Below, piece after piece: positions 1 to 64,000 of a stretch of 64,000 bases of DNA. Position 1 is the stretch's first letter. Every line of letters starts with the position of its first letter. Origin of the DNA: an uncultured Acidobacteriota bacterium (GTDB lineage Bacteria; Acidobacteriota; Thermoanaerobaculia; Multivoradales; UBA5704); NCBI GenBank assembly GCA_963700145.1, contig OY969474.1, positions 5,216,001 through 5,280,000 of the forward strand. The letters run 5' to 3'. The notes beneath the pieces are model-generated. The model ran no database searches. It saw only the letters and a program-made list of their open reading frames with translations, and was not told the origin of the DNA. A program made the translations under genes and the position numbers.

Positions 1-3351
<3,351 letters not shown>

Positions 3352-3432
3352 TCAACGGGCTCTCAGCGGAAGCTGTATGCTGGCAGTTACTTGCGGCCGG
3401 GTCGGAACGCCTCCTGGCGCAGTGGCATAGCA

Positions 3433-4434
3433 ATGGCGAAGAAGACCAAACCAGGCTCAGGCCGATGTGTCCACTGTCTCCTGCAGTTCGAGCGGCGGAC
3501 GTGGGATCACGTGCTACCGATCTCTTGGTATCCGGATGACACGCCACGGGATCTTGAGCGTTGGAAGGTCCCAGCTTGTGAGGGTTGCAACAACAGACTT
3601 AGCAGGCTTGAGCAAGACCTCCTCGTTCTCTTCGCTCTCTGCCTCAGCCCGGCAAACGCTAAGGCGAGCGGGATCTCTGAGCGAACTCTACGTGCAGTCG
3701 ATCCGGCGCGCGCGAAGAGCGAACGAGACGCGCGTGCTAGGGAGGCCGCGCGCCGACGGGTGCTCGCAGCGACTTTTCCCGCAGAAGCCTGGCACTTTCG
3801 CCATACCCTACCCGGCTTTTGCCACCTCGGAGGCGATGCGGAAGCCGTGGCTATCGGAATTCGCCCCGAATGGCTGCATGCCTTTGCCGAGAAGATGGTG
3901 AGAGGTCTTACCTATCTCGAGGAGAGTGGCACCTTCATTCCACAGGGGCATACATTCGATTTCTTCTTCGATCCAGCCCGGGGCGCTATCGTGGAGGAAG
4001 CCTTGAATAGGTTCTCCGCGCCACGGCATCGCGGCCCTGGGCTCGTGATCCAGCGAGCAGCCGCAGCCAGCGACCGCGCATCGTGTAATTTCGCAGTCGA
4101 AATCTGGGGTGCGTTACGGTTCTGGGGAATCGTTAGGTCGCCTCAGTCCTTGGGCGATCCTGCCTTTATGCTAACTGTGGACAAAGTCAGGCGAATCACG
4201 CCTGTGCAACAGCCCGTGAGGCTTTCCGAATTGCACCTTCCCGTAAGCGTCAATCGGAACGCGCTTGAAGCGGCGGTTCTTAAGCGCGCATTCCTGTCGA
4301 GAGAACCAGTGCCCCTGCAGTTTGAGGACATGTCGCTCGAGGGGCGTTTCTTTGTTCAAAGTGTGCATCCAGAGGGGGAGGAGTTGGTCGCAGACCTGAT
4401 GGCATTTGAGGGCGACTACAGAAGGCTGGGCTGA
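3433..4434 (+). CDS. HNH-type (Zn-binding) endonuclease domain protein
   Basis: N-terminal CVHC...DHVLP...ACEGCNN pattern; visibly lower GC than neighbours; start uncertain. Confidence 0.6.
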   Translation: MAKKTKPGSGRCVHCLLQFERRTWDHVLPISWYPDDTPRDLERWKVPACEGCNNRLSRLEQDLLVLFALCLSPANAKASGISERTLRAVDPARAKSERDARAREAARRRVLAATFPAEAWHFRHTLPGFCHLGGDAEAVAIGIRPEWLHAFAEKMVRGLTYLEESGTFIPQGHTFDFFFDPARGAIVEEALNRFSAPRHRGPGLVIQRAAAASDRASCNFAVEIWGALRFWGIVRSPQSLGDPAFMLTVDKVRRITPVQQPVRLSELHLPVSVNRNALEAAVLKRAFLSREPVPLQFEDMSLEGRFFVQSVHPEGEELVADLMAFEGDYRRLG

Positions 4435-4503
4435 ATCGAAGCCTTGAGGCCCTAAGAACGATGCGTTCCGTAACCCACGCCCGGCTTATCTTGAAGCCCG
4501 CGA

Positions 4504-5195
4504 ATGCGGCCGGCTCGTCCCAAGAATCTGTCTGAGCACGCGGAACGGACCCTGCGCAAAATTGCGGAGGCCGGCTTGGGGGAAACCATCTCGCTTGGAG
4601 GCGCCCTCGGAGTACAGCACTACCTCGACTTCCGAATCACCCATGATGTAGACGCGTGGTGGTCCCCGTCGGCAACTCCTGAACGGCGAGGCGAAGTAGT
4701 GCGGCTCGTCGAAGCCGCCCTCGCGGCCGATGGCGAGGTCCACACGCGGCGCTGGGGCGACGTAGTAAGTATCGAGCTCAAGGTCGGGGGCAAGAAGGTA
4801 TTCAGCTTCCAGATCGCGGAGCGCTCGGCACAATTGGAGCCGACGACGGTTGTCCCTTGGGCGGATGTTGCGCTCGACAGCTTGGCCGATCTCATCGCCA
4901 GCAAGATGGTCGCGCTCGCGAGCGCGGGGCTCCCCGGGATTTCCGCGACATCTACACACTTTGCCAGGCAGGTCTGACGAGCGTCGCCGAGTGCTGGCGC
5001 CTGTGGCGTGAGCGCCAACGGCGAGCCGGAAGCGATGCCGATGCCCACCGTGCCCGCCTCGCCGTGGAGACCCAATTGACCCGGATTGTGCTCCATCGCC
5101 CGCTGGATCGTATTGTCGATCTGGATGAGCGGGCGGAGTCGCAACGGGTACGCGCATGGGTCGAAGAGGAGCTCCTCGATGCCCTCGTGGATTGA
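4504..5195 (+). pseudogene. AbiEii/type IV TA-like nucleotidyltransferase, frameshifted near 4918
   Basis: LGGALGVQHYLDFRITHDVD and DLIASKMVAL in one frame continue as ERGAPRDFRDIY in another; one missing base would join them. Confidence 0.7.
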
Positions 5196-5484
5196 TGGCA
5201 GCCTCTACCCGGACGTCGAGGTTCCCGAAGAGCTCGTGACTCTCGAGGATAGGATCGACTTCCTGGCCCGGCTCTGCGCCGCGTGGGACTTCGGCGTCCT
5301 TCCTGAAGCCGATACGATCGAGGAGATCCGGCGGCCGGAATGGCGAGAGGCCGTCGAGGCGACACGGCTCCTCACCTCGCCCGCCTACCACCTGGTGCGT
5401 AAGTGGCACGGCCTCGCGCGCCTGCCCTTCCTCGGCCAGGAGAGCGCGCTCATCCGCGACGACCCCAGTCTCGCGCACGTTTGA
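5179..5484 (+). CDS. small hypothetical protein, putative partner of the AbiEii-like gene
   Basis: ATG overlaps the upstream gene end with GAGGAG SD; coding-like codon use (MPSWIDGSLYPD...). Confidence 0.6.
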   Translation: MPSWIDGSLYPDVEVPEELVTLEDRIDFLARLCAAWDFGVLPEADTIEEIRRPEWREAVEATRLLTSPAYHLVRKWHGLARLPFLGQESALIRDDPSLAHV

Positions 5485-5520
5485 AGAAGTCGGTAGGCCG
5501 ATTCCAACATCCCGAGGCTC

Positions 5521-5709
5521 GGACCCAGTAACTCGCGGCGCCGATTCAGTAAACCGAGGACGGCAGCCAGTAGGTCGCGGCGCGGAGCCAGTAGCTCGGG
5601 GCCTGGAGTCAGTAGCTTGAGGCCGCGTCCCAGTAACCCGAGGCGCGCTCCCAGTAACTGGAGGCCCGGACCCAGTAGAGATAGGCGCGGACCCAGTAAC
5701 TCGCGGACC
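5521..5709. repeat. 21-bp-period tandem array, 9 units, invariant core CAGTA
   Basis: CAGTA recurs at 5526, 5547, 5568, 5589, 5610, 5631, 5652, 5673 and 5694. Confidence 0.85.
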
Positions 5710-5728
5710 GCTGCGGCTGGATCGGCGC

Positions 5729-6160
5729 TCAGTCCGAGGGCGTCGGCTCGCCGTCGGGGTCCGCCGGCGGCCGGCGGACGGCTTGCCGCGCCACCTCGCA
5801 GCGGACCTCCTGGCGCAGCAGCCGCGTCAGCTCCTCGCGGGTCACCGGCAGCTCGGTGTGGGCCGGCGGTCGCGGCGGCTCGGTCGCCTGCAGCGACGGC
5901 AGCCAGTCGCTCAGCCGGCGCGTCGCCGCCGCCTCCGTCTCGGGACAGCCAGCCGCCACCAGCTCACTGGGCTTCACCTGCAGCAGCTCGGCGAACGTCA
6001 ATAGGTGCCGCACCCGCAGCTCGATCTTGCCGTCGAGCAGCTTGTGGAGGTTCCCGTGCCCGATCTCCAGCAAGTCCTCGAGCTCCCGGTGGGAGTGGTC
6101 CAGCTTCTCCACCAGCTCGCCGAGCAGCCGGCGCATCGAGCGCAAGTCGTTCTGCCGCAT
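5729..6160 (-). CDS. XRE-like helix-turn-helix protein
   Basis: SHRELEDLLEIGHGNLHKLLDGKIELRVRHLLTFAELLQV resembles an HTH_XRE fold. Confidence 0.6.
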   Translation of the reverse strand: MRQNDLRSMRRLLGELVEKLDHSHRELEDLLEIGHGNLHKLLDGKIELRVRHLLTFAELLQVKPSELVAAGCPETEAAATRRLSDWLPSLQATEPPRPPAHTELPVTREELTRLLRQEVRCEVARQAVRRPPADPDGEPTPSD

Positions 6161-6245
6161 ATGCCGCGGAGAGTATAGCCCCGGCGGCGGCGGCCCGGCC
6201 AGCCGCCTGCGAAGGGCTGACTTCTGGTACTGTCTGTACTACCAG

Positions 6246-6677
6246 ATGCGGCCGCGACCCCGGATCGTCCTCGATACGAATGTCCTCGTCGCCGCGCTCC
6301 GCTCTCGCCGGGGGGCCTCCTTTCGGCTCCTCTCCCTCCTCGGTGAGGACCGCTTCGTCATGAGCGTCTCGGTGGCCCTGGTGCTGGAGTACGAAGATGC
6401 CCTGCTCCGCGTGGTTGCCGAGGGGCCGCTGACCGAGGAGGAGGTTGCGGACGTGCTCGACTACCTCTGCGCGGTCGCCTGGAAGCAGGAGGTTTTTTTC
6501 CTGTGGCGCCCCTTTCTGCGCGATCCGAAGGACGACTTGGTCCTGGAGGTCGCCGTCGCCGCGGGTTGCGACCGGATCGTGACGTTCAACCAGAGGGACT
6601 TCCGCGGCTGCGAGCAGTTCGGCATTCAGGCCGTGACACCGCGTGAGCTCCTGCTGGAGATCGGAGCCCTCTCATGA
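6246..6677 (+). CDS. PIN-domain toxin
   Basis: IVLDTNVLVAAL, RDPKDDLVLEVA and IVTFNQRDF motifs. Confidence 0.9.
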   Translation: MRPRPRIVLDTNVLVAALRSRRGASFRLLSLLGEDRFVMSVSVALVLEYEDALLRVVAEGPLTEEEVADVLDYLCAVAWKQEVFFLWRPFLRDPKDDLVLEVAVAAGCDRIVTFNQRDFRGCEQFGIQAVTPRELLLEIGALS

Positions 6678-6904
6678 GCACTCTCAGCGTCAGGTTGCCC
6701 AGCTCTCTCCACCGGCAGCTCAAGGAGCTGGCGGTGCGGGAGGGGATCTCGATCAACCAGTTCGTCAGCTCGGCGGTCGGCGAGAAGATGGCGGCGCTGA
6801 TGACGGCCGAGTACCTGAGCGAACGGGCACGGCGCGGCAGCCGCGCCCGGTTCGAGGCCGTCTTGGCCAAAGTGCCCGATCGCGAGCCGGAGGGTGAGGA
6901 CTGA
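6674..6904 (+). CDS. ribbon-helix-helix (HicB-like) antitoxin
   Basis: LSVRLPSSLHRQLKELAVREGISINQF; ATGA overlap with the toxin gene. Confidence 0.85.
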   Translation: MSTLSVRLPSSLHRQLKELAVREGISINQFVSSAVGEKMAALMTAEYLSERARRGSRARFEAVLAKVPDREPEGED

Positions 6905-8379
6905 GCGCCACCCTCGTCGCCACGCTCGCCGAGCCGCCGCGGCCCGAGGAGCTTGCGGCGCTCGCCGGGACGGCCGATTGGCTGGAGGTGCGGGCGGACC
7001 TGACCGGGGACCTCGACCCGGCGCCCCTCCGCGCCGCCTTCGCCGGGCCGCTCCTCTACACCCTGCGCAGCCGCGCCGAGGGGGGGGCGTTCGAAGGCTC
7101 GGCGGAGCGGCGGCGCCGGCGGCTCCTGCTGGCCGCCGAGCGCTACGACCTGGTGGACCTGGAGGCCGAGCGCGACGCCTCGCCCGAGCTGCTCGCCGCC
7201 GTCCCGCCGGAGCGCCGCCTCCTTTCCTGGCACGGCCCGGCGGCGCCGCTCGAGGACCTCCAGGCCCGCTGCGAGCGGATGACGGCGGTGCCGGCGCGGG
7301 CCTACAAGCTGGTGCCGGCGGCCGCGCAGGCGGGGGAGGAGCTGGCGCCGCTCCAGCTCCTGCACGGGCTCGGGCGGACGGACGTCGCCGCCTTCGCCTC
7401 CGGCCCGCTCGGGCTCTGGACGCGGGTCGTCGCGCCGCGCCTCGGCGCGCCGCTGGTCTACGCCGCCGCCGGGGCCCGCGCCGGCGCGCCGGGGCAGCCG
7501 CTGCTCGCCCGGCTGCGCGCCGACTACGCCCTGCCGGAGCTGCCGCCGGTCGAGGCGCTCTTCGGCGTCGTCGGCAACCCGGTCGCCCACTCGCTCTCGC
7601 CCCGCCTGCACAACGCCGCCTACCACGCGCTCGGCCTGCCCTTCCTTTACGTCCCCTTTCATGCCCAGTCGCTCGGCGACTTCTGGCTGGAGATCGTCGA
7701 GAGCGGCGTGCTCGAGGGGATGGGGCTGCCGCTGCGCGGCCTCTCGGTGACCGCGCCGCACAAGGAGGCGGCGCTCGCCCTGGCCGGCGCCGAGAGCCCG
7801 CGGGCGGCGCGCATCGGCGCCGCCAACACGCTGGTCTGCCGCGACGGCGTCTGGGAGGCCGAGGCGACCGACCCGGACGGCGTCCTCCTGCCGCTCGCCG
7901 AGCGCGGCATCGCGCCGGCGGGGCTCGCCGCAGCGGTCCTGGGGTGCGGCGGCGCCGGCCGCTCGGCGGCGGTCGGGCTGGCCGCGGCGGGAGCGAAGGT
8001 GACGCTCTTCAACCGCGGCATCGAGCGCGGGCTCAAGGCGGCGGCGGAGCTGGGGCTGCCGTTCCGGCCTCTCTCGGAGCTCGATCCCGCCCGCTTCGAC
8101 CTGCTGGTCCACGCCACGCCGCGCGAGCAGCGGCCCGGCGAGGCAATGCCGCTCGACACCGAGCGCCTGCGCCCGGGAACGGTGCTGATCGACATGACCT
8201 ACGGCGAGGCCGCGACGCCGCTGCTCGAGGCGGCGGCGGCGCGCGGGGCCGTGACGGTGGACGGGCGGGAGGTGCTGCTCGGCCAGGCGCTGGCCCAGTT
8301 CCGGCTGATGACCGGACGGGAGCTGCCGCCCGAGGTGGGGCGGCGGGCGCTCGGCCTGGATGCTTCGAGCCCTGGCTGA
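6901..8379 (+). CDS. aroE: bifunctional type I 3-dehydroquinate dehydratase / shikimate dehydrogenase (AroD-AroE fusion)
   Basis: N-terminal half has LEVRAD, YTLRSRAEGG, LSWH and APGQ. C-terminal half has GNPVAHSLSPRLHN, SVTAPHK, GAANTL, GCGGAGR and DMTY. The frame is open back to CTG at 6901. Confidence 0.9.
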   Translation: MSATLVATLAEPPRPEELAALAGTADWLEVRADLTGDLDPAPLRAAFAGPLLYTLRSRAEGGAFEGSAERRRRRLLLAAERYDLVDLEAERDASPELLAAVPPERRLLSWHGPAAPLEDLQARCERMTAVPARAYKLVPAAAQAGEELAPLQLLHGLGRTDVAAFASGPLGLWTRVVAPRLGAPLVYAAAGARAGAPGQPLLARLRADYALPELPPVEALFGVVGNPVAHSLSPRLHNAAYHALGLPFLYVPFHAQSLGDFWLEIVESGVLEGMGLPLRGLSVTAPHKEAALALAGAESPRAARIGAANTLVCRDGVWEAEATDPDGVLLPLAERGIAPAGLAAAVLGCGGAGRSAAVGLAAAGAKVTLFNRGIERGLKAAAELGLPFRPLSELDPARFDLLVHATPREQRPGEAMPLDTERLRPGTVLIDMTYGEAATPLLEAAAARGAVTVDGREVLLGQALAQFRLMTGRELPPEVGRRALGLDASSPG

Positions 8380-8411
8380 GGGCGTAAGCTCCGAGCGCCC
8401 GCCGGCCGGCG

Positions 8412-8669
8412 TCAGCGCCGGATCAGTTTGACGATGGCGAGCAGGATGATGGCGCCGAGCAGCGAGGCGATCAGGCCGAGGATGGAAAAGTCCCCGGCGT
8501 TGATCGATCCCGCGCCGAGCAGCGGCCCGAGCAGCCAGCCGCCGAGGAACGCCCCGACGATGCCTACCACGATGTTGAGGATGATGCCCTGCTGAGCGTC
8601 GGTTTTCATGATGATGCTCGCCAGCCAACCGATGAGACCGCCCACGACGAGCCAGATGATGAAGCCCAT
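8412..8669 (-). CDS. GlsB/YeaQ/YmgE family (transglycosylase-associated) stress membrane protein
   Basis: IIWLVVGGLIGWLAS...NIVVGIVGAFLGGWL...GAIILL; strong AGGAGG SD. Confidence 0.9.
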   Translation of the reverse strand: MGFIIWLVVGGLIGWLASIIMKTDAQQGIILNIVVGIVGAFLGGWLLGPLLGAGSINAGDFSILGLIASLLGAIILLAIVKLIRR

Positions 8670-8719
8670 AGACCCCTCCTTTGCCTAATTTCGGTGGAAC
8701 GACGTCCTGCCCTCCCCCG

Positions 8720-10203
8720 ATGATGCAACTCCCGGACCACGACCCCCCCGAGCCGGCGCGCCCGCGCCGCGCCGTGCCGCACATCCGGGAGTTCCTGGCC
8801 GACAGCCTGACGCCCCTGGGGGTGTACCGGCGGCTGGCCCGCGCCTCGCCCACCCGGTTCCTGCTCGAGAGCGTCACCGGCGGCGAGCAGGTCTCCCGCT
8901 TCAGCTTCCTGGGCGCCGGGCCGCGCGAGCTCTACCGCCTCTGGCCGGACCGGCTGGAGGTCGAGCGCGACGGGCGGCGCGAAGCCCTCCCCGGGCCGCC
9001 GCTCGCGGCGCTGCGCCGGGTCGTCGCCGGGGTCGTCGCCGACCCGGGGCCGATCCCCTTCACCGGCGGCCTCGTCGGCTACTTCGGCTACGACCTGGTG
9101 CGGCTGGTGGAGCGGCTGCCGCAACCGCCCCCCGACCCGCACGGGCTGCCCTGGGCGCTGCTGGCCCGCTTCGACACCCTGGTGGTCTTCGACCACGCCC
9201 TGCAGCGGGTGCTGGCGATCGCCAACGAGGTGGAGGGGGAGGTCGGGGTGGAGGAGGCCGAGCGGCAGCTCGAGGGGCTGGCCCGGCTGCTGACCGTCGA
9301 GGCCGCCGGCGGCGGCGTCGCGATGCCCGGCCGCCGCCCCGAGCCGCCGGCGACGGCGCCGCCGAGCCTGCCGGGGCCGGAGTTCCGCCGCGCCGTCGCC
9401 GCCGCCAAGGAGCACATCGTCGCCGGCGACATCTTCCAGGTCGTCCTCGCCCGCCGCTGGCGCCTGCCGCGGCGGGTCGAGCCGCTCGCCCTCTACCGCG
9501 CCGTGCGCATGGTCAACCCCAGCCCCTACATGGTGCTGTTGGAGACCCCCGACGTGGCCCTGGTCGGTGCCTCGCCGGAGATGCTGGTGCGCCGCTCCGG
9601 CCGGCACCTCGAGACCCGCCCGATCGCCGGCACGCGGCCGCGCGGCGCCGACGCCGAGGGCGACCGCCGCCTGGCCGAGGACCTCCTCGCCGACCCCAAG
9701 GAGCGGGCCGAGCACGTCATGCTGGTGGACCTCGGCCGCAACGACCTCGGGCGGGTGGCGGTGCCGGCCAGCGTCCGGGTGGCGAGCTTCCTCGACGTCG
9801 AGCGATACAGTCACGTCATGCACCTGGTCTCGTCGGTCGTCGGTGAGCTGGCGCCGGGCAAGGACGGCCTCGACGCCCTCCTCGCCTGCTTCCCGGCGGG
9901 GACCGTCTCGGGGGCGCCCAAGATCCGCGCCATGGAGATCATCGACGCGCTGGAGCCGGAGGCGCGCGGCCCCTACGCCGGCGCCGTCGGCTACCTCTCC
10001 TACTCCGGCGACCTCGACACCTGCATCACGATCCGGACTCTCGTGGTGCGCGGCGACGAGGTCTCGGTCACCGCCGGCGCCGGCATCGTCGCCGACTCCG
10101 ACCCCGCGGCGGAGGAGCGGGAGACCGAGAGCAAGGCGGCGGCGCTGCTGGCGGCGGTGGCGCTGGCCGAGCGCCTGGAGGAGAAAGACCCGGGGGGCGC
10201 GGC

Positions 10204-10207
<4 letters not shown>
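8720..10207 (+). CDS. trpE: anthranilate synthase component I
   Basis: FLLESV, GDIFQVVL, NPSPYM, SPEML, KERAEHVMLVDLGRND and GTVSGAPKIRAM motifs. Confidence 0.96.
8724..8739 (-). promoter_or_regulatory. putative sigma-54 -24/-12 promoter for the glsB/yeaQ-like gene
   Basis: Minus strand TGGTCC-GGGAG-TTGCA (GG-N10-GC); overlaps the trpE start. Confidence 0.55.
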
Positions 10208-10778
<571 letters not shown>

Positions 10779-10782
<4 letters not shown>

Positions 10783-11792
10783 TCGACGCCCGCGACGCTC
10801 TGGCCCGCATCGCCGGCGGCCAGGACCTCGAGCGCGGCGAGACCGAGGACCTGTTCGGCCAGCTCATGGACGGCGCCCTCTCCGAGACGCTCAAGGCGGC
10901 GCTGCTGATCGCGCTGCGGATGAAGGGGGAGGCGGTGGCGGAGATCGCCGGCGCCGCGGCCGCCATGCGCCGGCGGGTGCTGGCCATCCCGCACCGCCGC
11001 GTCGGCGTGGTGGACACCTGCGGCACCGGCGGCGACGGCCGCGCCACCTTCAACATCTCGACCGCCGCGGCCTTCGTGGTCGCCGCCGCCGGCGTGCCGG
11101 TGGCCAAGCACGGCAACCGCGCGGTCTCCAGCCGCTCGGGGAGCGCCGACGTGCTCGCGGCGCTGGGGGTGGAGGTCGAGGCCTCGCCCGAGGCGGCCGC
11201 GGCGGCGCTCGAGCGGGTGGGGATCGCCTTCCTCTTCGCGCCGCGCCTCCACCCGGCGATGCGCGAGGTGGCGCCGGTGCGCCGCGAGCTCGGGCTGCGG
11301 ACGATCTTCAACGTCTTGGGACCCTTGACCAACCCGGCCGGCGCCCGGCGGCAGGTCATCGGGGTCTACGCCGAGGACCTGGTCGAGCGGCTGGCGCTGG
11401 TGCTCGTCGACCTCGGGACCGACCACGCCCTGGTCGTCCACGGCAGCGACGGCCTCGACGAGATCACCACGACCGGCGCCACGCGGGTGGCGGAGGTGCG
11501 CGGCGGCGAGCTGCACCTGGCGACGATCGCGCCCGAAGGGCTGGGGCTCGCCCGCGCCACGCTCGAAGATCTCGCCGGCGGCTCGCCGGAGGAGAACGCC
11601 CGCGCCATGGAGCGGATCTTCGCCGGCGAGACCGGCGCCCTGGCCGACGTCGTGGCCGCCAACGCCGGCGCCGCGCTCTACGTCGGCGGCGCGGCGCAGG
11701 GCCTGCGCGAGGGCGTGGAGCGGGCGCGGGAGGTGCTGGCCTCCGGCGCTGCCGCGGCGAAGCTCGAGGAGCTGCGGAGCTTTCGCGGGTGA
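10779..11792 (+). CDS. trpD: anthranilate phosphoribosyltransferase
   Basis: DTCGTGGDG, NIST, KHGNRAVSSRSGSAD and DGLDE motifs; GTGA overlap with trpG. Confidence 0.96.
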
Positions 11793-11808
11793 AGAGCACC
11801 CAAAGGAC

Positions 11809-11844
11809 GTCATCCTGAGCGCAGCGAAGGATTTGGGCGGGGGG
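11809..11844 (+). repeat. REP-like family A, copy 2
   Basis: GTCATCCTGAGCGCAGCGAAGGATTTGGGCGGGGGG between trpD and trpC. Confidence 0.85.
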
Positions 11845-11849
11845 TAGCC

Positions 11850-12935
11850 GTGGCGCCCGACATCCTCCAGCGCATTGCCGAGCAGCGCCGAGACCGCGTC
11901 TTCGCCGAATCGGGCATCGAGGACGCCGCTGCGAGCCTCCGGAAGGGGCCGCTGCTTGTTCCTGCCCGGAATCCTTTTCTCTCCGCCCTCGCCGCGCGCC
12001 GCGGCCGGGCGGTGATCGCCGAGATCAAGCTGGGCTCGCCGCGGCTGGGCTCGCTCGCCGGGCGCATGGATCCGCTGGCCCAGGCGCGGCTCTACGGCGC
12101 CGGCGGCGCCGCCGCGCTCTCGGTCGTCGTCGAGCCCGACCACTTCGGCGGCAGCTACGAGCTGCTGGCGGCCTGCCATGCGGCCTCGGGGCTGCCGGCG
12201 GTCGCCAAGGACTTCGTCGTCCACCCGGTGCAGCTCCGGTGGGCGAAGGAGGCCGGGGCGGATGCCGTGCTGCTGATCGCGTCGCTCCTGTCCGCGGAGG
12301 AGCTGCGCCGCTACGCCGGGCTGGCCCGCGGGCTCGGGCTCGTGCCGCTCGTCGAGACGCACGACGCCGAGGACGTCGCGAAGCTCGAGGGTGGGGAGTG
12401 GGAGCTGGTAGGGGTGAACAACCGCGACCTGCGGACGTTCGCGGTGGACCTGGGGCAGTCGATCGAGCTGCTGCCGCGGCTGCCGCTAGCGGCGCTCAAG
12501 GTGGCCGAAAGCGGAATTTCAGGTAAGGAAGACGTGGAGCGGCTCGGTAGCGCGGGATTCGACGCGTTCCTGGTGGGCGAAGCGCTGCTGCTGGCCGACG
12601 ATCCTGGGCAGTTGCTCAATGAGCTGAGTTCCCCCGCCCAGATCCTTCGCTACGCTCAGGATGACAAATCGGGGCTGACGGATCGGATTTGTCATCCTGA
12701 GCGAAGCGAAGGATCTGGGGGTGGGAAAGGTGAAGGTCAAGATCTGCGGTGTTACGAGCCCCGAAGACGCCCTCGCCGCGGCGGCGGCCGGGGCCGATCT
12801 GCTGGGGCTCAACTTCTATCCGCCGAGCCCGCGCGCTCTGGACGCGGAGAAGGCGCGCGCGATCGCCGACGCCGTCCGCTCGGCGCACCCCGATGTCCTC
12901 CTGGTCGGCGTCTTCGCCGACCGGCCGCCGCATGA
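11850..12935 (+). CDS. trpC: indole-3-glycerol phosphate synthase; TrpC-like sequence ends near 12630, ORF reads on through a REP doublet into trpF
   Basis: VIAEIK, KDF, GADAVLLI, GVNNRDL, AESGI and LVGEAL motifs. Confidence 0.9.
   Translation: MAPDILQRIAEQRRDRVFAESGIEDAAASLRKGPLLVPARNPFLSALAARRGRAVIAEIKLGSPRLGSLAGRMDPLAQARLYGAGGAAALSVVVEPDHFGGSYELLAACHAASGLPAVAKDFVVHPVQLRWAKEAGADAVLLIASLLSAEELRRYAGLARGLGLVPLVETHDAEDVAKLEGGEWELVGVNNRDLRTFAVDLGQSIELLPRLPLAALKVAESGISGKEDVERLGSAGFDAFLVGEALLLADDPGQLLNELSSPAQILRYAQDDKSGLTDRICHPERSEGSGGGKGEGQDLRCYEPRRRPRRGGGRGRSAGAQLLSAEPARSGRGEGARDRRRRPLGAPRCPPGRRLRRPAAA
12631..12725. repeat. inverted doublet of REP-like family A (REPIN-like long hairpin)
   Basis: Reverse copy 12631-12665 and forward copy 12691-12725; arms extended by AAATC/GATTT. 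Confidence 0.88.
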
Positions 12936-13344
12936 GGTCGAAGCCATCGACCGTGCCGTCGGGCTCGACCTCCTGCAGTTCTCGGGCGACGAGCCGGCGG
13001 CGGCCGTCCGCCCCCACGGGCCGCGCGCCGTGAAAGCGTTTCGCTCCGCAGGCCCTCCCGCGGAAGAAGCTCTTTCTCTCTACCCGGAGATCTTCGGCCT
13101 GCTCATCGACGCCAGCCACAACTCGCTCTACGGCGGCACCGGCAGCGCCTGGGACTTCGCCTCCGTCGCGCCGCTCGCCGCCGAGCGCCGGGTGCTCGTC
13201 GCCGGCGGCATCCGGCCGGGCAACGTCGCCGCGGCGATTGCCAGCGGCGCCTGGGGGATCGACGTCTGCTCCGGCGTAGAATCGGCTCCCGGCGTCAAGG
13301 ACCCGCGGCTCCTGGCGCGCCTGTTCGAGGAGGTCCATGGCTGA
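12730..13344 (+). CDS. trpF: phosphoribosylanthranilate isomerase
   Basis: [25 protein letters not shown] and DVCSGVES motifs; start at GTG 12730 or 12721. Confidence 0.95.
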
Positions 13345-14596
13345 CGCGCGCAATCGCTCCGAGCTGCCGGGCTACTTCGGCCCCTACGGCGGCCGCTTCG
13401 TCCCGGAGACGCTGATGGCGCCGCTGGCGGAGCTGGCGCGGGCCTACGACAAGGCGCGCCGGCAGCGCGGCTTCCAGCGCCGGCTCGACGAGGTGCTGCG
13501 CGACTTCGCCGGCCGGCCGACGCCGCTCTTCCACGCCGAGCGGCTGTCGCGCGAGCTGGGCGGGGCGCGCATCTACCTCAAGCGCGAGGACCTCCTCCAC
13601 ACCGGCGCGCACAAGATCAACAACGCCCTCGGCCAGGCGCTCCTCGCCCGCGGCATGGAGAAGGCGCGGGTGATCGCCGAGACCGGCGCCGGCCAGCACG
13701 GCGTCGCCGCCGCCACCGCCGCGGCCTTCTTCGGCCTCTCCTGCACGGTCTACATGGGCAGCGAGGACATGCGGCGCCAGCGCCTCAACGTCGACCGCAT
13801 GCGCCTGCTCGGCGCCGAGGTGGTGCCGGTGGACGCCGGCAGCCGCACCCTCAAGGACGCCATCAACGAGGCGCTGCGCGACTGGGTGACCAACGTCCGC
13901 ACCACCCATTACATCCTCGGCTCGGTGCTCGGCCCCGATCCTTACCCGCGGATGGTGCGCGACTTCCAGAAGGTGATCGGCGAGGAGGCGCGGCTGCAGC
14001 TCCGCCGCCAGGCGCGGGTGCCGCGCCCAGACCTGGTGGTGGCCTGCATCGGCGGCGGCAGCAACGCGATCGGCCTCTTCTCGGCCTTCCTCGACGACCC
14101 GCGGGTGCGGCTGATCGGCGTCGAGGCGGCCGGGCGCGGCATCGTCCCCGGCCAGCACGCGGCGCGCTTCGCCGGCGGCTCGCTCGGCGTCCTCCACGGC
14201 ACCCGCACCCTGGTGCTCCAGGACGCCGAGGGGCAGATCTCGAATACGCACTCGGTCTCGGCGGGCCTCGACTACCCGGCGGTCGGGCCGGAGCACGTCC
14301 TGCTGCGCGACCGCGGGCGGGTCGAGTACACCTCGGCTACCGACGCCGAGGCGGTCGATGCCTTCCACCTCCTCGCCCGCACCGAAGGGATCCTGCCGGC
14401 CCTCGAGAGCGCCCACGCCCTCGCCGAGGTGACGCGCCACGCGCCGCGCCTGTCGCGCGAGCGGGTGGTGCTGGTCAACCTCTCGGGGCGCGGCGACAAG
14501 GACCTCGAGTCGGTGATGGAGTTCGACCGCGCGCGGGCCGGGGAGGGGGGCGAGACCGGGCGGCGCCTGGCCGAGGTGCGGAGGTTCGGGCGGTGA
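13337..14596 (+). CDS. trpB: tryptophan synthase beta chain
   Basis: [37 protein letters not shown] and NLSGRGDKD motifs. Confidence 0.98.
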
Positions 14597-15414
14597 GCCC
14601 GCTCGACGAGGTCTTCCGCCGCTGCGCCGAGGAGCGCCGGGCGGCCTTCATCCCGTTCCTGATGGCCGGCGACCCCGACCTCGGGACGACCGAGGCACTG
14701 CTCGAGGCCGTCGCCGCCGGCAGCGCCGACCTGATCGAGCTGGGGGTGCCTTTCTCCGACCCCATCGCCGACGGTCCGGTCAACCAGCGGGCGGCGGCCC
14801 GCGCCCTCGCCGCCGGCACCAAGCTCTCCGGCATCCTCCACACCGTCGCCGCGGTGCGCGACCGGCTGGGGCTGCCGATCGTCCTCTTCACCTACTTCAA
14901 CCCGCTGCACGCCCGCGGCCTCGAGCGCTTCGCCGAGCAGGCGGCGGCGAGCGGTGTCGACGGCGTCCTCTGCGTCGACCTGCCGCCGGAGGAGGCCGAG
15001 CGCGAGCTGGTGCCGGCGCTGGCGGCGCAGGGGATCGACACGATCTTCCTCCTCGCCCCGACCAGCACGCGCGAGCGGGTGCAGCGGGTGGCGCGCCTCG
15101 CCTCGGGGTTCGTCTACTACGTCTCGCGCACCGGCGTCACCGGCGAGCGCGACGCCCTGCCGCCGGACCTGGCGCGCGAGGTGCGCCGCGTGCGGCGCAA
15201 GCTCGACCAGCCGCTGGCGGTCGGCTTCGGCATCTCGACCCCGGCGCAGGTGGCGGCGCTGGGCGAGGTGGCCGACGGCATCGTCGTCGGCAGCGCGCTC
15301 GTCCGCCTCGTCGAGCAGATGGGCAACGACCCGGGGCTGCCGGAGGCGCTGGAGGAGCGGGTGCGGCAGCTCTCCGCCCCCCTCCGCCGCCGCGCCGAGC
15401 GCCGCCGTGCGTAG
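14593..15414 (+). CDS. trpA: tryptophan synthase alpha chain
   Basis: [30 protein letters not shown] and VVGSA motifs. Confidence 0.97.
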
Positions 15415-15436
15415 CGCCCGGCCTACGTGCCGGGCG
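15411..15436 (+). repeat. GTAG-type REP family B (GTAG-CGCCCGGC-loop-GCCGGGCG), copy 1
   Basis: GTAG followed by an 8-bp stem; other copies at 20298-20357 and 58586-58611. Confidence 0.85.
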
Positions 15437-15444
15437 TTTTCGCG

Positions 15445-16131
15445 ATGAGCCCCGACCCGATCGCGCTGGAAGTCCCGGCGCAGGTCCACGGGCACGTCCT
15501 GCTGCGCGTCCCCGACGGCGAGCCGCCGGCGGGCGGCTGGCCGCTCCTGGCCGGCTTCCACGGCTATGCCGAGACCGCCGAGAAGCACCTGGCGCAGCTC
15601 GCGACGATCCCCGGATCCGACGGCTGGGCGCTCTGCGCCGTCCAGGCCCTCCACCCCTTCTACACCCGCGGCAACGAGGTGGTGGCGGGGTGGATGACCC
15701 GCTTCGCGCGCGAGCGCGCGATCGCCGACAACACCGCCTACGTCGCCGCGGCGTTGGCCGCCGCGCGCGCGCGCCTGGGCGCCGCCGGCGCCGGCCGGCT
15801 CGCCTTCCTCGGCTTTTCGCAGGGGGTGGCGATGGCCTACCGCGCCGCCGCCGACCACGCCCGCCGCGGCGTCGCGTGCCAGGGCCTCGTGGCGCTGGCG
15901 GGCGACGTGCCGCCCGAGCTGGCCGACATGGACCTGAGCGGCTTTCCGGCCGTCCTCATCGGCCGCGGCACGCGCGAGGAGTGGTACTCGGAAGAGAAGC
16001 TGGCCGCCGATCTGGCGCTCCTGGCCGGGAAGGGCGTGGCGGCGCGCGCCGCCCGCTTCGAGGGCGGGCACGAGTGGACCGATCCCTTCCGCCGCGCCGC
16101 CGGCGAGTTCCTCGCCGGCGTCCTCGCCTGA
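15445..16131 (+). CDS. phospholipase/carboxylesterase family alpha/beta hydrolase
   Basis: FHGY, GFSQG nucleophile motif and FEGGH. Confidence 0.85.
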   Translation: MSPDPIALEVPAQVHGHVLLRVPDGEPPAGGWPLLAGFHGYAETAEKHLAQLATIPGSDGWALCAVQALHPFYTRGNEVVAGWMTRFARERAIADNTAYVAAALAAARARLGAAGAGRLAFLGFSQGVAMAYRAAADHARRGVACQGLVALAGDVPPELADMDLSGFPAVLIGRGTREEWYSEEKLAADLALLAGKGVAARAARFEGGHEWTDPFRRAAGEFLAGVLA

Positions 16132-16163
16132 AACAGAAAGGGCGCCCTTTGGCGGGGCGCCCT
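16132..16163 (-). terminator. intrinsic terminator
   Basis: GGGCGCCC stem followed by TTTCTGTTT on the minus strand, between convergent genes. Confidence 0.7.
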
Positions 16164-16188
16164 CAGAGAAGTCCAGTGAGACCGAGGG

Positions 16189-16425
16189 TTACTGGGCCGG
16201 CGGGGGCTCGGTCGTGCCAGTCGTCGCGTCGGTGGCCATGTCGGTGGTCATGTCCGTCGTGCCCGTGTCCAGCGGCTCGGTCGTCATGTCCATCCCGGTG
16301 TCCGTCACGGCGTCGGTGACCGCGTCGGTCCCGTCGTCGTCGTCCCGGTCGCCACAGGCCACCATCGGCACCATGACCCCGGCCAGCAGCAGGCACAGCA
16401 TGCTGAAGTGGATGAACTTCTTCAT
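16189..16425 (-). CDS. small Asp/Thr-rich lipoprotein
   Basis: Signal peptide with MVAC lipobox, acidic low-complexity tail, SD GGGGAG. Confidence 0.7.
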   Translation of the reverse strand: MKKFIHFSMLCLLLAGVMVPMVACGDRDDDDGTDAVTDAVTDTGMDMTTEPLDTGTTDMTTDMATDATTGTTEPPPAQ

Positions 16426-16478
16426 CTGTCTTCTCCCCTTTGTAATTGACTGGATGATATGAAACGGGATGGCGACGA

Positions 16479-16799
16479 TCAGCTCTGGTCGCCGACCTTG
16501 ATCAAGTTTATCACCCTCTTGACGCCGTCGGTGGTGCGGGCCAGCTCCTCGGCCTCGGAGCGCGCTTCGGCCTTCTCCACCCGGCCCTGCAGCGTGACCA
16601 CCCCCTCGTTGGTGTCCACGTCGATGTTGAACGGGTTGATGTCGCCGTCGGCCGCCAGCTTGGCCTTGACCGCGGCGGTGATCGCGGCGTCGTCCACTTG
16701 CGTTCCCGCGGTGGTGGTGGAGCTGCAGGCGACCAGCGAGGTCACGGCCACGACGGCCAGTACCAGCAGCAGGATCCGGTGTGCGCTTACCTTGTTCAT
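16479..16799 (-). CDS. BON-domain (OsmY-like) lipoprotein
   Basis: LVAC lipobox; DAAITAAVKAKL...IDVDT..GVVTLQG...GVKRVIN. Confidence 0.92.
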   Translation of the reverse strand: MNKVSAHRILLLVLAVVAVTSLVACSSTTTAGTQVDDAAITAAVKAKLAADGDINPFNIDVDTNEGVVTLQGRVEKAEARSEAEELARTTDGVKRVINLIKVGDQS

Positions 16800-16879
16800 C
16801 TCGTCCTCCTCACGTTGCTAGACCTGAGTTGTTTCCTTCCGGGCTCGTCGGCACAGACTGCTCTACGGAGGACCAAGAA

Positions 16880-16895
16880 AGCAGGTTCTGTGCCA
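16880..16895 (-). promoter_or_regulatory. putative sigma-54 promoter for the BON lipoprotein operon
   Basis: Minus strand TGGCAC-AGAAC-CTGCT. Confidence 0.7.
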
Positions 16896-16989
16896 TTCGC
16901 CCGGGAAGGTAGGTCGTCGCAGGTGAGGTCGGGGCGTGCGGCGGAGTATACGCAGGCAGCCCCGGCGCCTCAAGGGGGGAGTCAACCCC

Positions 16990-18333
16990 CTATTCCAGCT
17001 TGTACGTATTCAGCCGGTTGTAGAGCGTCTTGAGGCTCACCCCGAGCACCTCCGCCGCCTTCCGCTTGTTCCCGCCGTGGAGCTCGAGGGTGGCCAGGAT
17101 CAGGCGCTTCTCGACGTCGGCGATCGAGGCGCCGACCTGGAAGTGCAGGCTCCTGGCGCCGCCCGAGTCGCCGCCCAGCTCGTGCGGCAGGCAGCGGGGG
17201 GTGATCTCGCCGTCGGCCATGATGTAGGCGCGGTGGACGACGTTCTTGAGCTCGCGCACGTTGCCCGGCCAGGAGTGCTCGCGGAACCGCTCCATCGCCT
17301 CCTCGGAGAGCGTCTTGGCGGTCCCCTCGTGCTGGTTGAGCTCGGAGAGGAAGTAGTGGGCGAGGAGGTCGACGTCGTCGCCGCGGTCGCGCAGGGGCGG
17401 CATCAGGATGGGGAAGACCGACAGCCGGTAGAGGAGGTCCTCGCGCAGCTTGCCGTCCTTGACCGCCTGGTGCGGGTCGCGGTTGGAGGCGGCGATGACC
17501 CGCACGTTGACCTCCACCGGATGGTCGCCGCCGATGCGCATGAAGCCGCCGGTCTCCAGCACCCGCAGGAGCTTGACCTGGAGCTCGATCGGCATCTCGG
17601 TGATCTCGTCGAGGAACAGGCTCCCGTTGTTGGCGCGCTCGAAGTAGCCCTTGTGCAGGCGGGCGGCGCCGGTGAAGCTGCCGCGCTCGTGGCCGAAGAG
17701 CTCGCTCTCGATGAGGGTCGGCGAGATGGCGCCGCAGTTGAGCGGCAGGAACGGCGCCCGGACGCGGCGCGACAGCAGGTGGAGGCTCTGCGCCGCCAGG
17801 TCCTTGCCGGTGCCGCTCTCGCCGACGAAGAAGACGGTGGCGTCGGTCGGCGCCACCCGGGTCATCATCTCGTAGACCGCGTGCATCGGCGGCGAGGCGC
17901 CGAGCAGCAGCTCGAGGCGGTCGGACTCGCGTTCCTGCGGCTGCGCCGCGGCCGTGGCGGACGGCGTCGCCGCCGGCCGGGCGCTCGCCACGTTGGCGAG
18001 GATCGCCTTCAGGCGGCTGATGTCGAGCGGCTTGGTGAGGTAGTCGCTGGCCCCCAGCCGCAGCGCCTGGACGGCGCTCTCGACGTCGGCGTGGCCGGTC
18101 ATCAGCACGACCTCGGTCGGCCGGTCGCGGTCGAGGTCCTTGAGCAGCTCGGTGCCGCGCCCGTCCGGCAGGTAGAGGTCGATCAGCGCCACGTCGGGGG
18201 TGCGGTGGCTGACCTGCGTGCGCGCGTCGCGCAGGTTGGTGGCGATGTTGGTGGTGAAACCCTGCGCCTCGATCAGCTCGGCGAGCGCCGAGAGGAAGTT
18301 CGGGTCGTCGTCGACGGCGAGGGCGTGTGGCAT
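16990..18333 (-). CDS. sigma-54-dependent response regulator (NtrC family: REC-AAA+-Fis HTH)
   Basis: VDDD receiver, [38 protein letters not shown] and C-terminal HTH. Confidence 0.95.
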
Positions 18334-18367
18334 TCGATGGTGAGCTCCCCGGAGCCGAGGAGGCTCC

Positions 18368-19081
18368 CTAGCGGTTGGCTGCCGGCCATTGTAGCTCGTA
18401 GGCGGTCGGCCGGCCGGCCGGTCCGTGGCGCCGCAGCTCGCCGCCGCTCGCCGCCAGCAGCGTTTCGGCGACCTCCAGCGTGGCGGGGTCCTCGGCCGGC
18501 CTGGCCTGCGGCTCGATCCCGGCCTGCAGCGGTGCGACCGGCTCGCCGGCGATCGTCAGGCAGAGCCGCCCGTCGCCGTTGGCGACGCGCAGCGCCAAGG
18601 TGGAGCCGCCGGCAGTCCCTTCGAGGCCGGCCAGCCCGACGAGGAGGAGCGCCTGCTTGAGCAGGTGCCGGACGCCGAGGACCGTCGCCGGCTCGTCCGG
18701 GCCCTCGAGGTCGACCTGCACCTGGCGCTTCCGCGCCGGCGCCACGAGGAGAGCGGCGAGCTCGCCGGCCAGCTCGCCCAGGTCCATGCTCTCGGGCTCC
18801 GCCGAGCGCTCGGCGGTCTGCGCCAGCCAGATCTCGATGCCGCGGTGGAGGCGCGACAGCTCTTCGCGCAGGACGCGCAGGTAGCGCGCCTGCCGCTCGC
18901 GCGCCTTGGGGTCGGAGGCGAGGCTGCCGGTGATGGTCTCCTTGAGGATCTCCAGGTTGAAGACCATCGAGTTGATCGGCGCCCGCAGGTCGTGGGCCAC
19001 CGCCGGGGTGATGGCGGCGACCGCCCGCATGTGCGCCGCCAGGCGCCGCTCGTCGGCGCGGTCGGGCTGCTCTGACGTCAT
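18368..19081 (-). CDS. sensor-less HisKA protein with degenerate ATPase domain (ChpT-like phosphotransferase?)
   Basis: H-box AHDLRAPIN present; N-box position reads LKQALLLVGLAG; no DxGxG seen. Confidence 0.65.
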   Translation of the reverse strand: MTSEQPDRADERRLAAHMRAVAAITPAVAHDLRAPINSMVFNLEILKETITGSLASDPKARERQARYLRVLREELSRLHRGIEIWLAQTAERSAEPESMDLGELAGELAALLVAPARKRQVQVDLEGPDEPATVLGVRHLLKQALLLVGLAGLEGTAGGSTLALRVANGDGRLCLTIAGEPVAPLQAGIEPQARPAEDPATLEVAETLLAASGGELRRHGPAGRPTAYELQWPAANR

Positions 19082-19206
19082 GGCGAGGACCCTCCGACCC
19101 GCGAAATATTTACATCGACCGAGCGGGGCGTGGGGCTCGGTGACGACGCGGCAGATTGCATGGGTGTCGGAACGAGGTAAGCAAGCGCGGTGCCGAGCCG
19201 CGGCTC

Positions 19207-19222
19207 CGGCACGACGCGTGCA
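19207..19222 (+). promoter_or_regulatory. possible sigma-54 promoter for topoisomerase IB
   Basis: CGGCAC-GACGC-GTGCA close to the ATG at 19238. Confidence 0.5.
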
Positions 19223-19237
19223 CCCGGCCCCGGCGCC

Positions 19238-20297
<1,060 letters not shown>

Positions 20298-20311
<14 letters not shown>

Positions 20312-20357
20312 GCCGGGCGCTACGAAACCCCGTAGCGCCCGGCCCACGTGCCGGGCG
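20298..20357. repeat. inverted doublet of GTAG REP family B
   Basis: Reverse copy 20298-20323 and forward copy 20332-20357; contains the topoisomerase IB stop. Confidence 0.85.
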
Positions 20358-20371
20358 TGGCTCTTCTACCG

Positions 20372-20443
20372 TTACGATCTCGCCGCCGTTCGGGTGGAGC
20401 CCGTCTGCTTCTTCGCGGGGGGCTTGCGCTTCTTGGCGGCCAT
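20372..20443 (-). CDS. putative 23-aa basic microprotein (MAAKKRKPPAKKQTGSTRTAARS)
   Basis: Strong SD AAGGGAGG before the ATG; lies downstream of the DUF892 gene. Confidence 0.45.
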   Translation of the reverse strand: MAAKKRKPPAKKQTGSTRTAARS

Positions 20444-20523
20444 CTCGAAAGCCCTCCCTTGCCCTGAAATGCGACGGGCGCTCCCGGAGGAGCGCCCGCC
20501 TCGGCCCACCGGACTCCCGCGTC

Positions 20524-21018
20524 TTAGCGGACCAGGGCCTCCACGTTGACGTGGCTCTCGGCCAGCTTGGTCAGCTTCTCGTCGGTCAGCTTCTCCTCGC
20601 TCAGGTTCTGCTTGAGGAGGGTCAGGGCCTCCCGCTCGCCGAGCATCTCGGCCCAGGTGCAGAGGGTGCCGTAGGTCGCGATCTCGTAGTGCTCGACCTT
20701 CTGGGCGGCGGCGATCAGGGCCGCGTCGCGCGTGGCGTCGTCGCCGCGCATCTTGACGGTCTCGTTGCCTTCCTTGATGAGCCCCTTCATCCCCTCGCAG
20801 GTCTTCCCCTTCGCCTTCTCGCTCAGCCGCTCGAAGACCCGCTCGAGCCGCCCGATCTGCCCCTCGGTCTGCTTCAGGTGCTGCGCGAAGCCGTTCTTGA
20901 GGTCGGGCGCTGTGGCCGCTTCCTGCATCTTCGGCAGGGCGCCGAGGACCTGCTTTTCGGCGTCGTAGATGTCCTGGAGCTCGTGGAAGAAGAGTTCTCT
21001 CAGTGATTCGAGCTTCAT
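20524..21018 (-). CDS. ferritin-like DUF892 (YciE/YciF) stress protein
   Basis: ELQDIYDAEKQ, CEGMKGLI, AAQKVEHYEIATYG and EEKLTD motifs. Confidence 0.93.
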   Translation of the reverse strand: MKLESLRELFFHELQDIYDAEKQVLGALPKMQEAATAPDLKNGFAQHLKQTEGQIGRLERVFERLSEKAKGKTCEGMKGLIKEGNETVKMRGDDATRDAALIAAAQKVEHYEIATYGTLCTWAEMLGEREALTLLKQNLSEEKLTDEKLTKLAESHVNVEALVR

Positions 21019-21133
21019 GCAGTGCCTCCTTCGCTGAACTGTTGATCAGATTGGCGCGGCGCCCGGGGCCGTGACCCGCTGCATCCTCGTGATGTGCGGC
21101 CACCGGGCGTCGCGCCGGCCGCCCTCAAGAGGT

Positions 21134-21149
21134 CGCAAGAAGCGTGCCG
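21134..21149 (-). promoter_or_regulatory. putative sigma-54 promoter for the DUF892 gene
   Basis: Minus strand CGGCAC-GCTTC-TTGCG. Confidence 0.68.
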
Positions 21150-21161
21150 GAGAGGAGGCGG

Positions 21162-22610
21162 CTAGCGCCCCGGTGCCGGGGGCTCGGGGATGGTGATGTC
21201 CACCGCCGTTACCGGGCCGAAATCGGTGAGCGGCCGGTCGCGCCCCTCGGGGGGGCCGACGACCAGGATCGCGAACTCGCCGGGGCGCAGGTGCTTGGCG
21301 GCGGCGGCGCGCACCTGGGCGGTGGTGACCGCCTCGATCCCCTGGCGGTAGCGCGACAGCCAGTCGAGCGGGTAGCCGTAGTACTCGAAGGTGAGCTGCT
21401 GCCCCAGGATCTTGCGCGGCGAGTCGGAGTTGAAGACGAAGGAGCTCAAGATCGCCTGCTTGGCCTTGGCGGCCTCCTCGTCGCTCGGCGGCTTGGCCAC
21501 CATGTTGCGCGCCTCCTCGAGCAGAGCGTCGATCGCCGCGCCGGTGGTCTCGCGCTTGGTGGTCAGGAAGAGGGTCGTCGTCCCCGGGTGGTCCCACTGG
21601 CTGCCGACGCTGCCGGAGACCGCGTAGGCCAGCCCCTTCTGGGTGCGGATCGTCGTGAAGAGGCGCGAGGCGAAGGAGCCGGAGAGCACCTGGTTCATCA
21701 CCTCGACGGCGTAGAAGTCCGGCGCGTCCTTGCGGATCCCCTGGTAGCCGATGGCGACGCTCGACTGCGCCAGGTCCGGCCGCTCGATCAGGTAGACCCC
21801 CGGCGGCACGCGGTCGCGGAAGGCGACGTCCGCCGCGGCGCCGGCCGTGCCGCGCGGCCAGTCGCCGAAGGCCTCGCGCACCAGCGCCAGCGCCTCGGCG
21901 GCGCGGAAGTCGCCGACCAGCCCCAAGACGATGCGCTCGGGGTGGAAGTGCTCGCGGTGCCAGGCGGCCAGGTCGGCCGGCCCGATCGCCGCCACCGAGG
22001 CGTAGGTCGGCTGCTGCACGTACGGCGACTCCGGGCCGTAGACGATCTCCTCGAACTCACGGAAGAGGATGGTCAGCGGGTCGTCGTTCTGCCGCGAGAT
22101 GTCCGCCACCACCTGGTTCTTCGCCACCTCCAGCTTCATCGGGTCGAAGGCCGGCTCGCGCAGCACCTCGGCGAAGAGCTTGAGCATCTCGGGGAAGTCC
22201 TTGGTCAGGCTGGAGAGCGAGGCGCGGCCGGAGGTCTCGCCGATCGAGGTCTCGATCGACGCGGCGCGGCTCTCGAGCAGGTCGTCGAGCTGGTCGCCGG
22301 TGCGCTTCTTGGTGCCGCCGGTGCGCAGCACCTGGCCGGTCAGGTCGGCGAGCCCGGCCTTGGCCGCCGGCTCGAGGCGCGAGCCGGTGCGGATGACGGC
22401 GGAGGCCTCGATCAGCGGCAGCTCGTGGTCCTCGAGCAGGAGGACGACGAGGCCGTTGTCGAGCACCACGCGCTCCGGCACCGGGATGCGCTGCTCGGGC
22501 AGCGGCGGGAACTTGAGCTGATCGACCTTCTCGACCTGCGCCACGGCGGGGGCGAAGGCGGCGGCCAGGAGGCACGAGGCCAGGAGGAGCGTGCGGGTGG
22601 TCGGTCTCAT
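21162..22610 (-). CDS. M16 (pitrilysin-family) peptidase, non-catalytic subunit
   Basis: Signal peptide, LDNGL, SRLFTTIRTQKGLAY; lacks HxxEH. Confidence 0.88.
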   Translation of the reverse strand: MRPTTRTLLLASCLLAAAFAPAVAQVEKVDQLKFPPLPEQRIPVPERVVLDNGLVVLLLEDHELPLIEASAVIRTGSRLEPAAKAGLADLTGQVLRTGGTKKRTGDQLDDLLESRAASIETSIGETSGRASLSSLTKDFPEMLKLFAEVLREPAFDPMKLEVAKNQVVADISRQNDDPLTILFREFEEIVYGPESPYVQQPTYASVAAIGPADLAAWHREHFHPERIVLGLVGDFRAAEALALVREAFGDWPRGTAGAAADVAFRDRVPPGVYLIERPDLAQSSVAIGYQGIRKDAPDFYAVEVMNQVLSGSFASRLFTTIRTQKGLAYAVSGSVGSQWDHPGTTTLFLTTKRETTGAAIDALLEEARNMVAKPPSDEEAAKAKQAILSSFVFNSDSPRKILGQQLTFEYYGYPLDWLSRYRQGIEAVTTAQVRAAAAKHLRPGEFAILVVGPPEGRDRPLTDFGPVTAVDITIPEPPAPGR

Positions 22611-24151
22611 CGGCCTTCCTCCGGCGGCGCGGCGGCGGCCGGCTGCGGCGGCGGCGCCACCGTCTCGATGACCGCCACCGTCCGGTTGACGTCCTTGAAC
22701 ACCTCGTTGGCGACGCGGCGGATGTCGGCCTTGGTGACCTTGTCCAGCCGCTCGATCGAGCGGAACAGCTCCCGCCAGTCGCCGTAGAGCCGCTGGTAGC
22801 CGGCGAGCTGGATCGCCAGCCCCTGGTTGCTCGCCAGGCCGCGGAGGAGGTCGGCCTTCGCCCGCGTCTTGAACTTGGCCAGCTCGTCGTCGGTGACGTC
22901 CTCGGTCTTCAAGCGCTCGATCTCCTCGCGCACCGCCGCCTCGACCTGCGCGTTGGTCACCCCGCGCGCCGGCACGGCGTAGACCGCCCAGAGGTTCGGG
23001 TACTTCTCGCCCGGGAAGCCGGAGAAGGAGGCGGCGAAGACCGCCAGCCGCTTGTCGCGCACCAGGGCGCGGTAGAGGCGGGAGGTGCGGCCGTTCGAGA
23101 GCACGTCGTCGATGGCGTCGTAGACCGCCTGGTCGGGGTGGGTGGAGGCCGGCTTGTGGTAGCCCTCGAGATAGAAGGGCTGCGACGGGTCCTCGAGCGC
23201 CACGCGCTTCTCGGCGATCTGCGGCGGCTCGACGGTGCGCAGCACCGGCGCCGGCGGCCCCGGCGGGATGCGGCCGAAGTACTTCTCGAGCAGAGGGATC
23301 AGGGCGTCGGTGTCGAAGTGGCCGACGACCGCGGTGATCATGTTCTGCGGCGCGTAGTAGGTGCGGTAGAAGCGCTCGGCGTCGGTCAGGGTGAACGACT
23401 GCAGGTCGCTCATGTGGCCGATCGTCGGGATGCCGTAGGTGTGGGCGTTGTAGGCGGTGGCGAGGAACTGCTCGACCAGCCGCTGGATCGGCTGGTCCAT
23501 CGCCAGCCGCCGCTCCTCCTGCACCACGTCGCGCTCGGTGTAGAACTCGCGGAAGACCGGGTCCAAGAAGCGCTCGGACTCGAGGTAGGCGAAGAGCTCG
23601 AGCTTGTTGGCCGGCAGCGAGTAGTGGTAGCCGGTCTGGTCGGCGGCGGTGAAGGCGTTCAGGCCGACGCCCCCCTCGCGCTCGATGATGTCGCCGAACT
23701 CGTTCTTGACGACGTAGGCGGCCGCCTCCTCCTGCTCCTTCTTGAAGGCGGCGAGCAGCGCCTCCACCTTCTGCGGGTCGGGCCGGAGCGCCAGGCGCTC
23801 GGCCTGGTAGGCCTGGTAGGCGGTCTCCAGCTCGGCGATCTCCTTCTTCTCGGCCGCGGCGTCGGTCGTGCCGATCCGCTCCGTGCCCTTGAAGGCCATG
23901 TGCTCGAACATGTGGGCCAGCCCGGTGATCCCGGGCACCTCCTGCGCCGAGCCGACGTCCACCAGGGTGAAGAACGAGAAGACCGGCGCCGTCGGGCGCT
24001 CGACCAGGATGAAGGTCCAGCCGTTCTTCAGCTTGTGGACGCGGGTCTTGGCCTCGAAGGAAGCCAGGTCCTGGGCGGCGGCCGGGGCGGCCAGGAGCAG
24101 CGCCAGGAGAGCGGCTGAACCGGGGAGGGGGCGGAGCGCGTGTCGTTTCAT
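22607..24151 (-). CDS. M16 zinc peptidase, catalytic subunit
   Basis: GLAHMFEHMAFKGT, LNAFT and VQEERR motifs; signal peptide. Confidence 0.92.
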   Translation of the reverse strand: MKRHALRPLPGSAALLALLLAAPAAAQDLASFEAKTRVHKLKNGWTFILVERPTAPVFSFFTLVDVGSAQEVPGITGLAHMFEHMAFKGTERIGTTDAAAEKKEIAELETAYQAYQAERLALRPDPQKVEALLAAFKKEQEEAAAYVVKNEFGDIIEREGGVGLNAFTAADQTGYHYSLPANKLELFAYLESERFLDPVFREFYTERDVVQEERRLAMDQPIQRLVEQFLATAYNAHTYGIPTIGHMSDLQSFTLTDAERFYRTYYAPQNMITAVVGHFDTDALIPLLEKYFGRIPPGPPAPVLRTVEPPQIAEKRVALEDPSQPFYLEGYHKPASTHPDQAVYDAIDDVLSNGRTSRLYRALVRDKRLAVFAASFSGFPGEKYPNLWAVYAVPARGVTNAQVEAAVREEIERLKTEDVTDDELAKFKTRAKADLLRGLASNQGLAIQLAGYQRLYGDWRELFRSIERLDKVTKADIRRVANEVFKDVNRTVAVIETVAPPPQPAAAAPPEEGR

Positions 24152-24235
24152 GCGAGGTCCTCGTCTGGGCGACACCCTTCCTACGGCGGCGCCGGGGCCG
24201 AAGTTTACCGCGGCGTGCCCGCTCGCCGCGCCGCG

Positions 24236-26353
24236 TCAGTCGATGATGAAGTGGACGATCCCGCGCCGAAGAGCCCGCTCCGACTCCCAGTAGAAGGGCG
24301 GGCGGAACTGCCGGAGGTACGGCGAGATCGGATAGTAGTGCAGGGCCTGAGACTGGCGGCCCAGGAACTCCGCCTGCACCGAGACCTGCCGGGTGACGAA
24401 GCTCGGCTGGATGAAGGCGGGGGTCCGCCTGCCCGTGTAGGCGCGCGCCGGCAGGCACAAGACGAGCTGTCCGCGCCGGCGCAACGCCCGGATCATCGCC
24501 TGGAGGGCGTCGGCGTAGAGCCGGGCGAGACCGGGCAGCGTCGCCTCGCTGTTGAAGCCGTAGGGCGGGTCGGTGATGATGACGTCGAAGGCGTCCGCCG
24601 GCAGGTCGCGCACGTCGGCGACGTGGATCCGCCGGCGGGCGCCCTCGACCCGGTCGCCGCCGCGCGCGCCGTTGGTGTTCACCGAGCAGGCGGTCGAGAA
24701 CCTCGCCGCGTGCGTGCAGATGCCGGAGTCCCCGACCTCACCCTGCCGCTGCGCGTTCTCCTGGTCCTGGCGCACCCGCCGGAGCCGTCTCACCTGCCGC
24801 TTCATGGCGGCGAGCTCGCGCGAGAAGGCGGAGGTCCAGCTCTCCGACTTGCGATGGAACGCCGACTCGTTGCGCAGCGCCGCACGCAGCACGAGGTAGA
24901 AGACGAAGCGGCCGCGCTCTCCCAGGCGGGTCAGCGTGGCGATCGCTTCGTCGTCGAAGTCGAGGCCTGACAGCGGCCGCCGGCGGGTGAGCTTGTCGAG
25001 CAGCTGGAGCGCCTGGTTGTAGGCCGCCAGCGCCTTGCGCGTCACGGGCGCCTCGAAGATCCGCGGCTCCGCGAGCGAGCTCTCTCCGAGCTGCTCGACG
25101 TCGCGCAGGAGATTGTCGAGCTGGCGCACCGACATGGAGAAGAACGCCAGGTTGTCGCGAGTCAGCAGCGCGGTCGCCGGATCGCTGTCGGCGGAGTGGA
25201 CCGTGAGCTCGCGGTACTTGAGCGCTTCGATGCAGACGGTCCCCGAGCCGGCGAAGGGCTCGCCGACGTGGATCACCTCGGCGGCCGGCCAGTTCGGCCG
25301 CGTGACGTTGATCATGGCGCCGACGAGCGTGTGCGGGATGGTCACCGGCGCCCGCCACGCGGGCTTGTTCTCGTCGAAGATGTGGAACTGGTTCTCGTTC
25401 TTGTAGAGCTGCTCGTAGCAGATGTAGTAGCGGTTGGCCCCCGGGTGCTCCAGGCTGTCGCTCGTCGACCGGTCGGTCACCAGCCAGAGGGTCTGCGGCT
25501 CGCGCCAGCTCTCCGTCTTGCGCTTGCGGAAGTCCGGCACCGTCACCGGGGTGATGAACTCCGCCAGGCCCTTCTCGACGAGCGCCGGGAGGTCCGCCAG
25601 GCGGTCGCCGCCGATGTAGAACTTGTCGATGTAGATCCGCAGCTTTTCCAGCCCGTCGTGCACGCTCGCGCCGCCGTCGTCGCCGGCGTCGAAGTCCTCG
25701 TGGGCGTAGATGATGAACTTGCGTTTCTTGCCCATCGGCAAAGGGCGGCTGGTGACGTGGCCGTGCAGCGCGGCCAGCAGCTGCGCGGTCGTGGCCTTCG
25801 CGATGTCCGCGAGATAGACCAGGCGCCCGCACGAATGGATGTACCCGGAATAGGCGCAGACCGAGGCGAGGTCGAGCGCCAGATGAGGCGGGATGAAGAC
25901 GGTGCAGGAGCCGAAGAAGGGCTGCACGATGATGACGCGCTCCAGCAGGCCGGCATACAACGAGACGAACTGCTCGACGCCGTCTTCGCGCGGCGTGCTT
26001 CCCTCGAGGAACGAAACCAGCACGTCGCGGAAGGTCTCCTCGAAGTCCTGGATCGCCAGGAACTGGAGGTGTTTGTACCGCGCGCCGGTGCACCGGTCGC
26101 TGACGTGGCAGCGGAACAGGGCGAGCAGCTCGGCGAACTGGATGTTGGTGACCCGCAGGTTCTTTTTGAAGACGAACACGTAGCCGGAGCCGTGGGTCTG
26201 AAACCAGAGGGAAAAGAACGTCTCGAGCGAGAAGTGGTGCTCTTCGAACGACTCCAGGAAGAGCTCGCGCAGGCGTGAGCGGAACGACTCCGGAGAGTCG
26301 ATCGGTTGAGCGGGCGCCGGCCGCGGGAGCGGCGTGTGCTCGAGAAGGCTCAT
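24236..26353 (-). CDS. large SAM-dependent amino-methyltransferase (Trm11/TrmG10-like motifs)
   Basis: PHTLVGAMINV, EPFAGSGTVCIEA (motif I) and DVIITDPPYG (motif IV). Confidence 0.7.
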   Translation of the reverse strand: MSLLEHTPLPRPAPAQPIDSPESFRSRLRELFLESFEEHHFSLETFFSLWFQTHGSGYVFVFKKNLRVTNIQFAELLALFRCHVSDRCTGARYKHLQFLAIQDFEETFRDVLVSFLEGSTPREDGVEQFVSLYAGLLERVIIVQPFFGSCTVFIPPHLALDLASVCAYSGYIHSCGRLVYLADIAKATTAQLLAALHGHVTSRPLPMGKKRKFIIYAHEDFDAGDDGGASVHDGLEKLRIYIDKFYIGGDRLADLPALVEKGLAEFITPVTVPDFRKRKTESWREPQTLWLVTDRSTSDSLEHPGANRYYICYEQLYKNENQFHIFDENKPAWRAPVTIPHTLVGAMINVTRPNWPAAEVIHVGEPFAGSGTVCIEALKYRELTVHSADSDPATALLTRDNLAFFSMSVRQLDNLLRDVEQLGESSLAEPRIFEAPVTRKALAAYNQALQLLDKLTRRRPLSGLDFDDEAIATLTRLGERGRFVFYLVLRAALRNESAFHRKSESWTSAFSRELAAMKRQVRRLRRVRQDQENAQRQGEVGDSGICTHAARFSTACSVNTNGARGGDRVEGARRRIHVADVRDLPADAFDVIITDPPYGFNSEATLPGLARLYADALQAMIRALRRRGQLVLCLPARAYTGRRTPAFIQPSFVTRQVSVQAEFLGRQSQALHYYPISPYLRQFRPPFYWESERALRRGIVHFIID

Positions 26354-26434
26354 GCTCGGACCCTCCCCGAAAAGTGCCGGTTGGCGTATGGAAGGTGACA
26401 GTTGCGAAACGCGGGCCGGGCTTTTGCCGGTCTG

Positions 26435-28180
26435 TTATCCCGGACGGCGGAGAGCCGCCAGCAGCTCCGGCAGGTGCTTGGTGTTGAGGAGGTCCGCGGC
26501 GGTCAGCCCGGCGCGGCGCGCCTGCTCGACGCCGTAGCGCATGTAGTCGAGCTCGCGGATGCGGTGGGCGTCGGTCGAGACGACGATCTTGCAGCCTAGG
26601 CGCTTGGCGAGGAGAAGGTGGGTGTCCTGGAGGTCGAGGCGGTGGGGGCTGGAGTTGAGCTCGACCGCCACCCCGAGCTCGGCGGCGCGCGCCAGGACCG
26701 CTTCCAGGTCCAGGTCGACGGGGCGGCGGCGGTTGATCATCCGCGCGGTCGGGTGAGCCCAGATCGAGACCGCCGGGTGCTCCAGCGCCCGCAGCACCCG
26801 CGCCGTCTGCTCGGCCGCGGGCAGGTCGAAGCGGCTGTGCAGGGAGACGACGACGAGGTCGAGGCGGGCGAGGTGGTCGTCGGCGAGGTCGAGCGAGCCG
26901 TCGGCCAGGATGTCCACCTCCAGGCTCTTGAGCAGGCGGATCTCCGGGTGCCGCGCCGCGACCGCCCCGATCTCGGCCCACTGCAGCTCCAGCCGCAGCT
27001 CGTCGAGCCCGCGCACCATCGGCAGGGCCTTGCTGTGGTCGGTCAGGGCGACGTATTCGTAGCCCCTGGCGGCGCAGGCCGTGAGCATCGCCTCGATCGT
27101 CTCCGAGCCGTCCGACCAGGTGGAGTGGAGGTGAAGGTCGCCGCGCAGGTCGTCCAGGGTTACCAGCTCCGGCAGGGCGCCGCGCGCCGCGGCCTCGATC
27201 TCACCGCGGTCTTCGCGCAGCTCGGGAGGGATCCAGGGGAGGCCGACCGCGGCGTAGACGTCCGCCTCCTCGGCGCCGGCGAGGCGCTCGACCTCCTGTT
27301 CCCCCTCCAGGCGGTAGACGCCGTACTCCGAGACCCGCTTTTTCTGATGCAGGGCGCGCTGGCGGAGCTTGACGTTGTGCTCCTTCGAGCCGGTGAAGTA
27401 GACGAGCGCCGCGCCCCAGCTCTCCGGCGGCACGACGCGCAGGTCCACCTGCAACCCCGAGCCGAGGGCGACGGTGCCGCGGGTGTCGCCCGCCATCAGC
27501 ACACGCTCGATCTGCGGGTAGGCGAGGAAGCGGGCCATGACGGCAGGTTGGCCCTCGGCGCCGGGCTCGCCGACGGCGAGGAGGTCGATGTCGCCGATCG
27601 TCTCGCAGCGCCGGCGGTAGCTGCCGGCGACCTCGACCCGGGCCTCCAGCGGCCCCAGGCGCAGGTAGGCGAGGAGCGGCTCGACGTGCCGCTCGGCGGT
27701 GGCGAGAAGGAGACGGCCGGTGTACTGGCGCGCCGCGGCGATGCCGTCGAGGATCTTCTGCTGGCTCTTGGCGCCGAAGCCGGAGAGCGGGGCGATCCGC
27801 CCGCCACGCGCCGCCTCCTCGAGCCCCTCGAGGGTCTGGATCCCCAGCTCCCGGAAGAGACGGAGCGCGCGCTTCGGTCCGACGCCGGGAAGGCGCATCA
27901 GGTCGATCAGCGAGCGCGGGATCTCGGCGAGCAGCTCGTCGCGGTAGGCCAGGGTGCCGGTCTGGATCAGCTCGCCGATGTGCGCCGCCATCTGCTTGCC
28001 GATGCCGGGCAGCGCGGTGAGCGGCCGCGCTTCGGCGACCAGCCGCTCCAGCGGCTCCGTCTGCACCTCGACCGTGCGCGCGGCGTTGCGGTAGGCGCGG
28101 ATGCGGAAAGAGTCCCCTTGCTGGATCTCCAGCACGTCCGCCACCTCCTGGAGCACGCGCGCGATCTCGGCGTTGGTCAC
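26435..28180 (-). CDS. polX: DNA polymerase X family / PHP-domain protein
   Basis: FRIRAY, AGSYRR..ETIGDID, YFTGSKEHN, DLHLHSTWSDG and TDAH motifs. Confidence 0.95.
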   Translation of the reverse strand: MTNAEIARVLQEVADVLEIQQGDSFRIRAYRNAARTVEVQTEPLERLVAEARPLTALPGIGKQMAAHIGELIQTGTLAYRDELLAEIPRSLIDLMRLPGVGPKRALRLFRELGIQTLEGLEEAARGGRIAPLSGFGAKSQQKILDGIAAARQYTGRLLLATAERHVEPLLAYLRLGPLEARVEVAGSYRRRCETIGDIDLLAVGEPGAEGQPAVMARFLAYPQIERVLMAGDTRGTVALGSGLQVDLRVVPPESWGAALVYFTGSKEHNVKLRQRALHQKKRVSEYGVYRLEGEQEVERLAGAEEADVYAAVGLPWIPPELREDRGEIEAAARGALPELVTLDDLRGDLHLHSTWSDGSETIEAMLTACAARGYEYVALTDHSKALPMVRGLDELRLELQWAEIGAVAARHPEIRLLKSLEVDILADGSLDLADDHLARLDLVVVSLHSRFDLPAAEQTARVLRALEHPAVSIWAHPTARMINRRRPVDLDLEAVLARAAELGVAVELNSSPHRLDLQDTHLLLAKRLGCKIVVSTDAHRIRELDYMRYGVEQARRAGLTAADLLNTKHLPELLAALRRPG

Positions 28181-28271
28181 TGCGGGGATGTTACGAAGAT
28201 GAGATCGAGACGGGCTCGCCGCCGGCTGCCCACCCCGCGCGGACCACCCACGCAGCCGCCGGCAAGCCGCC

Positions 28272-28832
28272 TCAGGCGCGGGATTCGTGCAGAGGACGTG
28301 CCACGCGGCGGCGCCGCGGGGCGCCGTAAATGGCCCGCGGCTCGTGGACCTCGCCGGCGCCGGAGATACCGATTCGAGTGAGGGCTTCGGCGAGGGTGAG
28401 CACCGGGATCTGCTCGATCCGGCCGAGGCGCCGCCGGAGAACTCGGTCCTCGGAGACGAACGCGTCGGCACCCGCGTGGATGGCGGTCGCGACATGGACC
28501 GAGTCGGGGGTGGCGATGTTGCAGTGGGCGCGGAGGTCGGCGGCGAGGTCGGCGATATCTGGAGTGACTGGCACCACGGAGAGGGTGGGCAGCGAGAAGA
28601 AGAAGTCGCGGTACGACCGGCAGACGTCCTCCTGTCCCAATCGCTTCGGGATCACCAGGACCTCGAGCAGGGCAAGCACCGAAGCGACCAGGTCGCAGAG
28701 TCCCTGCTCGGCAAGCGCCAAGAGCTCGGTCGCCGCCGCTCCGAAGGTCCGTTCTCTTTGAAAATGGTAGGCGAACACCATCGCATCGAGGCCGAGCAGC
28801 CGCAAAGCAGGCTCGCGCGGGCTCGAGCTCAT
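28272..28832 (-). CDS. PIN-domain (VapC-like) toxin
   Basis: LGLDAMVF...LEVLV...TPDSVHVATA...FVSED; ATGA overlap with the antitoxin. Confidence 0.85.
   Translation of the reverse strand: MSSSPREPALRLLGLDAMVFAYHFQRERTFGAAATELLALAEQGLCDLVASVLALLEVLVIPKRLGQEDVCRSYRDFFFSLPTLSVVPVTPDIADLAADLRAHCNIATPDSVHVATAIHAGADAFVSEDRVLRRRLGRIEQIPVLTLAEALTRIGISGAGEVHEPRAIYGAPRRRRVARPLHESRA
28288..28303 (-). promoter_or_regulatory. putative sigma-54 promoter for polX
   Basis: Minus strand TGGCAC-GTCCT-CTGCA, about 110 bp upstream of the polX start. Confidence 0.6.
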
Positions 28833-29077
28833 CGATCGCCCCAAGAATCGCGCTCGCGCCGGATCGCGGCTTCCGCTCCGCCCTCCGCTTCCCAGAGCTC
28901 CTTGCCGAGCCCCTTCGTGCGCTCCACCCAGCTCCCCTGAGCAGCCTTCAGCACCAGCTGGTTGCCTTCTACGACCAGGTCGACGTAGTCCCCTTCCTTG
29001 ACTCCGAGCCGCTGGCGGGCCTCGGCGGGGATGGTGATCTGGTACTTGGACGTGAGCTTCGCGGTCGCGAGCACCAT
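28829..29077 (-). CDS. AbrB/MazE/SpoVT-family antitoxin
   Basis: KLTSKYQITIPAEARQRLGVKEGD. Confidence 0.9.
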   Translation of the reverse strand: MVLATAKLTSKYQITIPAEARQRLGVKEGDYVDLVVEGNQLVLKAAQGSWVERTKGLGKELWEAEGGAEAAIRRERDSWGDR

Positions 29078-29083
29078 GTCGCA

Positions 29084-29121
29084 CCTCCTCCTTACATCTT
29101 ACTACGGAAGTAAGGAGGAGG
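29084..29121. promoter_or_regulatory. 12-bp perfect inverted repeat overlapping the antitoxin SD (operator or hairpin)
   Basis: CCTCCTCCTTAC-N14-GTAAGGAGGAGG. Confidence 0.6.
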
Positions 29122-29132
29122 GGATGGTTCCG

Positions 29133-29654
29133 TTACTTTCCCTTCTCGAACCCCAGCGAGACGGAGTTGATGCAGTAGCGGAGGCCGGTCGGGGGTGGGC
29201 CGTCTTCGAAGACGTGGCCGAGGTGGCCGCCGCAGCGGGCGCAGTGGACCTCGGTCCGCCGCCCGCCGAGGCTCCAGTCGCTCTCGGTCTCGACGTTCTG
29301 GGGCGCGATCGGCTGCCAGAAGCTCGGCCAGCCGGTGCCGGACTCGAACTTGGTCACCGAGGAGAAGACGGGCAGGCCGCAGGCGGCGCAGACGTAGGTG
29401 CCCTTCTCGTGGTGGTCGTGGTACTTGCCGGTGAAGGCGCGCTCGGTGCCCTGCTTGCGCAGCACGCGGTACTGCTCGGGGGTGAGGGCCTCCTTCCACT
29501 CGGCGTCGGTCTTCTCGATCTTCTGGATGGTCGCGGTCTTCTCATTCACGGTCGGGCGTCCTTTCGCGGCGGTCTTCCGCGGCACGGCGTAGAGCGCGGC
29601 GCCGGCGGCGACGACCACCAAGCAGACGATGAAGGCGATGAGTTTCTCGGACAT
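29133..29654 (-). CDS. msrB: peptide-methionine (R)-S-oxide reductase with N-terminal signal/anchor
   Basis: [27 protein letters not shown] and RYCINS motifs. Confidence 0.96.
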
Positions 29655-29690
29655 TCTCGGTTCCTCCACGCGATTGTACGAACCAGGAAG

Positions 29691-31814
<2,124 letters not shown>

Positions 31815-31833
31815 CTAGCGGAAGGCGCCGCTC

Positions 31834-31849
31834 CGGCCGGCATCTTGCA
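31834..31849 (+). promoter_or_regulatory. possible sigma-54 promoter for the yihY-like gene
   Basis: CGGCCG-GCATC-TTGCA; weaker -24 element. Confidence 0.4.
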
Positions 31850-31879
31850 GACCGGGTGTCCTCGGGAGGAACCTCGCGC

Positions 31880-32875
31880 TTGCCACGACGCACCCGGAGA
31901 CAGCGGACGGCCACGCTCTGGAGCAAGCAGGGGCTCACGTGGAAGGAGCTTGCCGCCCGCATCTACCGCGACATGAACGAGGACGGCCTCTACGGCCACT
32001 GCGCCGAGCTGGCCTACTACTTCCTCTTCTCGGTCTTCCCGCTCCTCGTCTTCCTGACCACTCTCCTCGGCTACATGGCCGGCGAGAGCGCGGCGCTGCG
32101 GATGGAGCTCTTCGGCTACCTGCGGCGGATCGCGCCCTCGGGCGAGGTCTTCGGGCTCCTCATCAACACGCTCAACGAGATCACCCGCGGCAGGACCGGG
32201 CTGGCGCTCTACCTCAGCCTCTTCGTGGCCCTCTGGGTCGCCTCGACCGGCATGATCGCCATCGGCCGCACGCTCAACCGCGCCTGCGGCCTGCGCGAGA
32301 CCCGCCCCTGGTGGAACCGGCGGCTGACGGCGCTGATCCTGACGGTCATTTTCTCGGCGCTCATCATCTCGGCCCTGGCGCTGATCCTCTACGGGCACGC
32401 CCTCGTCCGCCTCATCGCCGGCCAGCTGGCGATCGACCCCTTCCTCGAGGCTTTCTGGAGCTTCATCCAGTGGCCGGTGGTGCTGATCTTCATCCTGGTG
32501 TCGTTCGAGATGGTCTACAACTACGCCCCGAACCTGGGCAAGAGCCCGCACCGCGTCTGGGGGACCCCGGGGGCGATCCTCGGAACGACGATGTTCCTCG
32601 CCGCCACCTGGGGCCTCAAGAGCTACCTGGCGCAGTTCGGCGCCATCAACAAGGCCTACGGCTCGCTCGGGGCGGTGATCGTGCTGCTGCTCTGGTTCTA
32701 CTTCACCGCCCTGGCGATTCTCATGGGCGGCGAAGTCAACTCCGAGCTCGCCCGCGCCCGCGGCGAGCTGCGCGAGCGCCAGGGCCTCCCGGCGATCGAG
32801 CCCAGTCCCCCCCGCCGCCCCCGGCGGCTGCCGCGCCTCACCCGGTCCGGCCGGCGGCGCGAGGCGTCGGGCTAG
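31880..32875 (+). CDS. YihY/virulence factor BrkB family membrane protein
   Basis: AELAYYFLFSVFP, YNYAPN and YGSLGAVIVLLLWFY...GGEVN; TTG start after GGAGG. Confidence 0.9.
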   Translation: MPRRTRRQRTATLWSKQGLTWKELAARIYRDMNEDGLYGHCAELAYYFLFSVFPLLVFLTTLLGYMAGESAALRMELFGYLRRIAPSGEVFGLLINTLNEITRGRTGLALYLSLFVALWVASTGMIAIGRTLNRACGLRETRPWWNRRLTALILTVIFSALIISALALILYGHALVRLIAGQLAIDPFLEAFWSFIQWPVVLIFILVSFEMVYNYAPNLGKSPHRVWGTPGAILGTTMFLAATWGLKSYLAQFGAINKAYGSLGAVIVLLLWFYFTALAILMGGEVNSELARARGELRERQGLPAIEPSPPRRPRRLPRLTRSGRRREASG

Positions 32876-32928
32876 TCAGGCGCCGGCGGTTCCGCCGGCC
32901 CCCTCCGCGAAGGCCGCCGGAAGGCCGG

Positions 32929-33201
32929 GAAGGTCATCCGGAGACCCGGGAAAGCTATCCCGGGTCTCGGGAAAGTTATCCGGACCGCCGGGAAAGCTAT
33001 CCGAGCCATCGGGAAAGCTATCCGGACTGTCAGGAAAGCTATCCGGAACATCGGGAAAGCTATCCGGGCTGTCAGGAAGGCTATCCTGGAGGTCGGGAAA
33101 GCTATCCGGACCGTCAGGAAAGTTATCCGGGACGTCGGGAAAGCTATCCGGACCGTCGGGAAGACGATCCGGAGGGTCGGGACGACTTCCGAACCGCCCG
33201 G
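32929..33201. repeat. 21-bp tandem array, about 13 units, consensus GAAAGCTATCCG-N6-CGG
   Basis: Units start every 21 bp from 32929 to 33181; reads RESYPxx on the plus strand and DSFPDxP on the minus strand. Confidence 0.92.
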
Positions 33202-33267
33202 TAGCCTTCCCAGCCTCGTCAGGAGTCCACAGGATACGTGCTACACTGATCCTGTGGAGCATCGGCA

Positions 33268-33498
33268 ATGCGCAACCTGACCCTGGCGATCGAGGACGAG
33301 GTGCTGGAGGGCGCCCGCCGGCTGGCGCTCGAACGTGGAACGACCGTCAATCAGCTCGTCCGCGACCATCTGGCTCATCTGGTGGCCCGCGAAGACCGCC
33401 GCCGCGCCGCCGCCGAGCGTCTGAAGCGCGCCATGCAGGAGGAGCTCACCGAGGTCGGCCCCCGCACCTGGACCCGCGAGGACCTCCATGCGCGGTGA
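33268..33498 (+). CDS. RHH/CopG-like antitoxin
   Basis: MRNLTLAIEDEVL...GTTVNQLVRDHL...WTREDLHAR. Confidence 0.85.
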   Translation: MRNLTLAIEDEVLEGARRLALERGTTVNQLVRDHLAHLVAREDRRRAAAERLKRAMQEELTEVGPRTWTREDLHAR

Positions 33499-33934
33499 GG
33501 CGCCGGCCTTCGTCGACACCAACATCCTCGTCTACGCCTTCGACAGCAGCGACCCGGCCCGCCACGGGCCCGCGGCGGACCTCCTCTCTCGCCTCATGGA
33601 CGAGGACCGCCTGCGCCTCAGCGTGCAAGTGCTCCAGGAGCTCTACGTCACGATGACGCGCAAGGCCCGCCCCGCGTGGACCCCGGACCGCGCGCTCGCG
33701 GCCCTCGACGACCTCGCCGCCTGGCCGGTCGTCGCCAACGATTTCGCTCTCGTCCGCGAAGCGATCCTCCTCTCACGCGACGCCGCCTTGTCCTTTTGGG
33801 ACGCCCTGATCGTAGCCGCCGCCGCCCGCAGCGGCGCGGCCACCCTCTACACCGAAGACCTCAACGACGGCCAAGTCCTCCGCGGCGTGCGCGTCGTGAA
33901 CCCCTTCACCGCTCAAGCCGTCTCGGGCGCCTAA
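33488..33934 (+). CDS. PIN-domain toxin (VapC-like)
   Basis: FVDTNILVYAFD, QVLQE, SFWDALIVAAA, LYTEDL and VNPF motifs. Confidence 0.92.
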   Translation: MRGEAPAFVDTNILVYAFDSSDPARHGPAADLLSRLMDEDRLRLSVQVLQELYVTMTRKARPAWTPDRALAALDDLAAWPVVANDFALVREAILLSRDAALSFWDALIVAAAARSGAATLYTEDLNDGQVLRGVRVVNPFTAQAVSGA

Positions 33935-34112
33935 GAACTCTTGGTCTTCGACCCCCGACAAACCCGCGCCCGCGAGATCGCTCGGCGATGGTCTGACGGT
34001 GCACCTCGTGTACGGCCGAACGCTTAACCGTCTCCCTCCTCTTGGTTCCCCCGCCTCTGCCTTCGAATAGAGTACTCTGCAATCAGCCGGCTACGCCCAC
34101 TGGAGGTCACGC

Positions 34113-35027
34113 ATGAAGCATGACAGGCAGCTACGCCTCATTCTGGTGTTTACACTTCTCCTGGGTGTATCGCTGCGCAGCGATGCCGGAGATGAGCTCT
34201 ACCGATATCGTGTCATTGGGAAAGTCAGCACTTCGGATTTAGCCAACATGGCTACCACCACCGCTATTCCTAGCGTGGTCCACAGTATCGAAGTGCTGCT
34301 CGACACCCAGGTAAAGCAACATCCATCGATTGCCAACACCGCCGAGGTCATCGACCTGACGCATTTATTGACTGGCCTTGATGACATGGCCGCTGACATC
34401 AATAGAGATCTGCCGCCGTCTGACGACGACATGAAAGATCTTGAAACTGTTGGTAGGGGTACGTGGGCGGCTGTGGACAGGATCGCGGTGACCGAGAGTC
34501 AGCCGCGCCCGAGCGCGACGCCGCGGCACGTTTCCGAGACCGACTGGGACACAGCCCGCCGCGCTGGAACACGCATTGCGATCGGGACGGTAATCGGCCG
34601 CGGCATGCCGAACCCCCTTGGAGTCTTTGGTGCACTCACTTTCTCGTCGACCCCAACGTCGAAGAAAGCCGATTACCCGGCGGCGCCTTCCACTCCGGGC
34701 GCGTCCTCTGGGGCTCACGAAAGACCTGATCATGAGGTTTTTCGTGGAGATGCTGACAAAGGTCGAATCGAGAGAATGGGAACGCTAGCCTTTATCTACG
34801 TGTCAGAGCCTTCCTCGGACGTGCAAATCGCTGCCCAAATAGCTAAGGCTAAGGCTGTTATCGCCAGGCGGAGTGGGATCCCCCGATCAGGTGCTCTCGT
34901 CGCCAGCATCGCTGACGGTGCTACCGAACCGGAGTTCCTGAGCGGCGCCGCATTCGGTGTGATAGCTGCATTGGTTGCCTTCATGGCAACGAGGGCGTTG
35001 GTGCGCAGAAGAACCTGGCCGGTTTAG
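34113..35027 (+). CDS. hypothetical exported protein with C-terminal membrane anchor
   Basis: GGAGG SD, N-terminal signal peptide, C-terminal hydrophobic helix followed by RRR; lower GC. Confidence 0.6.
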   Translation: MKHDRQLRLILVFTLLLGVSLRSDAGDELYRYRVIGKVSTSDLANMATTTAIPSVVHSIEVLLDTQVKQHPSIANTAEVIDLTHLLTGLDDMAADINRDLPPSDDDMKDLETVGRGTWAAVDRIAVTESQPRPSATPRHVSETDWDTARRAGTRIAIGTVIGRGMPNPLGVFGALTFSSTPTSKKADYPAAPSTPGASSGAHERPDHEVFRGDADKGRIERMGTLAFIYVSEPSSDVQIAAQIAKAKAVIARRSGIPRSGALVASIADGATEPEFLSGAAFGVIAALVAFMATRALVRRRTWPV

Positions 35028-35049
35028 TGCCACGGCAATTTGGCAAGCC

Positions 35050-35573
35050 TCGTGCCGGGAATGCCTGGCCTGGGTGATGCGGGCGGCGTTGTGCAGAGCC
35101 ATCGCCAAGTCGAGGCTGTAGATGCCGCTGGCCTCCAGGGGCAAGCGCGCGTGCCGGACCTGCTTGGTCAGAGGCCGGACGAGCTGACGGTGCCTGGCGG
35201 CGTCATTCGAGAACTCGAGCCGCTCGCGCTCGCCGCCGGGCGGCTCGACCACGACGGTGAGGGAGCGGGCGCTGACGTCGATGCCGGCGAGCTGGAGGAG
35301 TGGTTTCACCGCGGCCTCCTTTTGGCTAACCTGGCTTTCCGGTCCCCCGACCCTGCGCCTTCGCCAACCCAGCTTGTGGATGCAGCTTCCGGGGCCTCAG
35401 AGACTCCACGGCTTGGACGAAGAGGGCGGGGGCCGATCTAACGCACAGGCTCGGTGGCCTCAGGCGTGCCAACGGCCTTCCCCGGAAGGCTGCCGTGATC
35501 CTAAGCTCCGTTCAGAGCGGCTGCGGCGCGCCCAGCGCTGCGGCCAGGTAACTGCAAGGCGGAATATACAAGG
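35050..35573 (-). mobile_element. truncated IS110-family element: upstream non-coding end plus N-terminal transposase fragment (GTG at 35309)
   Basis: AGIDVSARSL...LEASGIYS (DEDD/RuvC-like N-terminus) with AGGAGG SD; about 260 bp of structured upstream non-coding sequence. Confidence 0.75.
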
Positions 35574-35578
35574 CGACC

Positions 35579-36727
35579 ATGGAAACGCCCTCTCTCCCTG
35601 CGGGTTTTCCGGAAAAGCTTGTCCCGTTGTTCCGCGAGCGCTTCGAGTTCCATCTGACCAACCCACTCGTAAGCCCGCATCAGTACCGACTGTTCAAGGA
35701 TTGCGAGCGGGCTCAGCGCGCTTTGTCGGCCGTCCGTGTCTATCTCGACACAAATCACTGGATACGGCTTCGCCAGGCGCATCGCGGCCTCGAATGCAAC
35801 GAGAACTATGTACGGCTTCTTGAACTCCTTCGGCGGCTGACCAAAGCGCGTACAGTTGTCGTCCCGGTCTCCGATCAGCTCATCACGGAACTCTGCCACC
35901 AAGCTGATCTTGCGACGCGCACAATCACCGCATCGCTCATTGACGAGTTGAGTGATGGCGTCACGATCGTGGGCTTCGATCGCCGCGCCGTACTCGAGGT
36001 GCTTGAATGGGCCCATGCCAGCCTCCACAAAGGAAATCCCCTCCCACTTCTGACGGTTTGGACGACCCTTCCGAACGCCCTTCAATCGCGCGAGTACCAC
36101 CTTGATGGCGCTGACCCGGCACTCTCAGCGGCGTTTACCAAGACCATCGAGGACATCAACACTGCCTTCCGTCTTAGCGACCTCGTCAAGAGTCTCGACA
36201 CTCTCACCTTTCGCGCGACCGACAGTCAAGCATTCGCACTCGCGCTCACCGCTAACAAGGAGAACGAACAGCAGGGCGGGCGACGGTTTGAAGACCTCTT
36301 CCACGAGGAGGCAGATCGCTACCTGACCATGATCGTGCCGAAGATGCCCCCGGAAGTGACTCTAGGGCTCGAGCGGCTTGTTGCCCACTGTAACGCAGCT
36401 GCCGCCGATCTTTCCGACAGCATTAGGATTGTGTTCTGGGCACAGCACCGCGGCGGCTTTCATCCCCGGTCACTCCCTGGCCTTCGCATCATTGCCGGCT
36501 GCGCCAGCAGGATCACGACAGAGCCGAGGCGCAAGTTCAAGCAAGGTGATCAGGGCGACATCTTTCACGCTTACGCGGCTCTTCCTTACTGCAATGTCTT
36601 TCTCACTGATGCCTCAACGCGGCACCTTGTAACCACGCCGCCAACCGATCTGGCCTCGCGATACAATTGCACGGTACTCGACGACCCCACTGAAGCGGCC
36701 GATCACCTTCAGCGGCTGGTCGCCTAG
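35579..36727 (+). CDS. hypothetical protein with PIN-like motifs
   Basis: VYLDTNHWI near the N-terminus and GDIFHAYAALPYCNVFLTD near the C-terminus. Confidence 0.65.
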   Translation: METPSLPAGFPEKLVPLFRERFEFHLTNPLVSPHQYRLFKDCERAQRALSAVRVYLDTNHWIRLRQAHRGLECNENYVRLLELLRRLTKARTVVVPVSDQLITELCHQADLATRTITASLIDELSDGVTIVGFDRRAVLEVLEWAHASLHKGNPLPLLTVWTTLPNALQSREYHLDGADPALSAAFTKTIEDINTAFRLSDLVKSLDTLTFRATDSQAFALALTANKENEQQGGRRFEDLFHEEADRYLTMIVPKMPPEVTLGLERLVAHCNAAAADLSDSIRIVFWAQHRGGFHPRSLPGLRIIAGCASRITTEPRRKFKQGDQGDIFHAYAALPYCNVFLTDASTRHLVTTPPTDLASRYNCTVLDDPTEAADHLQRLVA

Positions 36728-36762
36728 CTCATACGCCGTTATGCGATTTGAGGAGTCGGACT

Positions 36763-37167
36763 ATGAGAATCTGCTGCGGCATTGGAGAGGAGCAGGAGAG
36801 GGAAGTGGAGCGCATTGCGCGGCTCATGCTCGATGATTGGGTGCTTTTCTCACTTGACAACACCGACTATGGCTCCCGACAGGAGCACCTGGACCTCAAG
36901 CTCGGCGAATATGGAGCTTCACCCCTCGACGAGGAGGCACTCCCGCAGGTTCGCACTTGTTTGCTCTGGCACCTCGCGCATGTAGACGCGCACCTTGCCG
37001 ATTCGGATAAGGCTAGGCTGAGAGAGCTACGGGACGGGTCCGCCGCAACGACACCGTCTCGCCGGGTCGCGACGACTACTTCAGAAGACTTGAGAGGGAA
37101 GTGGAGAGGAGCTTCTCCGAGAAGCGACTCAGCAGCTTCCGCCGTCGGCGTCTTGCGAGCGAGCTAA
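36763..37167 (+). CDS. hypothetical gene-cassette protein
   Basis: GAGGAG SD just after a GTTATGC core site; followed by an attC-like site. Confidence 0.55.
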   Translation: MRICCGIGEEQEREVERIARLMLDDWVLFSLDNTDYGSRQEHLDLKLGEYGASPLDEEALPQVRTCLLWHLAHVDAHLADSDKARLRELRDGSAATTPSRRVATTTSEDLRGKWRGASPRSDSAASAVGVLRAS

Positions 37168-37200
37168 ATGCTCTTTTACTCGGCTTCCGCCGGTGAGGGC

Positions 37201-37260
37201 GCATAACACACACCTCCACCGGGCGGCTGGCGCCGCCGGTGAGGCGACGATGCGTTATGC
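37201..37260 (+). other. integron attC-like recombination site (59-base element)
   Basis: GCATAAC ... GTTATGC complementary ends 60 bp apart; inner CCTCCACCGG/CCGGTGAGG pairing with one extrahelical base. Confidence 0.75.
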
Positions 37261-37325
37261 GGCGCTCGGACCGACTTTAGAAGGTGGCAGTAAGGGTTTG
37301 TCGAGCAACGAGGTATTCTCAGTCC

Positions 37326-37541
37326 ATGAGCCCTGAACTGCTCGAACAGGCTCTTCGGCTGAGTGCTGACGATCGGTTGGAGCTCATTGAGGCGCTGTGG
37401 GGCACGCTCTCGGAGGAAGGGATACCGGTCACGGCCGAAGAGCGCGCCCTCCTCGATGCCCGGCTTGCTGATCTGGAGGCCAATCCAGACGATCAGAGCC
37501 CCTGGCCAGAGGTCCGCGCGCGCCTCGAGCACCGTCGTTGA
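37326..37541 (+). CDS. addiction-module antitoxin (TIGR02574-like)
   Basis: ALRLSADDRLELIEALWGTL...LDARL...PWPEVRARL. Confidence 0.85.
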   Translation: MSPELLEQALRLSADDRLELIEALWGTLSEEGIPVTAEERALLDARLADLEANPDDQSPWPEVRARLEHRR

Positions 37542-37612
37542 GCCTTTCCGTCTTGGTCCGTCCAGCCGCGCCACGGACCTGCTTTTCTGCGGCTTGCCTG
37601 AGGGAGGTCAGC

Positions 37613-38065
37613 ATGCGATCCGCTTCCCTAGTGGTTATCGCCAGCTTGCTGGCGCCGGTGAGCGCAGCGGCACAAACCACCTCGGTGTCGGCGGGTGACA
37701 CGGTCCGGATCTGGGCCTCACATCCAGAGCTTCGCGGTGCGCGGTCGGCTGTTCACGCCGTCACAGAGGATTCCTTGGACCTTGTGTTGCCCGCTGGCGG
37801 CGCCGCGGTCACTTCAGTGGCATGGGTTGACATCCGCCGACTGGAGGTGCAACGAGGACGGCATTCACGCTGGCGTAAGGCACTCCGGTGGGGCCTTGCG
37901 GTCGGGCTGGGAAGTGCGGTGGCGGCAGGGGGTCTCACGAATAACCCCAGTGATCGCGAATTGACGGTCCCCCTCGCGGGCTGGGCAGGCTTCGGGGTCG
38001 GTGCAACACTTGGCAGCCTTCGTGATCCTACGCGATGGGTTACGGTCCCGCTCCCTCGACCTTGA
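37613..38065 (+). CDS. hypothetical exported/membrane protein
   Basis: GGGAGG SD, signal peptide ending AAA-Q, Gly-rich hydrophobic segments. Confidence 0.6.
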   Translation: MRSASLVVIASLLAPVSAAAQTTSVSAGDTVRIWASHPELRGARSAVHAVTEDSLDLVLPAGGAAVTSVAWVDIRRLEVQRGRHSRWRKALRWGLAVGLGSAVAAGGLTNNPSDRELTVPLAGWAGFGVGATLGSLRDPTRWVTVPLPRP

Positions 38066-38084
38066 GCTTGGCACCGGCGTCCTA

Positions 38085-38157
38085 CTACTTCCCCTCCTCC
38101 AACTCCATCTTCAGGCGAAGGACTTGGGGAGGTCCTTGAGGCGCCGGCGGGGACGGT
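38085..38157 (-). repeat. degenerate copy of the 3' end of the site-2 protease gene (48084-48140 plus ~48234-48247)
   Basis: CTACTTCCCCTCCTCCAACTCCATCTTCAG... matches the gene end at 48084. Confidence 0.85.
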
Positions 38158-38188
38158 CCTCAAGAGCTAACATAGGGCCTGCGGAAGC

Positions 38189-38425
38189 ATGCCTACCGTC
38201 CTGAGAGTCGGTCCCTACCGCCTCTTCTTCGTCTCACAGGACCGTGGGGAGCCTCCGCATGTGCACGTGCGGCGGGAGAACAAGGTGGCGAAGCTCTGGT
38301 TGGATCCGCTCGCCCTGCAGAGCGCGGGCGGCTACAGCCGCTCGGAGCTCAACACGATCGCCGCGATGGTGCAGGAACACCGCGAGGAGCTACTGGAGAG
38401 CTGGTATGAATTCTTTGGTCGTTGA
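38189..38425 (+). CDS. DUF4160-family protein (putative TA component)
   Basis: MPTVLRVGPYRLFF...EPPHVHV...AKLWL...WYEFFG. Confidence 0.88.
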   Translation: MPTVLRVGPYRLFFVSQDRGEPPHVHVRRENKVAKLWLDPLALQSAGGYSRSELNTIAAMVQEHREELLESWYEFFGR

Positions 38426-38723
38426 GGCCCAAGAGCCCCGCGCGAGGGACATCGCCGTCGGCGACGACAGCTTGATGGTGCACCTCGTGGACGGGCGGAC
38501 GCTGATCGTCCCTCTTCTCTGGTTCCCGCGCCTGTGGCACGGCACCGACGCCGAGCGCAAGAACTTCGAGACCTTCGGTGACGGAGCGTTCATCCACTGG
38601 CCGGACTTGGATGAGGACCTGAGCGTCGCCGACCTCGTGGCAGGCGTGCGCAGCGGCGAGACCCCCGAGTCGCTACGGAAGTGGCTCGATCGGCGGGCGG
38701 CTCAGAGCGGGCGAAGCGAGTAG
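38406..38723 (+). CDS. DUF2442-family protein (putative TA component)
   Basis: LVDGRTLIVPLLWFPRL...IHWPDLDEDLSV. Confidence 0.88.
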   Translation: MNSLVVEAQEPRARDIAVGDDSLMVHLVDGRTLIVPLLWFPRLWHGTDAERKNFETFGDGAFIHWPDLDEDLSVADLVAGVRSGETPESLRKWLDRRAAQSGRSE

Positions 38724-38734
38724 TCCAGCGCCCT

Positions 38735-38783
38735 ACGGCCAAGTCTTGCGCGGCGTGCGCATCACGAACCCCTTCACTGCTCA
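38735..38783 (+). repeat. degenerate copy of the vapC 3' end (33867-33915)
   Basis: ACGGCCAAGTCTTGCGCGGCGTGCGCATCACGAACCCCTTCAC. Confidence 0.85.
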
Positions 38784-38809
38784 GCGGCCCGCACCCGGAG
38801 GGCGCCCTG

Positions 38810-40084
38810 ATGTTGCCACTTGACGCGCGAGTCTTGGCCGGAGTGACGTTGCTGGCCGTCGTCGCGATCATCGGTAGCTGCGCCAGGGGCGAGGCCCCGA
38901 CCCCTGCCACGACGCTCGTCGTGGCCGATCGGGTCGATCATCTCGACGTCCTCGCCCGCGAGCCCATGGTGGTCGAGCATCCCGACGGCACGCTGTTCGT
39001 GAGCGGCTACGGGGAATCGGTGCCGACGCTCTGGAAGAGCCGCGACCGTGGCGCCACTTGGACGCGCGTCGACGTCGGCACCGAGGCGAACGGGGCCATC
39101 GGCAACTCCGACGTGGAGCTGGCGGTGGCTCGCGACGGGACCGTCTATTTCGCCACGATGGTTTTCGACCGCGAGAAAGGTGAGGGCAGGAGGATCAGCA
39201 TCGGCGTCAGCAAGGACGTGGGCGCGACGTGGTCGTGGACGCCGCTCTCCGCAACGCGGTTCGACGATCGGCCGTGGGTCGAAGTGTCGGCGGGCGGAAC
39301 GGTCCACGTCATCTGGAACGACGGCGGCGGCGTCTGCCACGCCGTCAGCGAGGACGGCGGCAACACCTGGAAGGAGCGGCCCAGGATTCATCCACAGGGT
39401 GGATCGAGCCACCTCGCCGTGGGCCCGAACCGCGAGCTGGCGGTGCGTGTGACGCCGTTGTCGGCGTCGGGCAACAGGTTCGACGAGGGCGTCGATCTCG
39501 TTGCTGTCAGCGTCGACGGCGGCGCGACATGGCAGAAGCACGTGGCACCAGGGCGGCGCGAGTGGAGCCCGCTGTTCGACACGACGGTTACGCCGCCGCG
39601 TTTCATCGAACCGCTGCTGCCGCGATGGGTGGAGCCGCTGGCGTGGGACGGCCAAGGCGCCCTCTATTCCTTCTGGACGAACCGCGAGGGGCTCTGGCTG
39701 GCGCGCTCGGCCGATCGCGGTTCGACGTGGAAGACTTGGCGCCTCGCCGCGAGCCGCGACGTCCTCTACTTCCCTTATCTCGTGGCGCGCGACCGAGGAG
39801 ATCTGGCCGCGACGTGGTTTTCGGGTCAGAGCGAGGCGCTCCAGGCGCATGTCGCCAGGTTGGAGGTCGGTGACCCGGACGCGCCGCCGCGGATGATCGA
39901 GTCGGCGCCGTTCCGGATCGACACTTGGATCGCCCCTCCGGAAGAGCCGCCCGTTCGAGACACTGGCGGCGAATACCTCGCGATGGCGTTTCTCCGCGAT
40001 GGCGGATTGGCGGTGGTCAGCCCCATCCAGAACAAGGGCGCCCAGCGCTTCGGGTTTTCGTGGCGGAGGATCGAGGCGCGTTGA
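38810..40084 (+). CDS. BNR/Asp-box repeat (sialidase-like beta-propeller) exported protein
   Basis: Repeated S-x-D-x-G-x-T-W boxes; signal peptide or lipobox IGSC. Confidence 0.8.
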   Translation: MLPLDARVLAGVTLLAVVAIIGSCARGEAPTPATTLVVADRVDHLDVLAREPMVVEHPDGTLFVSGYGESVPTLWKSRDRGATWTRVDVGTEANGAIGNSDVELAVARDGTVYFATMVFDREKGEGRRISIGVSKDVGATWSWTPLSATRFDDRPWVEVSAGGTVHVIWNDGGGVCHAVSEDGGNTWKERPRIHPQGGSSHLAVGPNRELAVRVTPLSASGNRFDEGVDLVAVSVDGGATWQKHVAPGRREWSPLFDTTVTPPRFIEPLLPRWVEPLAWDGQGALYSFWTNREGLWLARSADRGSTWKTWRLAASRDVLYFPYLVARDRGDLAATWFSGQSEALQAHVARLEVGDPDAPPRMIESAPFRIDTWIAPPEEPPVRDTGGEYLAMAFLRDGGLAVVSPIQNKGAQRFGFSWRRIEAR

Positions 40085-40085
40085 C

Positions 40086-41936
40086 TCAGGGCGGGCAGAC
40101 CACGCCCGCCGGCCGGACGAAGCGCACCTCGGACACCTGGTCGCCGTCGAGGCCAAGGGACAGCTCCAGGGGGCCGCGGTCGCAGTCCAGCTTCACGACG
40201 GTCCGGGTGGTTCCGTCGCCCTCCAGCGGCTCATCGGCCCGGCAGGTCCCGTACTGCAGGCGCACATCCGCGAGGAGGGCGCCGAGGGCGGCCCTGTCCA
40301 GGCTCGGCGCCGGACGGAGGTCTTGGCTGCCGCGCACCACGGCCCCCAGCACCGCGTCCACCGCGCGGCTCATCCCCTCTGAGAGGGGCCGGCCGCCGGT
40401 GACGGACAGCGCCTGCACTTTGGGCGGCCGCGTGGGAGCGAGGGTGAGCGTGGCGTCGAGCCACCCCTTGTCACAGCTCATCCGGAAACGGCCGCGCAGA
40501 GCGTTCTCCGCCTTGACATCACCCATGCGGCACGCTCCCAGCCCGTCGCGGAGCTTCGCGATCTCCTCCTTGCGCTCCTGCAGGGACCGATCGAGGAAGA
40601 GGTTCTCGGCGGCCAGCGCCTGCGCCCGGGCGTCGTCCCAGACGTCGAGGAGGCGCGCGGTCTTCTCGATCGCCTGGAGCAGGGCCGGCGCCGGGACGGG
40701 GCGGCGGGGCTCGAGGGCGCCGGTGTCGGCGAGGATGGCCAGCATGTCGCGGGTGAGGAGCCCGGCAGGAGCGTAGGTCGCGTTCGCCATCGCGAACACG
40801 CCGACGCCGTGCTCGGGGAGCCAGCGCATGTCGGAGCCGAATCCGGGCAGGCCGCCGGAGTGGCTGACCGCTTTACGGAAGCGACAGTCTCCGGTGGAGA
40901 TCAGGCCGAACGCGTAGCTCGCGAAACGGACGGTCAGCGGCGCGCCAGGCGCGGTGCGGTTCACGAAGAGCGCGGGAAAGGCGGCGCCCTGCTGCATCTC
41001 CCGCAGGGTGCGGCGTAGGACCGGCGGCCTCTCCGGGTCGTCGCGCGGCGGCCAGGCGGAGAGCATCAGCGCCACCCAGCGGCCCAGGTCGCGGGCCGAG
41101 GTGAGCAAGCCGCCGATGGCGCCGAAGGCCCCGTCGCCGAGCGGTACCTCGGCCGCAAATTCCTTGTCCTGCCGCCGATAGCCGCCGGCAAGGCGCTCGC
41201 GGGGCACCTCCCGAGGATCCCAAAAGGTCGAGGTCATCCCCAGCGGTTTCAGGATCTCGCGATCGACGTAGTCCTGATACCGCATCCCGGAAGCGCGGGA
41301 CACGACGCGGCCCAGGATCGCGAAGCCGTAGTTCGAGTACTCGAAGGCGGTGCCGGGCGCCGTCGAGAACGGGAGCCCCCGGCGCAGCCAGGCGGAGAGC
41401 TCCTCCTCCGAAACGGCGAGCTGCCGGTCGCCCCAGGGGTTGTCCTCGGGAAAGCCGGCGGTGTGGCTCAAGAGCTGGCGGATGGTCACCGGCCCCGAGT
41501 CCTCCGTCGGCGGCGGGGGAGCGGCAAGCTCGGGGACGTGGCGGGCCACCGGGTCGTCGAGGGCGAGCTTGGCCTCGTCGCGCAGCTTGAGGACGGCGAG
41601 CGCGATGAAGCTCTTCGTCATCGAGGCGATGCGGAACACGGTGTCGGCATCGACGGGCGCCTTCGTCCCGATGTCGCGGTGTCCCAGGCCGCCGACCAGC
41701 ACGAGCTCGCCGTCGACGATCACTCCGTAGGCCAGGCCGGGGAGGCGCAGCTCCCGCATCTCCTCCGCCAGCTTCGCCTCGATCACCGGGAAGGCCCGGA
41801 CGAGCTTCTCGCGCCGTGCCGGGTCGGCGAAGCGGGCCGCGGGCACGTCCTCGCCCGCCCGGGTGCCAGCCGCGCTCACCAAGAAGAGGACGGCAAGAGC
41901 GCCGGCGCGCCGGCGGCAGGCACATTCATTTTTCAT
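40086..41936 (-). CDS. serine hydrolase, beta-lactamase/penicillin-binding family
   Basis: FRIASMTK, LLSHTAG, YSN and HSGG motifs; signal peptide. Confidence 0.88.
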   Translation of the reverse strand: MKNECACRRRAGALAVLFLVSAAGTRAGEDVPAARFADPARREKLVRAFPVIEAKLAEEMRELRLPGLAYGVIVDGELVLVGGLGHRDIGTKAPVDADTVFRIASMTKSFIALAVLKLRDEAKLALDDPVARHVPELAAPPPPTEDSGPVTIRQLLSHTAGFPEDNPWGDRQLAVSEEELSAWLRRGLPFSTAPGTAFEYSNYGFAILGRVVSRASGMRYQDYVDREILKPLGMTSTFWDPREVPRERLAGGYRRQDKEFAAEVPLGDGAFGAIGGLLTSARDLGRWVALMLSAWPPRDDPERPPVLRRTLREMQQGAAFPALFVNRTAPGAPLTVRFASYAFGLISTGDCRFRKAVSHSGGLPGFGSDMRWLPEHGVGVFAMANATYAPAGLLTRDMLAILADTGALEPRRPVPAPALLQAIEKTARLLDVWDDARAQALAAENLFLDRSLQERKEEIAKLRDGLGACRMGDVKAENALRGRFRMSCDKGWLDATLTLAPTRPPKVQALSVTGGRPLSEGMSRAVDAVLGAVVRGSQDLRPAPSLDRAALGALLADVRLQYGTCRADEPLEGDGTTRTVVKLDCDRGPLELSLGLDGDQVSEVRFVRPAGVVCPP

Positions 41937-42021
41937 TTACGTGCGATCTGCCGCGGAGCGTAGCATGGCGAGTCGGAAGTCCGCGCGCCTCGAACGCCGT
42001 CGCTGAGCTGAGTGGCGCTCC

Positions 42022-42074
42022 CTACTTCCCCTCCCCAACTTCATCTTTAGCGCGAAGAACTTGAGGAGGTCTTT
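42022..42074 (-). repeat. second degenerate copy of the site-2 protease 3' end
   Basis: CTACTTCCCCTCCCCAACTTCATCTTTAGCGCGAAGAACTTGAGGAGGTCTTT. Confidence 0.88.
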
Positions 42075-42345
42075 CTCGTCCGCGAGGCGATCCTCCTCTC
42101 ACGCGTCGCCGTGCTCTCTTCTGGGAAGCCCTCACCGTCGCCGTCGCCCGCAGCGGCGCGGACCCTCTACGCCGAAGAACTCAACGACGGCCAAGTCCTC
42201 CGCGGCGTGCGCATCACGAACCCCTTCACCGCTATCTCGGGCGCCTAAGAACTCTTCGTTCTCGACCCCCGACAACCTGCGCCCGCGAGATCGCCTCGGT
42301 GGCGCGGTCTGACGGTGCACCTCCGTAGACGGCCGAACGCTAACC
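42074..42345 (+). pseudogene. degenerate copy of the vapC 3' half plus downstream ~95 bp (33748-34029)
   Basis: Colinear match with indels from TCTCGTCCGCGA to GGCCGAACGCTAACC. Confidence 0.9.
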
Positions 42346-42529
42346 TGTCGACTACGATGCTACAAAATCTCTGGGCTAGCCATGGATCTGTTTGAGGCCG
42401 AGCAACATTACCACTGTACCACGGAATGGCTCGGACTACCGACACCCTGCACCTCAAGTAAAGGCAATAGGGGGCGCGTCGTCTCCTCCGCGCTTCATAC
42501 CATCGGTCACCTCGCCCGCCCCAGACTGC

Positions 42530-45277
42530 TCAGAGTATTACTCCGCGCGCCATGAAGACGCCTACCATGCCAGGCATGTACTCCTCGACTTCACCGATCT
42601 TCTTAAACCCAATGTCTTCGAAGTAGCCCCGCAAGCCTCCTTGAGTCACGATTTGCAACTGCCGAATTCCTTGGGTCTCGGACCAGTTTACGACCTCCGA
42701 TATAAGACGTCTACCGATACCCCTTCCGCGAAACGCTGGTAGAACTCCAAGGAACCAAATAAAAGCAGATCGTCCATCGACCTCGTGCTGAGCCTCGATA
42801 GGTGAAATGTCGCGGAAACCGAGCACGCGGTCACGACTCCATCGGATAAACTCAACATACCCTACGACCTCCCCTCCAATACGGGCGACGCGGACTCCTT
42901 CAGGAAAAACGGCCAAACGGCTCCTTAAGTCCTCCAATTTGGCCGCAACTCGGACACTAAGGAGCGATTCCATGCCTGCCATCCCTAAAAGATCCTCGTC
43001 TCTCGCCGGATCCACAACGACCATGTCACGTAGCCGCCTCCGCTCAGTTGCGGCTGGATCTACCGAAAACCTAAGCCCTAGGGCCTCGTCCTCCTCATCA
43101 ACCTCGCGTTCGACAGAATAGAGATATCGTCGCTCGAGAGGTTCCTCAGTCCGTCCTTCGCTCATCATCGCTAGAGCTCCGGCCCTCACTATAAAGGGGT
43201 CGAGTGCAAACGCCCGTCCTGGCAGCGCAACGGTGATTGTCACAAGCGCCCCGGCGGACAGTACGGGATTGAGGCGAAACAACTCGAAGCCGCGCAGTAA
43301 GTCGATACAATTTTGCCTTCGAAAGCTCAAGCGAAGTTTGACTTCCTCCCCTGTTGCTCGTCGTGAACCTAGGCTGAGCCGGCATAACCAGCAATTCTGA
43401 CCCATGTCCGCAAGGTCGGCCGGCAGCGCGGACTTTCGCACTTCATCGTAGCAGCGAAGCGCGAGCTCGCCGATACTAAGGGGTTGACCAGGAGCGCCGA
43501 CGTGAAAATAGAGGTGATCAATTCCGTCAGGTGCTACAACTACTCCATCTAATGCATAGAGTCCGTAATATGTGCCTTCAGAGTCGATTATACTTGTAAA
43601 CTTCCCGCGCGTGACAGAGACATTTTCTGTCCGCAGGCGGGTTAAGTGATCGCAACCCTCGAACAGCACAGCACTCATTGCTCCCGTGTCGAGGTCCCGA
43701 AATCTCTCGGCAATCGCCGAACCTATCGGTCCCAGCGAGCGGGGTTTGCGCGCCCTTGGCGCCTCGGCACTAAGTCGGCTCTCTGCTCTTTGTGCAATCG
43801 CAAAAAACCCAGCGAACCTATTCAAATAGAGCACGAGACCATAATCACTAGACCATGGCTTAACAAAGAATGTAGGGGCAACAGAGCGCCCAACTTCTCT
43901 CTCTAGATCCGTCCAATAAGCGTCCCATTGCTGCGGGCGTTCTCGGTTCAGTTCATATAGTTTTTCCAGTCGCTCCTTGAAAAGTTCTCTAACGAACACT
44001 CCCGGCAGAGTCGCACGCTCAAACGATTGTTCGTCGCGCAGGGAGCCGATCAAGTGAGCGCTCGAAAGGTCCGCTTCATTTGCAAATACAAAGAGCCCAC
44101 TTGCATTGAGCTGTTCTGTGGCGAGAAGGCTACGCCCCACAGCTCTTGCGAGCGCCACTGCGCGCGGCGTCGCGGACAGCATGCGGCGATACACACGCGC
44201 TAGCTCTTGGGTGTCGAAGAATACAAGCCCTAGCCCATGGAAAGCTGGCGCGCGTATCTTCTGGCCGTGAAAGGCGGCGAATTGCACAAGTTCTCCTGCC
44301 ACAGAGTCACGGCTGCCGTATATAAAGGTCAAGCCGGGAATAAGGACTTCGCCGTCGCGGGAGCTTCCGACCGGTGGGACGACTTCCAAAGCGTCGCGCA
44401 GCGTCTCCTGCAGAAGTCGTGAGTGCCGTCCAAGCATTCGCGACCATGCCCATGGAAACAGGGTTTTCGCCCAGCCCGAGCCGAGCAGAGGAGCGCCCAC
44501 AATCCCGACGTGATGGAGGCCATGGTTAACACTACTGAGATGCTGCTTGAGCAGTTCGGGCAGGATTTTGAGCGCGATAATTCCTCCAAGACTATGGCCA
44601 ATTAAGATCGTGGTGCCGGGGAAATCCGCAATAAGAGAGCCGATTTTGCTCGCGATGTCGCGCGCGATCTGGTCAAACTCGCCGCGCGACGTCAAAAGGC
44701 CATGGCCATAAGTTAGGCTGCGAATACAACTGACGTTGGGCTCGCGAAGCAATACGACCGGTAGAAAGCCCCAAGCGGCAGCACCGTTGCTGAACAGGCC
44801 GTGGAGTAGGATGACTTGCTGTTGCGGTTGCGGCAATCGCGCCGCTGCGTCTCGGGTTCTAATCGAAAGCAACTCGACGCCCGGTAGGGTAGCATCAGAG
44901 CCTTCTACAGAAATAATGTAGTCTTGTCTGAGTTCGCTGCGGTTTGGCCAGCTGATTCGGAACCGAAGCTTCGCTACGACAGCATAGGCGCAGGCTTGCC
45001 AAGCCAGCAAAAGCAGGAGCAAGAACAACAGGCGCACAGGCAGCAGTTGTACTTCTGAAGCTCCCCCTGCTCGAAGGAAGGCGATAGCGCAGGAATAAAA
45101 CCCCGCGAGCACGAGAACGGTAAGCGTCGCGAGCGCGCCACCGATCATGAGCTGCTGGATACCACGTAGGGTAGCGCGGCTCTGGAGGCGCTTCGCGAGA
45201 CGCGCAAGTGCTTCCGCCGTGATTGCTTCTTTCTCAACAGGTTGTCTGTGGGCATATGCCCAAGCGAGCGCCGCTAG
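42530..45277 (-). pseudogene. 3' part of IS-interrupted gene: TM helices, alpha/beta hydrolase, unknown domain, GNAT (intact 872-aa ORF from 45148)
   Basis: LLHGL and GHSLGG lipase motifs; C-terminal FLGVLPAFRGRGIGRRL...YFEDIGF GNAT motif; frame open up to the IS junction. Confidence 0.75.
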
Positions 45278-46547
45278 CAGGCTGCTGAAAAACCCCGGTT
45301 CGCGCTACCCTTGCAGGCCATGCGAGGGAAAGCGCGCGAGCAGAGGACGTTGTTGATGGTGGGGTCGTTGGAGGAGCGGATTCCGGCGGCGCATCCGATC
45401 CGGCGGATCAAGGGGCTGGCCGACCGGGCTCTCGGGCAGTTGAGTGAGGTGTTTGCGGTGATGTACGCCGAGACGGGGCGGCCGTCGGTGCCGCCGGAGC
45501 GGCTGCTCAAGGCGCAGCTGCTGATCGCGCTGTTTTCGGTGCGGAGCGACCGGCAGTTTTGCGAGCAGCTCGAGTACAACCTGCTGTTTCGCTGGTTTTT
45601 GGATCTGGAGCTCGACGAGCCGTCGTTTGACGCGAGCACGTTTTCACGCAACCGGGAGCGGCTGATCCGGCACGAGGTGGCCGAGCGGTTTTTGGCGGCG
45701 ATCGTGGCTGAGGCGAGCGTGCAGCGGCTGCTGTCGAGCGAGCACTTCTCGGTGGATGGGACGCTGATCGAGGCCTGGGCGTCGATGAAGAGCTTCCGGC
45801 CCAAGGACGGGCCGCCGGGCGGAGACGCCAACGGCTGGAGCGATTTCACGGGGACGAAGCGGAGCAACGAGACGCACGCCTCGACGACCGACCCGGAAGC
45901 GCGCCTGGCCCGCAAGGGGGATGGGCACGAGGCGAAGCTCTCGTTTTCCGGCCACGCTCTGATGGAGAACCGCAACGGATTGTTGGTGGACTTCGTGGTG
46001 GCCCAGGCCGATGGGTTCGCCGAGCGCCGCGAAGCTCTGGGTCTGCTCGCGCGGCTCGAAGGCTCGCGGCGCAAGACGGTGGGCGCCGATAAGAGCTACG
46101 ACACCAAGGGCTTCGTGGCTGCCTGCCGAGAGCTCGGCGTCACCCCCCACGTCACCCAGAATGCCCACCGGCGCAGGCGCTCGGCAATCGACCGGCGAAC
46201 AACGCGCCGTCCCGGCTACCGGATCAGTCAGGTCGTACGGCGGCGAATCGAGACGATCTTCGGCTGGCTCAAGACCTGCGCAGGGCTGCACCGGACCAGG
46301 GTCCGAGGCGTGGCGAGGACGCAGCTGGCCGCCCGCCTCGCCGCCGCAGCGTACAACCTGCTCCGATTAAGTCGCCTGCTTGTGCCGGCATAGCCCAAAA
46401 AGGTCCTGCCCAGCAAAACCAGCGGCGCTCAAACGCGCCCACAAGGCGCCTGTTGCCCTCCCCTTCCACCCGCGCACGCGACATCGCCCGCTCCCAGATC
46501 GCTGTCAGCCTCGCACCCGCCGTTGAAGGCCGTTTCTCAGCGGCCTG
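45278..46547 (+). mobile_element. IS5-family insertion sequence with CTAG target duplication
   Basis: TIRs CAGGCTGCTGAAAAAC / GTTTCTCAGCGGCCTG; CTAG at 45274-45277 and 46548-46551. Confidence 0.93.
45311..46393 (+). CDS. IS5-family DDE transposase
   Basis: GRPSVPPERLLKA, YNLLFRWF, SVDGTLIEAWAS, GADKSYD, RIETIFGW and AAYNL motifs; start may be ATG 45320. Confidence 0.93.
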   Translation: MQAMRGKAREQRTLLMVGSLEERIPAAHPIRRIKGLADRALGQLSEVFAVMYAETGRPSVPPERLLKAQLLIALFSVRSDRQFCEQLEYNLLFRWFLDLELDEPSFDASTFSRNRERLIRHEVAERFLAAIVAEASVQRLLSSEHFSVDGTLIEAWASMKSFRPKDGPPGGDANGWSDFTGTKRSNETHASTTDPEARLARKGDGHEAKLSFSGHALMENRNGLLVDFVVAQADGFAERREALGLLARLEGSRRKTVGADKSYDTKGFVAACRELGVTPHVTQNAHRRRRSAIDRRTTRRPGYRISQVVRRRIETIFGWLKTCAGLHRTRVRGVARTQLAARLAAAAYNLLRLSRLLVPA

Positions 46548-47265
46548 CTAGAGAGAGCCCATGAGCAGCTTTAAGCAAACCGAGGGGCAGCTCGTAGCCA
46601 TAGAGAGTAGACGTGCCGCTGGGTGCTAGGAATCCATAGGGCAATTGTACGATGGCATATCCTAACGATAGAGCGAAGAGCGAGCGCGACTGCAAGACAC
46701 TTCGATATGCGAAGGCCAGGCGTACAAACAGCAGGGAGGTCACCGCCAATTGGAAGGAATAGGCGATTGATAGCATGGCCCGTGAGTAAGCTAACGTGGG
46801 GATAAATGCGAGGGGAAGAAGAGCGGCAAGGAAGCCGTAGAGGATTCCTTTTTCAGTCGACCATTTCAAGAATCGCTGCCACGTCGAAGTTAGCGACTCG
46901 AGTGGCAATATGAGGCGATCTCTATTCTGCGGCAGTTCTGAAATCTCCAGCTCCAAGCTGGCGCGACGCAACCATATATTTGCAAAGCCGAGGATCAGAG
47001 TTACACCGAAGTGCCATACGAATGTGGTGGGTAGGTACCGAGTGAGACAAGTGGCAGAGGTCTGAGCGCCTGGGTCTGACAGAGGCGCGGCAATAGGCTG
47101 GACGACGTAGTAGACTGAGAGCGCAATCCAAACTCGCATGAACTCAATGAGGTGATTGCGAATCGCCCGATGCTCACCGACGAGACTTCGCTGCTCAGAA
47201 ACGTGCCACAATAGGAAGCTAATGGCCAAACTGAGACCTGCGAGAAGAAAGTATCCCGTCATCAA
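46548..47265 (-). pseudogene. 5' multi-pass membrane part of the IS-interrupted gene
   Basis: Several hydrophobic helices; joins in frame (HGLSL-AALAWAY) across the CTAG duplication. Confidence 0.75.
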
Positions 47266-47953
47266 TAGCTCCCAGTGCAGTGGTGCGCGTCGCCGTGCGG
47301 CTCAGCTCAGATGAAGCTATGCTACCATGCATAGCTGCGATGCTAAAGTAGCTCGTCATCGCATGTATGGGCGGTGAGGTGGTGGCGCCTTTGGTTGGCC
47401 CGCGAAGGCTTGAGTCTTGAACGAGAGCGCTAGGAGATAAGGCGACCCTCCTCGGCGCGCTTCGCGTGGACCTCCGACCGCGGGATATTCTCGGGTTCGC
47501 CTACAGATCCGAAGGCTGGCCGCGAGGAGGTAGATGCTCCCGTACCTGGGAGGTCTCTTCACGACTCTGTGTCCCGATCGCGCTGAGCCGAAGAGGTTGG
47601 CGTAGTGAAGTTCAGCCCATCTTCGGCGCCTTTCCCCACGCCGTCAGTGCAGAGCGAAGAGCATCCCGTCCATGCAGCTTGCGCGACACGCCCCTCGATC
47701 TCCCTCGCCGGTGCATCGTCTCGCCTTGCTGATCTGGAGCCCGACTTCGACGATCAGAGCTCCTGGCCGCAGTCCACACGCGGCGCGCGCGGCTCGAGCG
47801 CCGCCGGTGGGCGGTCTTCGAGCCTGCGGAACTCGACCTGGAGGTATCAGCGCAAGTTTGGCTGAGTGGAGCTTTCCGTCGGCAGTCGATTAGGCTCTCA
47901 CGTGACGTCCGACGCGCGCACTGAAGAGATGCTTGGCCCAGGTTTCCGATCAC

Positions 47954-48055
47954 CGATTTCCATACTTTGTCCGGTATCGGGGTGCTCAGAGACTCCGTGG
48001 TGGTGCTGGCCTGTGTCCACGGCAGGCGCGGATTCTCGTCGGGTCCGGGCCCGCT
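47954..48055 (+). pseudogene. RelE/ParE toxin C-terminal remnant
   Basis: RFPYFVRYR, then after a frameshift VVVLACVHGRR. Confidence 0.6.
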
Positions 48056-48083
48056 TGCGGCAGGCCAGTAGCGCGGTCCTCGG

Positions 48084-49226
48084 CTACTTCCCCTCCTCCA
48101 GCTCCATCTTCAGCGCGAAGAACTTGAGGAGGTCTTTTAGGGAGAGGATCCCGAGCAGCCTGTCGCCGTCCACAACGAGCAGGCGCGAAGCGCCGGTGCG
48201 GCTCATGCGGGAGAGGGCGCGGATGGCGTCGGTGCCGGCGGGGACGGTGTTCTCGGCGTCGCAGCGGTCGGCGATGGCGCCGACGGTCTGGCGCTGCCAC
48301 TCCTCGCGCGGCAGCTCCTTGATCCGCCGCGTCGTGATGCACCCGGTCAGCCGCCCCGCCTCGTCGACCACCGGGTAGAACTTGAAGTGGTGGCGGTAGA
48401 CGTAGTCGTCCACCAGCTCCTGCACCGAGATCTGGCGCGGCACCGTCACCGGGTCGGGGTGCATGAAGCGCTCGACCGGCTCGCCTTCGAGCGCCCGGCG
48501 CAGGAGGAGCTGCTGGTAGGACATGCGCGCCGCGTTGCGCAGGAACATGCCGATCAGGAACGACCAGACGCCGCCGAAGATCTCGCCCTGGAGGACCTGC
48601 CAGACGCCCCAGGCGATGAGTGCGAAGCCGAAGGCCGAGCCGATCGCCGAGGAGATCCGCGTCGCCTGCCGCAGGCTGCCCTTCCAAGCCCAGAGGGCCG
48701 AGCGCAGCACCCGGCCGCCGTCGAGCGGGAAGGCGGGGATCAGGTTGAAGGCGACCAGGACGCCGTTGATCAGGCCGAGGTAGCCGACGACAGCGACGAC
48801 GGGCGCCGGCCAGCCGGCGGCGCGGCCGAGGAGCGCCACGCCGCCGCCCGCGAGCGCCAGCGCCACCGACACCACCGGCCCCGCGATCGCCACCAGGAAC
48901 TCCACCTTCGGCGTGCGCGGCTCCTCCGCCATCTCGGCGACGCCGCCGAAGAGGAAGAGGGTGATGCCGCGCATCCGCACGCCGAGCCGCTGCGCGGTCA
49001 CCGCGTGCCCGAGCTCGTGGAGGAGGACCGAGGCGAAGAGGCCGAGCGCTCCCGCTGCCCCCATCGTCCAGGCGAGCACCGGCGACAGGCCGGGGACGAG
49101 CGTCGGGAAGGCGCGGGTCGCCAGCGACCAGGTGACGAGCAGAAAGACGACGAACCAGGAGAGGTCGAGCCGGATCGGGATGCCGAAGGCCCGGAAGAGC
49201 TCCAGCCGGCGGGTGAAGAGGCTCAC
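48084..49226 (-). CDS. site-2 protease (M50) with CBS domains
   Basis: HELGH, FNLIPAFPLDGGR and a C-terminal CBS pair. Confidence 0.93.
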   Translation of the reverse strand: MSLFTRRLELFRAFGIPIRLDLSWFVVFLLVTWSLATRAFPTLVPGLSPVLAWTMGAAGALGLFASVLLHELGHAVTAQRLGVRMRGITLFLFGGVAEMAEEPRTPKVEFLVAIAGPVVSVALALAGGGVALLGRAAGWPAPVVAVVGYLGLINGVLVAFNLIPAFPLDGGRVLRSALWAWKGSLRQATRISSAIGSAFGFALIAWGVWQVLQGEIFGGVWSFLIGMFLRNAARMSYQQLLLRRALEGEPVERFMHPDPVTVPRQISVQELVDDYVYRHHFKFYPVVDEAGRLTGCITTRRIKELPREEWQRQTVGAIADRCDAENTVPAGTDAIRALSRMSRTGASRLLVVDGDRLLGILSLKDLLKFFALKMELEEGK

Positions 49227-50215
49227 GCCTCTGCCGCCTGCGAGAAGCGTTCCCGCACCCGCAGCCGCCAGACCTCGAAGGCCGGCAGCGCGCCGTCGGG
49301 CGGCAGGTCGCGCCCGGCGGCGGCGACCTCGGCGGCGGCCTCGGCGGCGGTGGCGCGGCAGAAGACGCGGCAGGCGAGGTCGGTCTGCGGCGCCTCCTCG
49401 CCGGAGCGGCGGCGCGACTCGGCGGCGAAGGCGGCGCCCTGGGCGAGGTACGGCGCCTGCTCGCCAGCGAGGCGCGCCAGCTCGCGCAACGCCGCCTCCT
49501 CGCGCCGGCCGGCGTAGGCGCAGGCCAATCCCACGCCGCTCCAGAGGTCCTCGCGGCGCGCCGGCTCGAAGGTGGCGATGCGGCGGGCGATGCGCTCCGG
49601 CTCGGTCGCCTCGACGAACCAGAGGCTCCGCCCCACCCCCTGGTCGAAGGCGCGGCGGGCGTAGCCGGCCAGCCGCCGCGGCACGGCGCGCCCCTCGACG
49701 GTGCGCCGGCTGGCGAAGAGCCCTTCGTGGAAGCCCCAGCCGTCGTAGCCGAGCCAGCGCAGGACGGGGTCGAGGCGGGCGACGATGCGGCCGCCGAGGT
49801 GGGGCAGCCGGGCGATCGCCCAGCCGGCGCCGATGTGGACGATGTAGGCGTGGTCGGCGCCGGGGCCGCGGAGGAAGCGCCCCAGGCGGTCGGCGCGCCA
49901 GGGGGTGATGGCGTCGAGGGCGGCGAGGCCGGTGCCGGCGCCCTCGTAGGCGAAGCTGCGCAGCTCGGGCGGCGCGCGCTCGAGGCGGGCGCGGAGCGCC
50001 GCGCCGTCCTCCTCGATCGCCGCCAGGTACCCCTCGAAGTAGGTCTCGGCGAGGTGCTCGATCCGCTCGCGCAGCGCCGGAGTGGCGTAGCGGAAGGTGT
50101 GCAGGGCGGCTGCGGCCTCCTCGACGGCGAGGCGGAGGAGCCGCCGCATCGCCCAGCCGCGGAGGCCGCCGGCGCGGCTGGTCGCGAGGTGGGGCGCCGG
50201 GAGGACGACGCTCAC
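49223..50215 (-). CDS. DUF1702 (UnbL-like) family protein
   Basis: FAYEGAG, HIGAGWA, DGWGFH, DQGVGRSLWF and DLWSGVGLACAYAG motifs. Confidence 0.8.
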   Translation of the reverse strand: MSVVLPAPHLATSRAGGLRGWAMRRLLRLAVEEAAAALHTFRYATPALRERIEHLAETYFEGYLAAIEEDGAALRARLERAPPELRSFAYEGAGTGLAALDAITPWRADRLGRFLRGPGADHAYIVHIGAGWAIARLPHLGGRIVARLDPVLRWLGYDGWGFHEGLFASRRTVEGRAVPRRLAGYARRAFDQGVGRSLWFVEATEPERIARRIATFEPARREDLWSGVGLACAYAGRREEAALRELARLAGEQAPYLAQGAAFAAESRRRSGEEAPQTDLACRVFCRATAAEAAAEVAAAGRDLPPDGALPAFEVWRLRVRERFSQAAEA

Positions 50216-50946
50216 GGCGCCGGCTCGGCGAGCGGCGGGCAGGTCGCGTCGCGCCGCCGCTCCAGGTCCTCGACGACCGCCCGCTTGAAGCCTTCGGGGC
50301 CTGCAGTCTGAATCAGCGCCTCGCGGTAGGTGTCGAGGTCGAGCGCCTCCAGGCGCATGCGGACGGTCTTGAAGAGGCGCGGCCAGCGCTCGCCCGGCGC
50401 CTGGATGTGGTGGAGGCCGCCGCTGTAGGCGAGCACCAGGCGGCCGCCGCCGATCGACTCGAGGATGTCGGCGACGCCGCCGCGCACGGTCATCGGCTGG
50501 CCTTCGACGTCGAGGCCGGTCGAGCGCTTCATGCGCCCCTCGGGGAGGATGATGACCATGGCGTCGGGGTCGATCCTGTCCAGCACCTCGTCCCAGGTCT
50601 CGTCGCGCCGCCGGGTGATCGAGATGACCTGCGCCGCGATCAGCTTGAAGAAGCCGCCGACCAGGAGCCGCCCGGCGGTCTTGTCGGCGATCGGCACCAC
50701 CCCGTGGCGGGCGATCCGCCAGAGGAAGTGGAGCGGGCAGCCGCCGGCGAAGAGCGGCTCGTAGAGGCTGGTGTGGTTGAGCACGGCCGCGAGCCGGATG
50801 TGGCGCCAGGGGTCGGGCGGGACCTCGCCGATCCACTTCATGTCGATGCGGTAGAAGAGGCGCGCGACGAGCTTGACCGTTACGAGCAGCAGGAAGACGA
50901 GGTAGGGGCGCAGCCTGCCGAAGAGGGGGGACCCGGGGCTGGTCAC
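50212..50946 (-). CDS. PlsC-like acyltransferase
   Basis: NHTSLYE and ILPEG motifs; N-terminal TM helix; start uncertain. Confidence 0.75.
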   Translation of the reverse strand: MTSPGSPLFGRLRPYLVFLLLVTVKLVARLFYRIDMKWIGEVPPDPWRHIRLAAVLNHTSLYEPLFAGGCPLHFLWRIARHGVVPIADKTAGRLLVGGFFKLIAAQVISITRRRDETWDEVLDRIDPDAMVIILPEGRMKRSTGLDVEGQPMTVRGGVADILESIGGGRLVLAYSGGLHHIQAPGERWPRLFKTVRMRLEALDLDTYREALIQTAGPEGFKRAVVEDLERRRDATCPPLAEPAP

Positions 50947-50986
50947 GGAGGGGCGAAGGATATCCTTGATACCATCCCGCCGTCGC

Positions 50987-51886
50987 ATGGCGACCCCCCC
51001 TCAGGCCCCCGGCCCGACCCGCCCCGCCGTCTCCGCGATCGTCACCACCTTCAACGAGGAGCAGCACATCGCGGGGTGCCTGGAGTCGCTCGCCTGGTGC
51101 GACGAGGTGCTGGTCGTCGACTCCTTCTCGACCGACCGCACGCCCGAGATCGTGCGCGGCTTCGCCAACGCCCGCTGCGTTCAGCGCACTTACTTCGGCT
51201 CGGCCTCGCAGAAGAACTGGGCGATGGACCAGGTGGCGCACGCCTGGATCCTGATCTTCGACGCCGACGAGCGCTGCACGCCGGCGCTGCGGCGCGAGAT
51301 CGAGGAGCTCCTCGCCGCCGGCCCCAGCCACCACGCCTACACCATCCGCCGGCGCGTCTACTTCCTGGGCAAGGTGATCCGCTTCTCCGGCTGGCAGCAC
51401 GACCAGGTGGTGCGGCTGGTGCGCCGCGGCACGGCGCGCTACCCCAACCGCCGGGTGCACGCCGACATGATCACCCAGGGCCCCGCGCCGCGGCTGCGCC
51501 ACCCGATGGAGCACTACATGACCGACAGCCTGGACGACTACGTCCGGCGAATCGAGAAGTACAGCTTCTGGGGCGCGGCGCAGAACTGGAAGGAGGGCAA
51601 GCGCTCCGGCGCCGTCGAGGTCTTCGGGCGCTCGGCCTGGCGCTTCCTGCGCACCTACGTCTTCCAGCTCGGGATCCTCGACGGCCTGCACGGCTTGGTC
51701 TTCTGCATGCTCCAGGCGTACGGCAGCTACCTCAAGTGGGCGCTCCTCTGGGGCTGGCACGTCAACGCCCGCCGCGGCCGCCAGCCCGACCTGCCGATCT
51801 TCGACGACGACGAGACCACCTGGCGCGACCTGCCGCCCGAGGCCGCGGGCGCGGCGGCGGCCGCCGCCGATCCCGGACCAGGCTAG
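50987..51886 (+). CDS. family 2 glycosyltransferase (LPS beta-glucosyltransferase-like)
   Basis: TFNEE, VVDSFSTDRT, FDADE, VH and GILDG motifs. Confidence 0.9.
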   Translation: MATPPQAPGPTRPAVSAIVTTFNEEQHIAGCLESLAWCDEVLVVDSFSTDRTPEIVRGFANARCVQRTYFGSASQKNWAMDQVAHAWILIFDADERCTPALRREIEELLAAGPSHHAYTIRRRVYFLGKVIRFSGWQHDQVVRLVRRGTARYPNRRVHADMITQGPAPRLRHPMEHYMTDSLDDYVRRIEKYSFWGAAQNWKEGKRSGAVEVFGRSAWRFLRTYVFQLGILDGLHGLVFCMLQAYGSYLKWALLWGWHVNARRGRQPDLPIFDDDETTWRDLPPEAAGAAAAAADPGPG

Positions 51887-51903
51887 GCACCCCCGGAGCG
51901 CAC

Positions 51904-53346
51904 GTGCGAGCGATCACCCCCGAGCTGATCGAGACGCTGGTCCGCGGCTTCTCCCACGGCGCCGAGACCCACTACGACCCGCGCCGCGAGATCGGCACCC
52001 AGCGCGAGAGCTTCGACGGCCTCGGGTTCGGCTGGCTCTACATCGCCCTGGCGCAGATCCTGGAGGCGCGGCGGATCCTGGTCATCGGCTCGGGGCGGGG
52101 CTTCGTCGTGGCCTGCTTCGCGCTGGCGGTCGAGGACCGGCCGGAGGCCAGGGTCTGGCTCGTCGACCCCGGGTTCGCGGAGTGGCCGGTCGAGGGGGGT
52201 GTCGTCGACTCGGCGCCCGGCCTGTGGAGCGACCCGGAGCGGGCCCGCGAGCACTTCCGCCGCCACCTCGGTCTCGAGCGGATCGAGCTCGTCCCGCGCC
52301 GCTCGGACGAGGCCTTCGACGAGTTCCGCCGCGACGGGTCGACCTTCGATCTCATCCTGATCGACGGCGACCACGGCTACGAGCAGGTGCTGCGCGACCT
52401 CGAGAACGCCCTGCGCTGCCTGACGCCCGAGGGCGTCGTCCTGATGCACGACACCGCCTGCCCGCAGTGGTCGGGGCCGCCCCTCGCCCTGCGCCAGTGC
52501 CTCGGCGCGCATCCGGAGCTCGAGTCGGTCACGCTGTCGTCCTTCCCCGGCCTGTCGCTGGTCCGGCGCGCCTCCTGGCCGCTCGAGATCCGCCACGCGA
52601 CGGCCGAGGAGAACGAGCGGATCAACGTCTGGCGGGCCGCGGACGACGTCACCGAGCGCCCCCTCCCCGACGGCGACGACCCGCGTCCCGGCGAGGTCTG
52701 CGCCGACCCGCGCGAGGGCCTCTACGCGGTCCTCGAGCAGGGCGAGCTGATCGGCGGCTTCGGCATCCGCCGCCGGCGGTTCGGCGGCGGCGGCCCCGAC
52801 GACTTCTTCCCCTCCTCGCCCGCGCACGCCGCGGGTTTCCTGCGCTACGGCACGGTGCTCCGCCCCGACCTGCGCGGGCGCGGCCGCTGGCATCTGGTGG
52901 CGACCTGGGCGGCGGCGCTCTTCCGCGACGAAGGCATGTACCTGTTGACGAGCCATCCGCGCCGGGAGCGGCGGAGCGCGCCCTACGAGGTCCACGTCGT
53001 CGGGGAGATGGGGCCGTTCACCGCCTACTGGGAGCGCCTGCCGCCGGAGACGCCCTTCGCGCTCGGGCTGGACCGCCAGGTCGAGCGCCTCCGCGCCGAG
53101 CGCGACCGCGCGCGGAGCGAGGCCTCCTCCCAGTCCCGGAGCCTGGCGCTGACGCAGCGGAGCTTGGCGGCCGTGCAGCGCGACCTGGCGGTCACGCAGC
53201 GGGACCGGGAGATCGTGCAGCGGGACCTGGACGCCGCGCGGCGGGACCTCGCCCGCCTCCGCGGCTCGACGAGCTGGCGCCTGACCGCCCCCCTGCGCGC
53301 TGCGATGGATCGGCTCCGCGGGCGCGTTCCGGCCGGGCGGTCATGA
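51904..53346 (+). CDS. class I SAM methyltransferase with GNAT-like segment and C-terminal coiled coil
   Basis: VIGSGRG, DLILIDGDHGYE, MHD; LRPDLRGRG; heptad repeats ending STSWRLTAPLR. Confidence 0.72.
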   Translation: MRAITPELIETLVRGFSHGAETHYDPRREIGTQRESFDGLGFGWLYIALAQILEARRILVIGSGRGFVVACFALAVEDRPEARVWLVDPGFAEWPVEGGVVDSAPGLWSDPERAREHFRRHLGLERIELVPRRSDEAFDEFRRDGSTFDLILIDGDHGYEQVLRDLENALRCLTPEGVVLMHDTACPQWSGPPLALRQCLGAHPELESVTLSSFPGLSLVRRASWPLEIRHATAEENERINVWRAADDVTERPLPDGDDPRPGEVCADPREGLYAVLEQGELIGGFGIRRRRFGGGGPDDFFPSSPAHAAGFLRYGTVLRPDLRGRGRWHLVATWAAALFRDEGMYLLTSHPRRERRSAPYEVHVVGEMGPFTAYWERLPPETPFALGLDRQVERLRAERDRARSEASSQSRSLALTQRSLAAVQRDLAVTQRDREIVQRDLDAARRDLARLRGSTSWRLTAPLRAAMDRLRGRVPAGRS

Positions 53347-54533
53347 GCGGCGCGCTCGACCCCGTGGACCTCCTGGCGCGGCTGCGCGCGCGGCAGGGGG
53401 AAATGGTGGAGCTGCTGCGGCGGCTGGCGGCGGCCGAGAGCCCGTCGCACGTGCCGGCGGCGCAGGAGCCGGTCTTCGCTCTCCTCGAGGAGGCGCTGGC
53501 GCCGGCCGGCTACCGCGTGCGGCGCCTCCCCGGGAAGGCCTCGGGCGGCCAGCTCTACGCCTCGCCGGTCCGCCGCCCGCGCGCCCGCCGCGCCCAGCTC
53601 CTCCTCGGCCACTGCGACACCGTCTGGCCGCTCGGCAGCCTCGCCACGATGCCGGTGGCGCTCGCCGACGGCCGCCTCACCGGCCCCGGTGTCTACGACA
53701 TGAAGGCCGGCCTGGTGCAGGGGGTCTTCGCGCTCCGCGCTCTCGCCGAGCAGGGGCTCGAGCCGCCGCTCGCGCCCGTCCTCTTCGTCAGCTCCGACGA
53801 GGAGGTGGGGAGCGAGGAGTCCACCGCCCGCATCGAGCGGCTGGCCCATCGGGTGGCGCGGGTCTTCGTGCTCGAGCCGTCGCTCGAGCCCGGGGGGCGC
53901 CTCAAGACCGAGCGCAAGGGGAACGCCCGCTTCACCGTCACCGCGCACGGCAAAGCCGCCCACGCCGGCCTCGAGCCGGAGAAGGGGGCGAGCGCCGTCC
54001 TCGAGCTGGCGCACCAGGTGATCCGGCTCCACGCCCTCGGCGACCCGGCGAAGGGGACGACCGTGACGGTCGGGATCTTCGAAGGCGGAATCCGCCGCAA
54101 CGTCGTGCCGCCGGAGGCCAAGGCGGTGGTGGACGTGCGGATGCTGCGGCTCGCCGACTTCGCGGCGCTGGAGCGGGCGATCCGCGGGCTCGTGCCGGCG
54201 ATCCCCGGGACGCGGCTGGAGGTCGAAGGCGGGATCGACCGGCCGCCGCTCGAGCGGACGGCCGGGAACCGCGTCCTCTGGCGGCAGGCACAGGCGGTGG
54301 CGGCGCGGCTGGGGCTCGATCTCCAGGAGGGCACCGCCGGCGGCGCCTCGGACGGCAACACGACGAGCGCCTTCGCGCCGACGCTCGACGGCCTCGGCCC
54401 GGTCGGCGACGGCGCCCACGCCGCGCACGAGTTCGTCTGGGTGGACCGCATGCCGGAGCGCGCGGCGCTGCTGGCGGGGCTGATGATGGAGCCGGAGGCG
54501 CCGGCATCCTCAGCGGCGCCTACGTCATCCTGA
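53343..54533 (+). CDS. M20 family metallopeptidase (carboxypeptidase G2-like)
   Basis: GHCDTV, GPGVYDMKAG, DEEVGS, GGASDG and GAHA motifs. Confidence 0.92.
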   Translation: MSGALDPVDLLARLRARQGEMVELLRRLAAAESPSHVPAAQEPVFALLEEALAPAGYRVRRLPGKASGGQLYASPVRRPRARRAQLLLGHCDTVWPLGSLATMPVALADGRLTGPGVYDMKAGLVQGVFALRALAEQGLEPPLAPVLFVSSDEEVGSEESTARIERLAHRVARVFVLEPSLEPGGRLKTERKGNARFTVTAHGKAAHAGLEPEKGASAVLELAHQVIRLHALGDPAKGTTVTVGIFEGGIRRNVVPPEAKAVVDVRMLRLADFAALERAIRGLVPAIPGTRLEVEGGIDRPPLERTAGNRVLWRQAQAVAARLGLDLQEGTAGGASDGNTTSAFAPTLDGLGPVGDGAHAAHEFVWVDRMPERAALLAGLMMEPEAPASSAAPTSS

Positions 54534-54558
54534 GCGTAGCGAAGGATCTGGGTGGGGG
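54524..54558 (+). repeat. REP-like family A, copy 5
   Basis: GTCATCCTGAGCGTAGCGAAGGATCTGGGTGGGGG; contains the M20 gene stop. Confidence 0.85.
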
Positions 54559-54562
54559 CCGG

Positions 54563-55288
54563 TTGGCATGGGGCGTGCCTGTGCGGAACAGCGTGAAAGC
54601 CGCCGTCCTACTGGCCATGACCTTGGCGTGTGCCGCCGGCCCGATAGCCGCCGCCTCGCCCTCGCGCGGCTCGTCCGCGTCGCTCTCGGCGAGCGAGCGG
54701 AAGGCCGCCGAGCGCCGCCTGGTCGAGCTCGGCTACTGGGCCGGCCCGGTCGACGGCGTCTGGGACGAGTCCTCGCGCCAGGCGCTGGTCGCCTTCCAGA
54801 AGCTGGAGGGGCGGACCGCCACCGGGCGCCTCACCCGCGGCGATTGGCAGGCGCTCCAGGCCGCGGTGCCGCCCGTGCCGCGCGACAGCGCCGGCAATCA
54901 CCTGGAGGTGGACCTCGACCGGCAGGTGCTGCTCCTGGTGGACCACGAGGGGCGGGTGGGGAACGTCCTGCCGATCTCCTCGGGCACCGGCAAGCCCTTC
55001 TACGAAAAGCGCTGGGGGCGCGGCGTGGCGGTCACCCCCTGCGGCCGCTTCACCGTCTACCAGAAGCGGACCGGCTGGCACGAGAGCCTGCTCGGCATGA
55101 TGCACAACCCCATGTACCTGGTCGGCGGCATCGCCATCCACGGCAGCCACGACGTCCCGCCCCGCCCCGCGAGCCACGGCTGCATCCGCATCCCGATGTT
55201 CGCCTCCCAGCGGCTGACCCGCATGGTGCCGCTCGACACCCCGGTGTGGGTCTACGGCTGCGCGGACGAGAAGCGCGCGAAAAACTGA
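54563..55288 (+). CDS. L,D-transpeptidase (YkuD) with peptidoglycan-binding domain
   Basis: GPVDGVW...FQ PG-binding segment; AIHGS...ASHGCIR; start uncertain. Confidence 0.88.
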   Translation: MAWGVPVRNSVKAAVLLAMTLACAAGPIAAASPSRGSSASLSASERKAAERRLVELGYWAGPVDGVWDESSRQALVAFQKLEGRTATGRLTRGDWQALQAAVPPVPRDSAGNHLEVDLDRQVLLLVDHEGRVGNVLPISSGTGKPFYEKRWGRGVAVTPCGRFTVYQKRTGWHESLLGMMHNPMYLVGGIAIHGSHDVPPRPASHGCIRIPMFASQRLTRMVPLDTPVWVYGCADEKRAKN

Positions 55289-57028
55289 TCAGCCGCGCAG
55301 CGCGGCGGCGAAGATCCCCGGGAGCGCGAGCGGCGAGGGGTGCGCCTCGAAGCGGGTGAGGCGGGGGAAGAGCTCGTGCTGGCGGCGGTGGGTGATGAGC
55401 CAGGGGGGCTTGGGGAAGCCGCGAAAGGGCCCGCGCACGACGCTCTTCTCGACCCGCGAGAACATCAGCGTGTTGTGCACGACGCCGGTGCCGGACTGGA
55501 TGTCGCGCGCGGTGTGGCCGGGGTAGGCGCCCCAGGGGGGCGCGACCAGGGCGTAGCCCACCGCCGCCCAGTGGTTGAGCGAGACGGTGCCGTAGCGCAG
55601 GCCGGCGACCGCCCGGTCGAGCGCGTCGGCCATGCCCGGCTCCCTGAGGGTCGCGGGGTGGACGATGACCGTCGCGTTGAGCGTCCCCCAGAGCCGCTCG
55701 TTGCAGAAGGCGACCGCCCGCTCCAGGAACTCGGCCGCGCCGCCCGCCGGCAGCGCCGTCTCGCCGGCCAGGCCGCAGAAGGCCTCGGTGGTGAAGCAGA
55801 TCTCGTCGCGGCGCTCGGGGTCGAGGCCGGAGATGAGCGCCCAAGGGAGCCGCCCCTCGCCCTCCTTCCCGAACCGCTCGGCCTCCGGGTGCTCGCCGAC
55901 GAAAGTCCGCCAGCGCTCCGCCGCGCCGGGGTACCAGGCGCGGCGCGCCGGGGTGCTGGCGAGGAGGGCGCGCACGGCGTCGAGGAGCCGCCCGCGCCCC
56001 TCCCAATCGGCGTGCTGCACGACGACGCGCAGGGCGTTGCAGTTGAAGCCGGCGTTGGTAGCCAGCATCGTCGCCAGGTACTCGGCCTGGTAGGCGTGGT
56101 CGGCGTCGCTCCAGGGGCCGGGGACGACGATCACCGGGCTGACGTTTCCCAGCTCCGCGGTCACCGGTTTTTCGAGGAGCGGCGCGCCGCGCCGCTTGCG
56201 CTCCTCCCCTTCGGTGCCCGGCCCGAAGACGATCGCCTCGTAGGTGCGGTCCGAGCCGGTGATGTGGATCTCCTCGATCCCGGGGTGCCGGCAGAGGTAG
56301 GCTCCCTCGTCGGCGCCGCCGTGCACCAGCCGGAAGAAGCCGCGCTCGACGAGCGGCCGGAAGCCCTCTTCGAGGAGCGCCCCGAGGTGGGCGTTGGCGG
56401 GGTTGGTCTTGTAGACCACCACCCGGTCCTCGACGAACAGCTTGTAGAGCGCGTCCATCGGTCCGATCGAGGAGACGTTGCCGGCGCCGAGCACCAGGAC
56501 CACGCCCCCCGGCCGCTCCGCCGCGTGGTAGGCGACCGCCTGGGTCTCCGGCACCTCGGCCGCCGTGACGCCGGGCTGCATCCAGACCTCGGCGCGGACG
56601 CCGCCGTAGAGCAGGCGGTCCCAGACGTCGAGCGGGACGATGCCGGCGACGGCGCGGCTGTCGGGCCGGGTCCACACCCCGCCCGGGATGCGCGGCCGGC
56701 CGTGGCGCTCGATCTCCGCCAGCGACCGGGCGAGGAGCCGCAGGTTGCGCAGCACGAGCAGCGGCCCCATGAGCCACTCGACGCCGGTCGGCGGCGAGCC
56801 CGGCGCGAGCCCGGAGGCCGCCGAGGCGGCAGCGGCCCAGCGCTCCGCCACCGGCAGGAAGCTGCGGCGGAGCTCTTCGAGGAGGGCCCGCCGCTCGGCG
56901 ACGCCCACCCGCGGCCAGGCGGCCTTCTGGGCCTGGACGTCGGCGACGGCGCGGTCGAGCGCGGCGCGCGGGGTGGGCGCGGGGATGGGGGGCGCGGTCG
57001 GGGGAACGAGCGGTGTGGCGAGGGTCAT
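55289..57028 (-). CDS. aldehyde dehydrogenase family protein
   Basis: GAGN, HITGS, AELGNV, GFNC and EAF motifs. Confidence 0.85.
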   Translation of the reverse strand: MTLATPLVPPTAPPIPAPTPRAALDRAVADVQAQKAAWPRVGVAERRALLEELRRSFLPVAERWAAAASAASGLAPGSPPTGVEWLMGPLLVLRNLRLLARSLAEIERHGRPRIPGGVWTRPDSRAVAGIVPLDVWDRLLYGGVRAEVWMQPGVTAAEVPETQAVAYHAAERPGGVVLVLGAGNVSSIGPMDALYKLFVEDRVVVYKTNPANAHLGALLEEGFRPLVERGFFRLVHGGADEGAYLCRHPGIEEIHITGSDRTYEAIVFGPGTEGEERKRRGAPLLEKPVTAELGNVSPVIVVPGPWSDADHAYQAEYLATMLATNAGFNCNALRVVVQHADWEGRGRLLDAVRALLASTPARRAWYPGAAERWRTFVGEHPEAERFGKEGEGRLPWALISGLDPERRDEICFTTEAFCGLAGETALPAGGAAEFLERAVAFCNERLWGTLNATVIVHPATLREPGMADALDRAVAGLRYGTVSLNHWAAVGYALVAPPWGAYPGHTARDIQSGTGVVHNTLMFSRVEKSVVRGPFRGFPKPPWLITHRRQHELFPRLTRFEAHPSPLALPGIFAAALRG

Positions 57029-57071
57029 GACGTGCAGGAGTTGCTGAACCTACCAGAAGACCTTGATCTGA

Positions 57072-58571
57072 TTGATACTCTCTCCCCGCTTGCCCCGCCT
57101 TCTAGCCGCCGCCTGTCTGGCCTTCGCCGCCGTGGCGGGCACCCTCCGCCTCCGCGCCTACGACACCTTCTGGCACCTGGCCGCCGGGCGGTGGATCTTG
57201 GAGCACGGCCGGGTGCCGCGGGTCGATCCCTTCCGGTTCACGTCCGAGAGCACGCCGTGGGTGGACCATGAATGGTTGTTTCAAGTGGGGATCGCGGCGC
57301 TGGAGCGGGTGGGCGGGCTGCCGGCGCTGGTGGTGGCGCGGACGCTCCTGGTCGTCGGGATCGCGGCACTTCTCCTCCGCGAGCTGCGGCGCGCCGGGGC
57401 GCCGCTCGCGGGGGCGGTGCTCGTGGTGGTCGTCGCCGTGCTCGGCGCGCGCGGGCGCTTCTTCCTGCGGCCGGAGCTGGCAAGCCTTGCGGGCGTCGTG
57501 CTGCTGCTGGCGTTCCTCCAGCGGTTGCGCCGGCGGGGGAGCGCCGGCTGGCGCGACGCGCTTCTCCTCGCCGGCCTCGTCGCGGTGTGGGTGAACCTCC
57601 ACCCCGGCGCGCTACTGGCGCCGCCCCTCGTCGCCGTCTACCTCCTCGGCGCGCGCTTCCCCTGGCGGGCCGCGCTCGGGCTGCCGGCGGTTGCCGCCCT
57701 CGCCCTCCTCGCCAACCCCTACGGCGCGAGGGTCTTCTCCGTCCCCTTCGGCATCGCCGCCGGCCTGCGCGGCCTGCCGGCCGTCAACCCGGAGTGGCTG
57801 CCCGTCTGGCGGGCGCCGCTGCCCTACCTGCTCTTTGGCGCGGCGGCGCTCGCCGCCCTCGCGGCGATCACCGCCGCGCGCACGCGCCGGCTCGACGCGG
57901 CGACCGGGCTCGTCACGCTCCTCCTCGCCGCCCTCGCCGCGACCGCCGTCCGCCATCAGGGGCTCTTCTTCCTCGGCGCCGCGTTCTTCGCCGGGGAGTG
58001 CCTCGCCGACCTGCGGCGCGCGGCGCCGTCACCGCGGCGCGCGCGCCCGGTCCTCTGGCAGGCCGCCGCCCTCGCCGCCTGCGTCCTCGCCGCCGCCTGG
58101 TGCGTCCGGCCGCCGGCTTCGGGTCCGCTGCGGCCGCGCCAGGGGCGCCTCGTGCCGGGGCTCGGCCTCGAGCCGGGGCGGTTTCCCGAGAAGGCCGTGG
58201 ACGTCCTCGAGCGCCGCCGCGGCGTCGGCAACCTCTACAACGACGTGGCCTTCGGGGGATACCTGCTCTGGCGGCTCTACCCGCCGCGGAAAGTGTTCAT
58301 CGACGCGCGCAACGAGGTCCGCCCCGACCTGCTGCACGAGGTGGCGCGGGCCCGCGCCGACGAGCGCGCGTGGCAGGAGCTGCTCGACCGCTACGCCATC
58401 GACGCCGCGTTGGTGCGCAACGACCGCCGCCTGCGCCCGCTCGTCACCTTCGACGAGGCCGGCCGGCCGGTGCGCGTCGAGTACCACACCGCCACCGACC
58501 TCCTCTTCCCGCCCGACCGCTTCGCCAAGGTCTACGAGGACGACCTGGCGGTGCTCTTCGAGCGGCGCTGA
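57072..58571 (+). CDS. multi-pass membrane protein (possible GT-C fold)
   Basis: DTFWHLAAGRWI, WVDHEWL, RPE, WVNLH, NPYG and FGGYL motifs; many TM helices. Confidence 0.7.
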   Translation: MILSPRLPRLLAAACLAFAAVAGTLRLRAYDTFWHLAAGRWILEHGRVPRVDPFRFTSESTPWVDHEWLFQVGIAALERVGGLPALVVARTLLVVGIAALLLRELRRAGAPLAGAVLVVVVAVLGARGRFFLRPELASLAGVVLLLAFLQRLRRRGSAGWRDALLLAGLVAVWVNLHPGALLAPPLVAVYLLGARFPWRAALGLPAVAALALLANPYGARVFSVPFGIAAGLRGLPAVNPEWLPVWRAPLPYLLFGAAALAALAAITAARTRRLDAATGLVTLLLAALAATAVRHQGLFFLGAAFFAGECLADLRRAAPSPRRARPVLWQAAALAACVLAAAWCVRPPASGPLRPRQGRLVPGLGLEPGRFPEKAVDVLERRRGVGNLYNDVAFGGYLLWRLYPPRKVFIDARNEVRPDLLHEVARARADERAWQELLDRYAIDAALVRNDRRLRPLVTFDEAGRPVRVEYHTATDLLFPPDRFAKVYEDDLAVLFERR

Positions 58572-58585
58572 GCCCGAAGAGAAAA

Positions 58586-58611
58586 CGCCCGGGACGTGGC
58601 CCGGGCGCTAC
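58586..58611 (-). repeat. GTAG REP family B copy
   Basis: Minus strand GTAGCGCCCGGGCCACGTCCCGGGCG; its TAG is the PspC-gene stop. Confidence 0.8.
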
Positions 58612-58814
58612 GCCGCCGCGGCCGGTTCTTGCGGCGTCTTGCGCAGGACGATCCAGAGCAGGATGTAGACGATCGTCCCCGGGAACCCCGCCGAGCAGAG
58701 GGAGAGCAGGACGTAGAGGATCCGCACCGTCGTCGGCCTCCAGCCCAGCCAGTCGGCGATCCCGCCGCAGACTCCGCCGAGGATCTTGTGTCGTCGTGAA
58801 CGATGGAGCGGCAT
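58608..58814 (-). CDS. PspC-domain protein
   Basis: LHRSRRHKILGGVCGGIADW...YILLWIVL. Confidence 0.88.
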   Translation of the reverse strand: MPLHRSRRHKILGGVCGGIADWLGWRPTTVRILYVLLSLCSAGFPGTIVYILLWIVLRKTPQEPAAAA

Positions 58815-58841
58815 CGGAACCTCCTCTCGCTCCCGGCGAGC

Positions 58842-60188
58842 CTAGGCCTCGGCCGGCACGGCCGGGACCTCTTCCTCGCGAATGCGCCGGCGGACGAGCG
58901 GCAGCAGGGCGAGCCCGGGCAGCGCCAGGAGAGCGGTGATCAGGAAGTAGGTGTCGTAGCCGAGCCGCTCGACGCCGATGCCGGAGAACGCCCCCGCCAC
59001 GTCGCGCCCAAGCGAGAAGGTGGCGGTGAGGAGAGCGAACTGCGTCGCCGCGTGCTCGCGGTCGCAGAGGTTCATCAGGAAGGAGAGGAAGGCCGCGGTG
59101 CCCAGCCCCTGGGTGAACGACTCGATGACCGAGGCGCCGTAGATGCTCTGGCGCGGCAGGTCGAAGGCCGCCACCGCCACGTAGCCGAAGTTCGAGACCA
59201 GTTGCGCGACACCGAACCAGAGCAGGGCGCGGAAGATGCCCTTTCGCTTGATGTACCAGCCCCCGAGGAGGGCGCCGGCGATGGTGAGCGCCACGCCGAG
59301 GGTCGAGGAGATCCAGCCGATCTCCTGCGGGCTGAGCCCCTTGTCCACCCAGAAGGGCTCGATCATCCGCCCCATCGAGTTGTCGCCGAGCTTGTAGAGG
59401 AGGCCGAAGAGGAGCACCGGCACCATCTCGGCGCGCAGCGCCCAGCGCAGGACGGTGGCGTCGAGGAAGGAGGCGACGAGGAGGGTCGCGGCGACGACAG
59501 CGAGGGTGATCCAGAGCGCCCCCCAGTCCTTCAGGTAGGCCATGTAGAGCAGCGCGGCGCTGAGCACGAGGAGGACCAGGCGTGCGGTCCAGAACTCGCT
59601 CGCCTGGCGCGCGGTCGGCGCGGGGCGCTCGCGCGGCACCCGCGGCGAGAGGAAGGCGACGACCGCCATCGCCACGAAGAGGACGGCGGCGCCGAGCCAG
59701 AGCAGCCGCCAGGGGAAGTAGTCGGCGAGGATCAGCATCAGCCCGCCGCTCGCCAGGAGGGCGGCGCGGTAGGCGGCCACCCGTGCGCCGTTGATCGGGC
59801 CGCTGTCGGCGGGGGTGGCCACGTCCACGGCGTAGCCGTCGATCGCGATGTCCTGGGTCGCCGAAGCGAGGGTGAAGGCGAGGAGGACGACCCACAGCCG
59901 CCAGTCGGTCTGCGACGGGTCGAGGACGAGCAGCGCCACGGTGATGCCGACGAGGGCCATCTCGGCCGCGGCGATCCAGGTCTGGCGCGTGCCGTAGCGG
60001 TCGACGAACGGCGCCCAGGCCGCCTTGATCGTGTAGGGGAGGAAGAGCAGCGACATCAGGCCGATGTCGCGCAGCTCGACGCCGTGCAGCCGGAAGTAGA
60101 CCGGCCAGACCTTGTAGGCAATGCCGAAGGGGAAGCCTTCGGCGAAGTAGAGCAGCGAGATCCAGTAGAGCTTGCGCCGCAGGTCCAT
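58842..60188 (-). CDS. ampG: AmpG-like MFS permease
   Basis: LYFAEGFP, WAPFVD, SATQDIAIDGY, YKLGD and ATQFALL motifs. Confidence 0.8.
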   Translation of the reverse strand: MDLRRKLYWISLLYFAEGFPFGIAYKVWPVYFRLHGVELRDIGLMSLLFLPYTIKAAWAPFVDRYGTRQTWIAAAEMALVGITVALLVLDPSQTDWRLWVVLLAFTLASATQDIAIDGYAVDVATPADSGPINGARVAAYRAALLASGGLMLILADYFPWRLLWLGAAVLFVAMAVVAFLSPRVPRERPAPTARQASEFWTARLVLLVLSAALLYMAYLKDWGALWITLAVVAATLLVASFLDATVLRWALRAEMVPVLLFGLLYKLGDNSMGRMIEPFWVDKGLSPQEIGWISSTLGVALTIAGALLGGWYIKRKGIFRALLWFGVAQLVSNFGYVAVAAFDLPRQSIYGASVIESFTQGLGTAAFLSFLMNLCDREHAATQFALLTATFSLGRDVAGAFSGIGVERLGYDTYFLITALLALPGLALLPLVRRRIREEEVPAVPAEA

Positions 60189-60257
60189 GCGCGCGGAGTG
60201 TATCGCCGCGCGCCGCGGTGCTACTCTCGGGGGCCGAACCGATCAGGAGGGAGCAGG

Positions 60258-61211
60258 ATGGCCGCCACCCAGAGCATCCCGACCGTCGATCTCAGCGACT
60301 ACGCCTCCGGCGACGCCGCGACCCGCGACCGCTTCGTCCGCACCCTGGGCGACGGGCTGCGCGAGTTCGGCTTCCTCAACGTCGAGGGGCACGGCGTCGA
60401 GCAGCAGCTCATCCGCCGCGTCTACGACCTCTGGCGACAGTTCTTCGAGCTCGACAACGCCACCAAACAGCAGTACGACCAGAAGCGCGGCGGCGCCCGC
60501 GGCTACACCGCCTTCGGCGTCGAGCACGCCAAGGACAACCCGCACCCGGACTTGAAGGAGTTCTGGCACGTCGGCCAGGAGCCGCGCGACGGCAAGCCGC
60601 TCCCGTCCGACTACCCGGCGAACGTCTGGCCGTCCGAGGTGCCCGAGCTGCGCGAGCCGATGGTCCGCCTCTACCGCCGCCTCGAGGACGTGGCCGCCGA
60701 CCTGCTGCGCGCCCTCGCCGACTACTTCGAGCTGCCGCGTGAGACCTTCGCCGGCATGATGGACTTCGGCAACAGCATCCTGCGCGTCATCCACTACCCG
60801 GTGGTGCCGCAGGGGGTGGAGCCCGGCGCCGTGCGCGCCGCCGCGCACGAGGACATCAACCTGATCACGCTGCTCTGCGAGTCGACCGACTCGGGGCTCG
60901 AGATCCTCTCCCGCGAGGGGGAGTGGCTGCCGGTGCAGTCCGGGCCCGGGCAGATCGTGGTCGACGCCGGCGACATGCTGTCGCGCGTCACCAACGAAGT
61001 GGTGCCGGCGACGACGCACCGGGTCGTTAACCCACCGGACGGCTCGGGGCGCGAGCGCTACTCGATGCCCTTCTTCGTCCACCCCTACTCCGACTGCGAC
61101 CTGACGATCCTGCCGCGCTTCGTCTCCGAGGACCGGCCCCCGAAGTACCCGCCGATCACCGCCGGCGCGTTCCTGGAGGAGCGGCTGCGGGAGATCGGGC
61201 TCAAGAAGTAG
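60258..61211 (+). CDS. 2-oxoglutarate/Fe(II) dioxygenase, isopenicillin N synthase family
   Basis: IPTVDL, HEDIN, THRV and RYSMPFF motifs. Confidence 0.92.
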   Translation: MAATQSIPTVDLSDYASGDAATRDRFVRTLGDGLREFGFLNVEGHGVEQQLIRRVYDLWRQFFELDNATKQQYDQKRGGARGYTAFGVEHAKDNPHPDLKEFWHVGQEPRDGKPLPSDYPANVWPSEVPELREPMVRLYRRLEDVAADLLRALADYFELPRETFAGMMDFGNSILRVIHYPVVPQGVEPGAVRAAAHEDINLITLLCESTDSGLEILSREGEWLPVQSGPGQIVVDAGDMLSRVTNEVVPATTHRVVNPPDGSGRERYSMPFFVHPYSDCDLTILPRFVSEDRPPKYPPITAGAFLEERLREIGLKK

Positions 61212-61222
61212 CGGGAGGCCGC

Positions 61223-62053
61223 GTGGAGGACCCGGGGCGCCCGCGCATCCGGCCGCCGGCCGTCGCCGGGAGCTTCTACCCCGCGGATCCCGAGACGCTG
61301 CGCGCGACGGTCGAGGAGCTGCTCGACGACGCCGAGCGCGCCGCCCCCGCCGCCCGCTCCGGCCCGCCTCCCAAGGCGGTCATCGCCCCCCACGCCGGCT
61401 ACGTCTACTCGGGCCCCGTCGCCGCGACCGCGTTCCGTGCGCTGGCGGCGCGGCGCGCGCCGCCGCAGAAGATCGTGCTGATCGGCCCCTCTCATCGTGT
61501 GCCGGTGCGCGGCCTGGCGCTGCCGGGATCCGAGATGCTGGCGACGCCGCTCGGCGTGATCCCGATCGACCGCGAAGGGGCGGGCGCGGCGCTGCGGCTG
61601 CCGCAGGTCCTAGTGCAGCCCGAGGCGCACGCCCGCGAGCACTCGCTGGAGGTCGAGCTGCCGTTCCTGCAGCTCCTCTTCCCGGAGGCCGAGGTGCTGC
61701 CCCTGGTCGTCGGCGGGGCGAGCCCCGAGGAAGTGGCGGAGGTCCTGGAGCGGGTGTGGGGCGGGGAGGAGACGGTCGTCGTCGTCAGCTCCGACCTCTC
61801 GCACTACCTGCCGTACGACGAGGCGCGCGAGGTGGACGCGGCGACGGCGCGGCAGGTCGTGGCGCTCGCCGGGCCGCTCGCTCCCGACCAGGCGTGCGGC
61901 GCGCGGGCGATCAACGGCCTGCTGATGGCGGCGCGGCGGCGCGGGTTGGCGGCCGAGCTGCTGGATCTGCGGAGCTCCGGGGACACCGCCGGGCCGCGAG
62001 ACCAGGTGGTGGGGTACGGGGCGTTCGGGTTTTCTTCCTTGGAGGCGGCGTGA
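61223..62053 (+). CDS. amrB: AmmeMemoRadiSam system protein B (MEMO1 family)
   Basis: RPPAVAGSFYP, PHAGYVYSG, EHSLEV, SSDLSHY and VVGYGA motifs. Confidence 0.92.
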   Translation: MEDPGRPRIRPPAVAGSFYPADPETLRATVEELLDDAERAAPAARSGPPPKAVIAPHAGYVYSGPVAATAFRALAARRAPPQKIVLIGPSHRVPVRGLALPGSEMLATPLGVIPIDREGAGAALRLPQVLVQPEAHAREHSLEVELPFLQLLFPEAEVLPLVVGGASPEEVAEVLERVWGGEETVVVVSSDLSHYLPYDEAREVDAATARQVVALAGPLAPDQACGARAINGLLMAARRRGLAAELLDLRSSGDTAGPRDQVVGYGAFGFSSLEAA

Positions 62054-62634
62054 GCCGCGTGCGCGAGGTGGTGGAGCCGCTGGCCGCGCCGGACGCCGCG
62101 GCGCGCGGGCGCCTTCTCCTGGCGCTCGCCCGCGCGGCGATCGAGGAGGCGCTCGGCGCCGGCCTCTGCGCGGTCTGCGACGAGCCCTGGTTGCGCGAGC
62201 CCGGCGCCTGCTTCGTCACCCTACGGCTCGACGGCCTGCTGCGCGGCTGCGTCGGCTCGGTGCGCGCCGTCCGCCCGCTCGGCGAGGACGTGCGCGCCAA
62301 CGCCCGTGCCGCCGCGCTCGACGATCCGCGCTTCCCGCCGCTGCGCGCGGCCGAGCTGGCGGGGCTCGCGGTCGAGCTGTCGCTGCTCTCGCCGCTCGAG
62401 CCGCTGCCGGCGGCGACCGAGGAGGCGCTCCTCGCCGCCCTCCGGCCCGGCGCCGACGGCATCGTCCTCGAGCTCGGCAGCTTCCGCGCCACGTTCCTGC
62501 CGCAGGTCTGGGAGCAGGTCCCCGAGCCGCGCCAGTTCCTCGCCGCGCTCAAGCAGAAGGCCGGCGTGCCGCAAGGCTGGTGGGGGAGCGGCGCCCGCGC
62601 CTGGCGCTACGAGGTGACCAAGTGGAGCGAGTGA
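62050..62634 (+). CDS. amrA: AmmeMemoRadiSam system protein A (AMMECR1 family)
   Basis: CFVTL...LRGCVG, DPRFPPL, ATFLPQVW and LKQKAG motifs. Confidence 0.92.
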   Translation: MSRVREVVEPLAAPDAAARGRLLLALARAAIEEALGAGLCAVCDEPWLREPGACFVTLRLDGLLRGCVGSVRAVRPLGEDVRANARAAALDDPRFPPLRAAELAGLAVELSLLSPLEPLPAATEEALLAALRPGADGIVLELGSFRATFLPQVWEQVPEPRQFLAALKQKAGVPQGWWGSGARAWRYEVTKWSE

Positions 62635-64000
62635 AGCGCCAGCGCGCCGCGGCGGCGCTCCTCCTCGCCGTCGCCGCGCCGCCCCCGCCATCCCCGCCGG
62701 TGTCCCCGATACCGCGCGGCGAGGTGGTGCCGAAGATCGTCTGCGCCGCCGATCCGACGACCTCTTACGCCCTCTACCTCCCCAAGGCCTACACCCCCGA
62801 GCGGAAGTGGCCGGTGATCTACGTCTTCGACTCGCGCGGCATTCCGATGGACCGCGAGATGATCGAGCTCTTCCGCGCCGGCGCCGAGCGCTACGGCTGG
62901 GTGGTGGCGAGCGCCAACGAGTCCACGACTCTGGGGACGATGGACGCCAACATCCAGCGCATGCGCTCGATGTGGGTGGACACCCACGCCCGCCTCGCCC
63001 TCGACGACCGCCGCGTCTACGGCTACGGCTTCTCGGGGCTGAGCCGCACCGTCGTCACCCTCGCCTTGGCCGCGCCCGGCACCTTCCACGGCGTCATCGG
63101 CGCGCAGGGCGGCTTCCCCGGCGCGCGCCCGCCTGCGGCGAAAGAGCAGGCGCTTTCCTTCTTCGGCACCGTCGGCGACCGCGACTTCAACTACTACGAG
63201 ATGCTGGAGCTCGATGCGCGCCTCGAAGAGCTGGGCGTGCCGCACCGCATCGAGGTCTTCGACGGCAGCCACGAGTGGCCGCCGGAGGAGCTGGTGACTT
63301 TGGGGATGGGGTGGCTGGAGCTGCTGGCGATGCGCGACGGGCGGCGCGCGCCCGACGCGGCCGTCGTCGAGCCGCTCTGGAGCGCCGACCTCGCCAAGGC
63401 GCGCGAGCACGAGGCGGCGGGGCGGTTGTGGGCCGCCTGGCGGGCCTACAAGGCGCTCGCCGCCGACTACCGCGGCCTGCGCGACACCGCCGACCCCGAG
63501 CGCAAGGCCGCCGAGCTGGGCAGGAGCGAAGCGCTGCAGCGCGACCTGCGTGAGCGCGCGCGGCGCGACCAGCGCGACCGCGAGGCGCTGGTGCGCGCGC
63601 CGGCCGCCTTCGAGGCGGCGGGTTTGGAGCCGCGGCCCGGCGGCGTCCAGAAGCTCCTCGCCGACCTCGACGTGCCGCAGCTCCAGGCGCGCAAGGCGGC
63701 GAACGACGCGGAGGAGCGCAAGTCCGCCGAGCGCGTCCTCTACGCCCACTACATGCAGGCCGGGATCTACCTCCCGCGGGCGGCGATGGCGGCGGGGCAA
63801 TGGGACCGCGCCATCCTCTTCCTGCAGACCGCCGCTGCGATCAACCCCGAGAGCCCGCGCATCCCTTATCGCCTCGCCACCGCCTGGGCCGGCAAGGGCG
63901 ACCGCGACCAGGCCTTCGCCGCGCTCGCCCAGGCCGTCGCCATGCGCGGCACGACGCCCGCGGAGCTGGAGTCCGACCCCGGCCTCGCCCCGCTGCGCGG
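62631..64000 (+). CDS. exported alpha/beta hydrolase with C-terminal TPR-like region (runs off window)
   Basis: Manual translation from GTG 62631: SYALYLPKAY..KWPVIYVFD, GFSG, FDGSHEW and a helical repeat tail. Confidence 0.75.
   Translation, partial: MKRQRAAAALLLAVAAPPPPSPPVSPIPRGEVVPKIVCAADPTTSYALYLPKAYTPERKWPVIYVFDSRGIPMDREMIELFRAGAERYGWVVASANESTTLGTMDANIQRMRSMWVDTHARLALDDRRVYGYGFSGLSRTVVTLALAAPGTFHGVIGAQGGFPGARPPAAKEQALSFFGTVGDRDFNYYEMLELDARLEELGVPHRIEVFDGSHEWPPEELVTLGMGWLELLAMRDGRRAPDAAVVEPLWSADLAKAREHEAAGRLWAAWRAYKALAADYRGLRDTADPERKAAELGRSEALQRDLRERARRDQRDREALVRAPAAFEAAGLEPRPGGVQKLLADLDVPQLQARKAANDAEERKSAERVLYAHYMQAGIYLPRAAMAAGQWDRAILFLQTAAAINPESPRIPYRLATAWAGKGDRDQAFAALAQAVAMRGTTPAELESDPGLAPLR

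Follow-up and report, generated by a model that had tools for sequence, protein, structure and literature searches.

Copies of the 3' ends of two convergent genes, a vapC toxin gene and a site-2 protease gene, recur inside the interval that separates these genes in an uncultured acidobacterium, which is a soil bacterium. How did ordinary gene ends come to lie there, and does the locus collect foreign genes independently of an integrase, as a preliminary description had proposed? We analyzed the locus in its window, the whole stretch of 64,000 nucleotides under study, in the complete 5,455,767-bp genome and in related genomes and metagenomes.

Gene-end copies and cargo modules

The features of the locus, in window coordinates, are as follows:

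33268-33498 (+) and 33488-33934 (+): vapB-like antitoxin and PIN/VapC toxin genes, inner left flank of the putative hotspot
33748-34059 (+): B1, true vapC 3' end (to 33934) and DUF2442-like remnant (33932-34059); reference for B2 and B3
34060-37283: cargo 1, 55-62% G+C
34113-35027, 35579-36727 and 36748-37167 (+): cargo 1 open reading frames (ORFs), no family match
34887-35309 (-): N-terminal fragment of an IS110-type transposase, in cargo 1
37284-37541 (+): Unstab_antitox (TIGR02574-type) antitoxin gene, right-hand relic flank of unit 1
37613-38065 (+): module R, a 150-aa ORF with a ribosome-binding site
38085-38141 (-): A1, 57-nt copy of the protease 3' end including the stop codon
38189-38425 and 38406-38723 (+): intact DUF4160/DUF2442 pair
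38735-38783 (+): B2, internal 49-nt vapC fragment in the spacer that precedes the BNR gene
38810-40084 (+): BNR/Asp-box repeat protein gene, native G+C
40086-41936 (-): gene for a 616-aa beta-lactamase-fold (AmpH/PBP-like) serine hydrolase
41982-42008 (+): 27-nt remnant of an Unstab_antitox 3' end, right-hand relic flank of unit 2
42022-42074 (-): A2, 53-nt copy of the protease 3' end, joined straight to B3
42074-42345 (+): B3, decayed vapC 3' end to about 42248, then DUF2442-like remnant
42346-47990: cargo 3, 50-63% G+C
42530-45148 (-): gene for an 872-aa alpha/beta-hydrolase and GNAT protein (Pfam, NCBIfam), in cargo 3
45274-46551: intact IS5-family element with transposase at 45311-46393 (+), in cargo 3
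46537-47265 and 47612-47953 (-): cargo 3 ORFs, no family match
47722-47812: Unstab_antitox remnant in cargo 3, 72.5% identical to 37461-37543 (self-BLAST)
47991-48083: 93-nt spacer downstream of the protease gene, common to the single-allele relative G003 (BLAST of L006, alignment)
48084-48141 (-): A3, true 3' end of the protease gene
48084-49226 (-): gene for an M50-family metalloprotease with a CBS pair (Pfam; the 'site-2 protease'), conserved right flank

Self-BLASTN of the window and a repeat search recovered every gene-end copy listed in the preliminary description, and all are direct repeats in one orientation, as it had stated. Both protease-end copies match the true end closely (A1 to 48084-48141, 89.7%, E 9e-14; A2 to 48084-48137, 92.6%, E 2.7e-14), A1 ending at 38141 and not, as first given, at 38157. 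The reported fusion of a protease end to a vapC end at 42074 was borne out: A2 meets B3 there with zero spacer and 1 nt of microhomology. B3 aligns with B1 over 286 columns (42074-42345 versus 33748-34029, 84.6%, E 1.9e-79). Only its first 175 nt, which contain four indels, are the vapC end originally described, and the last ~97 nt are the DUF2442-like remnant. B2 is indeed a vapC copy (38735-38783 versus 33867-33915, 87.8%, E 6e-10; 38735-38781 versus 42187-42233 in B3, 93.6%, E 1e-12; translation GQVLRGVRITNPFTAQ), but it stops 19 nt short of the gene's end and is an internal piece, not a 3' end. Throughout the genome, all copies of the two flanking gene ends are restricted to this locus; they are therefore not the generic, genome-wide repeat that the preliminary description had considered as a refutation. 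In a genome-wide scan, the 20-kb bin of the locus held 6 of 81 short, high-identity local direct-repeat pairs, the most of any bin (runner-up, 4).

The relic flanks proved to be two-layered, the second layer having been missed in the preliminary description: DUF2442 remnants follow the vapC copies and Unstab_antitox remnants precede the protease-end copies. Each unit thus has vapC and DUF2442 relics on its left and an Unstab_antitox relic and a protease end on its right, in the correct order and orientation. In B1, the DUF2442 N-terminal motif is visible in shifted frames of the translation, and ~55 nt of this remnant are common to the relative G004. The DUF2442 remnants are 73% identical to each other, and the 27-nt remnant at 41982-42008 is 89% identical to 37517-37543 (repeat search; translation ..ARLERRR*). 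The antitoxin gene at 37284-37541 matches PF09720 (E 3.2e-10, Pfam) and TIGR02574 (E 2.6e-16, over the NCBIfam cut-off); no toxin partner was found for it. Toxin-antitoxin genes and their remnants are best explained as marking old allele borders.

Pfam upheld the gene identities proposed earlier, namely PIN/VapC (E 1.3e-14), Peptidase_M50 with CBS, DUF4160 (E 9e-17) and DUF2442 (E 6e-18). In vapBC, the DUF6364 match (E 3.7e-5) was under the cut-off and the NCBIfam VapC-family match was weak. The DUF4160/DUF2442 pair resembles a DhiT-type toxin-antitoxin system, with an NCBIfam toxin_DhiT match under the cut-off (E 6.6e-6). The three cargo 1 ORFs had no family in Pfam, PADLOC or NCBIfam, and 35076-35572 has a 91% copy elsewhere in the genome. 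Module R had no Pfam family match; by eye, its N-terminus is hydrophobic and signal-peptide-like, as is that of the BNR protein (Pfam BNR_2 and BNR), whose listed ORF opens at 38681 with a likely ATG at 38810. The stop codon of the BNR gene lies 1 nt from that of the beta-lactamase-fold gene, which matches Pfam Beta-lactamase (E 1e-74) with NCBIfam AmpH and class C matches all far under their cut-offs. Cargos 1 and 3 (50-63% G+C) stand apart in composition from the genome (~72% G+C).

The locus in related strains and species

The genus was represented by five genomes, that of the window (G000) and four relatives (G001-G004), and further variant alleles came from short Logan contigs of metagenomes (runs X1, X2 and X3), not from complete genomes. 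BLASTN of the island against the four relatives returned relic and repeat pieces only, with no match to the main cargo genes. Protease protein identity to the four relatives is 79-99%. Orthologues of vapBC occupy the same position in G003 and G004 at only ~84% nucleotide identity; between G000 and G004, vapBC is 84% identical and the genes on both sides ~95%, so vapBC, first taken for a flank, is itself part of the exchanged region.

Related strains and species carry the same modules in other combinations, or other cargos, at this locus. A related strain (~94.5% identical) has A1, the DUF pair, B2 and the BNR gene continuous on a 2774-nt X2 contig; an X2 strain contig lacks 40086-48083, leaving the BNR stop codon 14 nt from the protease stop codon, and another X2 contig has 926 other bases in place of 33946-37599 (cargo 1). 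In an X3 strain contig, module R, which is present in both X2 and X3 contigs, is joined to the beta-lactamase-fold gene through 9 other bases, and A1, the DUF pair, B2 and the BNR gene are all absent between them. What had been described as a single second cargo is accordingly composite, since the BNR gene occurs without the beta-lactamase-fold module in one strain and the reverse holds in another. Among the relatives, G001 has the 3' end of module R adjoining a protease-end copy (98% identity) that retains only the last 21 nt of A1, and GGAG is common to both sides of its junction between a GYD gene and the protease-end copy. A metagenome contig (L011) carries the BNR gene, a GYD gene and the protease gene in that order, with 466 nt between BNR and protease. 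G003 has a single 2.5-kb allele, G002 holds 1.6 kb without vapBC, and only G004 encodes an Mrr-type nuclease. The comparison of relatives that the preliminary description had suggested thus yielded other combinations, but no complete single-cargo donor allele for cargo 1 or cargo 3 was found. The interval from the BrkB/vapBC side to the M50-CBS protease gene is best explained as a gene-transfer hotspot whose present content is 14 kb.

Duplications of the protease end measure 21 nt in G001, 53 and 57 nt in G000 and 349 nt in G004; G002 and G003 have none, so three of the five genus genomes carry one. Such varied lengths argue against a fixed att site. Because length differs from event to event, the short copies are also more readily interpreted as scars that illegitimate joins left than as the homology anchors for which they had been taken.

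Probable stacking of alleles and its alternatives

The data support the proposal that the island consists of alternative versions of one locus placed head to tail without an integrase, as each unit holds relics of both flanks and relatives carry other subsets. Specifically, we favour (at a probability of roughly 0.6) a history in which alleles of related lineages were concatenated, each through one homologous exchange in a conserved flank and one illegitimate join. The relic layers (72% and 73% identity) are too diverged for a recent in-place duplication, other strains and species hold other module combinations, and cargos 1 and 3 are low in G+C, their main genes being unmatched in relatives. 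Moreover, B3 is as far from B1 as is the G004 orthologue (~90% in both cases), and at 10 of the 23 sites where it differs from B1 it matches G003 and/or G004.

The repeats, the junctions, the population variants and the lack of an integrase are direct observations; the route and the order of events we infer as follows. Each addition would have involved a homologous exchange in a conserved flank, for example in the protease gene or on the vapBC/BrkB side, and an illegitimate join, with 0-4 nt of microhomology, of the far end of the incoming DNA to the resident copy. This could have proceeded much as in homology-facilitated illegitimate recombination, or by single-crossover insertion of an end-joined circular fragment. 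A join within the 3' end of the resident gene would leave a short, displaced gene-end copy, and an incoming fragment that started in the opposite flank gene would import a piece of it, as may have produced the fusion at 42074. Further imports, deletions and the IS5 insertion would then have reshuffled the modules. The junctions look illegitimate, with 1 nt of microhomology at 42074 and GGAG in G001. A homologous step is favoured by comparison of the protease genes of G000 and G004, in which 13 differences fall in the last 106 nt and 39 in the first 1037 nt (maximum-chi-square permutation p ~0.008). This would fit a crossover within the anchor gene, with a possible breakpoint 106 nt from its 3' end. 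The test was significant in this pair only (G000 versus G001, p 0.38), and the stretch just upstream of the conserved 54-nt end of the gene is more variable in other pairs too. Ordinary recombination with sloppy end-joining, rather than a dedicated integrase, is the most likely agent, given that the island has no tyrosine or serine recombinase gene and that the genome encodes ComEC and three Ku proteins; published analogues propose the same kind of mechanism (PMC5361080, PMC2853133).

Several module borders lie 1-2 nt from stop codons (at 40084/40085 in three contexts). Random joins would give such borders only with selection, which counts against random illegitimate joining. The two protease-end copies in G000 end within 4 nt of each other. 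Two independent illegitimate joins would not be expected to fall so close together, a hint that the copies have a preferred site or a history in common.

Amplification followed by cargo replacement, the other history raised in the preliminary description, is the less parsimonious. Here the vapC-to-protease interval would have been duplicated in place by unequal illegitimate exchange between sister chromosomes, and double homologous recombination would have replaced the cargos. A segment end fused to a segment start, as at 42074, is the signature of such an event, B3 is marginally closest to B1 (90%, versus 87% to G004 and 86% to G003), and internal flank copies would permit later unit-by-unit replacement. 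We nevertheless consider it unlikely: at least three additional replacement events are required, divergence is far greater among the relic flanks within units than among the gene-end copies, B3 sides with another species at the 10 sites noted above, and the junction at 38 kb, with its toxin-antitoxin pair and internal 49-nt vapC piece, is no simple end-to-start fusion. The duplications in G001 and G004, too, differ in length and surround other inserts.

The gene-end copies might instead be att scars: site-specific integrative elements that targeted the 3' ends of the protease gene and vapC would have formed a tandem array, which then decayed with loss of its integrases. Where integrative islands accrete in tandem at a single att site, several unrelated units likewise come to lie in a row between direct repeats of a target-gene end, and elements that use gene ends as targets and restore them typically leave foreign DNA between direct repeats of gene 3' ends. 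The two copies in G000 share nearly one inner boundary, and the protease gene is unusually conserved over its last 54 nt (89% invariant columns versus 71% over the whole gene). Such an array is nonetheless improbable. All listed island ORFs of at least 50 aa were scanned against Pfam, and the island contained neither whole nor fragmentary genes for tyrosine or serine recombinases, in line with the earlier statement that integrases are lacking; that statement had, however, passed over transposases, namely the intact IS5-family element (visible ends and inverted repeats; eight copies in the genome, 99-100% identity) and the IS110-type fragment (Pfam E 1.3e-4 and NCBIfam E 3.2e-6, each under its cut-off). 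There is no constant att core, repeat length ranging from 21 to 349 nt among genomes, and some units are too small for elements, one insert being a single 343-nt GYD gene. Units also contain parts of the gene on the opposite flank and of that gene's neighbour, not expected in a mobile element, and none of the 35 more distant metagenomic protease loci checked (of 45, the other 10 having matches cut by a contig end) showed an extra protease-end copy.

Chimeric assembly at the junctions is unlikely because contigs from other samples bridge them, and although the source looks like a metagenome and a 499-nt X1 contig running from 42179 back to 33860 through a 33-nt exact repeat shows where assemblers can be confused, the chaining of strain variants of one locus into one contig is hardly credible beside an X1 contig that spans 41899-42179 across 42074 with zero mismatches, the 2774-nt X2 contig, the module R junction of G001, a separate species-level genome, and the independent 349-nt duplication in G004.

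Comparison with known systems

The 'minimal mobile elements' of Neisseria are a similar case. Three further ones have been published, and the locus, although integrase-free as first proposed, represents no new class of cassette-collecting locus. Integrase-free transfer hotspots between conserved core genes (Oliveira et al., 2017; PMC5635113) share with it conserved flanks, content that differs between close relatives and a lack of integrase, phage and conjugation genes. Their turnover is ascribed to housekeeping recombination at the flanks, double homologous recombination replacing the content; here, alleles were added side by side and scraps of both flank genes were kept inside.

The process is also similar to 'insertion with long target duplication' (Furuta, Abe and Kobayashi, 2010; PMC2853133), as well as to homology-facilitated illegitimate recombination. 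In the former, too, foreign genes lie between direct repeats of variable length (tens to hundreds of bp) that overlap gene 3' ends, are single-copy in insert-free genomes and, in the cases set out there, come without a mobile-element gene. Those cases are single restriction-modification insertions, whereas at the present locus the events appear serial, the cargo consists of other kinds of gene and part of the opposite flank came in as well. Sequential displacement arrays, such as Vibrio T6SS orphan immunity genes and displaced Rhs 3' ends, for which homology-facilitated illegitimate recombination is the proposed mechanism (Kirchberger et al., 2017; PMC5361080), likewise grow by repeated addition of modules beside a conserved anchor, older pieces being pushed along and kept. 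In contrast to such arrays, our locus has no polymorphic toxin/immunity logic, both of its two convergent flank genes have left scars, and its displaced pieces, being gene ends, have no function, unlike the immunity genes that the arrays retain.

Gene-end copies in the island and their junctions

The source genome (G000) is complete in a single contig of 5,455,767 bp, with about 72% G+C around the island, the interval between vapC and the protease gene. Self-BLASTN showed that the 3' end of the protease gene (A3) recurs twice inside the island (A1 and A2), and that the vapC 3' end with its downstream sequence (B1) recurs once at length (B3) and once as a short internal piece (B2). Every copy is in direct orientation, and A2 is fused to B3 at 42074 with zero spacer.

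Features of the island (window positions)
33488-33934, PIN/VapC toxin gene (Pfam)
33748-34029, B1, vapC 3' end and downstream sequence
37284-37541, intact Unstab_antitox gene (PF09720, E 3e-10; TIGR02574, E 3e-16)
37613-38065, module R, a 150-aa ORF
38085-38141, A1, 89.7% identical to A3
38189-38723, DUF4160/DUF2442 gene pair (Pfam)
38735-38783, B2, internal 49-nt vapC piece, 88% identical to B1 and 94% to B3
41982-42008, 27-nt 3' scrap of an Unstab_antitox gene
42022-42074, A2, 92.6% identical to A3
42074-42345, B3, 84.6% identical to B1 over 286 columns (E 1.9e-79)
45274-46551, intact IS5-family element of 1278 nt inside cargo 3, with terminal inverted repeats and CTAG at its borders
47722-47812, decayed Unstab_antitox stretch
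48084-48141, A3, protease 3' end
48084-49226, minus strand, M50 peptidase with a CBS pair, the protease gene (Pfam)

The repeats that the preliminary description had read by eye (vapC ends, protease ends, their direct orientation and the fusion at 42074) were borne out by self-BLASTN and the repeat search; its interpretation, that alternative alleles were stacked in tandem with gene ends as homology anchors, is supported in part. That the copies might be a generic repeat scattered genome-wide, which it had named as refuting, was ruled out, as the A and B copies match this locus only across the whole of G000. We also scanned the genome for local same-strand repeats (45-600 nt long, spaced by 500 nt or more, in 40-kb chunks) and retrieved 871 pairs, 81 of which are no longer than 300 nt and reach 84.5% identity or more. 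Six of these 81 fall in the 20-kb bin of the island, the top count among all bins.

Contigs from public metagenome runs (X1 to X4) were aligned to positions 33000-49000, disregarding joints in X3 and X4 with fewer than 30 letters on one side. A contig of X1, which is probably the source sample and therefore not independent, spans 41899-42179, including the A2|B3 fusion, with zero mismatches. In X2, a 2774-nt contig of a related strain (about 94.5% identical) extends from 38024 across A1, both DUF genes and B2 into the BNR gene, and G001, another species-level genome of the genus, keeps the junction between module R and a protease-end copy at 98% identity. These bridging contigs and the G001 junction make chimeric assembly of strain variants, the case named beforehand as refuting the description, unlikely. 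One further X1 contig jumps from 42179 back to 33860 at about 3.8x depth; it could derive from a looped-out circle or a tandem-duplication junction, and is taken as uninformative, carrying no weight for a circle, since these k-mer-built contigs cross a 33-nt exact repeat here and the depth is low.

Cargo, mobile-element genes and relic inner flanks

No integrase, prophage or conjugative gene was detected in the island, where Pfam searches of the listed ORFs of at least 50 aa returned, as mobile-element genes, only IS5-family and IS110-fragment transposases. The initial statement that the island lacks integrase and recombinase genes holds for tyrosine and serine recombinases, of which the genome has six PF00589 and two PF00239 matches, all elsewhere; it overlooked the IS5-family element and an IS110-type N-terminal fragment in cargo 1. 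The IS5-family element is present in eight copies in G000, 99-100% identical, which suggest that it was recently active, and contig depth is about 30 over it versus about 3 in the adjoining DNA. It has its own inverted repeats and lies within cargo 3, away from the unit borders, where the inverted-repeat listing and the junction sequences gave no recurring inverted repeat.

Cargo 1 and cargo 3 have a G+C content of 50-62%, and the BNR and beta-lactamase-fold genes described as cargo 2 are native in composition. Neither Pfam nor NCBIfam assigns a family to most cargo ORFs, and PADLOC matched a defence system in none of 14 cargo proteins.

Beneath the gene-end copies lies a second layer of relics, which the preliminary account had missed. 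The vapC stop of units 1 and 3 is followed directly by the beginning of a DUF2442-like gene; the stretch at 33932-34059 shares 73% identity with the intact DUF2442 gene (38405-38536), the motif can be seen in translation, and G004 has about 55 nt of this remnant as well. On the other side, an Unstab_antitox gene, or a scrap of it, precedes each protease-end copy. With these relics around it, each unit resembles a whole allele with its own diverged inner flanks.

The locus in related genomes and strains

BrkB and the M50 protease gene are kept in all five genus genomes, and the gene content between them differs.

Arrangement of the locus in genus genomes (G000-G004) and a metagenomic contig (L011)
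G000, vapC-to-protease interval of 14 kb
G001, protease stop, 343-nt GYD-domain cassette (PF08734), 21-nt protease-end copy, module R
G002, BrkB, 1.6 kb, protease; without vapBC
G003, 2.9 kb, vapBC, 2.5 kb, protease; gene ends not duplicated
G004, protease, 1.4 kb, 349-nt protease-end copy (92.5%), 3 kb, vapC; vapC-protease distance 4.7 kb
L011, protease gene, GYD, 120 nt, BNR gene

BLASTN of the 14-kb island against the four relatives matched relic and repeat pieces alone and no main cargo gene; in G003, the right end of cargo 3 is matched by the 93 nt that directly precede the protease gene. Translated searches (tblastx) of the relatives' cargos against the window were dominated by weak matches that reflect the composition of this high-G+C DNA, and two clear results were kept, a match of the G002 interval to DNA upstream of the G003 vapB and the matches of L011 and G001. 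Between G000 and G004, vapBC is about 84% identical versus about 95% for BrkB and the protease gene, which places vapBC within the exchanged region. In G001, the last six codons and the stop of the GYD-domain gene (L009 5059-5400) are supplied by the displaced 21-nt protease-end copy. The displaced 349-nt copy of G004 is part of an open reading frame of 132 aa that has a CBS pair (L005 7905-8303; Pfam E 2e-16) and might yield a CBS protein of its own.

Strain variants show that cargo 2, previously taken as one block, is composite. In run X2, the BNR and protease stops are 14 nt apart in a strain that is missing 40086-48083 (the beta-lactamase-fold gene, A2, B3 and cargo 3); in another X2 contig, 926 other bases stand in place of cargo 1. 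A strain of X3 has the reverse of the first, with 9 bases linking module R to the beta-lactamase-fold gene and without A1, the DUF pair, B2 and BNR. Extra protease-end copies were found in none of 35 metagenomic protease loci checked (45 in total, 10 with the match cut by a contig end being excluded); these are mostly distant (40-59% protein identity), and one (L010) has just 90 nt downstream.

Origin of the array

Duplications of the protease end are found in three of the five genus genomes and measure 21 nt (G001), 53 and 57 nt (G000) and 349 nt (G004). Microhomology at the joins amounts to 1 nt at the A2|B3 fusion and to GGAG in G001, where the GYD gene joins the protease-end copy. Our best reading is that each addition took two events, a homologous exchange within a conserved flank and a single illegitimate join; either flank may have served as anchor, and any order of addition is possible. 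A linear fragment could have entered by homology-facilitated illegitimate recombination, or a fragment could have been end-joined into a circle and then entered by a single crossover, with the same product. G000 encodes ComEC and three Ku proteins, the latter making end-joining plausible. A crossover inside the anchor is suggested by the protease gene sequences, in which G000 and G004 show 13 differences in the last 106 nt versus 39 in the first 1037 nt: maximum chi-square placed a breakpoint 106 nt from the 3' end (permutation p ~0.008), the same position being best for G001, though not significant there (p 0.38).

The new units could have been duplicated in place or imported. The relic flanks are mutually 72-73% identical, B3 is 90% identical to B1, the same distance as the G004 orthologue from B1, and at 10 of the 23 positions that separate B3 from B1, B3 carries the base of another species. 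Import from diverged lineages therefore fits better than recent duplication in place.

A further reading takes the gene-end copies as working, portable recombination sites, the conserved protease end of about 54 nt being the preferred site of pairing or cutting. It draws on three observations: the inner ends of A1 and A2 differ by at most 4 nt (57 versus 53 nt); the last 54 nt of the protease gene have 89% invariant columns versus 71% gene-wide, a value reached by only 33 of 1093 sliding windows; and several module borders lie no more than 1-2 nt from a stop codon, that of BNR (40084/40085) being seen in three contexts. We consider this reading improbable, and selection acting on random joins may account for such a pattern. 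Were it true, the 53/57-nt coincidence and the gene-exact borders would be explained, each internal copy would permit the exchange, addition or looping-out of individual units, and the locus would behave as an integrase-free cassette array that extends itself and is kept in position by its toxin-antitoxin genes.

Integration of site-specific islands in series is disfavoured by the variable repeat length, an insert of only 343 nt and the absence of an integrase. Profile searches and the ORF Pfam scan found no integrase gene or remnant next to an att repeat in the island, and the inner boundaries vary (21, 53, 57 and 349 nt from the stop codon), apart from the close 53/57 pair. An integron-type attC cassette array is not supported, the island being without a tyrosine recombinase, its modules lying on both strands and its unit borders sharing no recurring inverted repeat in the sequences examined.

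The locus fits in part three published descriptions. Oliveira et al. (2017; PMC5635113) describe hotspots free of mobile elements with turnover through recombination at flanking core genes; the conserved flanks, variable content and lack of integrase, prophage and conjugative genes are shared by the island. PMC2853133 describes insertions without a mobile-element gene that are flanked by long target duplications of variable length overlapping the 3' ends of genes. Here too the length varies (21, 53, 57, 349 nt), no mobile-element gene accounts for the insertion and the target (the protease end) is single-copy in insert-free genomes (G002 and G003); the repeats of G000 (53 and 57 nt) and G004 (349 nt) exceed the 30 bp of that description, whereas the 21-nt repeat of G001 falls short of it. 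For sequential-displacement arrays beside a conserved anchor, PMC5361080 proposes homology-facilitated illegitimate recombination, and the junctions with few-base microhomology next to a homologous anchor would be in keeping with it. Such recombination would call for DNA uptake and for pairing by RecA at an anchor on one side. A narrow search of open-access text found no whole-allele head-to-tail concatenation with both convergent flank ends fused and likewise no nested relic flanks, on which we base no claim that these are unpublished.

Many hotspots of bacterial gene gain are without mobile-element genes, and their growth, as opposed to mere swapping of content, is poorly documented. This locus keeps the joins, with opposite flank-gene ends fused, relics of earlier neighbours nested inside it and several intermediate alleles in strains related to it, and is thus a natural record of how foreign genes can accumulate at a single site through housekeeping recombination and end-joining. 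Should later exchanges also be guided by the internal gene-end copies, the modularity of such hotspots would be explained. In genomic and metagenomic surveys, duplicated short gene ends could serve to locate integrase-free islands and mark their limits.

Two further differences among the genus genomes lie beside the hotspot. Directly 3' of the BrkB stop and upstream of vapB, a 21-nt tandem repeat array (32875-33210, listed in 11 overlapping 126-nt registers) marks a second variable spot, with a 2.9-kb insert in G003 and about 400 nt of different sequence in G004. Just upstream of the protease gene, DUF1702-domain DNA (49262-50229, about 930-970 nt) is present in G000 and G001 and cleanly missing in G003 and G004, a further gene-exact presence/absence difference. 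Self-BLASTN also revealed a partly palindromic repeat family of about 35-50 nt, in both orientations and unrelated to the island (2510-2560, 11807-11854, 12629-12727 and 54522-54558). Outside the window, G000:C1:4023741-4056576 carries three copies of a direct repeat of about 50 nt, spaced by 15-18 kb, and a fragment of a tyrosine integrase (4031971-4032174); it is possibly a tandem array of integrated islands of the classical type, in contrast to the locus studied here.
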